In this document: positions 1-64,000 of the stretch, one piece after another
How positions within the stretch are numbered: the stretch's first letter is position 1
Layout: each line of letters starts with the position of its first letter
Assembly: GCA_965117035.1 (NCBI GenBank)
Contig: OZ220748.1
Span: 2,927,992-2,991,991, forward strand
Direction: 5' to 3'
DNA: 64,000 bases
DNA from: Dehalococcoidia bacterium
GTDB lineage: Bacteria > Chloroflexota > Dehalococcoidia > Lucifugimonadales > CAZENU01
Program-made: the position numbers and the translations under genes
The notes under the pieces: model-generated
Database searches by the model: none
What the model was told of the DNA's origin: nothing
What the model saw: only the letters and a program-made list of their open reading frames with translations

Positions 1-21
1 GGGTTCTGGGGTGGGGTTTTG

Positions 22-63
22 CTCTGGGCGAGGTGGGCAGGCGCCTGCCCACCTCGCCCAGAG
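22..63. repeat. 42-bp perfect palindrome (21-bp arms, no spacer)
   Basis: ctctgggcgaggtgggcaggc and gcctgcccacctcgcccagag are exact reverse complements. It lies just outside the left side of the first IS5-like element. Confidence 0.9.
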
Positions 64-122
64 GGCTGTTGACACCCTGGAGCTTCACGGCCCCTTGGGC
101 CAACCTGCCTTGTAGGGGAACT

Positions 123-1323
123 CGCAAGGGACTTTCTGAATAAGCCGTGATGGTTTTGTGGCATAGTAACAGCGTCATAGCTGACCAGGGAGGATAGGAA
201 GCCATGAGCCAGCCGACGTTTGCAGACTTGGAATATGAGGGCAAGAAGCGCAAGACCCGCCGGGAGCAGTTTCTTTGAAACGCATGGACAGTCTGATTCC
301 GTGGGAACAGTTGGAAGAGCGCATCCGGCCGTTCTACCCCAAGGCTGGGCGTGGACGTCGTCCGTATGAGTTATCGGCGATGCTTCGGATACACTGCGTG
401 CAGTTGTTCTACAACCTGAGTGACCCTGGGATGGAGGACATACTCTACGAGGTGGATTCGGTGCGGCGATTCGTAGGGCTGAAGCTGTCTGGCCCGTTGC
501 CTGACGAGACTACGATCCTGAACTTCCGCCATCTGTTGTAGGAGCACGAGTTGGGCGCAGGGCTGTTCGAGGAGATCGGCCGTCATCTGGAGTCTCAGGG
601 GCTTCGACTTCAAGCTGGGACGATAGTTGACGCGAGCATCATAGCGGCGCCGTCATCGACGAAGAATCGGAGCAATGAGCGTGACCCTGAGATGCACCAG
701 ACGAAGAAGGTAACGAGTGGCACTTCGGGATGAAGGTGCATATCGGAGTGGACTCTCAGACGGGAGTGGTGCATAGCGTGTCGACGACACCGGCGAATGT
801 GAATGACGTGACTCAGACACCCCAGTTGCTGCATGGCGAGGAGACCCAGGTATGGGGCGATGCGGGGTACCAGGGAGTCCACAAGAGGCTGGAGAATCCG
901 AGATCTGGACGTGGAATGGCAGATAGCGTTGAGGCCCAGCCAGAGGCGTAAGCTGGAGCCTGGGAGCGATGACGCTGTAACGGAGAAGCGCAAAGCGTCG
1001 GTCAGGGCCAAGGTGGAGCACCCATTCCTGTATATCAAACGACACTTCGGCTACGGCAAGGTCCGCTATCGAGGGCTGGCCAAGAATACGCAGCGGCTCA
1101 TGACGTTGCTGGGGTTCGCCAACCTGATGAGGTCTGAGCAGTACTTGGCGCATGCCCCTGTATAGGTGTGCCCAAAAGGGCTGGCAAGGGCAAAACGCCC
1201 CGCCAGGAGCAAGAACAGGACGACACAATCCCCGTCAAGGGTGGCGCAGGGGGCTTCATGTTCTCCCTAAACCGCTCGAATCAGCCTCACCCTACGCTAC
1301 GGCAAGTTGTTCAGAGGTTCCTT
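123..1323 (+). mobile_element. IS5-family insertion sequence, decayed copy (ends approximate)
   Basis: It contains the disrupted IS5-type transposase. The candidate imperfect terminal inverted repeats are ~124-146 versus ~1306-1325 (about 13/19 matches). A length of ~1.2 kb is typical for IS5. Confidence 0.5.
204..1165 (+). pseudogene. IS5-family DDE transposase, multiply disrupted
   Basis: The N-terminus is [24 protein letters not shown]. There is a frame change at ~276, an in-frame TAG at 539-541 (HLL*EHELGAGLFEEI) and further frame changes near 730 and 900-950. The C-terminus KVEHPFLYIKRHFGYGKVRYRGLAKN is typical of IS5. Confidence 0.85.
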
Positions 1324-1439
1324 AGGCCAACCTGCATTGTAGAGGAACTGGTTAGGGTGTCAGGGATCCGAGGGCCTGGTGGGGACGGACGGTATCGTAG
1401 ACCTTCTCTCACCGCAGTAGTGCACGGCTGAGCGGCCCG

Positions 1440-1700
1440 ACCCTGAGGTCTCCGTCGTAGCTCGCACTCCGCGGCGAACTCGCTTCCTCCGTCGACCTGT
1501 ATCGCCCCTGACATCGAACGGCATCCTGTCCATCAGCTGTGCCAGGAACGACGCGGCTGTGGTGGCAGTAGCCCGGCTGTAGGTACCCAGCACGTCCCAG
1601 CGTGAGGCCAGGTCCCGCCCGGCGTAGTGCTTGAGCACGACTCCCCGGTATCGGTCGAACGTCCAGGGTGTCGACCTCGACCAGGTCTCCGGGTGCGCTC
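1440..1700 (-). pseudogene. rve integrase-core transposase fragment (IS481/IS3-type), frameshifted and truncated at both ends
   Basis: Three minus-strand frames carry consecutive pieces: PGDLVEVDTLDVRPIPG, LKHYAGRDLASRWDVLGTYSRATATTAASFLAQLMDRMPFDV and RAIQVDGGSEFAAECE. No HTH N-terminus or C-terminal part is present. Confidence 0.7.
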
Positions 1701-1886
1701 ACCGTGTACTGCCTGGGCTTGCGAATAGCCGTGTGGGCGCTCTACATGCGCGTCGAGGTGTGGCGCCACGGCGCCACGGGACGTAACGCAACACCCGCTT
1801 GTCGTGTAGAATACTGTACCGCAGCCGCATATATGCATGCAGGCGCCTGCACATATGCTTGCGGGATCTCTTGGGGTGGAGATGCC

Positions 1887-2393
1887 ATGCGGGGGAAGGA
1901 CGCGGAGCGCCCTGCGCGCGTGTCGTGGCTGGTGCTGGCCGCCAGCTTCGCGCTCGCCGCGGCGTTCTACTACGGCTACCTGGGCAGTGACTGGGTCGGA
2001 CGCGTCTCGGAGTGGACTGCCGGGGTCTCGGGCCTCGCGCTCGGCCTGGCCGGAACGCCCGCCGTCGTCGACGGCGCGACGATCGCATCCGGCAGCTTCG
2101 CGGTTGTCGTGGTCGCAGAGTGCACCGCGGTCGCTCCGCTGTTCCTGTTCATGGGCGCGGTGGCCGCGTACCCGTCGAACGCCCGCGCCAGGCTGCTCGG
2201 CGCCGCGCTGGGACTGCTCGCGCTGTCGGCCCTGAACGCGGTCCGCATCGCCAGCCTCTTTTGGATCGGCTCCGCCTATCCGGAGCACCTCGATGTGGCC
2301 CACCTCCTGGTCTGGCAGCCGGCGATGATCGTCGCGGCGGTCCTGCTCTGGCTGCTGTGGGCGCATGCCTCGGCGCGTGCTGCGACCGCCTGA
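1887..2393 (+). CDS. small exosortase/archaeosortase-family protein (~168 aa, polytopic)
   Basis: The start is taken at MRGKDAERPARVSWLVL (ATG 1887) inside ORF 1668..2393. The family triad context is visible: AECTAV (Cys), LNAVRIASLFW (Arg) and DVAHLLVWQ (His), within 5-6 hydrophobic segments. Confidence 0.7.
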   Translation: MRGKDAERPARVSWLVLAASFALAAAFYYGYLGSDWVGRVSEWTAGVSGLALGLAGTPAVVDGATIASGSFAVVVVAECTAVAPLFLFMGAVAAYPSNARARLLGAALGLLALSALNAVRIASLFWIGSAYPEHLDVAHLLVWQPAMIVAAVLLWLLWAHASARAATA

Positions 2394-2913
2394 CCTGCTG
2401 ACGTTCGCCTTCAGGGCCGCGGTGCTGCTGCTATTGGCCCCGCTGGTGTGGCTCCCCGTCGCCGCCCGCTACAACGAGATGCTGGTCGTGACGGCCCGGT
2501 GGCTGGCTGGCGGCGCGGAGCTGGAAGCCGCGGGGCGTCATATCCTGGTCTCCGTCGACGGACGGCTTGGCCCGTTGGCTGTCGACGGCTTGGTCCTGCA
2601 CTACGGGCCGGTGCTGCTCGCGGTGCTGGTGCTTGCCGCCGTGGGGATCGGCGCGGCCGCGCGCGCGGCGTGGATCGCCGGACTAGGCACAGGATCCGTG
2701 GCGCTGCACGTCTTCGGCCTCGCCGCGCTGGCCCAGGGTATGGCTTGGGCGGCCTCCAGCGGCGCGTCCGAGAGCGCGGTGCTCAGGCTGTTCGCCGCGC
2801 TGTGGGGGCTGCTGCCCGCCGCGGCCGGCGTCGCATGGTGTCTGCTCTACTGGCTGCCGAGAGCCTCGCGGCCGACGACGGACGTCTGCCCGGAAGCGCC
2901 ACCCTCGGACTGA
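2365..2913 (+). CDS. hypothetical polytopic membrane protein, overlapping the exosortase-like gene by 29 nt
   Basis: A 182-aa ORF with 4-5 hydrophobic helices and no motif I recognise. The overlap of ATG 2365 with the upstream stop (2391-2393) suggests co-translation as a pair. Confidence 0.5.
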   Translation: MPRRVLRPPDLLTFAFRAAVLLLLAPLVWLPVAARYNEMLVVTARWLAGGAELEAAGRHILVSVDGRLGPLAVDGLVLHYGPVLLAVLVLAAVGIGAAARAAWIAGLGTGSVALHVFGLAALAQGMAWAASSGASESAVLRLFAALWGLLPAAAGVAWCLLYWLPRASRPTTDVCPEAPPSD

Positions 2914-2935
2914 GATTCGGAGCACGCCCCGTCTA

Positions 2936-3746
2936 GGCGTGTTCACACTACGTAGTGCATCGAATGTGAGCGCCACGAGAATGAAGCCGAGAAAGAGCGC
3001 ATCGAGCTTGTCAAAGCGAGAGAAGATGCGGCGAAAGCCTTTCAATCGTTGGAAGAGACGCTCTACCTCGTTGCACCTCTCGTAGAGCTCCTTGTCGTAC
3101 TCCCACGGGCTGATGCGAGTCGAGAGTGAAGGAACGACGGGCTCAATGTCCAACTCCAGGGCAAGCTGGCGAGTCTCGTTGCCCTCGTATGCGCGATCCA
3201 TCCGCACAGACAGGTTATCTTGCAGGGGCCCAAGGCGCGTTTGAGCAACCTGTGCCCCTTCCGGTGCGTCGTGAGCCTGTCCAGGGGAGAGTGAAGGTCA
3301 TGGCTGTTCGAGCATTCGCGGCAACCATATGAATCTTGGTGGTCCATCCACCTCTGGACTTGCCGATAGACTGCGGTCCATTCTTTTAGCGCCCCCGTGC
3401 CATCAGGATGCACCTTGACGAGGGTGCTGTCCATCGAAACGACCTCGAGCTTGACGCGCACGATCTGTTCTCGCTGCAGATGTTCGAATATCCTGTCGAG
3501 CACGCCGCTTTTGGCCCAGCGGCTCATACGGGTGTAGATGGTGTGCCACCTGCCGAACCTGGGAGGCAACCCACGCCACTTGCAGCCATGCTCAGTAACA
3601 TACAAAATGGCATTGAGCACCTGTAGATTCGGAATCCTCACATTGCCCCGCTGCACTGGCAATAGATGTTCGATGCGTTCGTACTGGTCCTGTGTTAGTT
3701 CCATGAGCCAAGCATATCACATCAGACCTGGTAGTGTGAACAGGCC
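2936..3746 (-). mobile_element. IS5-family, IS427-group-like element (811 bp)
   Basis: The terminal inverted repeats are ggcgtgttcacactac (2936-2951) and the reverse complement of gtagtgtgaacaggcc (3731-3746), matching 15/16. The element is flanked by CTA on both sides (2933-2935 and 3747-3749). Confidence 0.8.
2938..3704 (-). pseudogene. IS427-group transposase spread over three reading frames
   Basis: The protein reads MELTQDQYERIEHLLPVQRGNVRIPNLQVLNAILYVTEHGCKWRGLP...VKVHPDGTGALK, then KNGPQSIGKSRGGWTTKIHMVAANARTAMTFTL, then SPGQAHDAPEG...MDRAYEGNETRQLA...RLKGFRRIFSRFDKL. Each junction needs a +1 shift, at an A4 run (3384-3387) and a C4 run (3284-3287). Confidence 0.8.
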
Positions 3747-4553
3747 CTAGCCAGGCGGAGGCGTTCCCCTAAGACGTACAAACCTGTTCATCGGCCATTT
3801 ATGGAACTATTTCGACCGGTACGACCCGGCTGTTCGATCTACTGACGGCGTGCCCCGTATTTCGCGCACAGGGAATACTCGGTCCCGCCAGACGACCCTA
3901 TCGACAACGCCAACAGCGATGCCAGCTTCACAAGCCATCCCGAATCAGATGACGCGATGCCACGTGGTGATCCTATTGGCGGGGGTCTGCGCCACCTACA
4001 GCACGTGGATTGATGCCGAAATTGATATGGCTGGGGACGGGTTCATGGACAGCAGGCCCATCCTTGCAATACGACCCTGGGGTGATGAGAGAATATCCCA
4101 GCGGGTCTGAGAGGCTGCAGACGAGATCGTCGGGTGGAACATCGAGAAGCGTCGTCGGGACAATTCGACACACAACCTATTGGTCCACCGATCCTATTCG
4201 ACGTCAAGGCCCGGCTCGACGCCGCCCCTAATGCCCTGTGGGGACACCCGAACCAGTGCCAGAACCACCAGGCTTCGCCAACTCCGACTTATGAGGCAAA
4301 CGTATGCTCTTCGGTAACAGTCACTCTTGACGTGACAGGGCTTGAGGGAGCCTTCAGTGGCGAGATCCGAGATAGACCCGATCGCGCTGGGTAGTGAGCG
4401 GCTCGGCCGACGCCTGTAGGTAGAATGAAACGCGGCCGTCCACTCCGGCGCGATGCCGTGCTAAGATTCCGCCCGTCTGCATGACTGGAGGCCTTTTCCA
4501 TGGTTACCAAAGGAAGGGTGAGTTGCCCGCCGCTGCCAGGCGCCGACTCCCTG

Positions 4554-6191
4554 ATGACCGCCGAATTCGCCGAGTTCCTCGCCGCGCTGCACGACAGGTT
4601 CACCCCGAGGGTCGCCGTGCTGCGCGAGAAGCGCGCCGCCGTGCTGCGGCGGGCCCTCGAGGACCGCGTCCTGCCCACCCACCCGCCGGTCTCTGAGGCC
4701 AACACCGGCGACTGGCAGGTCCCGCAGGTGCCGGACGACCTCCGCACACCCGGCATCGAGATAACCGGCCCCGCGTCGGTCACTAACATGTTCATCAACG
4801 GCCTGAATCCCGGCCCCGACGGCGAGCGCGCCGTGGGCGACCTCGACGATGACGAGGACGCGGGGGGCCACAGGCTGATCGACACCCTCACCTCCGCCCG
4901 CAACCGGCTCGGCGCCGTCGAGCGCTCCCTGGAATACACAAACCCCGCCACTGGCAGGCACTACTCGATCCGCGACGGCGAGCTGCCCTTCTTCATGCAC
5001 CGCGAGAAGGGGCTGCACCTCGACGAGCCGGACGTGACCGTCGACGGGACGCCCGTGCCGGCCGCCCTCCTGGGCACGGCGCTGACGCTCTTCCACGCCG
5101 GGCGGGCGCAGATCGCCCGCGGCCAGGGCCTCTACTTCTACCTGCCCAAGATGGAGGCCGCCGCCGAGGCCCGCTTCTGGCGCGACGTGTTCGACTTCTC
5201 CTGGGACCAACTCCGCCTGCCCGAGGACGCCACGATCAGGGCGATACCGCTCGTCGAGTCGCTGCCGGCCGCATTCCAGATGGAGGAGATGCTCTACGAG
5301 CTCGGCCCGTATGCCGCCGGGCTCAACGCCGCCCGCTGGGACTTCAAGGCCAGCATCTTCGAGTTCGTCATGACCGACCCGGACGCCGTCTGGCCCGACA
5401 GGTTCGGCGTCGACGTCAAGACGACCGACTTCATCGCGAACATCTTTCGACGCCTCGTGGCCGTGTGCCTGAAGAGGGGTGCGGTCCCGATCGGCGGCAT
5501 GGCCACCGCGCTGCCGAGCCGCGACGACGAGGTCAACCGCTCCGCGGCCGCATCCATCACCGCCGACAAGGAGTGGGAGGCCAACCAGGGCTTCCTGCGC
5601 GGCTGGGTCGCCCACATCTTCCACATGGACACAGCCGCCCGTCCGTTCAAGGAGCTGCGCGGGTCCGGCTGGACGCCGAGCGCCGAGATGGCCGACCCGG
5701 ACAACTACACCATCTCCATCGACGTCCCCGAGGGGCCCATCACCGTCGACGGGACCAGGCGCAACGCCCGCATGGTGATCGAGTACCTGGAGGGCTGGCT
5801 GAACGGGCGCGGCGCGAAGGGCATCGACAGCCTCGAGGGCAGGCCCGGCATCCATCCGGCCCTGATGGAGGACCTCGCCACGGGCCGGATGTCCGTCGCC
5901 CAGATCGCCCAGCGCGTCATACACGCCGCCGCCGACAGCGAGACGGGCGAGACCCACGACCTCGCGCTGGTAAAGCGCCTGCTCGCCGAGGAGCTGGACG
6001 ACATCCTGTCGCGCCGCCGCGCCGAGACCGCCGACCAGGCCGCGCTCGCCGCCATCGAAGACCGCTACCGCGCCGCGTACAAGATCGCCATGCGGTGGGT
6101 CCTCAACTACACCGAGCTCGACTTCAGGAGCCTCGGCTCCTACACCAGGGCCGACCTCGCCGCGATCGCCGCCGAACCGGACGCGTTCTAG
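4554..6191 (+). CDS. aceB: malate synthase A
   Basis: Family-typical blocks are present: GLYFYLPKMEAAAEARFWRDVF, IPLVESLPAAFQMEEMLYEL and GLNAARWDFKASIFEF. The start could be 4500 or 4554 (MTAEFAEFL). The gene ends with TAG. Confidence 0.9.
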   Translation: MTAEFAEFLAALHDRFTPRVAVLREKRAAVLRRALEDRVLPTHPPVSEANTGDWQVPQVPDDLRTPGIEITGPASVTNMFINGLNPGPDGERAVGDLDDDEDAGGHRLIDTLTSARNRLGAVERSLEYTNPATGRHYSIRDGELPFFMHREKGLHLDEPDVTVDGTPVPAALLGTALTLFHAGRAQIARGQGLYFYLPKMEAAAEARFWRDVFDFSWDQLRLPEDATIRAIPLVESLPAAFQMEEMLYELGPYAAGLNAARWDFKASIFEFVMTDPDAVWPDRFGVDVKTTDFIANIFRRLVAVCLKRGAVPIGGMATALPSRDDEVNRSAAASITADKEWEANQGFLRGWVAHIFHMDTAARPFKELRGSGWTPSAEMADPDNYTISIDVPEGPITVDGTRRNARMVIEYLEGWLNGRGAKGIDSLEGRPGIHPALMEDLATGRMSVAQIAQRVIHAAADSETGETHDLALVKRLLAEELDDILSRRRAETADQAALAAIEDRYRAAYKIAMRWVLNYTELDFRSLGSYTRADLAAIAAEPDAF

Positions 6192-6212
6192 GGCAACGCG
6201 TCTCGACGCATT

Positions 6213-6580
6213 CTTACTGTTCAGACTCGAGGTGTCCACGCAACCCGTTCACCCCGAGTAGCGCCGCTGCTCTGAGCGGCGCGTATCGAGGGGCGCACGC
6301 AGCCTTGCCGCCAATACTGGCCTCGGCCCCGCCAGAAGACCGGGTTGTGCCGCCCCTTCGATACACCCCGACGAAGCGTCTGGGCGCTCAGGGCGAACGG
6401 GGTTGGTTACGACCAAGCGTCGGGGTGCTCTGGGCGAACGGGTTGTGTTGGCGACTGCCCCACTCCAGACGGATTCCATTGACCACGACACCGTCACACC
6501 CGCGAAGCGCCCGCACCCGTGAAGGCGCGCCGGTATCCAGAGCTTGGGGAGCATTCGTCCCCTTGACTCTGAACAGCTAC
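6213..6580. mobile_element. 368-bp MITE-like non-autonomous element with IS66-type termini
   Basis: The ends are cttactgttcagactcg (6213-) and ctctgaacagctac (-6580). They match the terminal repeats of the IS66-family element at 19755-21210 (about 18/22 and 14/16). It has no ORF. The flanking 8-mers are GACGCATT and GACGTACG (5/8). Confidence 0.6.
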
Positions 6581-6714
6581 GACGTACGCCCGCTGATTGT
6601 CGTCCCGAGCACAGAGCGGGACCTTGGGCGGGGGCCCGCGACCTGACCCACGAAACGGCCTTCCACCGGCCCGGTTCCTTCGCGTCGCTGACGACGACAG
6701 ATCCAGGCTGCCCG

Positions 6715-6978
6715 CTACAGCTTCTTCTCGAGGTAGTGCCGGCTGGCGCCTCCCGCGTAGCCCTCGGACAGCCCGAACTGCCTGTACCCCCGCCTGGTGT
6801 AGAAGTCCGGCGCCTGGAACGACATCGTGTCGACCACCACAGCCACGCAGCCAAGCTCCCTGCCGCGCTCCTCGGCCCAGCCCACCAGGCGGCTCCCGAG
6901 CCCCTTCGACCGGTGGTCGGGATGCACCCACAGTGTCCGCACGTGGACCTTCCCCCAGTACGCGGCGCCGTCGGGCAA
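6715..6978 (-). CDS. GNAT-family N-acetyltransferase, probably degraded at the 5' end
   Basis: The C-terminal core is LWVHPDHRSKGLGSRLVGWAEERGRELGCVAVVVDTMSFQAPDFYTRRGYRQFG. Upstream in the same frame lies MEFAADATE-TAG-QAGEVDRGLDEYNAGF (ATG 7056, TAG 7027-7029). The region after the L-D-E-Y-N block looks shortened. Confidence 0.6.
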   Translation of the reverse strand: MPDGAAYWGKVHVRTLWVHPDHRSKGLGSRLVGWAEERGRELGCVAVVVDTMSFQAPDFYTRRGYRQFGLSEGYAGGASRHYLEKKL

Positions 6979-7305
6979 GAAGCCGGCGTTGTACTCGTCC
7001 AGGCCCCGGTCGACCTCTCCCGCCTGCTACTCCGTCGCGTCAGCGGCAAACTCCATATCGGCACTTCGCTGCCATCCGAGCCAATGCGGCCGGACTCGAG
7101 CCCGGAATCCTCCCGAATCGGGACCGTGACACCATAGGGATGGTCGGCGAGCCGGGCAATCGCCACCGAAGAGGGTCTCTTCTCAGAGCCGATACCCGGA
7201 CAAACCGCCCACGAACGGGTTGTGTGGGGACGAGCCCTGCCAGGCTCTCGACAACCCGTCGCGCGGATGGAGACCCGGAATCAACAGCAAGGCGCGTTCC
7301 TCCCG

Positions 7306-7325
7306 GCGAGTCTGAACAGTTACGC
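7306..7325. repeat. solo IS66-type terminal repeat (right-end orientation)
   Basis: gagtctgaacagttac matches the right terminus of the IS66-family element (caagtctgaacagttac). No partner left end was found between 6581 and 7305. The subterminal gaacgggttgtgt (7213) is also present in the MITE (6426). Confidence 0.5.
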
Positions 7326-7413
7326 CGGCGGCCAGCGCGTTGTGGGCCCGACCGTCCCCCGCGTATGATTCCGCCGCGATGACGGCGCATCACGCCATTT
7401 TGGCGCAGCCAAC

Positions 7414-8436
7414 ATGACCCTGGCGATCCTCTGGGTCCAGCTCGGCCTCGCCGCCGCCGTCATCCTGGGCGCCTCCCTCTTCCTGGCCATGTCCGCCGAT
7501 GTCATCGCCATCGAGACCGGCCTCGGCCGGTCCTTCGTAGGCGTCGTCCTGCTCGCCACCGCCACGTCGCTCCCAGAGCTGGGCACCGGCGTGAGCGCCG
7601 TTGCCATTGTCGGAGAGCCGGACCTCGCCGTCGGCGGGGCCTTCGGCAGCAACCTGTTCAACCTGCTCATCATCGGCCTGATGGACATCTTCTGGTGGAA
7701 CCGCTATCTGCCCAACTACGTGGGCATGTCCTCCGTCGTCGTCGGAGCGCTCGGCATCGCGGTCATCGCGCTTGGCGGCGTGTCCGTCCTGTTCCACGGC
7801 ATGACCTCCGTGTTCGACGGATTGCCGATCAGCCCCCTGTCGATCGTGCTGATCGTGGGCTTCGCGGTCGCGATGTACTTCGTCCACCTGTTCGAGCAGC
7901 GACAGGCCGAGGCCGACGACGGAGCGCCGTCAGCCGGCTCCGGCCGCTACGCCGGCGAGCGGCTGCCGCGCCACGTCGTGATCTGCGCGATGACGGCGCT
8001 CGTGGTCGTCGGCAGCGCGGTCTGGCTCTCCTTCGTGGCCGACGATCTGGCCGTCGAGATGGATGGGAGGCCAGCTTCATGGGGATGCAGTTCCTGGCCG
8101 TAGCCACCTCGTTGCCCGAGCTCTCGACCTCCTTCGCCGCGCTCCGCATCGCCGCGCCGGAGCTCGCGATCACGAACCTGCTCGGCAGCAACCTGTTCAA
8201 CATGGGCTTCATCCTCTTTCCTGGGCGACGTTGCGCACACCGGAGGGCCGATCTGGGGCGCCGTCTCGCAGGTGCACGCCCTCACCGGCTTCATCGCGAT
8301 AGGCATGACGGCCGTCGTCGTCCTCGCTGTCGTCACCCGCCCGCGCAAGAACCGCCCCGGGTTCCTCACCATAGAGGCGGCGGTGCTGATCGCCGTCTAC
8401 GCCACAGCCAGCCTGCTCGTCTTCACCCCAGGCTGA
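7414..8436 (+). pseudogene. CaCA-family Na+/Ca2+ exchanger (YrbG-like) with two compensating frameshifts
   Basis: The alpha-1 repeat GVVLLATATSLPELGTG...GSNLFNLLII is in frame 1. The alpha-2 repeat FLAVATSLPELSTSF...GSNLFNMGFIL is in frame 3 (~8060-8220). The C-terminus LGDVAHTGGPIWGAV...LLVFTPG* is back in frame 1. Frame 1 has a stop at 8101-8103. Confidence 0.8.
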
Positions 8437-8460
8437 CGCGCCCAACCCCTCTCCCGTCAC

Positions 8461-9586
8461 ACGCGTGATGCAGATTAACAAGGGTCTAAGAGGTAGTTTA
8501 GGAAAGAGTCGAGAAGTGGTACAGGTAGTCTACCCTTACCAAGGAGTAGGCCATGACCTTAAGCCTCGACACTTTCCTGGTGGCATTGTATACGACGGTG
8601 GACGACCTCTATCAGAAGCACTATGCCGGTACAAAGCCTCGTCGCCCCGGCAGACGGCCGGAGTTGTCCGACAGCGAGGTTCTGACTCTAGCCATCTGCG
8701 CCCAATGGTTCGGGACCTCTGAGCGAGCCTTTATCCGTCACGCCTCGGAGCACTGGCGCAGCTACTTTCCCAAGCTGGTGAGCCAGAGTACCTACAATCG
8801 CCGCCTCCGGGACATGACGGGCGTGTTGGCTGACCTTGTTGGAGTGATGGCCCAAGAGTTAAAGGCATATCGTGGACAATACCAGGCTGTGGATACCGTG
8901 CCAGTGCCTCTGATGCGTCGCTGTCGGGGCCGACGCCACCGTCTGTTCGGAGACGAAGCGGCCATCGGGCGTGGTGGGAGCGACCGTGACTGGTACTACG
9001 GAAGCAAACTGCTTGTGTCGGTGACACCGGAGGGAGTCAGCACGGGTTTTCTGCTAGGCCCTGCCAGCACGGAAGACCGGTGGATGGCCGAGTCATTCTT
9101 CTGTTGGCGCATCGATCAGACAGATACGCCCTATGGCCTCCAGGACCTGCCCAGCATCTACCGCCGGAACGGTGAGAGATATATGGGACCCACCGGGCCT
9201 GTGAGGCCCAGGTGCGGAGTGGGTTCGGCCAGTGCGGTGCCCTATGTGGCAGATAACGGTTTCTTTGGAGCTTGGTGGCAGACGCACTGGCGACAGAAGT
9301 ACGGAGTGGTCGTGCTAACGCCAAAGAACTATCAAGGATATGGCTCGCGCAGTGCAAGAAGAGAACACTCCGCCTGGAAGCAGGTGGTGGAGACCGTCAA
9401 CGGCCATCTGGAGAAGGTCTTCAGCCTCCACTTCTGTGGCGCACGCAGCTCATGGGGCCTGGTAAATCGGGTGGCTGCCAAGCTGGTGGCCTTGAACATC
9501 GGTATCTGGATCAACCGCCTCTTTGGTCGTCCTGATCTCGCTCTCGCCACCATCTTCAACCCATAAGCCTAATTTGCATCACGCGT
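8461..9586 (+). mobile_element. IS982-family element (1126 bp)
   Basis: The terminal inverted repeats are acgcgtgatgcagatta (8461-) and the reverse complement of taatttgcatcacgcgt (-9586). It carries a single intact transposase ORF. Confidence 0.8.
8553..9566 (+). CDS. IS982-family DDE transposase (intact)
   Basis: A 337-aa protein. The N-terminus is LDTFLVALYTTVDDLYQKHY...RRPGRRPELSDSEVLTLAICAQW and the C-terminus is WKQVVETVNGHLEKVF...VAAKLVALNIGIWINRL, the typical architecture of IS982/IS4-like transposases. Confidence 0.8.
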   Translation: MTLSLDTFLVALYTTVDDLYQKHYAGTKPRRPGRRPELSDSEVLTLAICAQWFGTSERAFIRHASEHWRSYFPKLVSQSTYNRRLRDMTGVLADLVGVMAQELKAYRGQYQAVDTVPVPLMRRCRGRRHRLFGDEAAIGRGGSDRDWYYGSKLLVSVTPEGVSTGFLLGPASTEDRWMAESFFCWRIDQTDTPYGLQDLPSIYRRNGERYMGPTGPVRPRCGVGSASAVPYVADNGFFGAWWQTHWRQKYGVVVLTPKNYQGYGSRSARREHSAWKQVVETVNGHLEKVFSLHFCGARSSWGLVNRVAAKLVALNIGIWINRLFGRPDLALATIFNP

Positions 9587-9910
9587 TCTACGGGAGAGGG
9601 TAGGGGTGAGGGTGAATGCCGTCCCTGGCAGACCGCCCTTCACGTGTTCACGGGTCTTTGCACAACCGTCATTTCCGCGCAGACGGCGCCGGGAATCCAA
9701 GGCCCCTCAATCGTCAGTCCCGCGAAAAGCCCGCCCCCGTGGAGACGAGGGGAGACCCTTGCGTAACTCCTCATGCAGCCGGCAGACGGGGGTGGACGTG
9801 CGGCGATATCCTATCTGGGAGACCACGCCCGTGGATTCCCGCCTTCGGAGACCTTTGCATAATTCATGCGGCACGCCGACAATTGGGCCAACCGATTGAG
9901 GAGATGCGTT

Positions 9911-10885
9911 ATGCACCGAGAAGAGAGTCCTCCAACGTTCGCCGATGCCTTGATGCCAGAGGATCTGGGCCGAAACAAGAGGTTGGATCGGATCGACGAG
10001 ATGTTGGACTGGGAGCCTGTGGCTCGTCTGGTGTCGGAGATTCACTCGTCGAAGCGTGGAGCGCCGAGCTATCGACCGCTGGCGATGGTAAAGGTGTTGC
10101 TGCTGGAGCAGTGGTACACGCTATCGGACCCGGAGATGGAAGAGGCGCTGGGAGACCGTCTGTCCTTCCGACGGTTCGTGGGTCTGGGGATTGACGACGG
10201 CACTCCAGACCATTCGACCATAAGCCGGTTCCGTTCCAAATTGGGCAAGGACAAGAGCGCCCAGTTGTTTGAGGAGATCAACGGTCAGTTGGCGGATCAT
10301 GGGATGATGGTCAAAGAGGGGATGTTGATGGATGCGACTCTTGTGGAGGCTCAGGCGCGTCGTCCGTCGCGGCAGCAAGGACATGGAGCGAAGAGCAGCT
10401 TGGACAGCGATGCCGATTGGAGCTACAGCCAGCGTGGCAGCCAGACCCATTTCGGATACAAGGTGCATATCGGCGTAGATGAAGGTTCTGGCCTGATCCG
10501 TCAGGCAGTTCTGACGCCAGCCAAGGTGTAAGAGAGCGAGGTAGCAGACCAGTTGTTGAGCGGGGACGAGAATGCGGTATACGCCGACCGTGCGTACGAG
10601 TCCAAACACAGACGCAAGCGCTTGAGTGAGCAGGGGATCAAGGATCGGATCATGCACCGTTCCCACAAGCACCAGCGGGAGTTGCCATACTGGCAGAAGC
10701 GTCGCAACGAGTTGATCGAGCCGATTCGTCGGGCCGTGGAGAGGGTATTCGGGACATGGAAGCGCAGCTACGCCTACCGCCGGGTGCGCTACCGGGGGTT
10801 GGAGCGCAACACGGTGGAGGTGTTGTTCAAGGCGATGGCCTACAACCTCAGGCGGGCCGACAGGCTAACTGTGCCCTGTGCATGA
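9911..10885 (+). pseudogene. IS5-family transposase with an in-frame TAA
   Basis: Both ORFs 9866..10531 and 10553..10885 are in frame 2, separated by TAA at 10529-10531 (LTPAKV*ESEVADQLL). The motifs are LLLEQWYTLSDPEMEEAL, HFGYKVHIGVD and VERVFGTWKRSYAYRRVRYRGLERN. Confidence 0.85.
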
Positions 10886-11130
10886 AAGACGGCAGAGAAA
10901 GAGCTGACACAGGGGGTGAACAGCCCACAGAGCACCCAGCCCCCCCTAAAATCGAGGCCGACCGATGCCCGACCACACGATCATCGCTTCCCCAAGCCCG
11001 TGCGGCCGGTCCGATAACGCTGAGGCTCCAGCACCAAAAGGAGAGCCGACGCCGCGGGACCACAAATTCGAAGGTCTCGATCGTCGGGAATGACGGTTAT
11101 GCAAGGGTCTCCGTCGCGAGCAGGCCGCGA

Positions 11131-11727
11131 TCACGTCCGCGGTCGGCGTGGCGCCAGGGCGGCCGCCAGGCCGGCGACGACGGAGCCAGAGAGTCCGAGC
11201 ACCATGTCGCCGAGCGTGTCGGCGTAGGCGGTGTCGAGCTCGGACGAATCGCGTATGAAGGCGAAGTACTCGCCGACCTCCCACAGGATCGCGGCGACCG
11301 CGCCGAATCCCACCACGTACGCCAGCGTTGCCCAGCGCCCGACGTTGTGCCGCAGGGCGAGCGTGCCGACGGCGCCCGAGAGCAGCGCCCAGTTGACGAA
11401 GTGGTTCGCGTCGTCCCACCACACGATCGTGTCGTACAGGTCGAGGGCGTTGCCCGCGGTATCGACGAGGAACGGCAGCGTGAGCAGCAGGTCGGTCGGG
11501 TATGGGTACGGCTCCCTTCGCCCGAACAATCTCCAGGCTACGGGCACTACAACGGTGGCGATCGGGTACGCGGCCAGCCGCCAGAGATAGCCCTTGCCCT
11601 CGAACTGCTGGAGCCCCGAGAAGGCGCCGAACACCAGCAGGCCGATCAGCACGAGCTTCAGGGCGAGGTTGATCCAGAACACGGGCGAGCTGTTGCGCAA
11701 TACCGAGATCGGCGCGGCCACGGTCAT
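11131..11727 (-). CDS. integral membrane protein (possibly DUF2238/YjdF-like)
   Basis: A 198-aa protein with about 6 hydrophobic helices. The blocks WWDDANHFVNWALLSG and LWEVGEYF...DTLGDMVLGLSG resemble that family. This is a weak call. Confidence 0.5.
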   Translation of the reverse strand: MTVAAPISVLRNSSPVFWINLALKLVLIGLLVFGAFSGLQQFEGKGYLWRLAAYPIATVVVPVAWRLFGRREPYPYPTDLLLTLPFLVDTAGNALDLYDTIVWWDDANHFVNWALLSGAVGTLALRHNVGRWATLAYVVGFGAVAAILWEVGEYFAFIRDSSELDTAYADTLGDMVLGLSGSVVAGLAAALAPRRPRT

Positions 11728-11755
11728 CGGGTCCTCCTGGTTGGCACCGGGGCGC

Positions 11756-12478
11756 TCATGGCAGCCGCTTCCTGCCCGTTTCGCGCTGGTACAGCTCCCA
11801 GGTGCGGTCGTTGAACGGGTAGTACCTGCCGGGCGAGCACTGCTCGTCCTCCAGCCTGGCCTTCACGAAGTCCTCCACCGCCATGTGCTCCAGCGCACGG
11901 GCGACGACCTCCTCCGCTATGCCGGAAGGGACGACGACCACGCCGTCGTCATCGCCGATCACGGCGTCGCCGGGGCGGACGAGCACGCCGCCGCACTGTA
12001 TGGCGTCGTCGACCTGCCACGGGAGGAAGTCGGCACCGCCCTGCCTGGCGGTGAGGCCGGCGGAGTAGACGGGGAAGCCGTAGGCCCTCAGCGATCGGCT
12101 GTCGCGGACGGCGCCGTCGGTCACGAGGCCCGCCGCTTCGCGCTGCTTCAGGCGGAAGAACTTGATGTCGCCCCCGACGGACGAGAAGGGCCATCCCATG
12201 GCGTCGATGACGAGCACCTCGCGCGGACCGCACCTCTCGATGGCGACGTACTCGGCCGAGAGCTCTTCCTTCGGCTTGTCGGCCTGCAGGTCGGGACGCG
12301 CGGGCACGAACCTCAGCGTGACGGCCCTGCCTGCCATCTGCTGGCCCGGGCTGAGCGGCAGCGCGCCCGCCACGAAGGACGTGGGCCAGCCCATCTTGTG
12401 CATCGCGTCTATGGCCGTCTGCGTGGGGATGTTCCCCAGGGCGGCTATCGCATCGTCGGACACGTGTGGTGAAGTCAT
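11756..12478 (-). CDS. RraA-family protein (4-hydroxy-4-methyl-2-oxoglutarate aldolase-like)
   Basis: The start is taken at MTSPHVSDDAI (ATG 12478) inside ORF 11756..12982. The RraA-type core is GGDIKFFRLKQREAAGLVTDGAVRD...PVYSAG. Confidence 0.75.
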   Translation of the reverse strand: MTSPHVSDDAIAALGNIPTQTAIDAMHKMGWPTSFVAGALPLSPGQQMAGRAVTLRFVPARPDLQADKPKEELSAEYVAIERCGPREVLVIDAMGWPFSSVGGDIKFFRLKQREAAGLVTDGAVRDSRSLRAYGFPVYSAGLTARQGGADFLPWQVDDAIQCGGVLVRPGDAVIGDDDGVVVVPSGIAEEVVARALEHMAVEDFVKARLEDEQCSPGRYYPFNDRTWELYQRETGRKRLP

Positions 12479-12739
12479 GGCGGCCTCTGGCTGGAGTTGA
12501 TGCGATGCCATTCTACTAGGCGCACGGTCCGGGGGGCAGGACCTGCGGCGGGGGCTGGGACTGGCCGCGGCACGGCCCACCGGGTCTGACGTCCTGACAC
12601 ACGGTGCGCGTGGACGCTGATCGCTCCCCTTGCGCCTCCGCGGGCTGGTCGCTATGCTGCTGGCAGCCGAGCGGCTGTCCGAGGAGGGCGTGCGCACAGG
12701 TGGCCTGCGGACCAGCGGCAGCCGACTCGCCCCAGGTGC

Positions 12740-13252
12740 ATGTTGAGTTCCGGCGTCGCCCACAGACAGGTACTCGGCTGGCGGGAATGGGTATCCCTGC
12801 CCGGCCTTGGCATTGCCGCGATCAAGGCCAAGCTCGATACGGGCGCGAAGACCTCCGCGTTGCATGCCTGGGACCTGAGCTTTCACATGGTCGACGGTCG
12901 ACAGTGGATACGCTTTCGCGTCCACCAGGTGCGGAGAGGCAAGGTCAGGTCCGTGGTCTGCGAGGCGGCGCTCAGCGATCAACGATGGGTGACGAACTCG
13001 AGCGGCACGCGCGAGCGCCGATGCATAATATCCACGGACCTCCAGATAGGCCCGAGCTCCTGGCCGATTGAACTGAGCCTCACGAACCGCGACGCCATGG
13101 AATATCCCATGATCATCGGCCGGGAAGCGATGCGGAACCGCCTGCTAGTCGATCCCAAAGCCTCGTTTCGCGCGGGCGGGAATCCAGCGCGCGCCGACGG
13201 GCGGCCGCTCGCCGACCTGGATGGCCCCGAGGCGGGTGGGGTGGACAAGTGA
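12740..13252 (+). CDS. RimK-associated retropepsin-like protease (DUF785/COG4067 type)
   Basis: The sequence [31 protein letters not shown] contains a D-T-G active-site-like motif. Its TGA stop overlaps the GTG start of rimK (GTGA at 13249-13252). Confidence 0.8.
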
Positions 13253-14148
13253 AGATCGCAATGCTGGCGCGCAATCCCGATCTGTACAGCCACAGGCGGC
13301 TCGTGGAGGCCGCGGAGGCCAGGGGCCACCACGTCGACATCATCAACACGACCCAGTGCTACGCGAACATCACTTCCGAGCGGCCGCAGCTGCTGTACAG
13401 GGGCGAAGCCCTCGAGGGCTACGACGCGGTGATACCGCGCATAGGCGCGTCGATAACCTTCTACGGGTTGGCCGTGTTGCGCCAGTTCGAGATGATGGGA
13501 GTGTGGGCGCTGAACGGGTCGGTGGCCATAGGGCGCGCTCGCGACAAGCTCTGGGCGCTGCAGATCATGTCCAGCCTGGGGGTCGGTCTGCCGGTTACCA
13601 GTTTCGCGAACTCCGCGCGGCGAGCGGAGGACCTGATCCGCATGGTCGGCGGCCCGCCCGTCGTCATCAAGCTGGTGGAGGGGACCCAGGGTCTCGGGGT
13701 CGTACTCGGCGAGACCATGCCGTCCGCGAAGAGCACATTCGAGGCCTTCCGCGAGGCCAAGATCAACATACTGGTCCAGGAGTTCGTCAAGGAGGCGGGC
13801 GGGGCGGACATCCGGGCTTTCGTCATAGGCGACCGCGTCGTCGGGGCGATGCGGCGCCAGGGCGGACCGGGCGAGTTCCGTTCCAACCTCCACCGCGGGG
13901 GCACGGCGGAGAAGATCAGCATCACGCCGGAGGAGCGTTCGGCCGCGGTGCGCGCCTGCGAGGCGTTGGGACTGAACGTGGCCGGCGTGGACATGCTCCG
14001 GTCCAGTCGCGGCCCCGTGCTCATAGAGGTGAACTCCACGCCGGGCCTGCGGGGAATCGAACAGTCCACGGGCCTCGACATCGCAGACCTGATAGTCGCG
14101 TTCATCCAGGAACACGCCAGGCCCACGACCCCCGGGACACCGGGATAG
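13249..14148 (+). CDS. rimK: ATP-grasp ribosomal protein S6 glutamate ligase RimK
   Basis: The protein reads [27 protein letters not shown]...[16 protein letters not shown]...[19 protein letters not shown]...[10 protein letters not shown]...[20 protein letters not shown]. Confidence 0.9.
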
Positions 14149-14157
14149 GACGGGCCG

Positions 14158-15201
14158 ATGAGCGCCGCCGCGAACGGGTCGTCCGGAGCCATCAGGATAG
14201 GCGAGGTGGAAGTCGCCCCCGGGGACCGTGCCCAGGTAGACCTGCCGATCGCTGACCTGTCGATACACGTCCCGATAACCATGCCCGTGCACGTAATCAA
14301 CGGGTCGCGGGATGGGCCGGTGCTGTTCGTCTCCGCCGCGATACACGGCGATGAGATCAACGGCGTCGAAGTCATACGTCGAGTGATGAAGCTGGCCGCC
14401 TTGAGGCGCCTCAGCGGGGCCCTGATCGCGGTCCCGATAGTGAACGTGCCCGGCTTTCTGAGCCTGAGCCGATACCTGCCGGACCGGCGAGACCTCAACC
14501 GCTCGTTCCCGGGGTCCGCCAGGGGCTCCCTGGCCGCCCGGCTTGCCAAGATGTTCCTCGACCAGGTCCTCGCGAACTCCACTCACGGGATAGATCTCCA
14601 CACGGGCGCCGTGCACAGGGAGAACTACCCGCAGATTCGCGTCGACCTCGAAAACGGCCCGGCTCGGCGCATGGCGAGCGCATTCGGCGTCCCCCTCGTG
14701 TTGAACGCGGCGTCCAGGAAGGGAAGCCTTCGCGGCGCCGCCGCCGACCTGGACGTTCCCGTGATCGTCTACGAAGCCGGCGAAGCGCTCCGCTTCGACG
14801 AGGCCGCCATCCGGGCCGGGGTGAGGGGCGTGGTCCGCGTGATGCAGAGCCTCGGCATGCTGCCGGCGAGAAAACGCGACAGCGGTTCGAGCGCTCCGGC
14901 GATTCTGCTCTCGAGCAGTTGGGTGAGGGCGCCGTCCAGCGGCGTAGTCAGGGCCAGGCAGCCGATAGGCTCTCAGATCAAGACAGGCGACGTGCTCGCC
15001 GTCGTGTCCGATCCGCTGGGCGAGGCGGACACCGAGATCAGATCGCCCATGGATGGGGTGATAGTGGGCCGCACCAACCTCCCGCTCGCGCACGAAGGCG
15101 ACGCGCTCTTCCATATCGGCTCGACCCGGGAAGCCGGGCAAGCCGATGGCGAGCCCGATGCCGTGCAGGACGAGTTCATCGAGCTTTCGCCGGAATCGTA
15201 G
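14158..15201 (+). CDS. succinylglutamate desuccinylase/aspartoacylase-family (M14-like) zinc hydrolase
   Basis: It has the H-x-x-E zinc motif in SAAIHGDEINGVEV and a second His in GIDLHTGA. A gene of this type sits directly downstream of rimK in many genomes. Confidence 0.75.
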   Translation: MSAAANGSSGAIRIGEVEVAPGDRAQVDLPIADLSIHVPITMPVHVINGSRDGPVLFVSAAIHGDEINGVEVIRRVMKLAALRRLSGALIAVPIVNVPGFLSLSRYLPDRRDLNRSFPGSARGSLAARLAKMFLDQVLANSTHGIDLHTGAVHRENYPQIRVDLENGPARRMASAFGVPLVLNAASRKGSLRGAAADLDVPVIVYEAGEALRFDEAAIRAGVRGVVRVMQSLGMLPARKRDSGSSAPAILLSSSWVRAPSSGVVRARQPIGSQIKTGDVLAVVSDPLGEADTEIRSPMDGVIVGRTNLPLAHEGDALFHIGSTREAGQADGEPDAVQDEFIELSPES

Positions 15202-15321
15202 CGGGGTCGGGCAGGGGCCGCTGGAGGTCGGCCGGCAGGGGGCGGCGCCATCCTCGAGATCGGGATGGGACCGTGAGCGTCCTGGGGCCGTCTCCCAGTG
15301 CCGGTCCAGGCATGGCGGGTC

Positions 15322-16374
15322 CTATGCGAAGGCGAGTATCCTGGCTGGGTTGTCGACGGTTATCGCCCTTATCGCATCTTCCGAAAAGCCCTTGCGCCGC
15401 ATCCTGGGAACGATGTTCTCGAGAATGTGGCCGTAGCCGTGCCCGCCATATCTCACGAGCCGGTGCCTGGTGGCGATGTCCTGCCCGATGACGATTCTGT
15501 CCGAATAGCCGGCGTCGACGGCGACCTCGAGGAAGTCCAGCCTCTGGGCGTCGCTGGGCATATCGATTTCGGCGAGCGGATAGTACGAGCCCTCGTTGCC
15601 GAACAGGTCCCATTCGAGGTAGCAGCCCGACGCGGCGATGCTCAGGATCGCGCCGAACTCGAACACCGTCCGGTCCAGGTGCCCCATGATCATGCGGGAT
15701 ACGTCCGCGCCGCGGTCGGCAAGCAGGTCCAGTATCTCCAGCGGCGCATCGGGATGCCGTCCGGGATGGACCAGCATCGCCGCGCCCGTTTCAGCCTGGG
15801 CGATTGCCGCCGCCGACAGGGACTTGCGCTCGTTGGGCGCCAGGGGCCAGGTGCAACCGACCTCCCCTATGATGCCCGCTCGTACGCCGCTGCCTTCGAC
15901 GCCCTCGACGATGTCGCCGACGATCTCCCGCGCCAGGTCATCCACACTTCGTTCGTCCATATCGTCCGGGTGGACGGCTTCCACGTAGAAGCCAGCCCCC
16001 ATGACGACGTGAATGCCGGATTCACGGGATATCCGGGCCAGGGCGTCCGGGTTGCGCCCGATTCCCACCGTGGTAGCGTCCACGACCGCTCCGCCGCCGA
16101 CCTCGCCGTACTTCCTGAGCTCCCTGATGGCCGTATCCGAGTCCGTCAACTGGAGGTTGGAGCGGTTGCTGTAGTAGTTGCGCCGTATCCATCCGAGGTT
16201 CTCCAGGGTTATGGGCGCGTCCGCCATCTCCGGAGACGGCGAGTCCTGGGCCGGGCGGTACATGAACGAGAAGTCAGCATGGAGGTGCTCGTGGGTCGTG
16301 GTGGCGCCCAGTTCCGATGGAGTCAGAGGGCCGAGCACGGTCTGGACAAGGCCCTGGTTCCGGCCTGATGGCAT
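15322..16374 (-). CDS. phosphotriesterase-related (PTER/aryldialkylphosphatase-family) amidohydrolase
   Basis: It has the N-terminal H-x-H motif (TTTHEHLHADFS), then VHPGRH, GHLD and AFA at the C-terminus. A GGAGG sequence lies 5 nt upstream of ATG 16374. Confidence 0.8.
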   Translation of the reverse strand: MPSGRNQGLVQTVLGPLTPSELGATTTHEHLHADFSFMYRPAQDSPSPEMADAPITLENLGWIRRNYYSNRSNLQLTDSDTAIRELRKYGEVGGGAVVDATTVGIGRNPDALARISRESGIHVVMGAGFYVEAVHPDDMDERSVDDLAREIVGDIVEGVEGSGVRAGIIGEVGCTWPLAPNERKSLSAAAIAQAETGAAMLVHPGRHPDAPLEILDLLADRGADVSRMIMGHLDRTVFEFGAILSIAASGCYLEWDLFGNEGSYYPLAEIDMPSDAQRLDFLEVAVDAGYSDRIVIGQDIATRHRLVRYGGHGYGHILENIVPRMRRKGFSEDAIRAITVDNPARILAFA

Positions 16375-16541
16375 GGGGCGCCTCCGTGTAGTATGGTGGC
16401 CTCCAGCGTAACACTACCGTTCAAGCCAGCGAAACTGGGCCCCCCAACATGCGACGATGGGGGCCATGGCGTCTGCCGGGTCCACTTCGATGATCGCCGC
16501 CGTAGTCGCGCTGAAGAGCCAGGCAAAGGGGAGGTCCGGGC

Positions 16542-17675
16542 ATGAAGTTCGCGGCGTTTACCACTGTGGCGGCGTCCGCGGGGGATGCGGTCACGGCCGA
16601 CGCATTGGTCGACAACCTCCGGCAGCAGACGATTCTGGCCGAGGAGTTGGGCTTCGAGGCCATGTGGCTCGGCGAACACCATTTCGGGCCCTACGGTGTG
16701 GGCGACCTGCCGAACCCGATTCTGCTGGGCGCGGACCTGGCGGCGCGGACATCCAGGATCCGCATCGGACAGATGGCGAACATTGCCCCGTGGTGGCACC
16801 CGATACGGCTTGCCGAGGACCTGGCGATCCTCGACAACATGACCGGCGGGCGTGTGGAAGTCGGCTTCGGCCGGGGCATCTGGCCCTACGAGGGGCCACA
16901 GTTCCATCCCAATGCCGACCCTCGCAGGGACAGGGAGAACAGGGAGCTGTTCCAGGAGACGGTGGAGATCGTGCGGGCGATATGGACGAACGAGTACTTC
17001 TCGCACCAGGGGCAGAACTACAGCTTCCCCGTCGAAGGCACTGTCTTCTCCCATCCGAAGTACCCATCGAATCCCGCCTGGCAGGACGGGGACCGCGTCA
17101 GGAAGCTGCGTGTAACGCCGAGGCCCTATCAGGAGCCGCATCCCCCGCTCTGGATGACCGTCTCCACCGACCGCTCCGTTACCACCGCGGCCGAGCTCGG
17201 ACTGAACGCGTGCTACTGGCAGCCCCCGGCGCTCAGGATCAGGCAGCGAATGGAACTCTACGCGCGGGTCAGGAGCGAGCTGGAGGGCAGGCCGTTCGCC
17301 CTGGGAGAAGGCCAGGCGGTGATGCGCTCGACGTATGTCGCTTCTTCGATGGAGGAGGCGCGCCGCGACGCGGAAGAGGGCATCATGTCGGCGTTCATCT
17401 TCAACGATCCCTTTCGCGGCAGGCAGGTCTTCACCAACCCGGGCGAGGTCCTGGACCCTGACGTGGAGCTGGACTGGGACTTCCTGGAGCCGCGCACCCT
17501 GCTCGTAGGATCGCCTGAGAACGTGGTGGAGAAGGTGCAGGAGCTCCAGGAGGTATGCCACCTGGGCTACCTGCTTGTCGAGTTCACGCACATGGGCATG
17601 CCGTTGACCATGTCGCTGAGGAACCTGGAGACGTTCGCCACAAAGGTGATGCCGCGATTCGCGGCCGGCGGCTGA
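16542..17675 (+). CDS. LLM-class (luciferase-like) flavin-dependent oxidoreductase
   Basis: The protein reads MKFAAFTT...LAEELGFEAMWLGEHHFGPYG...RIRIGQMANI. A GGGAGG ribosome-binding site lies upstream. Confidence 0.8.
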   Translation: MKFAAFTTVAASAGDAVTADALVDNLRQQTILAEELGFEAMWLGEHHFGPYGVGDLPNPILLGADLAARTSRIRIGQMANIAPWWHPIRLAEDLAILDNMTGGRVEVGFGRGIWPYEGPQFHPNADPRRDRENRELFQETVEIVRAIWTNEYFSHQGQNYSFPVEGTVFSHPKYPSNPAWQDGDRVRKLRVTPRPYQEPHPPLWMTVSTDRSVTTAAELGLNACYWQPPALRIRQRMELYARVRSELEGRPFALGEGQAVMRSTYVASSMEEARRDAEEGIMSAFIFNDPFRGRQVFTNPGEVLDPDVELDWDFLEPRTLLVGSPENVVEKVQELQEVCHLGYLLVEFTHMGMPLTMSLRNLETFATKVMPRFAAGG

Positions 17676-17727
17676 AGCGGCTGCCGGTCCGACCGCGGAG
17701 CAGGTTGGGATGGCATGCGTGCTGGTC

Positions 17728-17803
17728 TGGTGGAGCTGGGGGGACTCGAACCCCCGACTTCCTCCGTGCAAGGGAGGCGCTCTCCCAGCTGAGCTACAGC
17801 CCC
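17728..17803 (-). tRNA. tRNA-Ala (anticodon UGC), CCA encoded
   Basis: The reverse complement is GGGGCTGTAGCTCAGCTGGGAGAGCGCCTCCCTTGCACGGAGGAAGTCGGGGGTTCGAGTCCCCCCAGCTCCACCA. It folds into a cloverleaf by hand, with the G3:U70 identity pair and the anticodon loop CTTGCAC. Confidence 0.95.
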
Positions 17804-18093
17804 ACGGGCAGGGCTCTCGCGTGGTCCGCGCGACTGGCGAGGTGCGCGGCGTTTCCGGCGAAAGCATACGGGGCCGCGTGCTGCGGCCCCGTTTCCTTAA
17901 CGGCTCAACAGTGGAAGGAAACTTGCTCTTCGATTTTTCGACTATCAACACAGCGGGCTTTCTTGGGAAAGCCGCCGCCGCTCGGGGGAGCTCCACCCGA
18001 CGAATCGGGTTCATGCTCGACCCTTCGCTTTGAACGACCTCCACCCACTGATCGACCTCCCCGACGGACCCGAGGGTTCGTCGGAGTACTCCC

Positions 18094-19610
<1,517 letters not shown>

Positions 19611-19710
19611 ACTAAACGTTTCCTTCCACTATTGAACTGTTAAGGTACTCCGGCCGCCTTCAGCCGGCAGAGCGCAGATTACGCCTGCCGCCGAACAGCG
19701 GCCGACAACG

Positions 19711-19739
19711 ATACTAGCAGAACACGCACAGCGAGTCAA
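19711..19739 (-). promoter_or_regulatory. sigma-70-type promoter of the 16S gene
   Basis: On the minus strand the sequence is TTGACT (19739-19734), a 17-nt spacer, then TAGTAT (19716-19711). This lies about 100 nt upstream of the 16S 5' end. Confidence 0.6.
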
Positions 19740-19754
19740 GAGAACGTACTCGCC

Positions 19755-21210
19755 GTAACTGTTCAGAGTTGAAGGGACGAACCCAAGAACCCCCAGCGTA
19801 GGGTTTGGCATTGGTGTCATAAGGGAGGGGTGGAAGCGACGTAGACCTGCAGAATGCGAGCCGCGAGACCCTGCTGTCGGCGATTGCCGTTCAGCGGGCG
19901 GTGATTGCCGATCTACGACGGCGTGTAGAGAGGCTGGAAGATCAGTTGAGCAGTCGCGGGGGAACGACAGGGATACCTGGCAATAAGCCGTCCAACAAGC
20001 GGCGTCATCCGGAGAGGAAGGGATCGAGGAAACGGCGTCTGCACGGCTTTGCCCGGCAGAGGATGGAACCCACGCATCGGGTGGTACATGCGCCTGAGTC
20101 GTGCCCTGAGTGTGGTACTGGCCTGTCAGGCGGCTGGGTACAGCGGACACGGGAAGTGATCGAGCTTCCGGTGGCGCCAGCAGAGGTGACCGAGCACGTC
20201 TTTGTGGCCCGGACATGTCCGATGTGCGACAAGCGGCGGTTGCCTCAAGAGCCGTTGGCGGGGTTGGCAATGGGGCGCCGGCGCTTGGGCCCCAACCTGA
20301 TAGGCCTGATCGTGACGCTTCGGGAAGAGGGACGGCTGCCGATCAGGAGCATCCAGTGGTACCTGCAAACAGTCCATCAACTGAAGCTGAGCGTGGGTGC
20401 TATCACTGATGTGATACATGCCGCAGCCCAACGGGCCGAACCGGTCGTGGCTGAGATGCTGGAACGCATCCGCGGCTCTCCGGTAGTGCACGCCGACGAG
20501 ACCGGCTGGCGGCAGGATGGCGTCAACGGCTATGTGTGGACCTTCAGCACTCCCACGGAGCGATACTTCCTGCGCCGTGGACGTGGCAAGGTTATGGTGG
20601 ACGAGGTGTTGGGAGAGTCTCCCGGTAGCACGCCCTTCAGCGGAGTGCTCGTGAGTGACTTCTACGCTGCATATAGTCAGTACACCGGCCTCAAGCAGCG
20701 CTGCTGGGTCCACCTGTTGAGGGACATCGATGAGCTCAAGGCGGTGTTCCCCCAAGACATCGCCCTGGCTAGGTGGGCCACAGCGGTGCGCCAACTCTAT
20801 GCCAGGGCAAAGGCATGCGCTGACGGCCCCAGCCGACCAGCCGCTGGCTACCAGCGATCAGCCTCTGCCAACCAGTTGATGCTGGAGAAGCTGCTGCTGT
20901 CGCTGTGCCAGCCCTTCTCCAACAACGAGAAGGCACCTCAAGCCAAGCTCTGCAGGCGCATGGAGCGGTTCATCAAGGAGCTGTTCGTCTTCGTGTCCCA
21001 TCCGGGTGTGCCATCCGAGAACAACGCGGCTGAACGGAGCCTACGCCACCTGGTGGTCAGCCGTAAGATCAGCGGCGGCACTCGCTCCGAGCGTGGCACC
21101 GACACCAAAATGGTTCTCGCGTCTCTCTTCGGCACTTGGAGGGTTAACGGCCTCAACCCTCTCTTGCAGTGCCGAGACCTGCTCGTTTCCCCGCAAGTCT
21201 GAACAGTTAC
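19755..21210 (+). mobile_element. IS66-family element, single-ORF type (1456 bp)
   Basis: The terminal repeats are gtaactgttcagagttgaaggga (19755-) and the reverse complement of tccccgcaagtctgaacagttac (-21210), with the first 13 nt identical. A perfect 8-bp target duplication TACTCGCC is present at 19747-19754 and 21211-21218. Confidence 0.85.
19901..21202 (+). CDS. IS66-family transposase
   Basis: It has a zinc-finger block (CPECGTGL...CPMCDKRR), the DDE region (VVHADETGWRQDG...VLVSDFYAAY...CWVHLLRD) and the C-terminus PSENNAAERSLRHLVVSRKISGGTRS. The homologous frame is open from 19823, so the true start is uncertain. Confidence 0.85.
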   Translation: MIADLRRRVERLEDQLSSRGGTTGIPGNKPSNKRRHPERKGSRKRRLHGFARQRMEPTHRVVHAPESCPECGTGLSGGWVQRTREVIELPVAPAEVTEHVFVARTCPMCDKRRLPQEPLAGLAMGRRRLGPNLIGLIVTLREEGRLPIRSIQWYLQTVHQLKLSVGAITDVIHAAAQRAEPVVAEMLERIRGSPVVHADETGWRQDGVNGYVWTFSTPTERYFLRRGRGKVMVDEVLGESPGSTPFSGVLVSDFYAAYSQYTGLKQRCWVHLLRDIDELKAVFPQDIALARWATAVRQLYARAKACADGPSRPAAGYQRSASANQLMLEKLLLSLCQPFSNNEKAPQAKLCRRMERFIKELFVFVSHPGVPSENNAAERSLRHLVVSRKISGGTRSERGTDTKMVLASLFGTWRVNGLNPLLQCRDLLVSPQV

Positions 21211-21218
21211 TACTCGCC

Positions 21219-22693
21219 GTGTAGATGTTCAATGAATATGTCGGGGCGTGACTGGTCAATGAAAATGTCAGTCCATGAAAGGACTGATGTTGACGACGAA
21301 AGAACAAAGCCGGATACAGGTTTTGAACGGAGTGACCGCGGGCGAGGTGACGGTGGAGATTGCGACGGGGCTGATGGAAGTGAGCGAGCGCCATGCATGG
21401 CGACTGCTGGCAGGCTACAGGAAGGAGGGAGCATCTGCCATAGCTCACGGCAACAGGGGCAGGAAGCCGTCAACGACCACGGACACAGGTACGCAGCAGA
21501 GAGTCAGTGAGTTGGCCGAAGGGCTCTACGCAGGTTTCAACCACACCCATCTGACCGAGGTACTCTCAGAGCGAGAGGGGATCGAACTGTCGCGCTCGAC
21601 GGTCAGGAGGATTCTGCTGGCCTCAGGCATAAGGAGTCCGCGACCCCGCAGAGCGCCCAGACGACAGTCGCCGTGAGCGTTACCCACAGGAGGGGATGCT
21701 GCTGCAGGTCGATGGCAGCCAGCACGACTGGCTTCAAGGCCGAGGCCCCTACCTGACATTGGTCGGAGCTGTGGACGATGCGACTGGGACGGTCCCGGCC
21801 GCCCTGTTCAGGGAGCAGGAGGATGCTCAGGGCTACCTCCTGATGCTCAGGGAGATCATCGAGCGGAACGGTGTCCCTCTATCGTTGTATAGCGACAGGC
21901 ACGGCATCTTCCAGCGCTCGCCCAAAGAGCCCGCAATCCTCGTAGAGCAGCTCAGGGGCGCGCGTGGCCCCACGCAGTTCGCAAGGGCACTCAAGGAGTT
22001 GGATATCGGTCTCGTCCTGGCCCACACCCCGCAGGCTAAGGGGCGTATAGAGCGGGTCTGGGGCACCTTCCAGGACAGGCTGGTCTCCGAGATGCGCCTC
22101 GCCGGTGTCTCGACCATTGAACAGGCCAACGAGGTGCTGCGCGACTTCATACCGCGCTTCAACCGGCAATTCGGTGTGCCTGCGGCCCAGCCCGACTCGG
22201 CATACCGTCAAGTGCCGACAGGTCTCTGCCTCGATGGCGTGCTCTGCTTCAAGTACGTCCGAATCGCGGCAAACGACAACACCGTACGGTTCGGAAGCTC
22301 GACCATACAACTCCTGGCCGACGAACATCGAGCCACCTACGCCCGTGCCAAGGTGGAGGTCCAGGAACGGCTCGACGGAACTATCGTGGTGGCCTACCAG
22401 GGCAGGATGCTCGCATCTGTACCAGCGGCACCGGGACCCGTGACACTCAGAGCTCGCAGCGCCAGCCGCCACAACGGCATTTCAGCCTCAGATCTGACCG
22501 GCGACCGAGCATATGACGCTCACTCACGCCCGATAGGCCCGGAGCGACGGAACGGAGCGAAGCGCCTACCGGGCGCCGAACCGCACCCGACAACCAAGAC
22601 CAGCCACCCGCGCAAACCCGCACTGGATCACCCTTGGAGAAGACCCCTGCTGACATAATCATTGAACATTTACCCTGACACTCTCACAACGAC
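21219..22693 (+). mobile_element. ISNCY-family (IS1202-group-like) element (~1475 bp)
   Basis: It is bracketed by a 16-bp direct repeat AGAGAACGTACTCGCC (19739-19754, now separated from the element by the IS66 insertion, and 22694-22709). The subterminal inverted repeat is ta[g/a]atgttcaatga[a/t]tatgtc (21221-21241 versus 22652-22672). Confidence 0.7.
21275..22658 (+). pseudogene. ISNCY-type transposase (HTH + rve core), frameshifted
   Basis: The HTH part is ORF 21275..21676 in frame 2. The integrase core is ORF 21696..22658 in frame 3 (MLLQVDGSQHDWL...LYSDRHGIF...AKGRIERVWGTFQDRL). The junction ...PRRAPR / DDSRRERYPQEGMLL lies at a CCC run near 21656-21658. Confidence 0.8.
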
Positions 22694-22709
22694 AGAGAAC
22701 GTACTCGCC

Positions 22710-22760
22710 GGTAGTGGCTCAGTTTGAAATCCGCCCTATTCCCCGCACTAAGACACTACC
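22710..22760. mobile_element. 51-bp mini-element made of two IS66-like inverted repeats
   Basis: ggtagtggctcagtt (22710-22724) matches the reverse complement of cactaagacactacc (22746-22760) at 12/15 positions. It is flanked by a perfect 8-bp duplication TACTCGCC (22702-22709 and 22761-22768). Confidence 0.65.
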
Positions 22761-22774
22761 TACTCGCCTAGATT

Positions 22775-24479
22775 CCCCACCCGAATAAGAAGAGTACCTC
22801 GTTGGCGCCCGCCGTGAAGGGGGCTAAGATGTTTCGAGAAAGAGCGAAACGATTACCAACGAGGTGCACCTACTATCAGGCAAGGCATACTGCCGTTCCA
22901 GTACGACGAGGAGAAGAGTTCGCCGGGTATGACGGGGCTGTCGGATCTGATGCCGTACTTGGAGTTGATGCACGCATCCGGCTTGAGGTCATCGTCAGAG
23001 CGCCACGTTGCACTGCGCGAGGGAGGACAGGGCGGGACAGACAGCCAGATGATCACCTCGCTGATACTGCTGAACCTGGCAGGCGGCAAGTCGGTGTCTG
23101 ACCTTGACCTTCTTGAGAAGGACGAGGGGTTGTCCAGGCTGCTCGAGAGTTCGAGACCTGTGGCATGCGCCGCACAGCGCAGATTGTTGGACAACAGGTG
23201 GCGAGTAGAGCGTCGTCGTAGCGTGCCGTCGGAGTCTGCGGTGTTCCGATACCTGGAGGGATTCCACGACTCGGAGGAGGAGGCGAAGCGGGAAGCTCAC
23301 CGAGCGTTCATACCTTCTGCCAACGCAGCGCTGAAGGGACTGGGGAAGGTCAACGCCGACCTGGTGGGCTTCGTGCAGAGCCGTTCGCCTCACACCGAGG
23401 CCACTCTGGACATGGATGCCACCCTGGTGGAGACGCGCAAGCAGGAGGCGCTCCACGGCTACAAGGAGTACAGGGCGTACCAGCCGCTGACGACCTACTG
23501 GTCGGAGGCCGAGTTGATTGTGCATTCGGAGTTTCGTGACGGCAACGTACCTGCGGGCCATCAGCAGCTGCGAGTGTTGACCGAAGCGCTGAGGGATCTG
23601 CCCGCCGGTGTGGACAAGGCGATGGTGCGGTCTGACACGGCCGGGTACCAGCAGGAGCTACTGCGGTACTGCGCCGAGGGGGTGGACGAGCGGTTCGAAG
23701 TGATCGAGTTTGCGGTGGGAGTTGACGTGACGCTGGAGTTCCGCCGCGCGGTGGCGCAGGTAGCCGAACAGGAGTGGCGGCCGCTGTACCGCAAGAAGGG
23801 CGAGCACCCGTGTGGACACGGGTCAGCAGTGGGCTGAGGTGAACTTCGTATCCAACTGGATAGGCCACTCCAGGAACAGCCCTGAGTACCGGTTCTTAGC
23901 TACCAGAGAGCGGTTGACCGAACAGCCGATGCCAGGAATGGAGGGTCAGATGGAGTTGCCCTTTGCTGCCATGGAGTTGTCCGGCAGAGGTTGGCACAAG
24001 GTGTTTGGAGTGGTGACCAACCGGGACCTTCCGGGGGACGAGGTGATCTGGTGGTCGAGGCAGAGGTGCGGCAAGGGCGAGGAGGTCCACGGCGTTCTCA
24101 AGAGTGACCTTGCCGGGGGCAGGCTGCCGTCGGGCCTGTTCGGCGCCAACGCCGCATGGTGGGCCATAGCGGTGCTGACTTTCAACCTGAACTCCGCGAT
24201 GAAGCGGCTGGTGTTGGGGGGACAGTGGGCGAGCAGGCGTCTGAAGGCAGTCCGCTTCGCGCTGATCTCCTTGCCAGGCCGGGTGCTGCGTCACGCCAGG
24301 AGACTGATCATCCGTCTTGCCCGTGGCCATCCCTCATACGAGTTGCTGCTGCTGGCGCGCCGTAGGATATTGGCGCTGGCTCCCGAGCCGTCCCCGGCGT
24401 AGATCGCTCTGCTCGACCATCGGTTGAAGGCGACTCAGTTGAGTTGCCAAGCCCAGCCATGCCTTCTTCGGGTTGAGAA
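22775..24479 (+). mobile_element. IS1380-family element (ends approximate, ~1.7 kb)
   Basis: It contains the IS1380-type transposase. The candidate inverted repeats are ccccacccgaataagaag (22775-) and the reverse complement of ccttcttcgggttgag (~24462-24477), with a 3-nt indel. Confidence 0.5.
22929..24402 (+). pseudogene. IS1380-family transposase, frameshifted
   Basis: ORF 22929..23837 (frame 3) and ORF 23812..24402 (frame 1) together give LILLNLAGGKSVSDL...LDMDATLVETRK...VRSDTAGYQQELL...QQWAEVNFV...YRFLATRE...WWSRQRCGKGEEVHGVLKSDL. The shift lies at a CCC run at 23807-23809. The homologous N-terminus (QGILPFQYDEEKSSPG) precedes the first ATG. Confidence 0.8.
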
Positions 24480-24979
24480 CAGCCCATAATGGTCGAGCGA
24501 GCGTTGCCGATACGCTCAAAGGTCTCGTCCCAGACCCGGTACACGCCCGATTATGTCATGCGGCACTCCTGGTAGACACCGACTATGCCCTGCAACCACA
24601 CACATCAACCGCCAACAATGTTGGGTGAGGGATTTGGGGTACACCTCCTGATTGCTCATTGACATCCTCCTGTCTATACTGAGGCTGGTCTCCCGCTCTG
24701 TCCCATCCTTGCAGATACGGACTTGATGCCCGGGCAATTTTTCGGGCTTTGGGGGACCGCGAAATCGATCTGTCACGCCCCTGTACCTTCACTCAACCCT
24801 ACCCGATTTCAAGATACAAGGGCGAGCGGGTGGTGTGCGTGACTGCCTCCTCCCCAGGCTAGGCTGGACTTTCGATGACCACGGTGCCGTGATGCCGGCG
24901 AAAAGCGGGAATCTACGGTGGCGCACCGCGTTCGTGGCACGGGTTGACGCCGGGGCAGCCTCCCGGCTACTGTGCGTGC

Positions 24980-25924
24980 ATGCCGGTCTCCCACGCCACA
25001 GAGGACTCGTCGCCCGCCATAGAGGTGCGCGGTCTGCGCAAGTCGTACGGCGGCGTGGAGGCGGTGCGGGGGATAGACCTGAGCGTGCGCCGGGGCGAGG
25101 TGTTCGCGCTGCTGGGACCCAACGGCGCCGGGAAGACGACGACGGTCGAGATCCTGGAGGGGCACCGCGACCGCAGCGCCGGCGACGTCTCGGTGCTTGG
25201 CCATGATCCGGGGCTGAACGACCGCGACCTGAAGCAGCGGATCGGCATCGTGCTGCAGAGCACGGGCGTGGAGCCGTACCTGAGCGTCGGGGAGACGATA
25301 GACCTGTTCCGCGGGTATTACCCCGCTCCGCTGCCGCTGGACGATATCCTGGACGTCATCGGGTTGGGCGAGCAGCGCCGCACGCGGGTGCGGCGCCTGT
25401 CCGGGGGCCAGCAGCGGCGGCTCGACGTCGCCATCGGCCTCGCGGGAGACCCGGAATTGCTGTTCCTGGATGAGCCGACGACTGGGCTGGACCCGGCGGC
25501 GCGGCGCCAGGCGTGGGAGATGGTCGAGAACCTCCGCTCCCTCGGCAAGACGGTGTTGCTGACGACGCACTACATGGACGAGGCAGAGCACCTGGCGGAC
25601 CGGGTGGCGATCATCGTGCAGGGCGAGATCGTCGCGGAGGGCACTCCCGGCGAGCTGGTGCGCGGGGGAGGCTCGACGATCATCCGGTTCGCGGTCGGGC
25701 CCGGCGCCGGCGCCCCGCCGGACGACCTGGGGGCGGCCAGCGCGGGCGGCGACGGGGCGTACACCATCGCCACGGGGGCGCCGACCGAAGCACTGCACCG
25801 ACTGACCGGCTGGGCGGTGGAACAGGGAGTCGAGCTCGGGGACCTGTCGGTATCGACTCCGACGCTGGAGGACGTGTTCATCGATCTCGTAGGCGCCCCG
25901 GAACGCGACGGTGAGGACGAGTGA
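24980..25924 (+). CDS. ABC transporter ATP-binding protein (ABC-2/DrrA-like)
   Basis: It has Walker A (GPNGAGKTT), the signature LSGGQQRRL and Walker B (LLFLDEPTTGLD). The start is 24944 or 24980. Its stop overlaps the permease start at 25921. Confidence 0.9.
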   Translation: MPVSHATEDSSPAIEVRGLRKSYGGVEAVRGIDLSVRRGEVFALLGPNGAGKTTTVEILEGHRDRSAGDVSVLGHDPGLNDRDLKQRIGIVLQSTGVEPYLSVGETIDLFRGYYPAPLPLDDILDVIGLGEQRRTRVRRLSGGQQRRLDVAIGLAGDPELLFLDEPTTGLDPAARRQAWEMVENLRSLGKTVLLTTHYMDEAEHLADRVAIIVQGEIVAEGTPGELVRGGGSTIIRFAVGPGAGAPPDDLGAASAGGDGAYTIATGAPTEALHRLTGWAVEQGVELGDLSVSTPTLEDVFIDLVGAPERDGEDE

Positions 25925-26694
25925 GCTCCCTGAAGCTGGCGCTGAGGCAGGTGCGGTACGAGAACAGGGCGTTCTGGCGCAACCCGCTCGCGGCGTTCTT
26001 CGTGTTCGTCTTCCCGTTGATGTTCCTGGTGATCTTCAACCTGCTGTTCGGCAGCCGCGAGCTGGATCTGCCGGGAGGGACGACGAACACGTCGACCTTC
26101 TACGTTCCGGCGATAGTGGCGATGTCGGTGATCTACACCTGCTTCAACAACGTGTCTATCGGCGTGTGCTTCGCGCGGGACCAGGGGCTGCTGAAACGCA
26201 TACGGGGCACGCCCCTGCCGGGCTGGACGTTCCTGTCCGGCCGAATCGTCCACTCGGTGCTGCTGGCCGTGCTGCTGGTCGCCATCGTCACGGCGGCGGG
26301 GGCGCTGCTCTACGACGTGGACGTGCCTACGAACACGCTGCCGGCGTTCCTGCTTACGCTCGCGGTCGGGGCGGCGACGTTCTGCGCCCTCGGGCTCGCG
26401 ATCACGGCGGCCATACCGAACGCGGAGGCGTCTCCGGCCGTGGTGAACGTGATGATCCTGCCGCTGCTGTTCATCTCGGACGTCTTCATCCCGCTGCAGG
26501 ACGCGCCATCGTGGCTGACGACCGTAGCGGACGTCTTCCCGGTGGGGCACTTCGCGTCGGCGCTGCACTCGGCGTTCGACCCGTTCGAGACGGGGACGGG
26601 GATCGAGTGGGTGGACCTGCTCGTGATGGCGGCGTGGCTGGTCGCCGGCCTCGCGGTCGCGGCGCGGTTCTTCTCGTGGGAGCCGCGGCGGTAG
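25921..26694 (+). CDS. ABC-2-type transporter permease
   Basis: A 257-aa protein with six hydrophobic helices. It is translationally coupled to the ATPase gene (GTGA overlap at 25921-25924). Confidence 0.8.
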   Translation: MSSLKLALRQVRYENRAFWRNPLAAFFVFVFPLMFLVIFNLLFGSRELDLPGGTTNTSTFYVPAIVAMSVIYTCFNNVSIGVCFARDQGLLKRIRGTPLPGWTFLSGRIVHSVLLAVLLVAIVTAAGALLYDVDVPTNTLPAFLLTLAVGAATFCALGLAITAAIPNAEASPAVVNVMILPLLFISDVFIPLQDAPSWLTTVADVFPVGHFASALHSAFDPFETGTGIEWVDLLVMAAWLVAGLAVAARFFSWEPRR

Positions 26695-26732
26695 GGGACG
26701 GGCCGACGCTCATCCCGGCGCTATCCCTTCCG

Positions 26733-27069
26733 AGGGAGGGGAGCTACCCGCGGCGTTTCGCTCAGCGGCGTGCGCGTCACCTCCCAGACCGGGGAGATGG
26801 GTTCACCATCGCTGCGGATGGGGCCGTCACCCTCACCCCAGCCCTCTCCCGTCGAGGGAGAGGGGGCAGGTCTTTTCCTCCCTCCCCTGGCGGACGGGAG
26901 CTAGAGGGAGGGGGAGCTACCCGCGGCGTTTCGCTCAGCGGCGTGCGCGTCACCTCCCAGACCGGGGAGATAGGTTACACCATCGCTGCGGATGGGGGGC
27001 CGTCACCCTCACCCCAGCCCTCTCCCGTCGAGGGAGAGAGGGCAGGTCTTTTCCTCCCTCCCCTGGCGG
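26733..27069. repeat. two tandem copies of a ~172-bp intergenic repeat, each with a REP-like hairpin
   Basis: The units start at 26733 and 26905 and are more than 95% identical by eye. Each contains tcaccctcaccccagCCCTCTCCCgtcgaGGGAGAGGG (stems at 26842-26864 and 27018-27040). The repeat sits between the convergent ABC-2 and RND genes. Confidence 0.85.
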
Positions 27070-27130
27070 GAGGGGCTATTCCACCGACGGCTGTTCGCTC
27101 GGTCGTTGGAGGGAGGGGTCTCGTGGCTCC

Positions 27131-30100
27131 TCAGCCGGTCGTCGGCTCCGGAGCGGGGCGCCGGCGGAGCAGGTTGGGGATGCTGTCGTTGAAGAGCGTG
27201 TAGATTATCGGTATGACGATCAGGGTGAGGCCGGTGGAGCTCATCAGGCCGCCGATGACGACCGTCGCGAGCTCGGCGCTGATGAGGCCGCCGCCGCTCG
27301 TCGCGACCGCCAGAGGCAGAAGCGCGAAGCTCGTGGTGAGCGCGGTCATGAGGATCGGGCGCAGGCGGACGCGGGCGCCGGTGACCAGGGCTTCGTGCAC
27401 GGGCATGCCCTTCTCCCTGAGCTGCTCGACGAACGCGATGAGCACGACGGCGTTTGTCACGACGATGCCGATGAGCAGCAGCATGCCCATCATGGCGGGC
27501 AGTCCCAGGGTGCGGCCCGTCACGGCCAGGGCGACGAGGGCGCCGATCAGGGCGAGCGGCAGCGTCGTCACGATGACGATGGGGTTCCTGAGCGAGCCCA
27601 GGCTGGCGACCATCACGAGGTAGACGAGCGCGATGCCCACGGCCATCGAGATGAAGATGGCCTGGAAGCCCTCCTGGATGTCGGACGATACTCCGCCGCT
27701 GACTACCCGCACCCCGGGCGGGCGCGTCACGGAGGCGGCCGCCTCGTCCACCAGGGCGCTCACCGCTTGGGTGTCCTCGCCCACGACGTCGCCGACTATG
27801 GTCGCCGACCGCTCGCCGTCGGTGCGGCTGATGGTGACCGGGCCCTCCCTGAGCACGACATCCGCGAGGTCGGCGAGCGGGGCGGTCCCGCCGGGGCCTG
27901 AGATGACGAGCCCCTCGACCTTGTCGACTCCGTTGACCGCGAGCGGGTCGGCGGTCAGCACGACGTCGACCGTCTCTCCCTCGATGGTCACGCTGGTGAC
28001 CTTGCGGCCGATGAGGTACTGGCTGACCTGGAAGCCGACCTGCCGGGTGGTGAGGCCGATGCGCGCGGCCCGCTGTGGGTCGACCTCTATGGAGACCTCG
28101 TCGCGCGCCTGCGTCACGTTGTCCTCGACGTTCACAACGCCGTCGATGGCCGATATGTCGGCGCTCAGCTCGCTGGCTACCGCGGCGATGTCGTCGTAGT
28201 TGGGGCCGGTGATGGTGATGTCGATTACTCCGGCGGGCGGGCCGGCGGCGACCTCCCTGATCCTCAGGGTGCGGCCCTCCTTGTCGAGCTCCTTCCTGAG
28301 CGTGTCGGAGATGTCCGCGGGGGCGTCGCTGGACAGGTTGGCGAGGATCCTGGCCTGGTTGAGCCCGGCGAAGGTCTCCGCGAACTGGAGGCTGGTCTCG
28401 CCGATGACGACGCTGTAGACCTCCGAGACCTCGCTGAGGCGCTCCTCGATCTCGACGACCTCGGCGAGGGTCCGGTCCGGGGGCGTGCCCGGCGGCAACG
28501 ACAGCTCCATCTCCAGGAAGCGGTCCGCTCCTGACGGAAAGAGCGTGATGGGGATCACGGCAGTAAGCCCCAGGCTGGCGACCGTGAGACTGAAGGCCGC
28601 GACCAGCGTGACGATCTTGTGCCGCAGCGTCCATTTGAGGACCGGCGTGTATGCGCGCTGCATCCACGTCTCCTGCATGATGACCTCGTCCTCCTCCACC
28701 TCGTCGGGGAGGTCGCCGGGGCGCAGCAGGTAGGCGCCCAGGACCGGCACGGCCGTCAGGGCAACGAAGAGGGACGCGATCAGGGCGAAGCTGACGGTCA
28801 GCGCGAAGGGGGAGAAGAACGCCCCCACGAGGCCCTGTATGAAGGCCAGGGGCGCAAAGACGACGACCGTGGCGGCGGTGGACGCGAAGATGGCGGGCCC
28901 CACCTCGGCGGTGGCCTCCAGGGCCGCGCGCCAGCGCTCCCTGCCGCCCTGGATATGCCTGTAGACGTTCTCCAGCACGACGATAGCGTCGTCGACCACC
29001 CGCCCGACGGAGATGGCGAGACCGCCGAGGCTCATGAAGTTGAGCGTCATGTCCTGCCAGTACATGAGGAGCACGCCGGTGAACACGCTGAGCGGGATCG
29101 AGAGGGCGATCACGATCGTGGGGCGCAGCGTGCTGAACAGCCCACGGACGACGGTCGGCCGTATGGTCAGCATGAAGGCGAAGACGACGCACACGGCGAA
29201 GAGGAAGCCGAATATGGCCTCCTGGGTGAGCGTGTCGATCTGCTCCTGGATTTCCGGGCCCTGGTCGGAGACGACCACGATTCCCATGTCCGGCGGGAGC
29301 CCGTCGATGCCGTCGATGGCTTCGCGGACGGCGGTCGTGACCTCGATCGTGTTCGCCTCCGGGGTCTTGACGACCGAGACGCTGACGCTGCGCTGGCCGT
29401 TGGTGCGGGAGATGCTCGTCGGAGCCGCGGCGCCGAAGCTCACGTCGGCGACGTCGCCCAGCCGCACGGGCCCGGCCGCCGACGCGCCGACGACGAGGTC
29501 CTCGATCTCCTGGACGGAGCCGAAGGCGTGCGTCGTCTTGGCGATGACGGCCTGGCCGCCGTCGAATATGAGACCGGCCGGCAGCGACAGGTTGTTGTCG
29601 CTGAGGGCGGCGGAGACCTGGGGCAGCGACAGCCCGTTCTCAGCGAGCCTGTCCGGGTCGACCGTGACGGCGACGCGCCGTTCCACCGTTCCGGCAGTGC
29701 GGACCTGCATGATGCCGTCGACGTCGGAGATCGCGGGCAGGACGCGGGACTGGACGACTTGCTGGATTTCGGAGACGTCCCGGTCCGAGACGACGCTGAC
29801 CTGTATGACGGGTATCTCGCTCGGATTCAGCCTGCCGACCGACGGCTCTTCGACGCCGGCCGGGAGCACGACGCTGTTCACGGCGGCGTTGACGTCGCCC
29901 TCGGCCGCCGCCATGTCCGTGCCGAACACGAACGTCGCGAGCACGAGGGAGCTGCCCTCGTTGGTGATCGACTCGACGCTCTCGAGGCCGTCGATTCCCG
30001 TGATGGCGCGCTCCACCGGCTCGGTGACGTCGCGCAGGACGGCCTCGGGCCCGGCCGACGGGTACCGGACGGAGACAGTGACCAGGGGGAACTCGATCTC

Positions 30101-30217
30101 CGGGAAGAGCTCGACCCTGAGCGATCTGTAGGCGAACACTCCCGCGAAGAGGAGGATGACGATGGCCAGGACCGTGACCGACGGTCTGCCGACCGCCGCA
30201 GCCGTAATGAATCTCAT
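27131..30217 (-). CDS. RND-superfamily efflux transporter (AcrB/HAE-like), 1028 aa
   Basis: The protein reads MRFITAAAVGRPSVTVLAIVILLFAGVFAYRSLRVELFPEIEFPLVTV... It has two large loop domains and 12 TM segments, the typical RND length. Confidence 0.9.
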   Translation of the reverse strand: MRFITAAAVGRPSVTVLAIVILLFAGVFAYRSLRVELFPEIEFPLVTVSVRYPSAGPEAVLRDVTEPVERAITGIDGLESVESITNEGSSLVLATFVFGTDMAAAEGDVNAAVNSVVLPAGVEEPSVGRLNPSEIPVIQVSVVSDRDVSEIQQVVQSRVLPAISDVDGIMQVRTAGTVERRVAVTVDPDRLAENGLSLPQVSAALSDNNLSLPAGLIFDGGQAVIAKTTHAFGSVQEIEDLVVGASAAGPVRLGDVADVSFGAAAPTSISRTNGQRSVSVSVVKTPEANTIEVTTAVREAIDGIDGLPPDMGIVVVSDQGPEIQEQIDTLTQEAIFGFLFAVCVVFAFMLTIRPTVVRGLFSTLRPTIVIALSIPLSVFTGVLLMYWQDMTLNFMSLGGLAISVGRVVDDAIVVLENVYRHIQGGRERWRAALEATAEVGPAIFASTAATVVVFAPLAFIQGLVGAFFSPFALTVSFALIASLFVALTAVPVLGAYLLRPGDLPDEVEEDEVIMQETWMQRAYTPVLKWTLRHKIVTLVAAFSLTVASLGLTAVIPITLFPSGADRFLEMELSLPPGTPPDRTLAEVVEIEERLSEVSEVYSVVIGETSLQFAETFAGLNQARILANLSSDAPADISDTLRKELDKEGRTLRIREVAAGPPAGVIDITITGPNYDDIAAVASELSADISAIDGVVNVEDNVTQARDEVSIEVDPQRAARIGLTTRQVGFQVSQYLIGRKVTSVTIEGETVDVVLTADPLAVNGVDKVEGLVISGPGGTAPLADLADVVLREGPVTISRTDGERSATIVGDVVGEDTQAVSALVDEAAASVTRPPGVRVVSGGVSSDIQEGFQAIFISMAVGIALVYLVMVASLGSLRNPIVIVTTLPLALIGALVALAVTGRTLGLPAMMGMLLLIGIVVTNAVVLIAFVEQLREKGMPVHEALVTGARVRLRPILMTALTTSFALLPLAVATSGGGLISAELATVVIGGLMSSTGLTLIVIPIIYTLFNDSIPNLLRRRPAPEPTTG

Positions 30218-30271
30218 CTATGCTCCACCGTCTGCCGCGCCCGACGGTCGGGCGCCTCGTGTTCCAGAATA

Positions 30272-30293
30272 ACGCCCCGTCGGTACGGGGCGT
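30272..30293 (-). terminator. candidate intrinsic terminator after the CPA2-CBS gene
   Basis: A perfect 9-bp stem acgccccgt/acggggcgt with a 4-nt loop. On the minus strand it is followed by UAUUCUGG, a weak U tract. Confidence 0.35.
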
Positions 30294-30399
30294 GCAGAAA
30301 CGTCCACCTCAATTGTAGCCAGCGGCTCCCGGCCAATGCCAGTACCCCGTACACCGGCGGGTCCGCGTTACGGCAGGTCCGGGGGCCGTGCCCGCGGCA

Positions 30400-32040
30400 T
30401 CAGTGCCCCTTGGCGGCGAGTACGATCATCTCCAGGACTTCGTGGCTCGAGATGGAGCCGATGAGCTCGCCTGTCTCCCTGTCGGCGACGGGGAGTACGG
30501 TCAGGGAGTTCTCCGTCATTCGCTGGAGGGCGTCCTCCACGAGCTCGTCGGAGTAGGCCCAGGGCGAGCTCCGGCGGACCACCCTTTGCAGCGGCGTGTG
30601 CTCCCACTGGTCGCGGGGGAGGTAGCGCAGCATGCTCAGCGAGACGATACCGACCAGCTTGCCGTGATCCACGACCACGTAGTCGTGCTGCTCGGGCAGC
30701 AGCCACCTCTCGGCGAAGGCCTTGACCGTCAGCGACTGCTCCGGGTGAGTTCGGGAGCGGTCCAGGATGTCCTGTACCCTGATCCCCTCGAGGGCGAAGC
30801 GGTCCAGGGACGGCGGGGTGCGGCCGTCGGGGGTGACCGCCTCGGCGTGTCTGAGCCTTCTGAGCGCGTAGCTGATGCCCATGGGGGTGAGCAGGATGTA
30901 TCCGAACATGACCAGGACGAGCAGGGAGAACACCCCCTTGTCGATGGCGCCGGCCTGGAGCAGCACGAGCAGGATGGCGATCTCCGCGACGCCCTTCGCC
31001 ATGAGGCCCGCGGCCGTGGCGAGCGGCGCGTCGAGGCGGGTGACGAATGCGCTGATGAACGCTCCGGCGAATTTGCCGGCGAGGGGTACGAGGACCAGCG
31101 CGGCCATGGTCGCCGGCGGCAGATCCAGGAACTCGAAGCTCAGGTGCAGGCCTGCCGACGCGAAGAACAGCGGGACGAAGAATCCCTCCGCGGCGCCCCT
31201 CATGCCCGGCATGATGTCGCGCCGCACCTGGTAGGGCAGTATCGAAAGAGCGGCGCCGAACAGCAGCGCGCCGAGCGAGCCGTGGAGCCCAACCTCTTCC
31301 GCTCCCACGACCACGAGGAAGAGCCCGCCCAGCAGGACCCCGAACGATAGCTGCGGCACCTGGAGGAAGTGGTGCAGGAGGACGATGATCCTGGGGAGTA
31401 TCTTCGTGGAGAAGAACCACGTCACCACGGTGAAGCCCACTATCTGCCCGACCAGGACCCCCAGGCTGAGCGGGTCCAACGGGTGGTCGTGTCCTCCCGC
31501 GTAGAAGTGCTCGCTTATCGCGAACCCCACGACGAACAGGGCTATCAGCTCGGCGATGACCACGGCGGTGAAGATCTGCACGCCCACGGGCTCCCTGAGG
31601 CGCCCCTCGTCGATCAGCACCCTGGCGACAACCCCGAGGCTGGACAGGGACAACACCCCCGCCAGACCGAGGGCCTGGGTGAAGTCGAGCCCCAACTGCA
31701 GGTCGAACAGGAAGTCGGTGGTGACCGACAGGGACACGAGCATCGAAATGGCCACCGACAGTGTCGCGGCAAGAAAGAGCCGACCGCGAATGGCCGTCAG
31801 AAAGCCCGGGATGTCCAGCTCGTCCAGGCCGATGAGGAAGAAGAAGACGAAGATGCCGATGCCGAGGATGATCTCGATCTCGGCGTCGGCCTCGACCAGC
31901 CCGGTCAGCGGGCCAAGGATGACGCCGGTGGTGGCGTAGGCGATTATCGAGTTGAGCCCGAAACGCTGGAATACGCCTTCCAGCAGTTTCGCGCAGACGA
32001 TGAGCAGGCCGACCCTGAAGAGGGCTTCGTGGATTTCCAA
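30400..32040 (-). CDS. CPA2-family monovalent cation:proton antiporter fused to a C-terminal CBS pair
   Basis: The N-terminus is MEIHEALFRVGLLIVCAKLLEGVFQRFGLNSIIAYATTGVILGP, followed by about 11 further helices. The C-terminal ~150 aa have a CBS-like pattern (VQDIL...VVVDHGKLVGIVS; LTVLPVADRETGELIGSISSHEVL). Confidence 0.8.
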   Translation of the reverse strand: MEIHEALFRVGLLIVCAKLLEGVFQRFGLNSIIAYATTGVILGPLTGLVEADAEIEIILGIGIFVFFFLIGLDELDIPGFLTAIRGRLFLAATLSVAISMLVSLSVTTDFLFDLQLGLDFTQALGLAGVLSLSSLGVVARVLIDEGRLREPVGVQIFTAVVIAELIALFVVGFAISEHFYAGGHDHPLDPLSLGVLVGQIVGFTVVTWFFSTKILPRIIVLLHHFLQVPQLSFGVLLGGLFLVVVGAEEVGLHGSLGALLFGAALSILPYQVRRDIMPGMRGAAEGFFVPLFFASAGLHLSFEFLDLPPATMAALVLVPLAGKFAGAFISAFVTRLDAPLATAAGLMAKGVAEIAILLVLLQAGAIDKGVFSLLVLVMFGYILLTPMGISYALRRLRHAEAVTPDGRTPPSLDRFALEGIRVQDILDRSRTHPEQSLTVKAFAERWLLPEQHDYVVVDHGKLVGIVSLSMLRYLPRDQWEHTPLQRVVRRSSPWAYSDELVEDALQRMTENSLTVLPVADRETGELIGSISSHEVLEMIVLAAKGH

Positions 32041-32206
32041 TCCGAGGTGTCCTCCTGACGGCCCACACCGCGAGGCGACGATGGCCGCACGCGAAGCGAT
32101 GGGTGAGCCTGGCGGCAGGGGGTAGAGGCTGTTCCGGTTACCCGGGTCTTGTCACAGGTAGGGCTACGGCCCATGACGGAGGCCACGGGCCGAAAAATTC
32201 CGGCCA

Positions 32207-32236
32207 ATTATGGCGAGGCGGGCAGTGGAGTGTCAA
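32207..32236 (-). promoter_or_regulatory. strong sigma-70-type promoter upstream of the antiporter, giving a ~160-nt leader
   Basis: On the minus strand the sequence is TTGACA (32236-32231), an 18-nt spacer, then CATAAT (32212-32207). The start codon is at 32040. Confidence 0.5.
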
Positions 32237-32342
32237 CAAGACGGGGCGCATCGGCCGCCGGGAGGCCGAAACGGCTGCCCTTCGCCTGGACCGAGTCGGC
32301 TGAGCGCATCATGCGCCCCCGTGAGCCCGCGCCGGGGAACGG

Positions 32343-34523
32343 TTACTCCAGGAGCCCCATGCTCGCCAGTATAAAGGTGTACTCCTCCGCCACTTCGTGC
32401 AGACGGTCGTATCTCCCCGAGCTGCCGCCGTGGCCCGCTCCCATGTTGGTCTTCAGGAGGAGCACGTTGTCGTCGGTCTTCAGCGCACGCATCTTTGCCA
32501 CGTACTTCGCCGGTTCCCAGTAGGTCACCCTGGGGTCGTTCAGGCCCGCGGTAACGAGCATCGGAGGATGTTCGCGCGGCTTCAGTTGATCGTACGGGGA
32601 ATAGGAGCGGATGAGCTCGAACGCGTCCCTGTCCACCGAGGGGTTGCCCCACTCCGGCCATTCGATCGGCGTAAGGGGCAGAGAGTCGTCCAGCATCGTG
32701 TTCAGCACGTCCATGAAAGGGACGTGAGCGGCGACGGCTCCCCAAAGCTCGGGCGCCTGGTTCACCGCGACGCCCATGAGCTGGCCGCCGGCACTGCCAC
32801 CGGAGATCGCGATACGTCCTGCAGTCCCATATCCTCGCTCCACCAGTCGACGTGCGACGTCCACGAAGTCGTTGAACGTGTTGGTGCGCCAGTCGAGCTT
32901 GCCTGCCTCGTACCAGTTGTATCCGAGCTCGTCACCGCCGCGAACGTGCGCGATCGCGAATATGAAGCCGCGGTCCAGGAGCGACAGCCTGGAGGCCGAA
33001 AACGCAGGGGGGACGGCATGGCCATACGCGCCATAACCGTACAGGTATAGCGGGGCGGCGCCATCGACCGGGGTGTCCCTGCGGCGGACGATCGACACCG
33101 GGACCTGCGCCCCGTCGCGGGCCGCCACCCGGATCCGTTCCCCAACGTAGTCCGAGGCATCGTATCCGGCGGGGACCTGCTGCACCTGTCGCACCTCGAG
33201 CTCATCCGCGCCGACGTGATAGTCGAACACGGAGGGCGGAGTCACCATCGACGTGTACTCGAGGCGCAGCGTGTTGGTCTGGAACTCCTCGTTAGTGCCC
33301 ATGCGGGCGCTGTACACAGGCTCGGGGAACGGGACGTACGTTGCCCTGCCCGCGCGATCGATCAGGCGCACGTGGTCGAGGCCGTCGACGCGCTCCTCCA
33401 CGGCGATGAAGCTCTCGAATGCCCTGAACGCGCGAATGTAGTGAGAGTCTGAGGCCTCCACCAGGGGCATCCAGGACGTCTCGGCAGGATCGTCCGCCGG
33501 GGCAATCGCCAGGCGGGTGTTCTTGTGGGTGTCGTTGGTACGGATGACGAATCCGTCGCCCTGGTGGTCCACCGAGTACTCGTGCCCGACCCGACGAGGC
33601 GAGACCAGTAGCGGATCGGAGTCCGGGGCGTCGGCGGGAACAAGCCTCATCTCCGAAGTCACGAGGTCGCCCGTGCCGACGACTATGTACCTCCGGGATG
33701 TCGTGGACGACACCCCGACGAAGAAACCGGGATCGCTCTCCTCGTAGACCACGGAGTCCCGGTGTCCAGGTTCTCCGAGCACGTGCCGGCGCACCTGCCA
33801 CGGACGCCAGTTGGCGTTCACCACTGCATAGAAGAAGGAGGCGCCGTCGTTCGCCCACACGGCGCTCTCGATGGTCTCCTCGATTTCGTCGCCCAGCATC
33901 TCTCCGGTGTCCAGGTTCTTGACCACCATCCTGTACCGCTCGGAGCCGTCCACGTCGGTGCTGTAGGCGAGCAGGGAGCCGTCGCCGCTGACCGACATCG
34001 AGCCGAGACGGAAGAACTCCGTCCCTCGAGCCAGCGCCGTTTCGTCCAGGACCGTCTGCGATCCGGCTGTCGGCCCCTCCCGGGCGTTGGGGAGGTCGAC
34101 TGGCCAGCGCAGCCACGTGCGGTACTGGCTTCCGTGCTCGTAGGCCCACTGGTAGTACCAGTCACCACGCTTCCAGGGAACGCTGGTCAGGTCCGGCTGT
34201 TCACGTGCCTTGATCTCCTCGAAGATCGAGTCGGTCAACTCTCGATGTGACGACATTCTCTCGTGGAAGTACTCGTTCTCGGCCGCGAGGTAGGCGAGCA
34301 CGTCGGCATCGGTGACGATCGGGTAGTCGTCGTCGCGCAGCCAGTGCCAGGGGTCGTCGATCGTGATGCCGTGACGCGTGAACGTGTGCGGCCGTCGGTC
34401 GGCCACGGGTGGAGTTGGTCCGGCTCGCCACGCGATCGGCCGACCGCGCCGGGCACTCGCCTTGCGATCGGCTCGTTTCTCACGCATGTCGGGCTGGTGT
34501 TGCGGGGAGTAGAGGCATTCCAT
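32343..34523 (-). CDS. ptrB: S9A serine peptidase, oligopeptidase B-like
   Basis: The N-terminus is PPVADRRPHTFTRHGITIDDPWHWLRDDDYP...YLAAENEYF. The catalytic serine context is ISGGSAGGQLMG. The C-terminus has GLNDPRV and GAGHGG. The start is 34523 or 34487. Confidence 0.8.
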   Translation of the reverse strand: MECLYSPQHQPDMREKRADRKASARRGRPIAWRAGPTPPVADRRPHTFTRHGITIDDPWHWLRDDDYPIVTDADVLAYLAAENEYFHERMSSHRELTDSIFEEIKAREQPDLTSVPWKRGDWYYQWAYEHGSQYRTWLRWPVDLPNAREGPTAGSQTVLDETALARGTEFFRLGSMSVSGDGSLLAYSTDVDGSERYRMVVKNLDTGEMLGDEIEETIESAVWANDGASFFYAVVNANWRPWQVRRHVLGEPGHRDSVVYEESDPGFFVGVSSTTSRRYIVVGTGDLVTSEMRLVPADAPDSDPLLVSPRRVGHEYSVDHQGDGFVIRTNDTHKNTRLAIAPADDPAETSWMPLVEASDSHYIRAFRAFESFIAVEERVDGLDHVRLIDRAGRATYVPFPEPVYSARMGTNEEFQTNTLRLEYTSMVTPPSVFDYHVGADELEVRQVQQVPAGYDASDYVGERIRVAARDGAQVPVSIVRRRDTPVDGAAPLYLYGYGAYGHAVPPAFSASRLSLLDRGFIFAIAHVRGGDELGYNWYEAGKLDWRTNTFNDFVDVARRLVERGYGTAGRIAISGGSAGGQLMGVAVNQAPELWGAVAAHVPFMDVLNTMLDDSLPLTPIEWPEWGNPSVDRDAFELIRSYSPYDQLKPREHPPMLVTAGLNDPRVTYWEPAKYVAKMRALKTDDNVLLLKTNMGAGHGGSSGRYDRLHEVAEEYTFILASMGLLE

Positions 34524-34776
34524 GCAGTCGGGAAGTTGGCTGCCCGGCCAGGATTCCGACTGCTATGCGAGATGCTGGATTATTCCGCGACAGTACCACC
34601 TAAAGTACCACTGCCTGGCGCGTTCAGGCCGTCGTGCCATAGCCCGCGCAAATGGAGCCGGCCCTCAATCGGTGACCACTGATCTACAGGACGCGGACAC
34701 CGCAGCGACTGACGTTTCGCTGAACAGCTCGCCTGACATAGTCGCTGGACGTTGACAGGAGACCGCATCTCCCAGT

Positions 34777-35979
34777 CTAACGCACCGTAACGGCTTCCGA
34801 GAATGGAGAGCAACCAGCCTTGTTGCATGCCCTGACCTGGTACTTGGTAGTAGAGAAAGCCCCGAACGATGAGTTGGGGGAATAGTCCCTATAGCTGGTC
34901 TGTGGGGCGCTTACCTCGGCATCGAGACGGGTTCCCTGATAGACCTCGTAGTAGGTTGCTCTGTCGACGGCCGTCCACGCTACGCCGGCGTCGTCGGTAC
35001 CGGCCGAGACATCGAATTTGAGCCCTTCCACGCCCGTAGGCGTGGCCGGCGGGTCGACGTGACCTGAGGACTCGGTTACTCCGGCAGTCTCGGGGGACAA
35101 TCCGGAACAGCCAACTGCATTGCAGGCCCGAATCGTGTAGTGGTAGGTAGAGTCCTCGTTCAACCCCTGGTCTTCGAGGCGTCCGTCCGTGTCATGCACG
35201 TCGGCTTCCACCCACTCCCCGGACTCGGTAGTATTTCGCCGGCGCACCTGAAGGTGTGTCTCGATAATTCCCCTTCCCCATAGCGCCGCCGCAATCGTGA
35301 GACTGCTGTCGGACCGGTCAACGACCCTGATTGCCGTCGGAGCATTCGGCGGAAAGTCTACCACTGCGCCCGCGTCCAAGAGCATTTGCGCAATATCAAA
35401 GCGGCCCCCGTCGACCGCCGCGTAAAGGGGCGTATTGTCCTCACGGTCCCTTGCGGCCACGTCCGCCCCTGCGTCCAGGAGAATCCGCACAATCCGAGGA
35501 TCGCCCATGTTGATGGCAGCGTGAAGGAGCGGACGGTCATTGCGGTCTCTTGCGTTCACGTCCGCCCCTGCGTCGAGGAGAATTCGCACAATCCGAGGAT
35601 GGCTTTCGTAGATCGCAACGTGGAGGGGCGTGTCACCCCCGCCTCCCTCTCTTGCGTTCACGTCCGCCCCCGCATCCACGAAAATCTGCACAATCTCAGA
35701 ATTGCCTTCGTCAATCGCAGCGTGAAGGAGTGGTCGGTCGTAGCGGTCTCTTGCGTTGACGTCCGCCCCCGCATCCATGGCTCGCGTGACAGCCAGTGGG
35801 TCACGCGAGTCTATGGCGCTGAGCAGTTCGGATACGGCCGCTGGCTCTTCCGTGGTCTGGTCACGCGAGTCCACGCGGTCCAATATCTCGGAGTCGGTCC
35901 CTGGCTCTGAACATCCGGCCAGGACCATTGCACCCAGTATTGGGACAGCAACCAGCCAACTCGTGACGGCTTTCGTCAT
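34777..35979 (-). CDS. lipoprotein with 4-5 ankyrin repeats and two FN3-like domains
   Basis: ATG 35979 is preceded by AAGGAG 6 nt upstream. The signal peptide with lipobox is MTKAVTSWLVAVPILGAMVLAGC. The ANK units read PLLHAAI....IVRILLDAGADVNARD. The C-terminal domains end in Y.[IV]RACN..GCS. Confidence 0.8.
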   Translation of the reverse strand: MTKAVTSWLVAVPILGAMVLAGCSEPGTDSEILDRVDSRDQTTEEPAAVSELLSAIDSRDPLAVTRAMDAGADVNARDRYDRPLLHAAIDEGNSEIVQIFVDAGADVNAREGGGGDTPLHVAIYESHPRIVRILLDAGADVNARDRNDRPLLHAAINMGDPRIVRILLDAGADVAARDREDNTPLYAAVDGGRFDIAQMLLDAGAVVDFPPNAPTAIRVVDRSDSSLTIAAALWGRGIIETHLQVRRRNTTESGEWVEADVHDTDGRLEDQGLNEDSTYHYTIRACNAVGCSGLSPETAGVTESSGHVDPPATPTGVEGLKFDVSAGTDDAGVAWTAVDRATYYEVYQGTRLDAEVSAPQTSYRDYSPNSSFGAFSTTKYQVRACNKAGCSPFSEAVTVR

Positions 35980-36029
35980 TGTAGTCTCCTTTGGCCAAGA
36001 GGCCCCTGCGTGGCTCAGGCACTGCACTG

Positions 36030-36701
36030 TCATTTGCCAAGCTCCATGTTGTCGAGCAACCCGCTTCGCACGGCCCAGACCACCAACTCCTGCTTGGTCT
36101 CTATCCCCAGCTTGTCCTGGATCCCGTAGATGGCGTTTCGGATGGTCAGCGACTGATTGCCCCTGACCCTGGCGATCTGCGCGTAGGACTGCCCCTGGGC
36201 GAACAGCGTGAGTATGTCTCGCTCCCGATCGGTCAGTCTGTCCGAGGCACCCGTCTCCTGGCGCTTCGCTGTACGGATTCCTGAGATCATCCGCCTTATG
36301 GCGTCCGGTGGGATGCGGTATTCGCCCCTGGCGACATCTCTGGCGGCGCGCAGCAGGTCTCTCTTGCCCGAGTACTTTTGAAGGTAGCCCACGGCGCCGG
36401 CTGTGAGAGCCTCCACCACGGCGTCCTCTTCCGATGCGGCGGTGAGGATCAGCACGCGGGCGTCCGGGAGTGTCTCCGTGATTTCCCGGCAGGCGTCGAT
36501 GCCGTTCTTGAGCGGCATCATGACGTCCATTATGACCACGTCCGGCTCGACGCTCCGCGCAACCCTTACGGCGGTCTCGCCATCGCCGGCCTCGCCGACG
36601 ACCTCGAAGGCGCCGGAACGCTCCAGCACCTCGCGCAGGCCATCCCTCATGATTTCATGGTCGTCGACGAGCAGCACTCTTGTCCGTGCAGTTGGCGGCA
36701 C
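36030..36701 (-). CDS. NarL/FixJ-family response regulator (REC + LuxR HTH)
   Basis: The protein reads RVLLVDDHEIMRDGL...DVVIMDVMMPLKNG..., with a C-terminal HTH LTDRERDILTLFAQGQSYAQIARVRGNQSLTIRNAIYGIQDKLG. Confidence 0.9.
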   Translation of the reverse strand: MPPTARTRVLLVDDHEIMRDGLREVLERSGAFEVVGEAGDGETAVRVARSVEPDVVIMDVMMPLKNGIDACREITETLPDARVLILTAASEEDAVVEALTAGAVGYLQKYSGKRDLLRAARDVARGEYRIPPDAIRRMISGIRTAKRQETGASDRLTDRERDILTLFAQGQSYAQIARVRGNQSLTIRNAIYGIQDKLGIETKQELVVWAVRSGLLDNMELGK

Positions 36702-36702
36702 G

Positions 36703-37926
36703 CTAGATTCCTTTCTGGTCCTCGTCCTGCGGAATGACGCAGGTTACGGTTGTGCCGCGGCCACCCTCTCCGGGGCCCAGCTCGAGCCTGCCGCCCATGC
36801 GTTCCGCGTCAGCCCTCATGTTCCTGAATCCGTGGCCGCGTTCGGTGTAGTCGTCAGGGAGACCGTCCCCGTCGTCCGATATGGACATCCAGAGGCTGCC
36901 GGCCTCGAAACGCAGTGAGATGTCGACCCTGGACGCATTCGAGTGACGAAGCGCGTTCGTCATGGCGTTGTGGGCTATCGAGAACAACAGCTGTCCGGTG
37001 GTGGATGAGAGCGGCGGCTCGAAGCCCGACTTGACGACTTCGGTCGGGATGGACGTGATTGTCGTGAAAGCCGAGGCGTGGGACCTGAGAACGCGGCTCA
37101 GCTCGCGTCCGTCGAGTACCGAGCCTATGTCGACGGGATGCCTCAGCTCCCACATCGCCGACTTCGACAGCGCATGGGTCGCCCTCAGCTTGGCCAGCAG
37201 CTCGTCGCGGCTCCCGTCCTTCCGGGCGTCGGCAAGCTCGATCGCCGTCTCAAGGCCCAGGCCGATAACGTAGGCGGACTGGGCTATCGTGTCATGGATG
37301 GTCTGGGAGAGCTCTATGCGCTCTCGCTGGAGCCTGCGTTCACGCTCCACCGCCTCCCGCCGTCTGGTGCGTTCGAACCTCGAGACCAGGTTGACTGCCA
37401 CGACAACGGCGTACATGACGACGACCCTCATGAACAGGACCTTTTCTTCTCCTATCTCGAAGTCGACGCCGGGCTCCACCGTCAGGCTCAGGGTCGTGTA
37501 AACGGCAGCCACCAATGTGACCCCCGCCAGGCTCAGCCACGGAGAGGTGAACACCACGGCGAACATCGCCAGCGAGGCGTAGTACAGGACGAAGAAGGTG
37601 TTCGCGAACCCCCCGGAAATCCAGAACCCCGCCGTAAGCATGACCGCGTCCATGACGCTGAGGGCGAGAGCCCAGTGCCACGTGACCGAACGTCCTGTCT
37701 CGATTCGGTAGTGGGCGTAGCCATTGAGCGAGAGCAGCAACAGGGCAAAGAGCGTGTGGGCCACAAAGGAGGGATGGTCGAAGCTGACCCGATAGTTGTG
37801 CTGGACCAGCCATGCGGCTACCAGCAGCCATCGCACCCACACCGAAATCCTCAGGCTATAGCGCAGATCGTCGGGATCGGTCCGATCAGGCGCTTGGCCC
37901 AACTCTCTGACAAGGCGTCGCATCAT
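36703..37926 (-). CDS. HisKA_3-type sensor histidine kinase with an N-terminal polytopic membrane domain
   Basis: The H-box is LSQTIHDTIAQSAY and the ATPase blocks are HNAMTNALRHSNA, DDGDGLP and GHGFRNMR. The start is uncertain (37926 MMRRLV... or upstream to 38097). The stop is 1 nt from the response-regulator start. Confidence 0.8.
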   Translation of the reverse strand: MMRRLVRELGQAPDRTDPDDLRYSLRISVWVRWLLVAAWLVQHNYRVSFDHPSFVAHTLFALLLLSLNGYAHYRIETGRSVTWHWALALSVMDAVMLTAGFWISGGFANTFFVLYYASLAMFAVVFTSPWLSLAGVTLVAAVYTTLSLTVEPGVDFEIGEEKVLFMRVVVMYAVVVAVNLVSRFERTRRREAVERERRLQRERIELSQTIHDTIAQSAYVIGLGLETAIELADARKDGSRDELLAKLRATHALSKSAMWELRHPVDIGSVLDGRELSRVLRSHASAFTTITSIPTEVVKSGFEPPLSSTTGQLLFSIAHNAMTNALRHSNASRVDISLRFEAGSLWMSISDDGDGLPDDYTERGHGFRNMRADAERMGGRLELGPGEGGRGTTVTCVIPQDEDQKGI

Positions 37927-38332
37927 TTTGAATTCAAGCCTATACCCAGGTACTCTACGCCGCTCCGGCCATCTGACAAGGTTCGTTTGTACCGCGGCAT
38001 GAGGGGTACATATGCACCGCGACAAGTCGGTACAACCGAACCTTACGACCTCGCCAGAGGAACGGCAACATGGGCGCCATGGAGTCACAATTGGCATGAC
38101 CGCTGACCGCTGTCGCCTGGCATTTCCTGTCCCGCCAGGCCGGAGCCAGGGCTCGCGAGTCGATCGCAGCTATGTTGGCGCGGGCAGCCCTGCCGGGGCC
38201 GGGCACATACCTTGACCGAATGCGCGCCGAGATGCAACATACACCACGCGAGCCGCAATCCGTCGCCAGCCTGCCTGTCGGCTGGAGTGTGCGACGGTTC
38301 GAGCGGGAAACTCGAGAAGGCAGGCTGAGCTC

Positions 38333-41300
38333 ATGAGCTGCGGAGCCCTCTGGATCAGCCGTCGTCTTGTCCTCCGCAGATCAGCCGCGCCTGTCTTCGC
38401 GTCCGCGCTGGCGATGCTGCTCACGCTGGCGTCGCTCGCGTGCGGCGCGGAACCTCCCACGCCCCAGCGCGAAACCCCGTCTCCGCCCGCGGGCGGCTCG
38501 CCAGGGAGCACGGAGCCCGGCACGGGCATCGAAGTGCAACCGAGGCCCGGGCCACAGCCTACGGTCACAGCGCTTCCCACCGCCACGCCCTATCCTACGG
38601 CGACCCCATTTCCGACGGCGGCGCCCGTGGCGGGGGCCGTCGCGACCCAGCCGCCGACGATCGCCGTGACGACGCCCGCGCCGGGCGCGGCGGCGACGCC
38701 CACCGCGACGGCGGCGGCGGTCGGACCGTCCGGCGCCCCAACCGGCTCCGCCCAATTCTCCTTCTCCCGGAAGACCGAGCTGACGCACCCGAAGGTAGGG
38801 ACCGCCCTCAACCAACTCATAGCCAGGGTCGAGGCCGGCGAGATATCCGCTGAGGAAGCCGCAAGCCAGGCCCCCATTCACCGAGAGGACTCGATAGGAG
38901 TGGCCATACATCTCTCAGGCAACGTGGACGACGTAGTTCGCTTCCTGGAAGCCAACGGCGCCTCCAACATATCTGCCAGGGACGACTATATCGAAGCGTA
39001 CGTGCCTGTCCTGCTGCTGGCCGAGACCTCTGAGCAGCCTGGAGTCGTCCGGGTGCGGCCCATTCAGCCTCCGGAAGAACCCCAGAGCGGGTCTGGGATT
39101 CCCGGCAACGGTCCCGGAGTGCACGGTTCGGCGGCCTGGAACCAGGCGGGGTTCACCGGCAAGGGCATCAAGGTGGGAGTGATCGACGGCGGTTTCGGCG
39201 GATTTGCAGACATCATGGGCACCGAGGTGCCCACAACTGTCCAAGCGAGGTGTTACCTGGGGTTGGGGGAACACTCCGACGACCTGGAGCACTGCGGGGG
39301 CAGTACTCACGGCACGGTCGTCGCAGAGTCGGTCATCGACATTGCCCCGGAGGTATCGCTGTACATCTCGGACCCCCAGTCGCCCGGAGACCTGAGGGAC
39401 GCGGTCGACTGGATGATCTCTCAGGGCGTATCGGTCATCAACCACTCGAGGACGTGGCTATTCGACGGTCCCGGCGATGGTACTTCCCCCGCCTCCGTCA
39501 GCCCGCTGAACACCGTGGACAGGGCCGTGGAAGCGGGGATCGTCTGGGTCAACGCGACGGGGAACTCAGCGCAGCGCGCCTGGTTCAAACGCGGTCCGTT
39601 TTCCTACACCACCATAACTGTCGATGGCCAGGACTTCAGAGTCCTCAACTTCGATGAGGCCAACTTCAGGAACAGGTTTCATGTGTGGGGCCCGCTCCAA
39701 CTGCGATGGGACGACACCTGGAGTGGGGCGACCAGAGACCTTGACCTTTTCCTGGCGAGCCCAGATGGCGGCGAGATCACGTTGGTCAGTATCGACCCTC
39801 AATCAGGAGAGGATGGGCACATTCCCTATGAACGGGTGGTCGCCTTCGCGAGCTACGACATCATGATCGCCCACCATAGCGGCAGCGAGCCAGGTTGGAT
39901 TCAGCTCCTGGCGTGGCAAGGAGAAGGGCTGGCATTCAACACCCCGGACGCCGGCAGCACCATCAACCCTGCGGAGAGCACCAGCTCGGGCATGCTCGCG
40001 GTGGGCGCGGCTCATTGGAACAACGTGACTTCCATACAGTCCTACAGCAGCCGGGGGCCAACTCCCGACGGCCGCACCAAGCCGGACGTGGTGGCGGCGG
40101 ATTGCGGGGAAACGGCCTCGGCTTCCCGTCCCTTCTGCGGGACCAGCCAGGCGGCCCCTCACGTTGCCGGCATGGCCGCCCTGGTACGCCATAGATTTCC
40201 CGGCTATACGCCGGCGCAGGTTGTCGCCTACCTGAAGGAGAACGCGGACCAACGGGTCAACAGCCCCGATCCCAACGACACCTGGGGGCACGGCTTCGTC
40301 GTGCTCCCATCGATCTCCCCGCAGCTATCGGGCTCTCCGACTATTACGTCGCTGACCGGCGGCGCGCGGTCCCTGACGGCGACGTGGTCGGCGCCGTCCA
40401 GTGACGGAGGCTCGGCCATAACAGCGTACGACCTGCGCCACATCCGCAGCGACGCCTCCAGCAAGGCCGATTCGAACTGGACGGTGGTGGAGGACGTCTG
40501 GACCGGCTCCGGTGCGCTGACCCACGTGCTGACAGGCCTCGCTGTCGGCGCCCGGTACGACGTCGAGGCGCGCGCCGTCACCGCCGCCGGCGACGGGCCC
40601 TGGTCCGCGACGATGTCAGGGGCAACCGCATCGACTGCACCGGGGGCGCCGACCGGACTGACGGCGGCCGCTAGCGGACAAACGCAGATCGATTTGTCGT
40701 GGAGCGCACCGTCGAACACAGGCGGCTCGCCGATCACCGGCTACCGCATCGAGGTGGCCGAAGACGGCTCGAGTTGGAGCGACCTCGTCGGCAATACGCG
40801 ATCGGCGGCCACGACGTACTCTCATACAGGGCTGATCGGTGGGAGCACCCGGCACTACCGGGTCTCGGCCATCAACTCGGTCGGGACAGGTACGGTGTCC
40901 AACGTCTCCTTCGCCACCACCGCCGCCGCACTCGCGCCCGAACTGGTGGTCGGCACGCCGACGGTGAGCGAGAGCGCTCCGACAGCGGGGGCGCGCTTCA
41001 CGCTGAGCGCCACGGTCCGCAACCAGGGCAGCGGCCGTTCGGACTCGACGACGCTGCGCTACTATCGCTCCACCGACCCGGCGATCACCACCGGTGACAC
41101 GGAGGTCGGCACGGACTTCGTGTCCCGGCTCGACGCATCTGCGAGCGGCGACGAGTCGATCAGCCTGACCGCTCCGTCTACGCCTGGCACGTACTACTAC
41201 GGCGCGTGCGTGGAAGCGGTGTCCGATGAGACCGACACGACCAACAACTGCTCCGTTGCGGTGACAGTGACGGTCGGGACCGCGCCTGCGTCTGACCTGG

Positions 41301-44300
41301 TGGTGGAAACGCCCACGGTCGACACCAGCGCTCCGACTGCGGGAGCGCGCTTCACGCTGAGCGCGACGGTGCGCAACCAGGGCAGTGGCCGTTCGGACTC
41401 GACCACGCTGCGCTACTACCAGTCGACCGACTCGACGATCACGACCGGCGACACGGAGGTCGGCACCGACTCGGTGTTCGGCCTTGGGGCTTCTGCGAGC
41501 GGCGACGAGTCGATCAGCCTGACGGCTCCGTCTACGGCGGGGACGTACTACTACGGCGCCTGCGTGGACGCCCTGTCAGACGAGACCGACACGACCAACA
41601 ACTGCTCCGTTGCCGTGACGGTGACGGTCGGAGCGGCTCCCGCGCCGGACCTGGTGGTGGACACGCCCACGGTCGATACCAGCGCTCCGACTGCGGGAGC
41701 GCGCTTCACGCTGAGCGCGACGGTGCGCAACCAGGGCAGCGGCGCGTCGGCGTTCACGACGCTGCGCTACTACCAGTCAACCGACTCGACGATCACGACC
41801 GGCGACACGGAGGTCGGCACGGACTCGGTGTTCCGCCTTGCGGCATCGGCGAGCGGCGACGAGTCGATCAGCCTGACGGCTCCTGCGACCGCGGGCACGT
41901 ACTACTACGGCGCGTGCGTGGACGCGGTGTCGGATGAGACCGACACGACGAACAACTGCTCGTCCGCGGTGACGGTGACCGTCGGAGCTGCGCCCGCGCC
42001 GGATCTCGTCGTGGACACGCCGACCGTCGATACCAGCGCACCTGTAGCGGGAGCACGCTTCACGCTGAGCGCCACGGTCCGCAACCAGGGCAGCGGCCGT
42101 TCGGACTCGACGACGCTGCGCTACTACCAGTCCACCGACCCGGCGATCACCACCGCAGACACGGAGGTGGGCACGGACTTCGTGTCCCGGCTTGACGCAT
42201 CTGCGAGCGGCGACGAGTCGATCAACGTGACGGCTCCTGCGGCCGCGGGCACGTACTACTACGGCGCGTGCGTGGAAGCGGTGCCCGATGAGTTGGACAC
42301 GACCAACAACTGCTCCGTTGCGGTGACGGTGACAGTCGGGGCCGCGCCTGCGCCTGACCTGGTGGTGGAAACGCCCACGGTCGACACCAGCGCACCTGTG
42401 GCGGGAGCGCGTTTCACGCTGAGCGCGACGGTGCGCAACCAGGGCAGCGGCGCGTCGGCGTTCACGACGCTGCGCTACTACCAGTCGACCGACTCGACGA
42501 TCACGACCGGCGACACGGAGGTCGGCACGGACTCGGTGTTCCGCCTGGCGGCATCTGCGAGCGGCGACGAGTCGATCAGCGTGACGGTTCCGTCGACTGC
42601 GGGGACGTACTACTACGGCGCGTGCGTGGAAGCGGTGTCGGATGAGACCGACACGACGAACAACTGCTCGTCCGCGGTGACGGTGACAGTCGGGGCCGCG
42701 CCGGCGCCGGACCTCGTCGTGGACACACCCACCGTCGACACCAGTGCACCTGTGGCCGGGGCGCGCTTCACGCTGAGGGCGACGGTACGCAACCAGGGCA
42801 GCGGCGCGTCGGGCTCGACCACGCTGCGCTACTACCGGTCGACCGACTCGACGATCACGACGGGCGACACGGAGGTCGGCACGGACTCGGTGTTCCGTCT
42901 TGCGGCATCGGCGAGCGGCGACGAGTCGATCAGCCTGACGGCTCCGTCGACTGCGGGGACGTACTACTACGGCGCGTGCGTGGAAGCGGTGTCCGATGAG
43001 TCGGACACGACCAACAACTGCTCCGTCGCCGTGACGATGACGGTCGGAGCCGCGCCCGCGCCTGACCTGTTGGTGGACACTCCCACGGTCGATACCAGCG
43101 CTCCGACTGCGGGGGCATCGTTCACGTTGAACGCCACAGTACGCAATCAGGGCAGCGCCCGTTCGGGCTCGACGACATTGCGTTACTACCGGTCAGCCGA
43201 CTCGACGATCACGACCGGCGACACGGCGGTCGGCACCGACTCGGTGTCCGGTCTTGCAGCGGCGGGGAGCGGCGACGAGTCGATCAGCCTGACCGCTCCG
43301 TCTACGCCTGGCACGTACTACTACGGCGCGTGCGTGGACGCGGTGTCCGATGAGACTGACACGACCAACAACTGCTCCGCCGGGGTGACGGTGACGGTCG
43401 GAGCGGCTCCCGCGCCCGACCTGGTGGTGGGCGCGCCCACGGTGGACGCCAGCGCACCTGTGGCGGGAGCGCGCTTCACGCTGAGCGCCACGGTGCGCAA
43501 CCAGGGCAGCGGCGCGTCGGACTCGACCACGCTGCGCTACTACCAGTCGACCGACTCTACGATCACCACCGGAGACACGGAGATCGGTACGGACACGGTG
43601 TTCCGGCTCGCCGCATCCGCGGAGGGGAGCGAGTCGATCAGCCTGACGGCTCCGTCGACTGCGGGGACGTTCTACTACGGCGCGTGCGTGGACGCGGTGT
43701 CCGAAGAGACCGACACGACGAACAACTGCTCCGTTGCGGTGACAGTGACGGTCGGGGCCGCGCCGGCGCCGGACCTCGTCGTGGACACACCCACCGTCGA
43801 CACCAGTGCACCTGTGGCCGGGGCGCGCTTCACGCTGAGGGCGACGGTACGCAACCAGGGCAGCGGCGCGTCGGGCTCGACCACGCTGCGCTACTACCGG
43901 TCGACCGACTCGACGATCACGACGGGCGACACGGCGGTCGGCACCGACTTGGTGTCCGGTCTTGCGGCATCGGCGCGCGGCGGCGAGTCGATCAGTCTGA
44001 CGGCTCCGTCGACGGCAGGCACGTACTACTACGGCGCGTGCGTGGAAGCGGTGTCCGATGAGCTAGACACGACCAACAACTGCTCCGTCGCCGTGACGAT
44101 GACGGTCGGAGCCGCGCCCGCGCCTGACCTGTTGGTGGACACTCCCACGGTCGATACCAGCGCTCCGACTGCGGGGGCATCGTTCACGTTGAACGCCACA
44201 GTACGCAATCAGGGCAGCGCCCGTTCGGGCTCGACGACATTGCGTTACTACCGGTCAGCCGACTCGACGATCACGACCGGCGACACGGCGGTCGGCACCG

Positions 44301-46846
44301 ACTCGGTGTCCGGTCTTGCAGCGGCGGGGAGCGGCGACGAGTCGACCAGCCTGACCGCTCCGTCTACGCCTGGCACGTACTACTACGGCGCGTGCGTGGA
44401 CGCGGTGTCCGATGAGACCGACACGACGAACAACTGCTCCGCTGCGGTGACGGTGACGGTCGGAGCCGCGCCCGCACCGGACCTCGTGGTAGGCATGCCC
44501 ACCGTGAGCGCCAGCAGCACGATCACCGGTGCGACCGTCACGCTGAGGGCGACCGTACGCAATCAGGGCAGTGGTCGTTCGGGTTCCACTACGCTGCGCT
44601 ACTATCGCTCCACCGACGCCACCATTACGAGCTCTGACACGCGGTTGCCGGGCAACTTCCATGTGAACGGTTTGAGTCCATCCGGGAGCAGCGCCCTGTG
44701 GACCAATCTTACTGCCCCGTCCACGGCTGGGACGTACTATTACGGCGCCTGCGTGGACTCGGTGACGGGTGAGAGCGACACGGCGAACAACTGCTCTGTC
44801 GCGGTAACTGTGACGGTCGGCGCTCCCGACCTCGTGGTCGACTCGCCTGCCGTCAGCGACAGCGCCCCGTTGGTCGGAGCCAGGTTCACGCTGAGCGCCA
44901 CGGTGCGCAACAAGGGCAACGTCCCGTCAGGCCCCACCGTATTGCGCTACTACCGTTCGGCCGATGCGACCATCACCGCCGGTGATACGCAGGTCGGCTC
45001 ATACGTCGGTGGTGTGAACCGTCTGAGTCCGGCCGGCGGCAGCGACCACTCGATCGGCCTTACTGCGCCGACCGAACCCGGTACCTACTACTACGGTGCG
45101 TGTGTGGACTCGGTGGCCGGTGAGAGCGACACAACCAACAACTGCTCGGCAGCGGTGACGGTGGCAGCGGCAGGCAGGCCTGACCTGATGATCGATATGC
45201 CCACTGTCAGCAATAGCAGTCCGGCCGCCGGGACATCTTACAGCCTGAGCGCCACTGTGCGTAACCGGGGCAGCGGGTCCTCTATGGCCACCACGCTGCG
45301 CTACTACCGGTCCACCGACTCGACCATCTCTACAAGCGACCGACAGGTGGGCTTTGACCAGGTGAGCGGACTGGGCGCCTCGAGCACCAGTACGCAGTCG
45401 ATCAGCTTGACCGCTCTTGCAGATCCCGGCACCTACTACTACGGGGCCTGCGTGGACTCGGTCGCCGGCGAAAGCGATATCACGAACAACTGCTCGACAG
45501 CCGTGACGATCACCGTCGTCGAGGCGTCCGGCCCGGATCTTGTAGCAGACACTCCTACGACCACCGACAGCCAGCCGACCGTGGGGACCTCCTTCAGGAT
45601 AGTCGTCTCGGTGCGCAACAGGGGCAATGCCACTTCGTCGTCCGCCACGCTGCGCTTCTATCGCTCGACCGACTCGAGCATCACAACCGGCGACGAACGG
45701 ATCGACTCCCGCAGCGTCGAGGGTCTCAGTCCATCGGAGACAACCTACCTGTACAGCGACCCACGAGCACCGTCCACACCCGGGACGTACTACTACGGGG
45801 CGTGCGTGGTTTCGGTGATCGGCGAGTCCGATACCGGAAACAACTGCTCATCCGCCCTGACCATAACGGCGGGCCAACCTGATCTCGTGGTCGACACTCC
45901 CACGGTCAGCGACAGCAGCGTGGCGGCGGGCGAGTCATTCACGCTGGACACCGCCGTTCGCAACCAGGGCAGCAGCGCGTCGGGCTTCACGACCCTGCGC
46001 TACTATCGCTCGGCCGACTCCACGATCACGAGCGCCGACACGGAGGTAGACTATGACCCCGTTGGACCGCTGAGTCCGTCGGGCAACAGTACCGAAAGGG
46101 GCGCATCGCTGGCGCCGTCCACACCCGGGACGTACTACTACGGGGCCTGCGTGGACTCCGTGACCGGCGAAAGCGACACCACGAACAACTGCTCGGCAGC
46201 GGTCGCGGTGACCGTTGGCGCCGGAACCGCTCCAGACCTCGTGGTCGGCACGCCCACCGTCAGCGACAGCACGCCGAGCGCCGGCACGTCCTTCACCCTG
46301 AACGCCACAGTGCGCAATAGCGGCGGCGGTCCGTCGAGCTTCACCACCCTACGGTACTACCGCTCGACAGACTCGACGATCACGAGCTCCGACACGTCGG
46401 TGGGCACCGACTCGGTGAGCGCCCTGAATGCGTCCGGGAGCAGCGCCGAGTCGATCAGCCTTACCGCGCCGGCAGATGCGGGGACGTACTACTACGGGGC
46501 CTGCGTGGACTCCGTGACCGGAGAGTCGAGCACTACGAACAACTGCTCGGCAGCCGTCACGGTGACCGTGAGTCAGCCCGACCTGACTCTCAACATTAGC
46601 GAATGTTTCGTGTTTCAGAACCAACATTTCGCCAGGTTCGAGGTAACGGCGCGCGTATCCGTGTCCTCTCTCGTGGTAAAGACATATGCAGTGGACAGCA
46701 GAGACAACAGCAAGCAGATCATCGCAACGACGAACGTCGGCGACCTCTCGGCAGGCGACTCTTACGAGAAGCTGACTTCGAGAGCCTTCCCGTCGAATAT
46801 GGTCCGCTGGCTCACCACCTGCGCGGTAGGTGCGACTTGGGAGTGA
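38333..46846 (+). CDS. giant exported protein (2837 aa): signal peptide, P/T/A linker, propeptide-like region, subtilisin S8 domain, 2 x FN3, 16 x CARDB-like repeats, unique C-terminal domain
   Basis: The catalytic triad contexts are KVGVIDGG (Asp codon 39185-39187), GSTHGTVVAE (His 39308-39310) and GTSQAAPHVAGMAAL (Ser 40145-40147). The FN3 units read LTATWSAPSSDGGSAITAYDL and IDLSWSAPSNTGGSPITGYRI. The CARDB units read PDLVV.TPTV..SAP.AGA.FTLSATVRNQGSG...TLRYY.S.D..IT..D...G...V..L....S..ESI.L.AP...GTYYYGACV....E.D..NNCS. Confidence 0.9.
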   Translation: MSCGALWISRRLVLRRSAAPVFASALAMLLTLASLACGAEPPTPQRETPSPPAGGSPGSTEPGTGIEVQPRPGPQPTVTALPTATPYPTATPFPTAAPVAGAVATQPPTIAVTTPAPGAAATPTATAAAVGPSGAPTGSAQFSFSRKTELTHPKVGTALNQLIARVEAGEISAEEAASQAPIHREDSIGVAIHLSGNVDDVVRFLEANGASNISARDDYIEAYVPVLLLAETSEQPGVVRVRPIQPPEEPQSGSGIPGNGPGVHGSAAWNQAGFTGKGIKVGVIDGGFGGFADIMGTEVPTTVQARCYLGLGEHSDDLEHCGGSTHGTVVAESVIDIAPEVSLYISDPQSPGDLRDAVDWMISQGVSVINHSRTWLFDGPGDGTSPASVSPLNTVDRAVEAGIVWVNATGNSAQRAWFKRGPFSYTTITVDGQDFRVLNFDEANFRNRFHVWGPLQLRWDDTWSGATRDLDLFLASPDGGEITLVSIDPQSGEDGHIPYERVVAFASYDIMIAHHSGSEPGWIQLLAWQGEGLAFNTPDAGSTINPAESTSSGMLAVGAAHWNNVTSIQSYSSRGPTPDGRTKPDVVAADCGETASASRPFCGTSQAAPHVAGMAALVRHRFPGYTPAQVVAYLKENADQRVNSPDPNDTWGHGFVVLPSISPQLSGSPTITSLTGGARSLTATWSAPSSDGGSAITAYDLRHIRSDASSKADSNWTVVEDVWTGSGALTHVLTGLAVGARYDVEARAVTAAGDGPWSATMSGATASTAPGAPTGLTAAASGQTQIDLSWSAPSNTGGSPITGYRIEVAEDGSSWSDLVGNTRSAATTYSHTGLIGGSTRHYRVSAINSVGTGTVSNVSFATTAAALAPELVVGTPTVSESAPTAGARFTLSATVRNQGSGRSDSTTLRYYRSTDPAITTGDTEVGTDFVSRLDASASGDESISLTAPSTPGTYYYGACVEAVSDETDTTNNCSVAVTVTVGTAPASDLVVETPTVDTSAPTAGARFTLSATVRNQGSGRSDSTTLRYYQSTDSTITTGDTEVGTDSVFGLGASASGDESISLTAPSTAGTYYYGACVDALSDETDTTNNCSVAVTVTVGAAPAPDLVVDTPTVDTSAPTAGARFTLSATVRNQGSGASAFTTLRYYQSTDSTITTGDTEVGTDSVFRLAASASGDESISLTAPATAGTYYYGACVDAVSDETDTTNNCSSAVTVTVGAAPAPDLVVDTPTVDTSAPVAGARFTLSATVRNQGSGRSDSTTLRYYQSTDPAITTADTEVGTDFVSRLDASASGDESINVTAPAAAGTYYYGACVEAVPDELDTTNNCSVAVTVTVGAAPAPDLVVETPTVDTSAPVAGARFTLSATVRNQGSGASAFTTLRYYQSTDSTITTGDTEVGTDSVFRLAASASGDESISVTVPSTAGTYYYGACVEAVSDETDTTNNCSSAVTVTVGAAPAPDLVVDTPTVDTSAPVAGARFTLRATVRNQGSGASGSTTLRYYRSTDSTITTGDTEVGTDSVFRLAASASGDESISLTAPSTAGTYYYGACVEAVSDESDTTNNCSVAVTMTVGAAPAPDLLVDTPTVDTSAPTAGASFTLNATVRNQGSARSGSTTLRYYRSADSTITTGDTAVGTDSVSGLAAAGSGDESISLTAPSTPGTYYYGACVDAVSDETDTTNNCSAGVTVTVGAAPAPDLVVGAPTVDASAPVAGARFTLSATVRNQGSGASDSTTLRYYQSTDSTITTGDTEIGTDTVFRLAASAEGSESISLTAPSTAGTFYYGACVDAVSEETDTTNNCSVAVTVTVGAAPAPDLVVDTPTVDTSAPVAGARFTLRATVRNQGSGASGSTTLRYYRSTDSTITTGDTAVGTDLVSGLAASARGGESISLTAPSTAGTYYYGACVEAVSDELDTTNNCSVAVTMTVGAAPAPDLLVDTPTVDTSAPTAGASFTLNATVRNQGSARSGSTTLRYYRSADSTITTGDTAVGTDSVSGLAAAGSGDESTSLTAPSTPGTYYYGACVDAVSDETDTTNNCSAAVTVTVGAAPAPDLVVGMPTVSASSTITGATVTLRATVRNQGSGRSGSTTLRYYRSTDATITSSDTRLPGNFHVNGLSPSGSSALWTNLTAPSTAGTYYYGACVDSVTGESDTANNCSVAVTVTVGAPDLVVDSPAVSDSAPLVGARFTLSATVRNKGNVPSGPTVLRYYRSADATITAGDTQVGSYVGGVNRLSPAGGSDHSIGLTAPTEPGTYYYGACVDSVAGESDTTNNCSAAVTVAAAGRPDLMIDMPTVSNSSPAAGTSYSLSATVRNRGSGSSMATTLRYYRSTDSTISTSDRQVGFDQVSGLGASSTSTQSISLTALADPGTYYYGACVDSVAGESDITNNCSTAVTITVVEASGPDLVADTPTTTDSQPTVGTSFRIVVSVRNRGNATSSSATLRFYRSTDSSITTGDERIDSRSVEGLSPSETTYLYSDPRAPSTPGTYYYGACVVSVIGESDTGNNCSSALTITAGQPDLVVDTPTVSDSSVAAGESFTLDTAVRNQGSSASGFTTLRYYRSADSTITSADTEVDYDPVGPLSPSGNSTERGASLAPSTPGTYYYGACVDSVTGESDTTNNCSAAVAVTVGAGTAPDLVVGTPTVSDSTPSAGTSFTLNATVRNSGGGPSSFTTLRYYRSTDSTITSSDTSVGTDSVSALNASGSSAESISLTAPADAGTYYYGACVDSVTGESSTTNNCSAAVTVTVSQPDLTLNISECFVFQNQHFARFEVTARVSVSSLVVKTYAVDSRDNSKQIIATTNVGDLSAGDSYEKLTSRAFPSNMVRWLTTCAVGATWE
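40937..46572 (+). repeat. coding tandem array: 16 CARDB-like units of ~354 nt (118 aa)
   Basis: The periodicity is visible in the protein and in the recurring ~69-aa antisense shadow ORFs in the track. Units 1-10 are very similar to each other and units 11-16 are more divergent. Confidence 0.9.
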
Positions 46847-46878
46847 CTTTCGGACCCGCGACAATCGATTCAGAGGGA

Positions 46879-47739
46879 ATGACGGAATTCTTCACAGGGA
46901 GGTACGACGTGAGGTATCTCGATGCTCTGCGCCGCGTTGCCGGCCGGCGGCTGTCACCGCTGGCCGGAGCGCTGGCCGTGACGACCCTCGTCGCGTGCGG
47001 CATCTTCCCGGTTGACGAGACGCCCGTTCCAACGCCCACCGCCGTTACCCAACAGCCCGCCCCGGCCGCAACGGCCCCGGCTGCTTCGACCGCCCAGTCG
47101 CCGACGGTGGCGGCAACCACCCCGGTCGCCCCGTCCGGGTCGGCGGCCACGCCCGCGCCCGCAGGGTCAGGTCTCTATCGCGCGGTCTGGACGAACGACG
47201 TCGACGACATGGAGAAGCTCATCGCCGGCGGAGCCGATGCGAACTCCAGGGGGCCGGATGGCGAGCCCCTTCTGTACGAGGCCATATGGCGAAACCATCG
47301 TGAAGTCGCAAGGATCCTGATCGACGCTGGCGCGGACGTCAACGCCAGCGACTCCGACGGCGATCCACTGCTGCTCGAAGCCATATGGAGGGATCATCCC
47401 GGCATTGCGCAGATCCTGATCGACGCTGGCGCGGACGTGGACGCCAGGGACTCCGACGGCAATCCGCTCCTGCTCGAAGCCATATGGAGAAATCATGCCG
47501 GCATCGTGCAGATCCTGGTCGACGCTGGCGTGGACGTGGACGCGAAGGACGCAGAGGGCGATCCTCTCCTGTACGAAGCTGTCTGGAGAAACCATGTCGA
47601 GGTCGCGAGGATTCTGGTAGGCTCGGGCGCGGACGTTAACGCCAGGAGGGCGAATGGCGAGTCTCTCCTCTACGAGGCGCGTTGGAGAGGACATGCGGCC
47701 ATCGAGCAGATCCTGGTCGATGCGGGCGCCCAGGAATAG
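46879..47739 (+). CDS. lipoprotein with P/T/A-rich linker and five ankyrin repeats
   Basis: The start is taken at ATG 46879 (MTEFFTG...). The lipobox is AVTTLVAC. There are five very regular 33-aa units: G.PLL.EAIWRNH..[IV]A.ILIDAGADV[ND]A.D. Confidence 0.8.
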   Translation: MTEFFTGRYDVRYLDALRRVAGRRLSPLAGALAVTTLVACGIFPVDETPVPTPTAVTQQPAPAATAPAASTAQSPTVAATTPVAPSGSAATPAPAGSGLYRAVWTNDVDDMEKLIAGGADANSRGPDGEPLLYEAIWRNHREVARILIDAGADVNASDSDGDPLLLEAIWRDHPGIAQILIDAGADVDARDSDGNPLLLEAIWRNHAGIVQILVDAGVDVDAKDAEGDPLLYEAVWRNHVEVARILVGSGADVNARRANGESLLYEARWRGHAAIEQILVDAGAQE

Positions 47740-47803
47740 GGACGTATTCATCGGAAGCGCCTGACTTGGGACAACCGCACGCTGGGCCATCATGAGGTGA
47801 CAT

Positions 47804-48325
47804 TTGGGCAGATACTGCACGAGCTGCGGGTCGCAAAACGACGACGCCGCGAAATTCTGCAGGGACTGTGGCAAGGCCATGTCCGGGTCGACGCCGGGTG
47901 CTGGGAGGTCGGAGTCGGCGTCTCCCAGTGGCACGGGCGATGGGATGACAATCGGATACTATCTCGAAGGGCTTCGGGAGTACTTCAACTTCGAGGGGCG
48001 TGCCAGTCGAGCGGAGTTCTGGTGGTTCACCCTGGTCCTTTACGCCATCCAAATTGGGATCGTTGTCCTCGACACGGTACTGGGCATGTTCTCTCCGGGA
48101 CTTCAGCTACTATCTACCGCCGTACTCTGGATACACGGATTGGCCACGTTTATCCCGCATTTGGCAGTAGGCGTCCGACGGCTGCACGACACGGGGAGGA
48201 GTGGTTGGTGGGTGCTGATCATCCTGGTACCGTTCATCGGTTGGATTCCGCTATTGATCTTCTTGGTTCTACCGACCGATCCGCGCCCGAACAGCTACGG
48301 CCGCGGGCCAGGCACTAGGTGGTGA
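47804..48325 (+). CDS. zinc-ribbon + DUF805 (YhaH/YhaI-like) membrane protein
   Basis: A TTG start with GAGGTGA upstream. The N-terminus is GRYCTSCGSQNDDAAKFCRDCGKAM. The DUF805-like core is FEGRASRAEFWWFTLVLY...VGVRRLHDTGRSGWWVLIILVPFIGWI. Confidence 0.75.
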   Translation: MGRYCTSCGSQNDDAAKFCRDCGKAMSGSTPGAGRSESASPSGTGDGMTIGYYLEGLREYFNFEGRASRAEFWWFTLVLYAIQIGIVVLDTVLGMFSPGLQLLSTAVLWIHGLATFIPHLAVGVRRLHDTGRSGWWVLIILVPFIGWIPLLIFLVLPTDPRPNSYGRGPGTRW

Positions 48326-48383
48326 CGCAGGGTCACAAAGCCAAGTCCCCGCCGGTGATCCCGAGTCTCGGAGGCTGAGTACG

Positions 48384-50072
48384 ATGGTTTGCAAGTACTG
48401 CGGAGTCGAAAACGACGACGGAGCCGCGTTCTGCAGGAACTGTGGACGTGCAATGAGCGGCTCGCCGCCGGCCGCAGCGGGACGCGACCCTGCGCAGGCC
48501 GATGACACCGTGGATGAAATTCAAGCTCCCACGAAGGCGAGGACCTGGATTTGGGTTGCCATTGGGTCCGCCGCCGCCGTGGTCCTGCTCTTCGTCGGTC
48601 TCATGGCATTCCTGTTTGGAGACAGCCTCGGCATAGGAGATCCGAGCCCGACCAGCACGCCCGCTCCCGTGATGATGTCCGTCAACCTCCTCACGCCAAC
48701 GGCCACGGCCGAGGCTCCGGGCGCTGGCGACCGTCCGGATGAGGTGAGCATTCAGCCCACGCCGCAGCCGACGTATACGCCCAACCCGACGTACACACCC
48801 AATCCGACCTACACGCCCGCTCCGACGCCGACACCCAACCCGACGCCCAATCCCACGGCCACGCCCGATCCGACAGCCACAGCAAGCCCGACAGCGACGC
48901 CCAATCCTACGGCTACGCCCGATCCGACAGCTACACCCAACCCGACGGCGACGCCCAATCCTACCGCCACGGCGAGTGCGACGGCCACGGCGAGCGCGAC
49001 GGCCACGGCGAGTGCGACAGCCACGGCCAGTGCGACGGCCACGGCCAGCGCGACTGCCACGGCGAGTGCGACAGCCACGGCCACGGCAACACCCGGGGCG
49101 ACTTACGCCTGCTCCGAGGGGGCGAACCCTACGCCCCTCCATCGCGCGGTAGATCGGACCAACCTCGAGGTCGTGAGGATCCTGGCCGACAAGTGCCCCG
49201 GAGACCTGAACGTCGTCAGCGACGAATACTTCTACGATCAGACGCCCCTCAGCCTTGCTATCGGGAAAGGGCGCAAGGAGATTGTCAGGGCACTGGTCAC
49301 GGCAGGGGCCGACCCGGACGTCAAGATCAACCCTGCCTTCCGAGTGGGGACTCACCTCACCTACGCAGTTGGTCTAGGAGGCGCGGAGATCGTCCAGATC
49401 TTACTGGACGCAGGCGCGGAACCCAACGTGGTTGACACTGAACAGGCCTACAACCAAACGCCGCTCAGCCTCGCGATCGGTGCCGGCAGAATAGACCTGC
49501 TGCGAAAGCTCATCGCGGCCGGAGCGGACCCTGATGTCAAGATCAATCCTGTTTTCCGAGTGGGGACTCACCTCACCTACGCGGTTGGTCTAGGAGACGC
49601 GGAGATAGTCCAGATCTTACTGGACGCAGGCGCGGAACCCAACGTGGTCGACACTGAACAGTTCTACGACCAAACGCCGCTCAGCCTCGCGATCGGTGCC
49701 GGCAGAATAGACCTGCTGCGAAAGCTCATCGCGGCCGGAGCGGACCCTGATGTCAAGATCAACCCTGCCTCCCGAGTAGGATCTCACCTCACCTACGCGG
49801 TTGGGCTTGAGGATGCGGACGTGGACGTCGTCCAGATCCTCCTGGACGCAGGCGCAGACCCCAACGTGGTCGACACTGAGCAGTTCTATGAAGAATCTCC
49901 GCTCAGCATTGCGGTCAAGGCCCGGGACATTGAGATGGTACGTCTTCTCGTAACCGCTGGCGCGGACCCGAACCAGAAACTCGACCAGTTCAACACAGTC
50001 AGTCCACTCGATATCGCAATCGAGGAAGGATACACAGACATCGTGAAGGTCCTCACGGGCGTCTCGAACTAG
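48384..50072 (+). CDS. zinc-ribbon / single-TM anchored protein with low-complexity linker and ~7 ankyrin repeats
   Basis: The N-terminus is MVCKYCGVENDDGAAFCRNCGRAM and the TM segment is TWIWVAIGSAAAVVLLFVGLMAFLF. The linker is PNPTYT/PTATPN/ATASAT. A 77-aa double-ANK unit is repeated about 3.5 times (GADPDVKINP..RVGTHLTYAVGLG.AEIVQILLDAGAEPNVVD). Confidence 0.8.
   Translation: MVCKYCGVENDDGAAFCRNCGRAMSGSPPAAAGRDPAQADDTVDEIQAPTKARTWIWVAIGSAAAVVLLFVGLMAFLFGDSLGIGDPSPTSTPAPVMMSVNLLTPTATAEAPGAGDRPDEVSIQPTPQPTYTPNPTYTPNPTYTPAPTPTPNPTPNPTATPDPTATASPTATPNPTATPDPTATPNPTATPNPTATASATATASATATASATATASATATASATATASATATATATPGATYACSEGANPTPLHRAVDRTNLEVVRILADKCPGDLNVVSDEYFYDQTPLSLAIGKGRKEIVRALVTAGADPDVKINPAFRVGTHLTYAVGLGGAEIVQILLDAGAEPNVVDTEQAYNQTPLSLAIGAGRIDLLRKLIAAGADPDVKINPVFRVGTHLTYAVGLGDAEIVQILLDAGAEPNVVDTEQFYDQTPLSLAIGAGRIDLLRKLIAAGADPDVKINPASRVGSHLTYAVGLEDADVDVVQILLDAGADPNVVDTEQFYEESPLSIAVKARDIEMVRLLVTAGADPNQKLDQFNTVSPLDIAIEEGYTDIVKVLTGVSN
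48966..49091 (+). repeat. in-frame 18-nt coding minisatellite (GCC ACG GCG AGT GCG ACG)n, about 7 copies
   Basis: It encodes ATASAT six times plus a variant copy. It is preceded (48763-48965) by degenerate 15-18-nt P/T-rich repeats. Confidence 0.9.
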
Positions 50073-50228
50073 GCGTGAGCATGAACGTGGTCAAATTCGG
50101 CAAATGGCGGCGCTCTCGCAGGAGCGATCGGGCGGGGAGTACCGGGATGGTGCGCGGGTTTTCGACGGCTCTCATTGTTCGGGGGAACAGGCGTTTCGGG
50201 TCAGTGACCGGAAAGGAAAGATAGTCAA

Positions 50229-51251
50229 ATGGTACAAACGAGCGGTTACTGCGTGAGCTGCGGCAGCGAAATTGAAGAAGACGCGAGGTTTTGCACGGGA
50301 TGCGGTGCCCCAGTCCAACAGGGCGATCCTCCTGAGGCTGCAGCTGAGGGCAGGAGCAACTATCAGCGCTTTCTCACTGTAGACGCGTCCGGTGGTTTCT
50401 TCGCGACCGTGGGGCCCGCGCTGATCTGGTATGGCGCGGCGGGCGTCCTGATATGGTCCATCATCGGGCTGCTCTCGCTTCGCTTCGACATCGCCGCGGT
50501 GATAGACCTCCCCAACCTGCTGTTCAGCATGCTGATCATGGTTGGGATAGTGCTGAGCGCGACCGCCAGCTACTACCTCCTCCGCAGCTACCGCGAGCGG
50601 GCCGGACGGCTCTGGTACGCGCTCTCGTACCTCCCGGCCGTGTGGGGCGTCTTCATGAGCGTTGGGCTGCTCATCATGATATTGCAGGTGTGGACCGATT
50701 TCGCCTGGGGCCCGGATGACCTCCGAAGGGCCATGTTCTCGCTCATTGGCGTCGGCCTGTGTGGGATATATGGCGGATACCTGGCGCTCATAGTGACCGG
50801 GCTGGAGCGGATATACCAGGTCGCGCGCTGGGTGGTGTATGTCCTGTTGGTCATCATCGCGCTCGAGATCCTGGAGGCGACGTGGCTGACCAGTCGGGAC
50901 CTGTCTGGACAAGAGCTGAGGGACGATTTCCTGGCTGCCGGCGGGACCGCAATTCTAGTTGCAATCGTGTACTCGATCATAGCTGTCATCCTGGCTCAAG
51001 CCGGAGACAGCAAGGCGCGCCTCGCCGTTCTCGTGACGTACGTGGTCCTCGGGCTGTTCGGATTCACGATCGCTGTCTGGGCCCTATGGGACAATCTCCC
51101 TGCGGGTGCTATACGGTTTGTCCACGGGGGAACGGTCTTCGTGGCCATCGCTACTATCGGACTATTGGTCGTACGGCATTTCCACAAGCACAGGGGCAAC
51201 CCCAACGTACCGGCAGTCAGCGGAGAATCCTCAGCCCAAAGCGGGACCTGA
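50229..51251 (+). CDS. zinc-ribbon protein with a ~8-helix polytopic membrane domain
   Basis: The N-terminus is MVQTSGYCVSCGSEIEEDARFCTGCGAPV, followed by eight hydrophobic segments. I recognise no family for the membrane domain. Confidence 0.65.
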   Translation: MVQTSGYCVSCGSEIEEDARFCTGCGAPVQQGDPPEAAAEGRSNYQRFLTVDASGGFFATVGPALIWYGAAGVLIWSIIGLLSLRFDIAAVIDLPNLLFSMLIMVGIVLSATASYYLLRSYRERAGRLWYALSYLPAVWGVFMSVGLLIMILQVWTDFAWGPDDLRRAMFSLIGVGLCGIYGGYLALIVTGLERIYQVARWVVYVLLVIIALEILEATWLTSRDLSGQELRDDFLAAGGTAILVAIVYSIIAVILAQAGDSKARLAVLVTYVVLGLFGFTIAVWALWDNLPAGAIRFVHGGTVFVAIATIGLLVVRHFHKHRGNPNVPAVSGESSAQSGT

Positions 51252-51332
51252 AATCGCTCAGGGAAAGAGGGGACATTGAGCCGCTTCGGACCGATTGGCG
51301 GCAGGCAGTCATGAATCGTGGAGGCTGAGCCC

Positions 51333-53240
51333 ATGTATTGCAAGAGCTGCGGGTCGGAAAACGACGATGGCGCCAGGTTCTGTAGGGACTGCGGACGTGC
51401 AATCACCGGCTCGTCGCCGCGCGTAGAGACAGGTGCCTCCGCGGATGGCGGCGACACGCCGGACGCAGTCGAAGCTCCCGCGAAGGCGAACACCTGGATC
51501 TGGGTTGCCGGTATAGCGGGGCTTGTCGCGGTCCTGCTGTTCGCAGGTCTCATCGCCCTGGTCCTGGCAGCAACATCCGGTTCTTCACGCCAAACGGATC
51601 GTGAGGCGTTGGAAGTCCTCTTCCAAGCCACCAGCGGGCACAGCTGGCTCGAAAGCAAAAACTGGTTGACCGACGCCCCACTGGGTGAATGGACGGGCGT
51701 CACGACAGACGAGGACGGGCGCGTGACTGGACTGGACCTTGGCGCAAACGAACTATCGGGCCGTATACCTCCCGAGCTGGGCAACCTTGACCGACTGCGC
51801 ACGCTCGACCTGGCCGCCGAGCGGACCGTGACGACTCTCAGAGGGGGAGTGAGGATCACGTTTGGGGGTGACTCCCCGAGTCTCTCGTCCCAGCTCAAAC
51901 AGGCAGGCAGGCAACTGGCGGAATCGGCCGAGACCAGCATCCGCAGGAACTACCTGAGCGGATGTATTCCGACCAGTCTCAGGGAACAGTTGGATATGAG
52001 CGCATCGGATCTCGGCGGCCTGCCGTTTTGCGACGGGTGGAGTGCGCCAACTGGGGACATCACGCGCGCTGGCCCGGATACGACACCTTCAAGGGAGGGA
52101 ACAGAGGGCCGGGACGGACCACCCAAGCCAGCCCAGGTTGCCGATAACAGGCCACCCGCTCCTGAGAACGTGCGGTATGTCTGGGATGAATCGACGATCA
52201 TCGTGACCTGGGACGCGTCGGAAGGCGCCGAATACTACACCATCTATCACGACGACTTCTTTGACAATTCCTGCACCGTCGTGGGTGACGGCACCCCGGC
52301 ATTCTGCGAAGAGCTGGCGTCGAACGTCCGTGAGAACTCATACGTCCATGCCGATCCGGACGGTGGCGAAAACCACTACTGGGTAACCGCGTGCGTTCGC
52401 GACGGATGCTCGGAGATCGACTCCCATAGCCCGGCCGAGTACGTCGACACCAGGCCGGCGAGTCCGACAAACGTGCGGGTGCAGTTTGTGCAGGACGGCA
52501 CGCAGATTCAGGTCTCCTGGGACCCGGTGCCGGACGCGGGGCACTACAAGATCTATTACGACGATTTCTTTGGTGACAACTGTCGAGTGGACAGGTTCGG
52601 CGACGCGAGCTTCTGCGACCTCTTGGCTTCAGACATACGACAGACGAGCTACCTTCACGCACGCCCAGCCAGGGACGAGAACTACTACTGGGTCGTCGCC
52701 TGCAACAGCGGCGGCTGCTCGGATGTCGACCGCGAGAACCCTGCAGTGCCCGCGGATTCTTCACGGTCCGCAACTGCGCCAGCGGTCAGCCCGTCTCCCG
52801 AGCCATCGGAAACGGCGACTGAGCCTGACGCGTCCCGGAGGTCGTTCGAAGCGTCAACGCCGCCGGGCTACACTCGAGTCATGCTGACTGACCAGGGGAG
52901 CGTATGGGGAACTCCGGAGAGGTTTACGACCGATTCAAGGCTCGGCGCCGTCGCGTATATGCTGCTCGGAAGTGTGAAAGGCTGCAGCTTTGCCAGGGAG
53001 GAGTTGAGACGTTCAAGCATAGTCCATATCAAGGTGGAGCGACTGGGGCGCCTTGCGACGTACGAATCTGGAGACGCCTGCGGCAAGACCAGCAGGAAAT
53101 GGGACACTGGCTGGGAAGGTATGAAGATGGCCCGTCTACGCATCTTTGACGAGAGCAGTCCCGCGAACGTCAGGGAGTACGTCTACGATCAAGCCGCTGG
53201 AGAGTATGTCGAATCGCCCGCATCCGGCGACTTCAACTAG
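51333..53240 (+). CDS. zinc-ribbon / single-TM anchored protein with plant-type LRR N-cap + LRRs, two Cys-containing FN3-like domains and a unique C-terminal domain
   Basis: The N-terminus is MYCKSCGSENDDGARFCRDCGRAI and the TM segment is TWIWVAGIAGLVAVLLFAGLIALVL. The LRR part is DREALEVLFQATSGHSWLESKNWLTDAPLGEWTGVTTDEDGRVTGLDLGANELSGRIPPELGNL. The FN3-like units end in YWV[TV]AC...GCS. Confidence 0.8.
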   Translation: MYCKSCGSENDDGARFCRDCGRAITGSSPRVETGASADGGDTPDAVEAPAKANTWIWVAGIAGLVAVLLFAGLIALVLAATSGSSRQTDREALEVLFQATSGHSWLESKNWLTDAPLGEWTGVTTDEDGRVTGLDLGANELSGRIPPELGNLDRLRTLDLAAERTVTTLRGGVRITFGGDSPSLSSQLKQAGRQLAESAETSIRRNYLSGCIPTSLREQLDMSASDLGGLPFCDGWSAPTGDITRAGPDTTPSREGTEGRDGPPKPAQVADNRPPAPENVRYVWDESTIIVTWDASEGAEYYTIYHDDFFDNSCTVVGDGTPAFCEELASNVRENSYVHADPDGGENHYWVTACVRDGCSEIDSHSPAEYVDTRPASPTNVRVQFVQDGTQIQVSWDPVPDAGHYKIYYDDFFGDNCRVDRFGDASFCDLLASDIRQTSYLHARPARDENYYWVVACNSGGCSDVDRENPAVPADSSRSATAPAVSPSPEPSETATEPDASRRSFEASTPPGYTRVMLTDQGSVWGTPERFTTDSRLGAVAYMLLGSVKGCSFAREELRRSSIVHIKVERLGRLATYESGDACGKTSRKWDTGWEGMKMARLRIFDESSPANVREYVYDQAAGEYVESPASGDFN

Positions 53241-53265
53241 CTCCGCAGGCACCACGGTACGGACA

Positions 53266-54081
53266 TTACGGACCTGACGGGCCGCTCTGTCCAACGGACT
53301 CTATGGCGTGGGACGGCGCCCACCCCGCGAGCTCCCCGCCGGGCAGGGCGACCCTGGTCCAGCCGTGACGGGAGTCGGCAACGCGCACCTGCGCGCCGCT
53401 GTGAAGCGTGAACTCCTCGGTATACTGCGGCCCTGGCCCGCTCACGACGTCGACGGCCTCGGCGGTCACAACGCCGGTGCTGTCGTATGGATTGGCGTAA
53501 ATCATGCTGACAAGAAGCACCAGCGACACAGCGGTTGCCGCCGTCGCGGCGACGGCCGCCATGCGCAGCGCCCGTCTCAGCGGGAAGGCCCGCCAGACCA
53601 GGAGGGCGCCAGTGCCCGTTCCGGCGAACACCCATAGCAGCAGGGCCAGGACGCCGAGCTCGCCGGTCGTGGCCCAGCGGTACCCGAAGTAGGACATGCT
53701 CTCGACCAGGGAGTCTCTCTCGACCTCGATGCGGTCCACGGTCATGCCGAGCGCCAGCTCCAGGTTCTTCGCTACGGCCGAGTCTCTGGGAGTGAGCTCG
53801 CGGGCGCGCATATAGTTGAGGACCGCCCGCCCGAGGTCGCCACTCTCGAGGTACGCGTTGCCCAGGTTGAAGTAGAGGGCCGGGTCGATGTACCCCCGGT
53901 CGATCGCAGCCTCGTACTGCTGGGCGGCCTCGGCGTACTCGCCGCGTTCGTAGCTAGCGTTCGCCCTGGTCATCAGGTCGATGGCCGACGGGCCCTGTGC
54001 CTGCGCTTCGCCCGCGACGAGGACCGCAAGGGCGCCGAGGGCGGCCAGCAGTGCAAAACGGCGCATCGCCAGGCGGATCAT
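53266..54081 (-). CDS. batE: BatE-like protein (signal peptide, TPR repeats, TM segments, C-terminal SH3b-like domain)
   Basis: TPR-like helices (YERGEYAEAAQQYEAAI, FNLGNAYLESGDLGRAVLNYMRA). The C-terminus is TLHSGAQVRVADSRHGWTRVALPGGELAGW. It is the last gene of the Bat-type operon. Confidence 0.65.
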   Translation of the reverse strand: MIRLAMRRFALLAALGALAVLVAGEAQAQGPSAIDLMTRANASYERGEYAEAAQQYEAAIDRGYIDPALYFNLGNAYLESGDLGRAVLNYMRARELTPRDSAVAKNLELALGMTVDRIEVERDSLVESMSYFGYRWATTGELGVLALLLWVFAGTGTGALLVWRAFPLRRALRMAAVAATAATAVSLVLLVSMIYANPYDSTGVVTAEAVDVVSGPGPQYTEEFTLHSGAQVRVADSRHGWTRVALPGGELAGWAPSHAIESVGQSGPSGP

Positions 54082-55469
54082 TGCCGGATGGCCTCATCGA
54101 GCTCGTCCAGGAGCTGCGCGGCGCGTTGCACACGGTCTTCCGCGTCGCCGGCGGCCGCCGCTTCCGGCCGGTATCTCGCCGCTTCGCCCGACGCCAGCGT
54201 GTCCTCCACTCGCTCGAGCGCCGCGGGAGAGACGCCGGCTTCACGGAGCCGGTCTACGAGGGCCTCTCGGGTCAGTCCGCCCAGGGGGATAGCGAGCCGG
54301 TCGGAAAGGTAGGACATCATCGCGTCGGCGGCCGCGACCGCGCTTTCGTCGCCCGCGGCCGCGGCGCGCGAGATTGCCGCTTGAGCGTTCGCCAACGCAT
54401 TGCGCCGCCGGGAGTCGACAGCCGCGGCCTCAATGGCATCCCGCCTGCGCCGCCAGGCGGACGCTCCGACGATCGCCAGCAACGGCAGGGCCCACGCGGC
54501 CCAATAGCCGTACCCGTCCGTCACGTCTCCGCCCGCCGTCCGAAGATGCGACGGCACGGGCTTGATGGACCCCGCGCCCGGAACGGCCCCTTCCTCCGTC
54601 CCGCCGGCGGTGGACCGGGGATCTGGGGATGCGCCATCGACCGCGGCAACAGAAACGGCGATTGGCGACGTTATCGCCCCGACATACTCCTCGAGGTCGG
54701 GGTCGTAGTGGGCGTATGAGATCTCCGGCACCATCAGCTCACCCGCCATTTCGGGCACCAGGACGCTGACGTACGTCCTGCTCCCGACGAGCCTTCCATC
54801 GACGACCTCGCTGGTGACGGAGGGAGGCGATTCGATCACGCGCCAGCCTCGAAACTCCGGCCATGACGGGTCCGGGAGCGCGTCGATGTTCCCGGCGCCC
54901 TGGAGCGTCACCGTCAACTCGACCGAATCGCCCATCCGTACCGTCGCGCCATCGACGGCGGCCGAGACCTCGAACCTGCCGACCGCGCCCGCGAACCCCG
55001 CAGGGGCGCCCGCGGGCGTCGGGCTCACCTCTATCGTGACGGGGACGCTCTCCACGACCGTGGGCGCCTCGGATGAGCCGCCGGACACGGTCAGTACCGC
55101 GGGAGCGATATCGATCGTTCCGACCACGCTTGGGAACAGGATCGTTCGCAGCTCGATGACCCGGTACGACTCGGAATCCACAGTCTCGGTGTATTCGTCC
55201 TGCTCGGTCTCACCGACGTTCCAGAACCCGGCGAAACCGGGAGGCTCGTAGTGGACGGAGTGGGGAAAGCCCGGGCGCTGGTATATCCTGGATATATAGG
55301 TGATCTGCTGACCGATGTAGGGCCTGTCGTTGTCCACGGACGCGGTGACGAACAGGGCTTGGTCGGCCGGCGACTGCTGGGCGCCAACGGGCAGAGCGAC
55401 CAGGAGAGTCGCCGACGATACAACGACCGCGCTGACCAGGGCTCGCGATATGGTTCCGATGCGCGTCAC
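54078..55469 (-). CDS. batD: BatD-like protein
   Basis: A 463-aa protein with a signal peptide, two Ig-like beta regions, one TM segment near residue 330 and a helical C-terminus. Its position and architecture match BatD. Confidence 0.6.
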   Translation of the reverse strand: MTRIGTISRALVSAVVVSSATLLVALPVGAQQSPADQALFVTASVDNDRPYIGQQITYISRIYQRPGFPHSVHYEPPGFAGFWNVGETEQDEYTETVDSESYRVIELRTILFPSVVGTIDIAPAVLTVSGGSSEAPTVVESVPVTIEVSPTPAGAPAGFAGAVGRFEVSAAVDGATVRMGDSVELTVTLQGAGNIDALPDPSWPEFRGWRVIESPPSVTSEVVDGRLVGSRTYVSVLVPEMAGELMVPEISYAHYDPDLEEYVGAITSPIAVSVAAVDGASPDPRSTAGGTEEGAVPGAGSIKPVPSHLRTAGGDVTDGYGYWAAWALPLLAIVGASAWRRRRDAIEAAAVDSRRRNALANAQAAISRAAAAGDESAVAAADAMMSYLSDRLAIPLGGLTREALVDRLREAGVSPAALERVEDTLASGEAARYRPEAAAAGDAEDRVQRAAQLLDELDEAIRQ

Positions 55470-55478
55470 GGCCAGGGG

Positions 55479-56129
55479 CTACCAGTCGAACTCGGTCTCG
55501 GGTTTCGGGGAAACCAGGGTTTGTTGTCTTCGCTCCTGGAGCGTCTGCGCGTCCTCTCCAACCGCTTCGAGCGCCTGCCTCGCCTGGTCATCGGTCAACG
55601 GCTCGGTCTGGGGCGCCTGCGGAGGCGGCTCGGACTGAGGCGGCGGCTGCGCCTGGGACGACTGGGCCTGGGGAGAAGCCTGCTCGTCGTCCGCGTCCTG
55701 TCGCGACATCCGTTTCAGGGCCAGCTCCAGGTTGTGCTTGGCGTCCCGGTCGTCGGGGTTCATGCGCAGCACCTCCCTGTACGCCTCGGCGGCCTGCGCG
55801 TACTGCTGCGTGCGAAAGGCCGCGTTGCCCCGGTTGAAGAACCCGCGCGAGCGCAGATCGCCCGTCGCATCCCTGAGCGCCTCGTCGTACTCCTTCAGCG
55901 ACTCCTCGAAGTCGTCCATCCGGTACAGCACGTTCCCCACGTTGTAGCGCGGCGCGCCCTCCTCCGGGGCACGGTCTCGAGCCGCTTCGTACGCATCGAG
56001 GGCCGCGCCGTAGTCCGCGTTGGCGTAGGGCCCGTGGCCCGAGTTATTGACCTCACCGGGGCTGGGGCCGCAGGCCGACAGCAGGAGCGCGGCGGCAGGC
56101 AGGGCGATCAGAGTCCTAAGGCCGAACAC
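55479..56129 (-). CDS. batC: BatC-like TPR lipoprotein with acidic/Q-P-rich tail
   Basis: The lipobox is LLLSAC. The TPR helices are YNVGNVLYRMDDFEESLKEYDEAL and FNRGNAAFRTQQYAQAAEAYREVL. Confidence 0.65.
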   Translation of the reverse strand: MFGLRTLIALPAAALLLSACGPSPGEVNNSGHGPYANADYGAALDAYEAARDRAPEEGAPRYNVGNVLYRMDDFEESLKEYDEALRDATGDLRSRGFFNRGNAAFRTQQYAQAAEAYREVLRMNPDDRDAKHNLELALKRMSRQDADDEQASPQAQSSQAQPPPQSEPPPQAPQTEPLTDDQARQALEAVGEDAQTLQERRQQTLVSPKPETEFDW

Positions 56130-57168
56130 GTTCCGCTCCTTCTGTCGCCGTCGGCAATCGGCTTCGCGACGTGAGGAAGAGCCGGTCCGTCAGGACCTGC
56201 GCCAGGAAGAGCGAAAGGGCGCCCGCGAGCAGGAACAGCTGAAACCGCTCGACTCTCCTCTCGTCGAGCTCGCTCTGGAGACTCTCGTCCTGGAAGGCGC
56301 TCAGCTCGTCCAGCAGACCGGCCGTCGCGTTGGGGTCGGCGGCCCTGAAATACCGGCCTCCGCCCGCCTCCGCGATGCGCACGAGCGCGCCCTCGTCGAG
56401 CCTGGAGACGATGGGGCGTCCCTCGCCATCCTGTCGGTGTCCGATCACGGCGCCCTGTTCATCGTAAACGGCAACGGGCCATCCTTCGGCCGAGCCGAAC
56501 CCCACCGTATAGACAACCGCTCCGGCCTCCGCGGCCTGCCCGGCGGCCGCGACCGGGTCACCCTCGTGGTTCTCCCCGTCCGTCATGATGACTATGACTT
56601 TCTGGCTCACCCGATGATCGTTGAAGCTGCCCATCGCCATCTCGATCGCCTCGCCGATCACGGTCCCCTGCCGGGTGATGGCCTTCGGGCTGGCGCTGTT
56701 CAGGTAGGTCCGGGCGGTGTCGTAGTCGGCGGTCAACGGGAACTGGACGAAGCTGGCGCCGGAGAACAGGACTATGCCGACCGAGTCGCCCCTCAGCCTG
56801 GACATGAGGTCCGAAATCTCCAGCTTGGCCCGGTCGAGGCGCGTCGGCTTCACGTCCTCGGACAGCATGCTGCGGGACACGTCCAGGGCCACCATCACCT
56901 GCACGCCGCGGCGCTCTACTATCTCGACGTCGCTGCCCCACTGCGGCCGCGCCAGCGCGACGATCAGCAGCGCTATGCCACAGGACCAAAGAACGAACCG
57001 CGCCACGCGCATTCTCCGGCTTGCGGACCCGCTGAGCCGTTCGACGAGCGCCGGATCGCCCATGCGCGACACGGCGGCGGTCCTGCGCGCCGAGACCCAC
57101 CGCGCGAATACCGCCAGCAGTGGGACCAACGCCAGGGCGAGCAGGAGCTGTGGAGCTGCGAAGGTCAT
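56116..57168 (-). CDS. batB: BatB-like vWA-domain membrane protein
   Basis: It has N-terminal TM helices and a vWA MIDAS context (VMVALDVSRSM), with VIVIMTDGENH. A C-terminal TM segment is present. Confidence 0.75.
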   Translation of the reverse strand: MTFAAPQLLLALALVPLLAVFARWVSARRTAAVSRMGDPALVERLSGSASRRMRVARFVLWSCGIALLIVALARPQWGSDVEIVERRGVQVMVALDVSRSMLSEDVKPTRLDRAKLEISDLMSRLRGDSVGIVLFSGASFVQFPLTADYDTARTYLNSASPKAITRQGTVIGEAIEMAMGSFNDHRVSQKVIVIMTDGENHEGDPVAAAGQAAEAGAVVYTVGFGSAEGWPVAVYDEQGAVIGHRQDGEGRPIVSRLDEGALVRIAEAGGGRYFRAADPNATAGLLDELSAFQDESLQSELDERRVERFQLFLLAGALSLFLAQVLTDRLFLTSRSRLPTATEGAERVRP

Positions 57169-57175
57169 GGCGAGC

Positions 57176-58180
57176 TCAGGGCAGTCTCCGGAATACGGTG
57201 TTCGAGAGGGCCCGTTCCAGCAGCAGGATCGCCAGCGCCGGGACCAGGAACCAGGTCAGGACCTCTCTATACCGGATGAAGTTCTGGATCTCGACGTCGG
57301 ACTGTTCCAACGCGTTGATCTCGGCGTAGATGCCCCGGAGTTCCTCCGTATTGGTGGCGCGATAGTATCGTCCGTTGGCAATGGACGCGATCTGCCGGAG
57401 CGTCTCCTCGTCGAGCGGATTCTCCTGGGTCGCGCTCCCTGTGCCCGATGGGTCGGTCCGCGAGTCGCTCGTCTCGCCGCCGCTTCCCATTCCGATCGTG
57501 TACAGCCTGATGCCGACCGCCTCCGCCGCCGTGGCAACCGTTATGGGATCGAGCTCCCCCGCGTTGTTCACCCCGTCTGTGATCAGAGTGACGATCCTGC
57601 TCTCGGCGCTGGAGTCCTTCAGCATGTTCGCCGCGGTCGCCATTCCGCTCCCAATCGCCGTCCCGTCTTCGATCCTCATTTCCTCGGCAAGGTGGATGTC
57701 CCTGAGCAGGCGTTCCAGCGCGACGTGGTCCAGCGTGGGGGGACTCTGGATGAACGCCTCGCGGGAGAAGACCACGAGGCCGATGCGGTCGTAGTCCCGG
57801 TCCTCTATGAAGTCCGCGATGATCTCTTTCGCGGCGCCCAGCCTGTGCGGCGCGAAGTCCGTCTCGCCCATGCTCCCCGATACGTCCAGGGCTATGGCGA
57901 TATCGACGCCCTCGCCCCGGATGACCTCTCGCGCATCCGCCAGTTGCGGCCGCGCGGCGGCGACGACAACCAGCGCCAGCGCGAGAATACGCAGCACCGA
58001 GACGAGCGGGGTCAGCCGGAGGCGAAGCGACCTCCTGCTCACGGGAACCAGGCCGGTGTCCGCGTACCTCAGGGTTACCGGCCCCATTCGCCGCCTCCAC
58101 AGGTACGGCAGGACGGCCGGCGCGACGGCCGCCGGCAGCAGGAAGAGCACCCAGGATGACTGGAAGGTCAGGTCGCTCAC
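57176..58180 (-). CDS. batA: BatA-like vWA-domain membrane protein
   Basis: The MIDAS context is IAIALDVSGSM, with IVTLITDGVNN and IRLYTIGMG. TM helices are present at both ends. Confidence 0.75.
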   Translation of the reverse strand: MSDLTFQSSWVLFLLPAAVAPAVLPYLWRRRMGPVTLRYADTGLVPVSRRSLRLRLTPLVSVLRILALALVVVAAARPQLADAREVIRGEGVDIAIALDVSGSMGETDFAPHRLGAAKEIIADFIEDRDYDRIGLVVFSREAFIQSPPTLDHVALERLLRDIHLAEEMRIEDGTAIGSGMATAANMLKDSSAESRIVTLITDGVNNAGELDPITVATAAEAVGIRLYTIGMGSGGETSDSRTDPSGTGSATQENPLDEETLRQIASIANGRYYRATNTEELRGIYAEINALEQSDVEIQNFIRYREVLTWFLVPALAILLLERALSNTVFRRLP

Positions 58181-59232
58181 GTCTTCGCCTCCGGCCGGGC
58201 CGCTTCGCCGGCCCGGGGCCTCGTCCCCTCCAGGAAGCCACGAGCCCGGCGCAGGGCATCGTAGGCCTGGGTCTCCGGGGGCGTGTAAGCCGAGAACCTG
58301 CAGAGGTCCGCCTCGACGAGCAGGTCCACGACCAGACGCGCGTTGTCGCGGTCGAGCGAAGACTGCGAAATCGCGGCGCCGATCTCATCCGTCGTCATCT
58401 CCGTTGCGTACCGGTGAACCGAGTCCTCCAGGTACATCGCTCGCACGTAGCGCTGCATGGCGCCTGCCACCCGGGCGTAGTGCTCCTTGAAGCGGCCGGC
58501 TCCGGGCAGATCGAGCCGTTCCACCCGGTCGATTTCCTGGACCGCGATCTCCCACGGCGTTCGCGCATCGACAGCCGGGGTGGGCCGCGTCTCCCGGCCC
58601 TCGAGCCGGCGTCTGGCCACGTACGCCGAAACGGCCGCCGTGGCCAGGACGGCCGCGCCCGTCAGGGCGAACGCGGCCGAGCGTCTCCATGCGGGCGATG
58701 CGAGATCGGCCGGCGGGCGGATGTCCTTCAGTTCCTCGTCGGCTTCGGACAGGACCGAGTGCACCGTCATCCGCAGCGGTCGCGGAGACACCTGCTCGAC
58801 GCGGCCGTCCGGACCGCGGACGGCTATCGACAGGTCCGGTGTTTCGAAGGCGCCCGGTTCGAAGATCGTTGCCGTGAGCTGTTGGCTCGTCGTCTCCGTG
58901 CCGTCTCCGTTGGAGGCCGCGCGAGCCGTGGTCTGGGACGCTATTTCGAACGGTCCCCACTCGGGACCCAGGCGGGGAACGACGACAACGTGGCCCGCGG
59001 GGTGGGTCACCTGCAGGGTCATGGTGACCAGGTCGCCGACGGTCAGGGCGTCGCGGTCGGCTGAGAGGGAAGCTCGGACGCCGGCGGGAGAGCCTTCCTG
59101 CGCGGCGAGGGCGCCGGGCAGCATGGCGGCCAGGGCGGCGGCAACCGCCCAGAGGAGCCGGACCCCGGAGCCCGGAACGCGGCCGCCTAGGTTGCCCGTG
59201 CTTCGCACCGCCCGCTCGGCCAAGTACGACAC
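58177..59232 (-). CDS. Bat-operon membrane protein (position and C-terminal half resemble DUF4381-type proteins)
   Basis: It has a signal peptide, a beta-rich ectodomain, one TM segment (AAFALTGAAVLATAAVSAYVA) and a helical C-terminus (TTDEIGAAI...LLVEADLCRFSAY). Its stop overlaps the batA start. Confidence 0.5.
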   Translation of the reverse strand: MSYLAERAVRSTGNLGGRVPGSGVRLLWAVAAALAAMLPGALAAQEGSPAGVRASLSADRDALTVGDLVTMTLQVTHPAGHVVVVPRLGPEWGPFEIASQTTARAASNGDGTETTSQQLTATIFEPGAFETPDLSIAVRGPDGRVEQVSPRPLRMTVHSVLSEADEELKDIRPPADLASPAWRRSAAFALTGAAVLATAAVSAYVARRRLEGRETRPTPAVDARTPWEIAVQEIDRVERLDLPGAGRFKEHYARVAGAMQRYVRAMYLEDSVHRYATEMTTDEIGAAISQSSLDRDNARLVVDLLVEADLCRFSAYTPPETQAYDALRRARGFLEGTRPRAGEAARPEAKT

Positions 59233-59239
59233 GCTCCTC

Positions 59240-60127
59240 TCATCGCGACAGTCTCCGCAGCCGGCCGCTGAAGAACGATCCGACCTCGGAGATGTAGTCC
59301 CGCTCGGTCGTGACGCTGACGCGGTCTACTCCCGCGGCGGCGAACGCATCGCTCTTTTCCGCTTCCAGCCTCGCCACTCTCTCGGAAAAGTCCCGGCGCC
59401 ATCGTCTGTCGCCGGTGTCCACCCAGCGTTGCTGTCCGCTCTCGGCGTCCTCAAGGGCGACGATGCCCACGTCTGCCATCTCTCGCTCCATCGGATCGGT
59501 CAGGTCGAACGCCACGACGTCGTGGCGTCGGTTGGCGACCACCATCGCCTGGCGGTACGACTCAGGGTCGGCCAGGAAATCTGATATCAGGAATACGATG
59601 CTACGCCGCTTGAGGAGCACATAGGTCGTGTCGAGAGCGAGCCTGATGTCGGTGCGGGCGCCTTCCGGCTCGAAGGCCAGCAGCTCTCGCAGCATTCTCA
59701 GGACATGGCTTCGTCCCTTTGTCGGCGGTATCAGCAACTCCACCCTGTCCGTGAAGAGGAGCAGTCCAACCTTGTCGTTGTTGGTCGTGGCCGCGATCGA
59801 CATGACGGCGGCCAGCTCGACCGCCAGCTCGCGCTTGAACCAGTTCCTGGTGCCGAAATCTCCGGACCCGCTGACGTCGACCGCGAGCATGACCGTCAGC
59901 TCCCGCTCTTCGACGTAGCTCTTGACGTGCGGCTCTCCCGTGCGGGCGGTGACGTTCCAGTCGATACTGCGCACGTCGTCGCCGGGCACGTATTGGCGTA
60001 CCTCGTCGAACTCCATGCCCCGGCCCTTGAACACCGAGTGGTACTCGCCGGCCAGACCGTCCTCAACGAGCTGGCGAGTCCGGATCTCTATCCTCCGGAC
60101 CCTGGCGACCAGCTCGTTCGTCAGCAT
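59240..60127 (-). CDS. DUF58-family protein (MoxR partner)
   Basis: The start is taken at ATG 60127 (MLTNELVARVRRIEIRTR). The diagnostic block is GEYHSVFKGRGMEFDEVRQYVPGDDVRSIDWNVTAR. Confidence 0.85.
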   Translation of the reverse strand: MLTNELVARVRRIEIRTRQLVEDGLAGEYHSVFKGRGMEFDEVRQYVPGDDVRSIDWNVTARTGEPHVKSYVEERELTVMLAVDVSGSGDFGTRNWFKRELAVELAAVMSIAATTNNDKVGLLLFTDRVELLIPPTKGRSHVLRMLRELLAFEPEGARTDIRLALDTTYVLLKRRSIVFLISDFLADPESYRQAMVVANRRHDVVAFDLTDPMEREMADVGIVALEDAESGQQRWVDTGDRRWRRDFSERVARLEAEKSDAFAAAGVDRVSVTTERDYISEVGSFFSGRLRRLSR

Positions 60128-60128
60128 G

Positions 60129-61124
<996 letters not shown>

Positions 61125-61196
61125 GTCAGTAAAGAGGCTCCTGTACGAGTAGCCGGCCCACGAGCAAAGAATAATGTGGCGACAGTGTACCGAATC

Positions 61197-61616
61197 TCAC
61201 GCGGCCAAGCACTGCTGCCCGGGACTGAACTGCGCAGCGCTGTCCCATTCCGGACATGACTGAATCATCCCGCTGCCGAACGCGGCTTCGAGGGCTCTCA
61301 GCGTCTCGCGTCTGAAATCGTTCCAATCGCAGACGACAGGGCCAAAGGAGGCGGCGACCAACTGCTGGTCGTGCGGGGCTAGGGAGCTTGTCTCGCAGTT
61401 GATGGTTGACTTCAACTCCAGCACTACGTCGACGTCGCTGTCCCCACGGACATTCGTGTCGTTCCGGTACGAGCCCTGGAGACAGAAATCGTAGGTCATG
61501 CCACGCGGCCACTGGTAGCCATCCAGTGCCCGGCGAATGGCCTCATGAGTGCGCTTGGATGCTTCCTGGGGCCCGTGGTCGGACCACCCGCCGAGCTGAG
61601 ATTCCGGGATTGCCAT
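61197..61616 (-). pseudogene. SMODS/CD-NTase-like nucleotidyltransferase, N-terminal ~140 aa only
   Basis: FCLQGSYRNDTNVRGDSDVDVVLEL carries the G-S...D-x-D polymerase-beta-fold motif. The ORF stops before the region where the third catalytic Asp is expected, and no continuation exists in the other frames. It ends 72 nt upstream of moxR. Confidence 0.55.
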
Positions 61617-61841
61617 GCGTCTCCTCCCCGCCAGCGGTATGGTACCGCTTTGTGGTTATCCTTGGGCGGTGCAGCTGGCGTCGGCGGGATCAAGGCTCTC
61701 CGCGGTTGACCCGCGCGCACAACGCAGCGGGTATCGCGCAAGCTTCGGAGGCGGCGTATACTGCGGCCGTCCAGACTGCGGGACGCGGTCGTACACGAGT
61801 GCGGCTGAGGGTCCGCGTACGGGACCTGGAGGAGAACCCGA

Positions 61842-63371
61842 ATGCCCCTCACGAGACCTCTGCTGGAGTCCACGCTGTGGCGGGCCGCCGACATCCTGCG
61901 CGGCCAGATCGACGCCGCCGACTACAAGAACTACATCTTCTCCATCCTCTTCCTGAAGCGGCTGTCCGACCGCTTCGACGAGGAGGTGGAGAATGCGGTG
62001 AAGGACGGTGTCCCTCGTGACGTGGCGCTGAGTGACTACAGTGAGCACGAGTTCTTCGTCCCCGAGCTCGCCCGCTGGCCCGCCCTTACGGGCGCGTCGA
62101 TGAACCTGGGCGAGGCCCTGAACGTCGCCAGCCACGCCGTCGAGGAGGCCAACACACCCCGGCTGGACGGCGTGCTGGCCTCCACCAACTGGAACGACGA
62201 GTCGAAGCTCGGCAGCCCGGCCAACCGCGAGCGGATCATCCGCAGCCTGCTCAACCACTTCGGAAGCCTCGACCTCAGCGACGAGAACCTGCGGGAGGAC
62301 TCGGCCGGCGGCGGCAACGTCCTGGGCGACGCCTACGAGTACCTGATAGCCAGGTTCGCCGACGACGCGGGCAAGAAGGGCGGGGAGTTCTACACTCCCC
62401 GCCCGGTCGTGCGCCTCATCGTCGAGCTGCTTCAGCCTCGCGAGGGGATGCGCATCTGCGATCCGACCGCCGGATCGGGCGGGATGCTCATCTACGCGGC
62501 CCAGTACGTGAGTGAGCAGGGCGGGGACTCCGGCAACTTGGCGCTGCACGGCCAGGAGCGGAACCTGGGAACGCTAGCCATCGGCAAGCTCAACCTGCTG
62601 CTCCACGGGCTGCGCGCCGCCCGGCTGGAACCGGGCGACGTGATCGCGGAGCCGGGACTGGTCGACGGGCAGGGCAGGCTGCTCTCTTACGACCGTGTCA
62701 TCGCCAATCCGCCGTTCAGCCTGAAGAACTGGGGCCACGACTTCGCGCCCAACGACCCGCACCACCGCTTCGACCGCTACGGCGCCATCCCGCCCAGGAC
62801 CAGGGGCGACCTGGCCTTCCTGCTGCATATGCTCGGCGTAACCAGCTCCGACGGCATGGTTGGGGTGGTCATGCCCCACGGGGTCCTGTTTCGCGGCGGC
62901 TCGGAGGGCAAGATACGACGCGGACTCGTCGAGGCCGACCTGTTCGAGGCCGTCATCGGCCTCGCGCCCAACCTCTTCTCCGGCGCCAGCATCCCAGTCG
63001 CCATCTGCGTGCTCAACAAGGCCAAGCCCGCCGGGCGGCGCGGCAAGGTGCTGTTCGTGGACGCGGCCCAGGAGGGCGGCTTCCGTCCCGGCAAGGCGCG
63101 CAACTACATCGACCCGGAGCACATCGCCAGGATCGTCGAGACCTACCAGGCCTTCGAGGACGTGGACCGCTTCGCCCACGTCGCGGACGCGGAGGAGATC
63201 GAGGCGAACGACTTCAACCTGAACATCAGCCGCTACGTGGACACGACCGAGCCGGTGGAGGTGATGAGCGTCGAGGACGCGCTGGCGCAGCTCCGGGACG
63301 CGGAGCGGAGGCGCGACGAAGCCGTTGCTAAAATGGACGACCGTCTGGCGGAGATGGGCTATGCCAGGTAG
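61842..63371 (+). CDS. hsdM: type I restriction-modification system methyltransferase subunit
   Basis: The N-terminus is LWRAADILRGQIDAADYKNYIFSILFLKRLSD. Motif I is ICDPTAGSGGML and motif IV is VIANPPFSLKNWG. Confidence 0.9.
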   Translation: MPLTRPLLESTLWRAADILRGQIDAADYKNYIFSILFLKRLSDRFDEEVENAVKDGVPRDVALSDYSEHEFFVPELARWPALTGASMNLGEALNVASHAVEEANTPRLDGVLASTNWNDESKLGSPANRERIIRSLLNHFGSLDLSDENLREDSAGGGNVLGDAYEYLIARFADDAGKKGGEFYTPRPVVRLIVELLQPREGMRICDPTAGSGGMLIYAAQYVSEQGGDSGNLALHGQERNLGTLAIGKLNLLLHGLRAARLEPGDVIAEPGLVDGQGRLLSYDRVIANPPFSLKNWGHDFAPNDPHHRFDRYGAIPPRTRGDLAFLLHMLGVTSSDGMVGVVMPHGVLFRGGSEGKIRRGLVEADLFEAVIGLAPNLFSGASIPVAICVLNKAKPAGRRGKVLFVDAAQEGGFRPGKARNYIDPEHIARIVETYQAFEDVDRFAHVADAEEIEANDFNLNISRYVDTTEPVEVMSVEDALAQLRDAERRRDEAVAKMDDRLAEMGYAR

Positions 63372-63386
63372 GAGACTTGCTGGACC

Positions 63387-63623
63387 ATGCCGGTCATACT
63401 GAGGGAGGGTCCGTACCGGTTCTTCTTCTACGCGAGCGACCGGGGAGAGCCTCCCCACATTCACGTTGAACGGGATGACCGAGTCGCCAAGTTCTGGCTG
63501 GACCCGGTCAGGCTTCAAAAGACGGGCGGATTGAGGCGACATGAGATTCGCCGCATCGAGAGGATAGTCGAGGAGAACCAGGTTTCGTTCCTGGAGGCTT
63601 GGAATGAACGTTTCAACGCTTAA
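63387..63623 (+). CDS. DUF4160-family small protein
   Basis: The protein reads MPVILREGPYRFFFYASDRGEPPHIHVERDDRVAKFWLDPV. The F-Y-x-x-D/E-x-x-P-H-I/F-H-V pattern is typical. Confidence 0.75.
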   Translation: MPVILREGPYRFFFYASDRGEPPHIHVERDDRVAKFWLDPVRLQKTGGLRRHEIRRIERIVEENQVSFLEAWNERFNA

Positions 63624-63954
63624 GGTGAGTGTTCCGGAGGCCATGACGGTCGAGGTGACTGACGATACCTTGACCGCCGAGCTCTCCGACGGTCGGACCG
63701 TGTCGGTGCCGCTGTCCTGGTACCCCAGGCTCATTCACGCCACGCCGGAGGAACGCCAGGACTGGCGGCTGATCGGCGGGGGCGAGGGCATCCACTGGCC
63801 CGCCCTGGATGAGGACATCAGCGTGGAAATGCTGCTGGGCGGCTGGCCTTCGGGAGAAAGCCAGAGCTCCTTCAAACGCTGGCTGGAGGCCAAGCGGGCA
63901 GGACTTCCCGTGACCATCCACGAGATACGCCCCGCTGCGAAAGAAGAGAACTGA
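63604..63954 (+). CDS. DUF2442-family small protein
   Basis: The protein reads VEVTDDTLTAELSDGRTVSVPLSWYPRLIHATPEERQDWRLIGGGEGIHWPALDEDISVEMLL. It overlaps the DUF4160 gene by 20 nt. Confidence 0.75.
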   Translation: MNVSTLKVSVPEAMTVEVTDDTLTAELSDGRTVSVPLSWYPRLIHATPEERQDWRLIGGGEGIHWPALDEDISVEMLLGGWPSGESQSSFKRWLEAKRAGLPVTIHEIRPAAKEEN

Positions 63955-64000
63955 AGAGGACTGATGAGACCCGCAGGCGACAATGGAACGATACCCGATG

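What the first reader, a model, noticed from the sequence alone, without database searches (positions are those of the whole stretch)
34777..53240. 18-kb island densely packed with exported ankyrin / LRR / FN3 / CARDB repeat proteins
Seen in sequence: six co-directional plus-strand genes (38333-53240) have gaps of only 32-156 nt. An ANK-FN3 lipoprotein lies on the other strand (34777-35979). Every product has a signal peptide, lipobox or TM anchor. Three separate genes carry ankyrin repeats, one carries plant-type LRRs, and three carry FN3-like domains. Established knowledge: ankyrin, LRR and FN3 'eukaryotic-like' proteins are enriched in host-associated bacteria, notably sponge symbionts and intracellular pathogens, where ANK proteins can modulate phagocytosis. 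Inference: this is a host- or particle-interaction island, and the organism may be host-associated. The ANK arrays are unusually regular and consensus-like, which suggests recent amplification.
Basis: partly seen in the sequence, partly recalled or inferred. Interest (0 to 1): 0.65.

Follow-up and report, generated by a model that had tools for sequence, protein, structure and literature searches.

The report
Surface repeat-protein cluster, sponge-type Dehalococcoidia
This is a real but ordinary example of something already known: a chromosomal gene cluster in a Dehalococcoidia (Chloroflexota) bacterium of a sponge-associated lineage that encodes membrane-anchored, outward-facing ankyrin, LRR and FN3-like proteins and a giant subtilisin-type protease, next to a two-component regulator; it was inherited vertically, not recently acquired.

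Summary
The genes exist at the stated coordinates. Three carry strong ankyrin arrays. One 2837-aa protein carries 16 CARDB and 2 FN3 domains. All seven listed products have a lipobox, signal peptide or TM anchor. The LRR is one Pfam repeat at threshold. FN3 in the last gene is sub-threshold.

The organism is a Dehalococcoidia. Relatives and the only metagenome hits come from sponges (Aplysina aerophoba), so host association is supported indirectly.

"Island" in the sense of recent acquisition is not supported. The cluster is collinear in three related contigs. Its dS equals that of the flanking Bat/MoxR operon, dN/dS is 0.16-0.36, and no mobility genes sit at the borders. The low GC3 is also present in relatives.

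Recent repeat amplification holds for part of the CARDB array and one ankyrin gene only.

Best reading: a regulated set of surface-displayed adhesion/host-interaction proteins plus a protease, built by domain shuffling. New member of a known kind; modest interest.

The parts
34777..35979 (-). Gene A: lipoprotein with about 5 ankyrin repeats and two FN3-like domains that end in a Y-x-V/I-R-A-C-N-x-x-G-C-S motif.
   Evidence: Pfam Ank_4 8e-33; fn3 26.6 bits. Lipobox LAGC at residues 20-23. AAGGAG lies 7 nt upstream of the ATG at 35979 (read from the sequence). The second FN3-like domain matches the FN3-like domain of gene I, BLASTP E=5e-4. No ortholog in L081-L083.
36030..36701 (-). Response regulator, NarL/LuxR type (receiver + GerE HTH).
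   Evidence: Response_reg 2e-28, GerE 6e-8. 82-84% identical orthologs sit in the same position in L082 and L083.
36703..37929 (-). Histidine kinase: HisKA_3 + HATPase_c, with an N-terminal block of about 5 TM helices and no large external loop. The ORF runs to 38097, but the likely start is M57 at 37929.
   Evidence: Pfam; TM scan. Orthologs of 396-420 aa align from residue 58-62.
37952..38254 (.). Conserved non-coding block between HK and D. It holds the palindrome GGTACAtaTGcACC at 38005-38018 plus flanking GTAC half-sites. This is a candidate operator of the LuxR-type regulator.
   Evidence: The block aligns in the window, L081, L082 and L083. The palindrome is unique in the window (expected 0.01) and perfect in L082. 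A -35/-10-like site for HK lies at 37979-37952. No Rfam match.
38333..46846 (+). Gene D: 2837-aa exported S8 subtilase. Order: signal peptide, P/T/A-rich linker, propeptide-like region, catalytic domain (about 39134-40252), 2 FN3 (40355-40912), 16 CARDB repeats of 354 nt (40913-46561), C-terminal beta-rich tail.
   Evidence: Peptidase_S8 2e-23 and fn3. CARDB 3e-192. Alignment to subtilisin BPN' keeps Asp, His, Asn and Ser (VIDGG, HGT, TGN, GTSQAAPH). Repeat table. About 740 nt (42660-43400) are 94-100% identical to the stretch 1062 nt downstream.
46879..47739 (+). Gene E: lipoprotein with a P/A/T linker and 5-6 ankyrin repeats.
   Evidence: Ank_4 1e-27. Lipobox LVAC. Orthologs in L081, L082 and L083 are 73%, 60% and 57% identical, with the lipobox conserved as I-A/V-A-C.
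47804..48325 (+). Gene F: N-terminal zinc ribbon plus DUF805 membrane domain (TTG start).
   Evidence: DUF805 4.5e-33, Zn_Ribbon_1 1.6e-6. 92% identical over all 173 aa in L081, zinc ribbon included. Absent from L082.
48384..50072 (+). Gene G: zinc ribbon, one TM, about 170-aa P/T and ATASAT linker (48768-49083), then 7-8 ankyrin repeats of 36 aa in alternating A/B units.
   Evidence: Ank 9e-45, Zn_Ribbon_1 6e-7. TM at residues 60-78 with K/R on the N side. 216-nt tandem at 89%, locally 98%.
50229..51251 (+). Gene H: zinc ribbon plus about 8 TM helices. It belongs to a family found only in Chloroflexota-labelled records.
   Evidence: Zn_Ribbon_1 3e-8 only. 58 homologues; the two that carry a source name are labelled Chloroflexota/Chloroflexi, and the rest are unnamed. 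In more distant genomes it stands alone among housekeeping genes. The AF2 model is unusable, pLDDT 49.
51333..53240 (+). Gene I: zinc ribbon + TM (51333-51587), capped mini-LRR domain (51588-52067), two Cys-rich FN3-like domains (52158-52742), and a C-terminal 150-aa domain with no Pfam family (52788-53237).
   Evidence: P0001 is 100% identical and 635 aa long, which fixes the ATG at 51333. Domain dissection. C-terminal domain: AF2 pLDDT 87, no Pfam hit, and only a weak LCCL-like fold match.
53266..61124 (-). Right flank: BatE-like TPR/SH3, BatD, TPR, VWA, BatA, DUF58 and MoxR operon. It is not part of the cluster but is syntenic with it in relatives.
   Evidence: Pfam. L081 gene table. 87% nt collinearity from 50231 to 61228.

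Best explanation
The region is a vertically inherited, fast-remodelling chromosomal cluster of a Dehalococcoidia (SAR202-related) bacterium from a sponge-associated lineage. It encodes cell-surface proteins.

Five products expose protein-binding repeat domains (ankyrin, a capped mini-LRR, Cys-rich FN3-like, CARDB) on the outer face of the cytoplasmic membrane. They are held there by one of three anchors: a lipid anchor (A, E), a signal peptide (D), or an N-in/C-out anchor made of a cytoplasmic zinc ribbon plus one TM helix, followed in G by a long P/T-rich stalk (G, I). D is in addition an active-looking subtilisin-type protease on a stalk of 16 CARDB domains.

An adjacent intramembrane-type histidine kinase and a LuxR-type regulator probably control at least their own operon, and possibly the protease, through a conserved GGTACAnnTGTACC operator.

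Inferred function: adhesion to, and proteolytic processing of, host or particle surface and matrix proteins. The ankyrin proteins may act from the bacterial surface on host cells (for example to evade phagocytosis) rather than being injected.

Shown here: domain content, anchors, intact catalytic residues, conservation, purifying selection, domain shuffling. Inferred: surface exposure, regulation by the two-component system, the ligands, and the host.
For: DOMAINS AND ANCHORS.

ECTODOMAIN TOPOLOGY.
- The same LRR-cap, ankyrin and C-terminal modules occur in relatives behind either a lipoprotein signal peptide (P0053, P0008) or the zinc-ribbon-TM module (P0035).
- The zinc-ribbon-TM module is also fused to Big_9 + cadherin + ankyrin in P0129.
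- K/R residues lie on the N side of the TM.
- The FN3-like domains carry 4 Cys each.
- The lipobox is conserved in E orthologs.

VERTICAL INHERITANCE. Collinearity with L081 and L082. dS is 0.19-0.40 in the cluster against 0.30-0.43 in the flank, and dN/dS is 0.16-0.36.

LINK TO THE TWO-COMPONENT SYSTEM. HK and RR lie next to the S8-CARDB gene in the window, L082, L083 and L089, and inside the cluster in L081. A conserved palindrome lies about 80 nt upstream of HK.

SPONGE LINK.

LITERATURE. Ankyrin/LRR/FN3 proteins are enriched in sponge Chloroflexota; few of those lineages have secretion systems; TM helices and signal peptides are common on such proteins (PMC6306507, PMC8163846, PMC3909097).
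Against: - No direct evidence of expression, localisation or ligand.
- The source sample of the window is unknown.
- The lookups that returned L081-L083, L089 and L090 report only ERZ sample accessions, so their habitats are also unknown.
- F and H are generic membrane proteins. H is stand-alone elsewhere, so the six-gene run need not be one functional unit.
- No terminator or promoter signal distinguishes operon structure.
- L081's two-component system is only 49-54% identical to the window's and sits elsewhere. In L081 the conserved operator block lies upstream of the MoxR/Bat operon, so its target is uncertain.
- Ankyrin domains normally act in the cytosol. An extracellular role rests on topology inference only.
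Confidence: 0.62

Rival explanations
1. A recently acquired genomic island: eukaryote-like genes brought in by horizontal transfer as a block.
For: A, F, G, H and I have GC3 of 0.68-0.75 and a synonymous-codon score like the IS transposases in the window, against 0.82-0.95 for core genes. Lateral transfer of such genes among sponge symbionts is reported (PMC8163846). IS elements lie 10 kb to the left. The modules are clearly shuffled between proteins.
Against: The same order of genes and the same right flank occur in L081 (83-87% nt) and L082. Cluster dS is no greater than flank dS. The GC3 deficit is equally present in the orthologs of L081 and L082. No integrase, tRNA or direct repeats lie at the borders. 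D, E, HK and RR are compositionally near-normal.
Confidence: 0.1
2. Primarily a feeding locus. The subtilase degrades extracellular protein (host matrix or dissolved/particulate organic matter). The repeat proteins are substrate- or particle-binding accessories with no role in manipulating a host.
For: The catalytic residues are intact. This S8 domain belongs to a large family (at least 865 hits) fused to CARDB, LRR, FN3, cadherin, PPC and solute-binding domains. The S8-plus-two-component-system core is the most conserved part, and L083 keeps it with only ankyrin genes downstream. Sponge Chloroflexi are proposed degraders of organic matter (PMC6306507).
Against: It does not explain three separate ankyrin proteins, which are not known substrate-binding modules of proteases. 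No peptide transporter or peptidase genes are in the cluster. It overlaps the best explanation rather than excluding it.
Confidence: 0.2
3. The zinc-ribbon-TM proteins are single-pass receptors. Ligand binding by the ankyrin, LRR or FN3 ectodomain is relayed through the cytoplasmic zinc ribbon to an intracellular partner, perhaps the neighbouring two-component system.
For: Four consecutive genes share a homologous N-terminal zinc ribbon, and G and I are 52-53% identical over 58-83 aa. The full module occurs in only about 10 of 1.84 billion cluster representatives. A two-component system is always nearby.
Against: The module is freely exchanged with lipoprotein signal peptides on the same ectodomains, as expected of a passive anchor. 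Zinc ribbons also head the generic membrane proteins F and H and 1846 unrelated proteins. No known signalling domain is present.
Confidence: 0.08

Closest known systems
Eukaryote-like repeat proteins (ankyrin, LRR, TPR, FN3, cadherin) of sponge symbionts (Nguyen et al. 2014; Reynolds & Thomas 2016; Kamke et al. 2014, PMC3909097; Bayer et al. 2018, PMC6306507; Robbins et al. 2021, PMC8163846)
   Same: Same domain families and the same host-associated lineage (SAR202/Dehalococcoidia). Signal peptides or TM helices are frequent, with most of the protein outside. There is evidence of module exchange.
   Different: Here the genes are described as one conserved locus, together with a subtilase and a two-component system. 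Two of them use a lineage-specific zinc-ribbon-TM anchor. I did not find that anchor or the clustering mentioned in the papers I read, and I ran no literature search for it.
Ankyrin effectors of intracellular pathogens (Legionella, Coxiella, Anaplasma, Rickettsia), delivered by type IV secretion. This comparison rests on my own knowledge.
   Same: Ankyrin repeat arrays in a bacterium that lives with a eukaryote; presumed protein-protein interaction with host factors.
   Different: Those effectors lack Sec or lipoprotein signals and need an injection machine. These proteins have a lipobox or a TM anchor, and no secretion system is in the window. Sponge Chloroflexota mostly lack such systems. 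The mode of action would be from the cell surface.
Surface LRR adhesins such as Listeria internalins (my own knowledge; cited in PMC3909097)
   Same: An N-capped LRR domain followed by Ig/FN3-like domains on a monoderm cell surface.
   Different: Gene I has only about 2-3 LRRs of the plant-specific type, with an insertion and a Cys-containing C-cap. It has a zinc-ribbon-TM anchor at the N-terminus instead of a C-terminal LPXTG or GW anchor.
Large multidomain subtilases (peptidase family S8) with CARDB or FN3 stalks
   Same: The Asp/His/Ser triad and the oxyanion Asn align with subtilisin BPN'. The C-terminal beta-sandwich repeats resemble many family members.
   Different: The array is unusually long (16 CARDB repeats, 2837 aa). 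Part of it was duplicated very recently. The gene is consistently paired with a HisKA_3/LuxR two-component system.
Ankyrin proteins of sponge-associated phages ('Ankyphages', Jahn et al. 2019; cited in PMC10947273)
   Same: Ankyrin proteins proposed to dampen the host response to bacteria.
   Different: No phage genes lie near this cluster, and it is chromosomal and syntenic in relatives.

Membership tests
Ankyrin-repeat proteins (Pfam Ank clan) | Significant matches to the Ank / Ank_2 / Ank_4 models in tandem 33-aa repeats. | tested here: met
   A: 8e-33. E: 1e-27. G: 9e-45. Periods are 33, 33 and 36 aa.
Leucine-rich repeat proteins (plant-specific type) | Several tandem repeats matching LxxLxLxxNxLSGxIPxxLGxL above the Pfam threshold. 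| tested here: inconclusive
   There is one LRR_1 hit at exactly the cut-off (20.6 bits), seen only when the segment is scanned alone. The motif LDLGANELSGRIPPELGNLDRLRTLDL is plant-type. Homologous caps in P0008 and P0012 continue into long LRR_8-positive arrays.
Fibronectin type III | Pfam fn3 at or above 25 bits. | tested here: met
   D: 76 bits, two copies. A: 26.6 bits, marginal. I: 17.7-19.3 bits, not met by Pfam, though I is related to A's domain (E=5e-4) and to PF21910/PF00041-positive relatives.
CARDB | Pfam CARDB matches. | tested here: met
   3e-192 with 16 stretches. 16 repeats of 118 aa.
Peptidase S8 (subtilases) | Asp-His-Ser triad in subtilisin order plus the oxyanion Asn. | tested here: met
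   Peptidase_S8 2e-23. The alignment to subtilisin BPN' keeps D (VIDGG), H (HGT), N (TGN) and S (GTSQAAPH). Activity was not tested.
Horizontally acquired genomic island | Atypical composition. | tested here: inconclusive
   GC3 is 0.68-0.75 in A and F-I against 0.82-0.95 in core genes. The same deficit is present in the orthologs of L081 and L082, so it is old or expression-related.
Horizontally acquired genomic island | Mobility genes, a tRNA or direct repeats at the borders; absence from close relatives. | tested here: not met
   The borders are oligopeptidase B and the Bat operon. The nearest IS is 10 kb away and the tRNA 17 kb away. The cluster is present and collinear in L081 and L082, with dS equal to the flank.
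Secretion-system-delivered ankyrin effectors | No N-terminal Sec signal; a cognate type III/IV/VI system. | tested here: not met
   All three ankyrin proteins have a lipobox or a TM anchor. No secretion-system gene is in the window. The whole genome was not examined.
Eukaryote-like proteins of sponge symbionts | Encoded by a bacterium living in a sponge. | not testable with these tools
   The evidence is indirect. The nearest identifiable relatives and the only JGI metagenome hits come from sponges. Exact-sequence look-ups of five window proteins, P0001 among them, returned no contig or sample. The ERZ samples of L081-L083 could not be resolved.
NarL/LuxR-type two-component system | HisKA_3 + HATPase_c kinase paired with a receiver + GerE regulator. 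| tested here: met
   Phosphotransfer and the regulon were not tested; the operator is inferred.

The most novel reading that the evidence does not exclude
A conserved, two-component-controlled 'surface cassette' of sponge-associated Dehalococcoidia. In it, a lineage-restricted cytoplasmic zinc-ribbon + TM module serves as a swappable anchor, and perhaps an intracellular handle, for eukaryote-type ectodomains. These include ankyrin repeats working outside the cell and a previously undescribed, weakly LCCL-like domain. This would answer, for symbionts without injection systems, how eukaryote-like proteins reach the host: they are displayed, not delivered.
Probability: 0.2. Interest if true: 0.55.

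Novelty: new member of a known kind. Interest (0 to 1): 0.36.

Why it matters
Robbins et al. point out that most sponge symbionts lack secretion systems, so it is unclear how their eukaryote-like proteins meet the host. This locus gives a concrete, testable example. Every ankyrin, LRR or FN3 protein in it carries a Sec-type anchor. Relatives put the same ectodomains behind interchangeable anchors. The locus has a candidate regulator and operator. It offers defined constructs for phagocytosis, adhesion and protease assays. It does not change the current picture of sponge symbiosis.

Tried and rejected
- Exact-sequence look-ups of five window proteins, including the 100% match P0001, found no contig, so the source sample stayed unknown.
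- A literature search for the accession numbers of the related MAGs found nothing.
- Synteny around oligopeptidase B in 80 genomes was uninformative. Relatives are at most 79% identical and share almost no neighbours.
- The promoter/terminator scan gave no more sites than shuffled sequence, so operon structure is not resolved.
- The Rfam search of the conserved HK-D intergenic block found nothing, so I dropped the idea of a known structured RNA.
- The AlphaFold model of H was too poor to use (pLDDT 49).
- H as a sortase- or processing-type enzyme for the cluster: rejected. Its homologues stand alone among housekeeping genes, and I saw no catalytic motif when reading the sequence.
- A phage or 'Ankyphage' origin: rejected for lack of any phage gene.
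- The long alternative ORF 46603-47739 overlapping the end of D: rejected in favour of the ATG at 46879, which yields a lipoprotein signal conserved in orthologs.

Full report
WHAT IS IN THE SEQUENCE

The window is about 65% G+C and carries a bacterial 16S rRNA gene. Between 34.8 and 53.2 kb there are nine genes, not seven.

On the minus strand, in order of transcription:
- A histidine kinase (HK; 36703-37929, with the ORF running to 38097). It has HisKA_3 + HATPase_c domains and about five TM helices.
- A receiver + GerE response regulator (RR; 36030-36701).
- Gene A (34777-35979), after 50 nt. It has a classical lipoprotein signal (lipobox LAGC), about five ankyrin repeats and two FN3-like domains.

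On the plus strand, divergent from the kinase, six genes follow each other with gaps of 32, 64, 58, 156 and 66-81 nt:
- D (38333-46846)
- E (46879-47739)
- F (47804-48325)
- G (48384-50072)
- H (50229-51251)
- I (51333-53240)

DOMAIN CONTENT

- D is a 2837-aa protein. In order it has a signal peptide, a P/T/A-rich linker, a subtilisin-type S8 catalytic domain, two FN3 domains, 16 CARDB repeats of exactly 118 aa, and a short beta-rich tail. The Asp, His, Asn and Ser of the catalytic domain align with those of subtilisin BPN'.
- E is a second ankyrin lipoprotein (lipobox LVAC).
- F, G, H and I all begin with a CxxC-x12-CxxC zinc ribbon followed by TM segments.
  - F continues as a DUF805 membrane protein.
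  - H continues as an 8-TM protein.
  - G continues as one TM, a 170-aa P/T and ATASAT stalk, and seven to eight ankyrin repeats.
  - I continues as one TM, a capped mini-LRR domain, two Cys-rich FN3-like domains, and a 150-aa C-terminal domain with no Pfam match.

The LRR call rests on one repeat at threshold. The FN3 call for I is below the Pfam threshold. The protease, the two-component system and the zinc ribbons were missed. Pfam scans of 20 other genes in the window found no eukaryote-like repeat gene: they are transporters, metabolic genes and IS transposases. The right-flank Bat/MoxR operon has only its usual TPR proteins.

WHOSE GENOME

- Oligopeptidase B on the left flank finds its best relatives (70-79% identity) in Dehalococcoidia/Chloroflexota MAGs. 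These include SAR202 bin22 from the sponge Aplysina aerophoba and Chloroflexi bins of the SB0662 series, which the literature groups with sponge-associated Poribacteria.
- Gene I has a 100% match (P0001) on a 3.79-Mb contig held by NCBI and ENA. No contig or sample record for it could be retrieved.
- Scanning 241 million JGI metagenome records with gene I gave two hits. Both come from the A. aerophoba metagenome MKWU, and one combines the same FN3-like, CARDB and LRR-cap modules.

Host association is therefore well supported by relatives, but not proven for this genome.

IS IT AN ISLAND?

Evidence against recent acquisition:
- Contig L081 carries the I ortholog at 81% identity. It is collinear with the window from E to the MoxR end of the Bat operon at 83-87% nt identity. 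The one difference is that a (paralogous, 49-54% identical) RR-HK pair sits between E and F.
- L082 has RR and HK divergent from the S8-CARDB gene, followed by E, G, H, I and BatE.
- L083 has RR and HK divergent from S8-CARDB, then two ankyrin genes and the MoxR operon.
- L089 has HK, RR and S8-CARDB followed by an LRR-FN3 gene.
- Between the window and L081, cluster genes have dS of 0.19-0.40 and dN/dS of 0.16-0.36. The flanking Bat genes have dS of 0.30-0.43 and dN/dS of 0.08-0.34. The ages are the same, and cluster genes are under purifying selection that is only slightly relaxed.
- The borders carry no integrase, tRNA or repeats.

Composition does deviate. A and F-I have GC3 of 0.68-0.75, like the IS transposases, while core genes have 0.82-0.95. 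The orthologs in L081 and L082 show the same deficit, so this is an old property of these genes, not a mark of recent arrival.

The locus is best described as a conserved hotspot. The two-component system, the subtilase and an ankyrin lipoprotein are stable. A, F, G, H and I come and go.

HOW THE PROTEINS ARE BUILT

- Relatives of I show free recombination of modules.
  - P0035 joins I's zinc-ribbon-TM and LRR cap to G's ankyrin array.
  - P0053 puts the LRR cap, ankyrins and I's C-terminal domain behind a lipoprotein signal.
  - P0008 puts LRR, FN3-like and the C-terminal domain behind a signal peptide.
- P0129 joins the zinc-ribbon-TM module to Big_9, cadherin and ankyrin.
- The S8 domain of D belongs to a family of at least 865 proteins fused to CARDB, LRR, FN3, cadherin or PPC domains.
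- The complete zinc-ribbon + linker + TM module occurs in only about ten of 1.84 billion cluster representatives. The bare zinc ribbon is ubiquitous, with 1846 hits.

The same ectodomains sit behind either a lipobox or the zinc-ribbon-TM module. That module is also fused to cadherin and Big_9 domains, which I know as extracellular domains. I therefore conclude that the ankyrin, LRR and FN3 parts face outward and that the zinc ribbon is the cytoplasmic end of a type II anchor. Chloroflexota are generally single-membraned (my own knowledge), so lipoproteins and type II proteins would be exposed on the cell surface. G's long P/T stalk fits that reading.

REPEATS

- In the CARDB array, repeats 1-10 are 80-99% identical at the nucleotide level, with differences concentrated at third codon positions.
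- About 740 nt (42660-43400) are 94-100% identical to the stretch 1062 nt downstream. This is a recent three-repeat-register duplication or conversion.
- Ankyrin repeats differ by gene. A averages 59% nt identity and E 74%. G is built of alternating 36-aa units in 216-nt doublets that are up to 98% identical.

Recent amplification is therefore real for part of D and for G, but not in general.

REGULATION

- The HK-D intergenic region contains a block conserved in all four related loci.
- Its core is the palindrome GGTACAtaTGcACC (38005-38018). It is unique in the window (expected 0.01), perfect in L082, and flanked by further GTAC half-sites.
- It lies about 25 nt upstream of a -35/-10-like site for the kinase.
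- I read it as the operator of the LuxR-type regulator, giving autoregulation and possibly control of D.
- In L081 the same block lies upstream of the MoxR/Bat operon, so its targets are not settled.

UNKNOWN PARTS

- The C-terminal domain of I folds confidently (pLDDT 87) and has no Pfam family. Foldseek against the PDB gives only weak matches, among them the LCCL domain (E 0.012, TM 0.33/0.45). It recurs at the C-terminus of 18 of 390 collected relatives.
- H belongs to a family of 58 proteins; the only members with a source name are labelled Chloroflexota. In more distant genomes it stands alone among housekeeping genes. It is probably not specific to this cluster. Its model was unusable.

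COMPARISON WITH WHAT IS KNOWN

- Enrichment of ankyrin, LRR, TPR, FN3 and cadherin proteins in sponge symbionts, including SAR202/Dehalococcoidia, is established. So are their frequent TM helices or signal peptides, and their lateral exchange (PMC6306507, PMC8163846, PMC3909097).
- Ankyrin proteins of sponge symbionts have been shown to alter amoebal phagocytosis (Nguyen et al. 2014, as cited in those papers).
- The present locus is a well-resolved new example. Three details are absent from the papers I read (I ran no literature search for them): the zinc-ribbon-TM anchor, the stable pairing of the subtilase with a two-component system and a palindromic operator, and an unassigned C-terminal domain.

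VERDICT

The host-association idea is supported indirectly. The acquired-island idea and the general recent-amplification idea are not supported. The finding is a new member of a known kind and of modest interest.

Noticed in passing
window 17728-19613: 16S rRNA (18097-19613, minus strand) is followed by tRNA-Ala(TGC) (17728-17803), but no 23S rRNA occurs anywhere in the 64 kb. The next gene is a luciferase-like monooxygenase. The rRNA genes appear unlinked.
   Followed up: partly
window 9866-10885 and 19901-24402: IS debris: an IS5-like DUF772/DDE gene, an IS66 transposase, an rve fragment, and a DDE_Tnp_1_4 transposase split into two overlapping ORFs (22929-23837 / 23812-24402), probably frameshifted. 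All have low GC3, like the repeat-protein genes.
   Followed up: partly
window 32343-34523; loci L061-L080: Oligopeptidase B is 64-68% identical to that of Pseudomonadales/Gammaproteobacteria MAG bins (the RHO1, COS1, IRC4 and SB0662 bin series and 'Ca. Azophilus'). That is nearly as close as to many Dehalococcoidia (70-79%). This may reflect inter-phylum transfer among co-resident symbionts.
   Followed up: no
window 38005-38018 (block 37952-38254); L082 9572-9585; L081 20171-20475: A conserved palindrome GGTACAnnTGyACC with flanking GTAC half-sites lies in the HK-D intergenic region. In L081 the whole block lies upstream of the MoxR/Bat operon instead.
   Followed up: partly
window 52788-53237: A 150-aa C-terminal domain of gene I has no Pfam family. 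The AF2 model is confident (pLDDT 87), and the only fold match is a weak one to LCCL. The domain is shared by lipoprotein-ankyrin and S8-protease relatives.
   Followed up: partly
L083 10001-20654; L089 8001-14171: In related contigs the S8-CARDB gene is broken into 4-5 consecutive ORFs within the CARDB array. This could be repeat-induced frameshifts, assembly errors in the repeats, or pseudogenisation.
   Followed up: no
window 48768-49083: The G stalk is encoded by nested 18/36/54-nt tandem repeats (PTYTPN, then TPNPTA, then ATASAT x7). This is a hypervariable-looking linker.
   Followed up: no
window 61842-63371: A type I restriction-modification methylase (HsdM) lies just beyond the point (61228) where collinearity with L081 ends.
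   Followed up: no
window 8553-9566 and 61197-61616: Two low-GC3 ORFs of unknown function; 8553-9566 had no Pfam hit and 61197-61616 was not scanned. One lies next to the IS5-like element and the other between MoxR and HsdM.
   Followed up: no
L090 (ERZ25766727 contig, 1-14667): A more distant S8 homologue sits in a different cluster with a 1809-aa cadherin protein, a collagen-like ORF, and LRR and PPC proteins, and no two-component system. This suggests such surface-protein clusters recur in these genomes.
   Followed up: no

Follow-up and report, generated by a model that had tools for sequence, protein, structure and literature searches.

Four consecutive genes, A to D, in the 64-kb stretch of DNA analysed here (the window) encode membrane proteins that each begin with a zinc ribbon and fall into three kinds, namely B together with D, A, and C. 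In the interpretation we consider reasonably probable, B and D carry an N-terminal cassette that derives from CD225 proteins and mediates surface display, and the ribbon acts as a protein-contact site.

The ribbon gene cluster

The genes lie on the plus strand at 47804-48325 (A, 173 aa, TTG start), 48384-50072 (B, 562 aa), 50229-51251 (C, 340 aa) and 51333-53240 (D, 635 aa), separated by 58-156 nt, and their N-terminal sequences match those quoted in an earlier sequence-only reading of this DNA. That reading placed a C4 zinc ribbon at the start of each gene, and PF13240 (Zn_Ribbon_1, DZR clan) indeed matched 4/4, with 28.2, 29.4, 33.5 and 29.8 bits for A, B, C and D, respectively, at a gathering cutoff of 25 bits. 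A six-frame scan of the entire window for CxxC-x8-14-CxxC recovered A to D and three minus-strand matches in ORFs of 30, 60 and 136 aa, the latter taken to be chance occurrences; A to D are the sole credible ribbons of the window. Their consecutive arrangement, likewise pointed out before, has a chance probability of ~1.5e-4 in a hand calculation placing four genes at random among ~55. Neighbouring genes encode ANK, S8/CARDB, two-component system and Bat proteins, and a promoter/terminator scan of 46500-53500 found none. The earlier view that "one" ribbon/TM module is common to all four genes does not hold, as the ribbon of C is a separate subtype and A is devoid of the TM anchor of B and D.

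A common cassette in B and D

The cassette of B and D spans ~85 aa and consists of a Shine-Dalgarno block, the ribbon (aa 2-23 in both proteins), a Pro/Ala/Gly linker, a K/R-T-W-I/M-W-V-A motif within the juxtamembrane consensus GDTxDAxEAPTKA(R/N)TW(I/M)WVA, and one TM helix. In B, the Pfam and Kyte-Doolittle analyses locate the motif as TKARTWIWVA and the TM segment at aa ~56-80; in D, a CD225-like loop and the TM helix occupy aa 38-80 (Pfam). Over 85 aa the two proteins are 51% identical, non-Cys positions included. At the nucleotide level 58/75 positions (77%) agree in an ungapped comparison of ribbon codons 1-25, in line with the roughly 75-85% estimated previously by eye; the corresponding values are 67/80 (84%) for the first 81 nt in a gapped alignment, 171/255 (67%) for 85 codons and 204/296 for the region from -40 to +260. 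Identical residues are encoded by identical codons in 29/40 cases, where local codon usage predicts 18.5 (p = 7e-4). The Shine-Dalgarno block GGAGGCTGAG precedes both genes on the plus strand in identical form (48370-48379 for B, 51320-51329 for D); its sharing was correctly recognised before, and the position 48369 given for B was one base off. The cassette is lineage-specific and would have been duplicated at the DNA level, and the adjacency of B and D follows from a tandem duplication of paralogues. For A and C, codon identity to the other genes is at expectation, so that their similarity is one of the protein level only.

Behind the cassette the two proteins bear different cargo. In B, a Pro/Thr spacer is followed by about 8 ANK repeats (aa ~250-557), for which the Pfam families Ank (148.5 bits) and Ank_2 (143.7 bits) gave multiple matches above cutoff, as anticipated in the sequence-only reading. 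Tandem Repeats Finder (TRF) detected an 18-nt tandem repeat of about 17 copies at 48768..49083 (plus strand), which encodes the Pro/Thr/Ala spacer, and a 216-nt repeat of 2.7 copies with 89% identity at 49300..49883 (plus strand), whose double ANK units are recently amplified. In D, all assignments of the repeat modules are sub-threshold in Pfam. The LRR-like region (aa ~90-215) contains one LRR_1 unit with 20.3 bits (cutoff 20.6) and reaches 17.4 bits with LRR_4 (cutoff 27). With fn3 (PF00041), the two Cys-rich modules at aa ~275-375 and 376-480 scored 17.7 and 15.7 bits against a cutoff of 25 and aligned to the N-terminal third of the profile only; we therefore call them FN3-like, as did the earlier reading. 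At aa 501 an SRRSFEAS junction leads over to the C-terminal domain (aa ~505-635), to which Pfam assigned no family. Beyond the TM helix D contains 12 Cys, whose positions (211/233, 314/325, 354/359, 417/428, 457/462 and 551/583) suggest pairs. The modules of D recur in proteins P0062-P0066; an AlphaFold2 model of D computed from 5 sequences has a pLDDT of 36, too low for use.

Probable origin of the cassette from CD225 proteins

Unexpectedly, the part of the B/D cassette that follows the ribbon is homologous to the conserved loop and the second membrane helix found in ZnR-CD225 proteins of Dehalococcoidia. In D, the stretch 51444..51572 (plus strand) aligned in hhalign to the C-terminal half of CD225, consisting of the loop and the second hydrophobic helix; its equivalent in B lies at about 48495-48623 (plus strand). 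Handle tails (the handle being the ribbon/TM portion of the protein) and ZnR-CD225 tails matched with 97.7% and E 2.5e-12, the control against the 8-TM family of C with 0.3%. Profile-profile scores spanning a TM helix can be inflated; the control was clean. Pfam CD225 (PF04505) matched D with 17 bits (E 0.0066, cutoff 27.1 bits), covering only positions 36-68 of the 68 in the profile, and gave no match on the B handle alone. Considering the half-profile match in D, its absence in B and the hhalign result, we classify the handle as a CD225 derivative and not as a member of the family. The ZnR form of CD225 contains a first hydrophobic segment, PNYLVQAILVTxFCCLPFG, whose absence from B and D explains why both stay under the Pfam threshold. 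The cassette thus may have arisen from small ZnR-CD225 (dispanin) membrane proteins upon loss of this segment, and B and D differ from CD225/dispanin proteins by the addition of large extracellular cargo. ZnR-CD225 genes form tandem arrays at loci L013-L015, and one protein of L015, composed of a ZnR, a full CD225 domain, a PT linker and a C-terminal domain, could be an intermediate.

Genes A and C

The ribbon of A (aa 4-25, nt 47813-47878, plus strand, PF13240) is connected by a 35-aa Ser/Gly/Pro linker to a DUF805 domain with 3 TM helices (aa 60-166; Pfam, Kyte-Doolittle). The previous assignment of DUF805 (PF05656) was fully borne out, with 114.5 bits over profile positions 1-110 of 111 at a cutoff of 25.7 bits and with full-profile coverage required. 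The TTG start is preceded by GAGGTGA (47794-47800, plus strand) and is also found at L007, while L009 has ATG at the identical position. The ribbon-DUF805 fusion is restricted to close relatives. Together with its 14-aa tail, the ribbon of A is 81% identical to that of a ZnR-CD225 protein of another genome, compared to 84% for its own orthologue, and BLASTP against B/D-type handles yielded E values of 1e-11 to 1e-14. A has only the ribbon and short tail in common with B and D; in A, this subtype of ribbon and tail is joined to the polytopic domain DUF805.

In C, the ribbon (aa 7-29, CxSCGSEIEED..FC, plus strand) is of a distinct subtype, 34-41% identical to the other ribbons, and precedes 8 hydrophobic helices, a number that the Kyte-Doolittle scan confirmed. 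The 8-TM body has no Pfam family. When the profile of the C family was searched against the PDB, matches came via the ribbon alone, the body being without a solved relative; an AlphaFold2 model based on a 37-sequence alignment has a pLDDT of 57, too low for use. Nearly every full-length member of this conserved Chloroflexota family bears the ribbon: of 58 homologues, 43 carry a precomputed PF13240 mark, and most of the others are truncated. Orthologues of C bear 1, 2 or 4 ribbons, and some family members have 2-4 in tandem. This pattern would fit an ancient fusion of a different ribbon subtype to a conserved 8-TM domain, with a copy number of 1-4 among close relatives.

Ribbons are short, and neither A nor C has more identical codons than expected when compared with the other genes, as would be anticipated if the likeness of the four N-termini merely reflected chance or convergence on CxxC...CxxC. 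A lack of common origin is nevertheless extremely improbable in view of the four ribbons above a curated Pfam threshold, the 51% identity, common Shine-Dalgarno block and codon excess of B and D, and the BLASTP scores of A. Chance and convergence are excluded in the case of A, B and D; our claim regarding C extends to a common fold family alone.

Membrane topology and anchoring

All four proteins display the same order of an extreme N-terminal ribbon followed by at least one hydrophobic helix, with no signal peptide ahead of the ribbon. The Kyte-Doolittle scan indicated 3 hydrophobic helices in A, the 8 of C, and one each in B (aa 60-78) and D (aa 61-79). Lys and Arg residues around the TM helix number 2 before and 0 after in B and 1 before and 2 after in D, where the positive-inside signal is weak; the loops of C contain 11 on the "in" and 6 on the "out" side, and the counts of A favour N-in. 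From this charge bias, weak for D, and the Zn-Cys4 character of the ribbons, we predict a cytoplasmic location of the ribbon in A to D. The CD225 prototype IFITM3 has been modelled as N-in/C-out (PMC13194588), and the same topology is expected for the B/D handle and CD225 proteins (PMC13194588). The 12 Cys in the distal part of D, whose positions suggest pairs, are in keeping with an outside location. Accepting this orientation, the cassette would serve as an uncleaved N-in/C-out signal-anchor, which would present eukaryotic-like repeat domains (ANK, LRR-like and disulfide-type FN3-like) at the surface of the cell, set off by Pro/Thr spacers.

Alternatively, the ribbon-TM segment might be a long signal peptide cut after the helix, such that the repeat cargo is released in the form of secreted effectors and the ribbon merely keeps the N-terminus cytoplasmic or times export. 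A small-residue motif of the -3/-1 type immediately behind the helix of D-type handles (AAS in P0063, P0064, P0067 and P0068; AAT in D) is consistent with this proposal, a folded Zn domain, presumably not translocatable, would fix the N-in orientation, and other ANK proteins of the window are exported via cleavable lipoprotein signals. However, the hydrophobic stretch of ~25 residues exceeds typical signal-peptide cores, B-type handles have FGDSLGIG in place of the AAS motif, and the homologous element in CD225 proteins, their second membrane helix, is stable. Moreover, A and C are polytopic, which precludes their ribbons from being part of a cleaved signal, and cleavage leaves the ribbon copy number of 1-4 without explanation. 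We consider cleavage unlikely and retain the uncleaved anchor for B and D.

Relatives and cargo exchange

Related loci were found in Dehalococcoidia/Chloroflexota MAGs, among them Langseth_MAG_00123; judging from MAG names and eukaryotic-like protein content, the Dehalococcoidia bacterium analysed here is probably sponge-associated. A word-indexed search with the 89-aa handle of D returned two matches, both frameshift-broken D orthologues, and it was an unindexed profile search that revealed the handle family. The full B/D-type handle occurs with differing Cys-rich FN3-like modules (P0062, P0064, P0066), LRR-like cargo (P0063), ANK repeats (P0067, P0103) and Big_9, cadherin and ANK domains (P0068). 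A natural chimera of 606 aa at L003/L004 documents the exchange as well: it shares 72% identity with D 1-282 over its residues 1-287 and 78% with B 194-562 over its residues 240-606 (BLASTP), and the switch from D-like to B-like falls in Pro/Thr linker sequence like that encoded by the 18-nt repeat of B. The cargo of B and D may accordingly be swapped via recombination in low-complexity linkers. The idea of a reusable ribbon/TM handle hence survives for the B/D type, on account of the varied cargo and the chimera, and fails for a single module of all four genes. The ribbon and tail of A, nearly as close to those of a ZnR-CD225 protein as to those of its orthologue, likewise speak for re-joining to different cargo. 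ANK-type cargo is also attached in another way. The ribbon-less ANK-repeat gene upstream (46879..47739, plus strand; Pfam Ank families) encodes an N-terminus ending in a lipobox-like LVAC, which indicates an alternative, lipoprotein anchor; its ANK region shares 50-56% identity with the handle-borne ANK cargo of P0067/P0068. Both ribbon-less ANK proteins of the window (2/2) have lipoboxes, in keeping with an anchoring role of the handle.

The location on one strand with short gaps, the adjacency far above chance and the recurrence of the complete A-B-C-D cluster at L007 and L009 raise the question whether A to D belong together as a dedicated system or operon of several components, whose four products are gathered by the ribbon. 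Against this speaks the variable gene set, the relatives L001-L006 having subsets or C alone: the fetched stretches of L001/L002 contain no counterpart of A, L003/L004 retain only the D::B chimera plus C, followed by a transposase, at L005 C is accompanied by a D-like gene in otherwise unrelated surroundings, and L006 has C alone. Across these relatives neither a constant A-D set nor a consistently linked neighbour gene or ribbon partner was found; at L007 a two-component system is inserted into the cluster, there is no common accessory gene, and tandem paralogue duplication accounts for the adjacency of B and D. A dedicated system is thus distinctly improbable.

Possible role of the ribbon

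Our best guess for the ribbon, drawn by analogy, is a cytoplasmic protein-binding role: it would form a small protein-protein contact site tethering or clustering the proteins on a partner or on each other, with avidity increasing if copies are present in tandem. Among ribbons of solved structure, the nearest is the ZnF of ArnA from Sulfolobus acidocaldarius (PDB 5a8i, 8s05; E 4.8e-5), which binds ArnB and for which DNA binding was not found (PMC12852372). The relationship concerns the ribbon sequence (CxxCGxENDDxAxFCxxCG), whereas ArnA itself is a soluble archaeal protein with an FHA domain and no membrane anchor. The ArnA-ArnB pair prompted us to consider a link to the Bat/vWA operon, which was rejected, the Bat genes being convergent and not beside C in L003-L006. 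The bitopic proteins ZitP of Caulobacter and GltJ of Myxococcus possess an N-terminal cytoplasmic ZnR followed by a flexible linker, as is predicted for the proteins described here; the former binds PopZ and the latter MglB as well as its own linker (PMC11135422). They differ in ribbon subfamily and Cys spacing, and the corresponding Pfam families (MJ0042-type ribbon, DUF3426, GYF) were not matched in A to D. We keep ZitP and GltJ as a putative functional analogy alone. The ribbons from which the analogy is drawn belong to other subfamilies.

Many zinc ribbons bind nucleic acids, which counts for a further alternative, in which the proteins are membrane-tethered regulators with a nucleic-acid-binding ribbon and a ligand-sensing outside domain. 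The same was proposed by Coggill and Bateman for ZnR-TM-YARHG proteins (PMC3355149). It is very improbable here: a lone ribbon of 23 aa whose loop is acidic (ENDD/EIEED) is poorly suited to binding nucleic acids, the nearest solved relative binds protein with no DNA binding found (PMC12852372), and the ribbon is also present on DUF805, CD225 and 8-TM bodies, all without a sensor domain. The ZAS anti-sigma factors (zf-HC2) have the layout predicted for B and D, namely a cytoplasmic Zn N-terminus, one TM helix and a variable outside domain; they were rejected in the absence of a PF13490/HxxxCxxC match and of an adjacent sigma factor gene.

The sequence-only reading knew of no described system with this organisation. 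On the contrary, an N-terminal PF13240/PF12773/PF13248 ribbon followed by a TM helix and a variable domain is common and has been published (PMC3355149, PMC11237479, PMC11135422), an outcome that the earlier reading had itself named as refuting. Searches with the handle profile extend to 3218 clusters at 50% identity, and in 74/149 of its best matches all ribbons precede the first TM helix. A Pfam scan of 68 N-terminal-ribbon and TM proteins gave 65 families, of which the best 25 were considered. The ZnR-TM-YARHG proteins carry the same Pfam ribbons N-terminal to a TM helix (PMC3355149) and, as a type, correspond to A to D in the succession of ribbon(s), often in tandem, TM and variable extracytoplasmic or membrane domain. 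Distinctive of A to D are the cargo of eukaryotic-like repeats, DUF805 and the 8-TM body and, in B and D, the conserved, CD225-derived linker and juxtamembrane motif. Because this architecture is widespread and already in the literature, the novelty is modest, and the basic picture of a catalogued architecture, likely annotated as "zinc ribbon domain-containing protein", is unchanged.

Implications

To our knowledge, N-terminal zinc ribbons are very common on bacterial and archaeal membrane proteins, and a role is known for almost none of them. The locus constitutes a compact natural experiment in this respect, with one ribbon subtype on DUF805, CD225, ANK and FN3/LRR-like bodies, a ribbon copy number that differs (1 to 4) among close relatives, and a natural head/tail chimera. 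Sponge symbionts, sponge Chloroflexi included, contain eukaryotic-like ANK, LRR, FN3 and cadherin proteins (PMC6306507); the cargo repertoire found here is the same, and the relatives include a Langseth Ridge MAG. A literature search combining zinc ribbon, sponge and ankyrin retrieved no paper linking eukaryotic-like proteins to a zinc-ribbon anchor. One could go further and regard the ZnR-plus-half-CD225 handle as a dedicated cassette by which sponge-associated Dehalococcoidia display eukaryotic-like proteins on their surface. A specific cytoplasmic partner would recognise the conserved ribbon, linker and juxtamembrane motif, or these would self-associate like IFITM, thereby clustering or regulating the ANK/LRR/cadherin/FN3 array. 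We judge this rather unlikely; if true, symbionts would use a novel N-terminal signal for sorting or clustering when displaying host-mimicking proteins. The present data suggest that at least some Dehalococcoidia eukaryotic-like repeat proteins are anchored at the surface, via ribbon-TM or lipobox, and not injected, and that their repertoire diversifies via cargo swaps at Pro/Thr linkers.

The four ribbon genes and their domains

The observation of four consecutive genes each starting with a zinc ribbon is real. Genes A (47804-48325, 173 aa), B (48384-50072, 562 aa), C (50229-51251, 340 aa) and D (51333-53240, 635 aa), all on the + strand, are open reading frames whose translations match exactly the N-terminal sequences of the sequence-only reading, and all four N-termini score above the Pfam gathering threshold for Zn_Ribbon_1 (PF13240); DZR, Zn_ribbon_3 and DUF7577 score just under their respective cut-offs. 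A six-frame scan of the entire 64-kb window for CxxC-x8-14-CxxC retrieved A-D and three minus-strand matches in ORFs of 30, 60 and 136 aa, which are taken to be chance. According to a hand calculation, four randomly placed genes among ~55 would be consecutive with p ~1.5e-4. The TTG start codon of A is credible, as GAGGTGA precedes it, L007 (the closest relative) also uses TTG there, and L009 has ATG at this site (L001-L015 denote related loci in other Dehalococcoidia/Chloroflexota contigs). In a Kyte-Doolittle scan every ribbon is followed by hydrophobic helices: B and D each have a single one (aa 60-78 and aa 61-79, respectively), A has three and C has eight.

The predicted DUF805 domain of A and the ANK repeats of B are solid Pfam matches, and the eight hydrophobic helices of C equal the number given in the sequence-only reading. 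The assignments for D had to be weakened: the "LRR" consists of one LRR_1 unit just below the cut-off (20.3 versus 20.6 bits), and the "FN3" part comprises two ~100-aa modules below the Pfam threshold, which are at most FN3-like. AlphaFold2 models of C (pLDDT 57) and D (pLDDT 36) were too poor to use. The body of C has no relative in Pfam, NCBIfam or PDB; its family (58 matches) is conserved in Chloroflexota, 43 of the 58 carrying a precomputed PF13240 mark and most others being truncated. The ribbon-DUF805 fusion occurs in ~18 clusters, nearly all close relatives, and most DUF805 proteins are devoid of a ribbon. Gene B contains an 18-nt tandem repeat (48768-49083, ~17 copies) coding for a Pro/Thr/Ala spacer and a 216-nt repeat (49300-49883, 2.7 copies, 89% identity) spanning double ANK units, both signs of recent expansion.

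Relationship of the four N-termini

B and D share 51% identity over 85 residues, including AP(T/A)KA(R/N)TWIWVA and the subsequent helix; this N-terminal cassette of ribbon, linker, motif and one TM helix is termed the handle, and the domains behind it the cargo. The nucleotide similarity, previously estimated by eye as ~75-85%, holds over the ribbon (77% over codons 1-25 ungapped; 84% over the first 81 nt in a gapped alignment) but drops to 67% over all 85 codons. The Shine-Dalgarno block GGAGGCTGAG is indeed identical before B (48370-48379) and D (51320-51329), the earlier position for B being one base off. Of 40 residues identical between B and D, 29 are encoded by the same codon, whereas local codon usage predicts 18.5 (p = 7e-4), an excess indicative of common descent at the DNA level or of gene conversion in addition to protein-level constraint. 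B and D are clearly paralogues, the similarity extending past the cysteines. A resembles B and D in the ribbon and ~20 linker residues (BLASTP E 1e-11 to 1e-14, identity 53-60%), its same-codon use relative to the other heads is at expectation, and it does not have the TM motif of B and D. The ribbon of C (CxSCGSEIEED..FC) shares 34-41% identity with the other three and is a different subtype. As A lacks the codon excess and the TM motif and C carries another ribbon subtype, the notion of one module shared by all four genes was overstated; B and D have a cassette in common, A shares just the ribbon plus tail, and the ribbon of C stands apart.

Reuse of the handle and exchange of cargo

A profile of the B and D handles, searched without word index against 1.84 billion representatives (E <= 1e-3), matched 3218 clusters, and the whole handle of ribbon, linker and TM helix is found in only about ten. 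Among these homologous proteins, the full handle is linked to other Cys-rich FN3-like modules and a D-type C-terminal domain (P0062, P0066), to FN3-like modules only (P0064), to an LRR-like region (P0063), to ANK (P0067, P0103) or to Big_9, cadherin and ANK (P0068). The clearest example, in L003/L004, is a natural chimeric gene (8001-9821) whose 606-aa product is 72% identical in residues 1-287 to D 1-282 (handle plus LRR-like region) and 78% identical in residues 240-606 to B 194-562 (spacer plus ANK), the changeover lying inside the Pro/Thr/Ala spacer. A conserved SRRSFEAS junction precedes unrelated domains in D, P0062, P0066, P0067, P0068 and the L010 handle protein. The extended motif, (E/P)(S/P)D(M/A/T)SRRSFEAS(T/K/E)P, is located at D aa 501-508 (52833-52856) and in the L010 protein encoded at +6007, and is followed by either the C-terminal domain of D or ANK repeats; it could have a role in recombination (as a joint), in processing or in binding. 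On the basis of the chimera and this junction, exchange of cargo by recombination in low-complexity linkers is well supported, provided that the chimera does not stem from misassembly. The earlier idea of a reusable handle on different cargo thus stands for the B/D type.

A CD225-related origin

In other Dehalococcoidia MAGs (L013 6007-6850; L014 6007-6850; L015 4696-6870), two to four small genes encoding a ribbon plus a CD225/dispanin domain (ZnR-CD225; PF04505, E 3e-25) are arranged in tandem. Ahead of the second membrane helix, these proteins carry ...GD.xGA.QAS.NAKTWMWVA..., a motif also present in the B/D handle. Profile alignment of the handle tails, ribbons removed, with the C-terminal half of ZnR-CD225 gave 97.7% probability (E 2.5e-12), compared with 0.3% for the control alignment of the handle profile to the 8-TM family. 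The Pfam CD225 model stays below threshold on D, where it covers profile positions 36-68 of 68 (E 0.0066), and gives no match on B; we therefore consider the handle a derivative rather than a member of the CD225 family. The ribbon and 14-residue tail of A are about as close to a ZnR-CD225 protein of L013 (81% identity) as to the A orthologue in L009 (84%). A 269-aa protein at L015 +4696, composed of ribbon, full CD225, PT linker and C-terminal domain, is a plausible intermediate. IFITM3, the prototype of the CD225 family, has been modelled N-in/C-out (PMC13194588), in accord with the orientation proposed for the handle.

Topology and function of the handle

Zinc ribbons require reduced cysteines and zinc. 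In A-D the ribbon occupies the extreme N-terminus with no signal before it. The K+R distribution favours an N-in orientation for A (8 in the N-terminal segment and 3 in loop 2, versus 0 and 3 outside), B (2 versus 0) and C (11 versus 6) and carries no orientation information for D (1 versus 2). Distal to its TM helix, D has 12 Cys with a spacing suggestive of pairs, which is what an oxidising environment outside the cytoplasm would lead one to expect. The window also encodes two ribbon-less ANK proteins (34777-36033 (-) and 46879-47739 (+)), one also with fn3, whose N-termini end in lipobox-like LAGC and LVAC; the ANK repeats of one are 50-56% identical to handle-borne ANK cargo. ANK cargo is thus apparently exported with a lipoprotein anchor where the handle is missing, and related cargo would be placed outside by two interchangeable anchors. 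Alternatively, the ribbon-TM segment might be a cleaved, ribbon-bearing signal peptide, for which AAS/AAT directly after the helix in D-type handles could be adduced. Given the two routes for related cargo, a membrane anchor for surface display is the best-supported function of the complete B/D handle; its ribbon would reside in the cytoplasm and its repeat cargo on the cell surface.

Among solved structures, the ribbon is closest in sequence to the zinc finger at the N-terminus of ArnA (E 4.8e-5), which binds the protein ArnB and for which DNA binding was not found (PMC12852372). The rival reading of the proteins as membrane-tethered nucleic-acid binders (PMC3355149) has this result against it. 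GltJ and ZitP, membrane proteins with an N-terminal cytoplasmic ribbon, use it to bind MglB and PopZ, respectively (PMC11135422). The ribbon number varies between C orthologues, with one in the window (50229), two in L002 (6431/6563), L007 (9854/9956) and L008 (156/288) and four in L009 (4499-4895), repeated as a ~44-aa module of ribbon plus QQGDSPEA..EGRGSYQR; P0003 (512 aa) probably has more. Multi-ribbon proteins also predominate among the best 149 of the 3218 matched clusters, and this pattern fits a low-affinity contact module with tuned valency. In view of the protein-binding relatives and the variable copy number we tentatively favour, by analogy, a cytoplasmic protein-contact or clustering module in which extra copies would raise valency. 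Architecture and cargo swapping are assigned with high confidence; the full explanation appears moderately probable, and the ribbon role by itself less likely than not.

The order of ribbon(s), TM and outside domain was described in 2012 for YARHG proteins with PF13240/PF12773/PF13248 ribbons (PMC3355149), and PspC is among the membrane proteins on which N-terminal ribbons have been noted (PMC11237479). Among the best 149 profile matches, 147 have ribbons, 106 at the start, and 84 bear a TM helix, with all ribbons ahead of it in 74. Since the layout is published and so widespread, the architecture largely corresponds to a common, already named family, the outcome that the sequence-only reading had itself named as refuting it. 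In the literature searched, this cassette with eukaryotic-like cargo, its descent from CD225 and the natural chimera are not described, and zinc ribbons are not linked to ankyrin proteins of sponge symbionts. Two further N-terminal ribbon proteins of a related Chloroflexota genome, with DUF2339 (L010 -3006, 672 aa) and with a multi-TM body containing a weak DUF4234-like segment (L010 -4037), illustrate how varied ribbon fusions are in this phylum.

Genomic setting and habitat

The full A-B-C-D cluster is found in L007 and L009, flanked by a giant S8/CARDB peptidase gene and a convergent Bat (MoxR-DUF58-vWA-TPR-BatD) operon, as might be anticipated for a dedicated four-gene system. L001-L006, however, hold subsets, a chimera or C alone: B, C and D in L001 and L002 (a ribbon-bearing A is not in the fetched stretch), the single chimeric gene, C and then a transposase in L003 and L004, C together with a D-like handle gene, with surroundings that are otherwise unrelated, in L005, and C alone in an unrelated setting in L006. 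Because of this differing content, the cluster is a variable island of surface-protein genes and not a fixed multi-gene system.

Directly upstream of the cluster, a position kept in L001, L007 and L009, lies the gene of a giant 2837-aa protein (38333-46846 (+)) with an S8 subtilase domain, fn3-type segments and ~20 near-identical ~120-aa repeats; its orthologues in L001 and L007 are annotated Peptidase_S8 + CARDB + fn3. It is preceded by a LuxR-type response regulator and histidine kinase pair (36030-38097 (-)), and in L007 an insertion of a similar pair (5138-7115 (+)) separates the ANK lipoprotein gene from A. Convergent with D is a complete Bat/MoxR-type operon (53266-60202 (-); TPR protein, BatD, TPR, two vWA/BatA, DUF58), a junction conserved in L001, L002 and L007 and absent in L003-L006. 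In L003/L004, genes for a DDE transposase overlapping the 3' end of C, PIN, Prok_Ub and a serine recombinase directly follow C (10926-18187), which suggests insertion of a mobile element at the place that D and the Bat operon occupy in the window.

The related loci belong to Dehalococcoidia/Chloroflexota MAGs including "Langseth_MAG_00123", and SAR202 Chloroflexi dominate in Geodia sponges of the Langseth Ridge (PMC8826442). The window and its relatives encode many ANK, LRR, FN3, cadherin and CARDB proteins, a repertoire of the type reported for sponge symbionts (PMC6306507). From both points a sponge origin is a reasonable inference. The A-D locus is useful for studying an abundant, uncharacterised ribbon module and is relevant to the display and diversification of repeat proteins in sponge symbionts.
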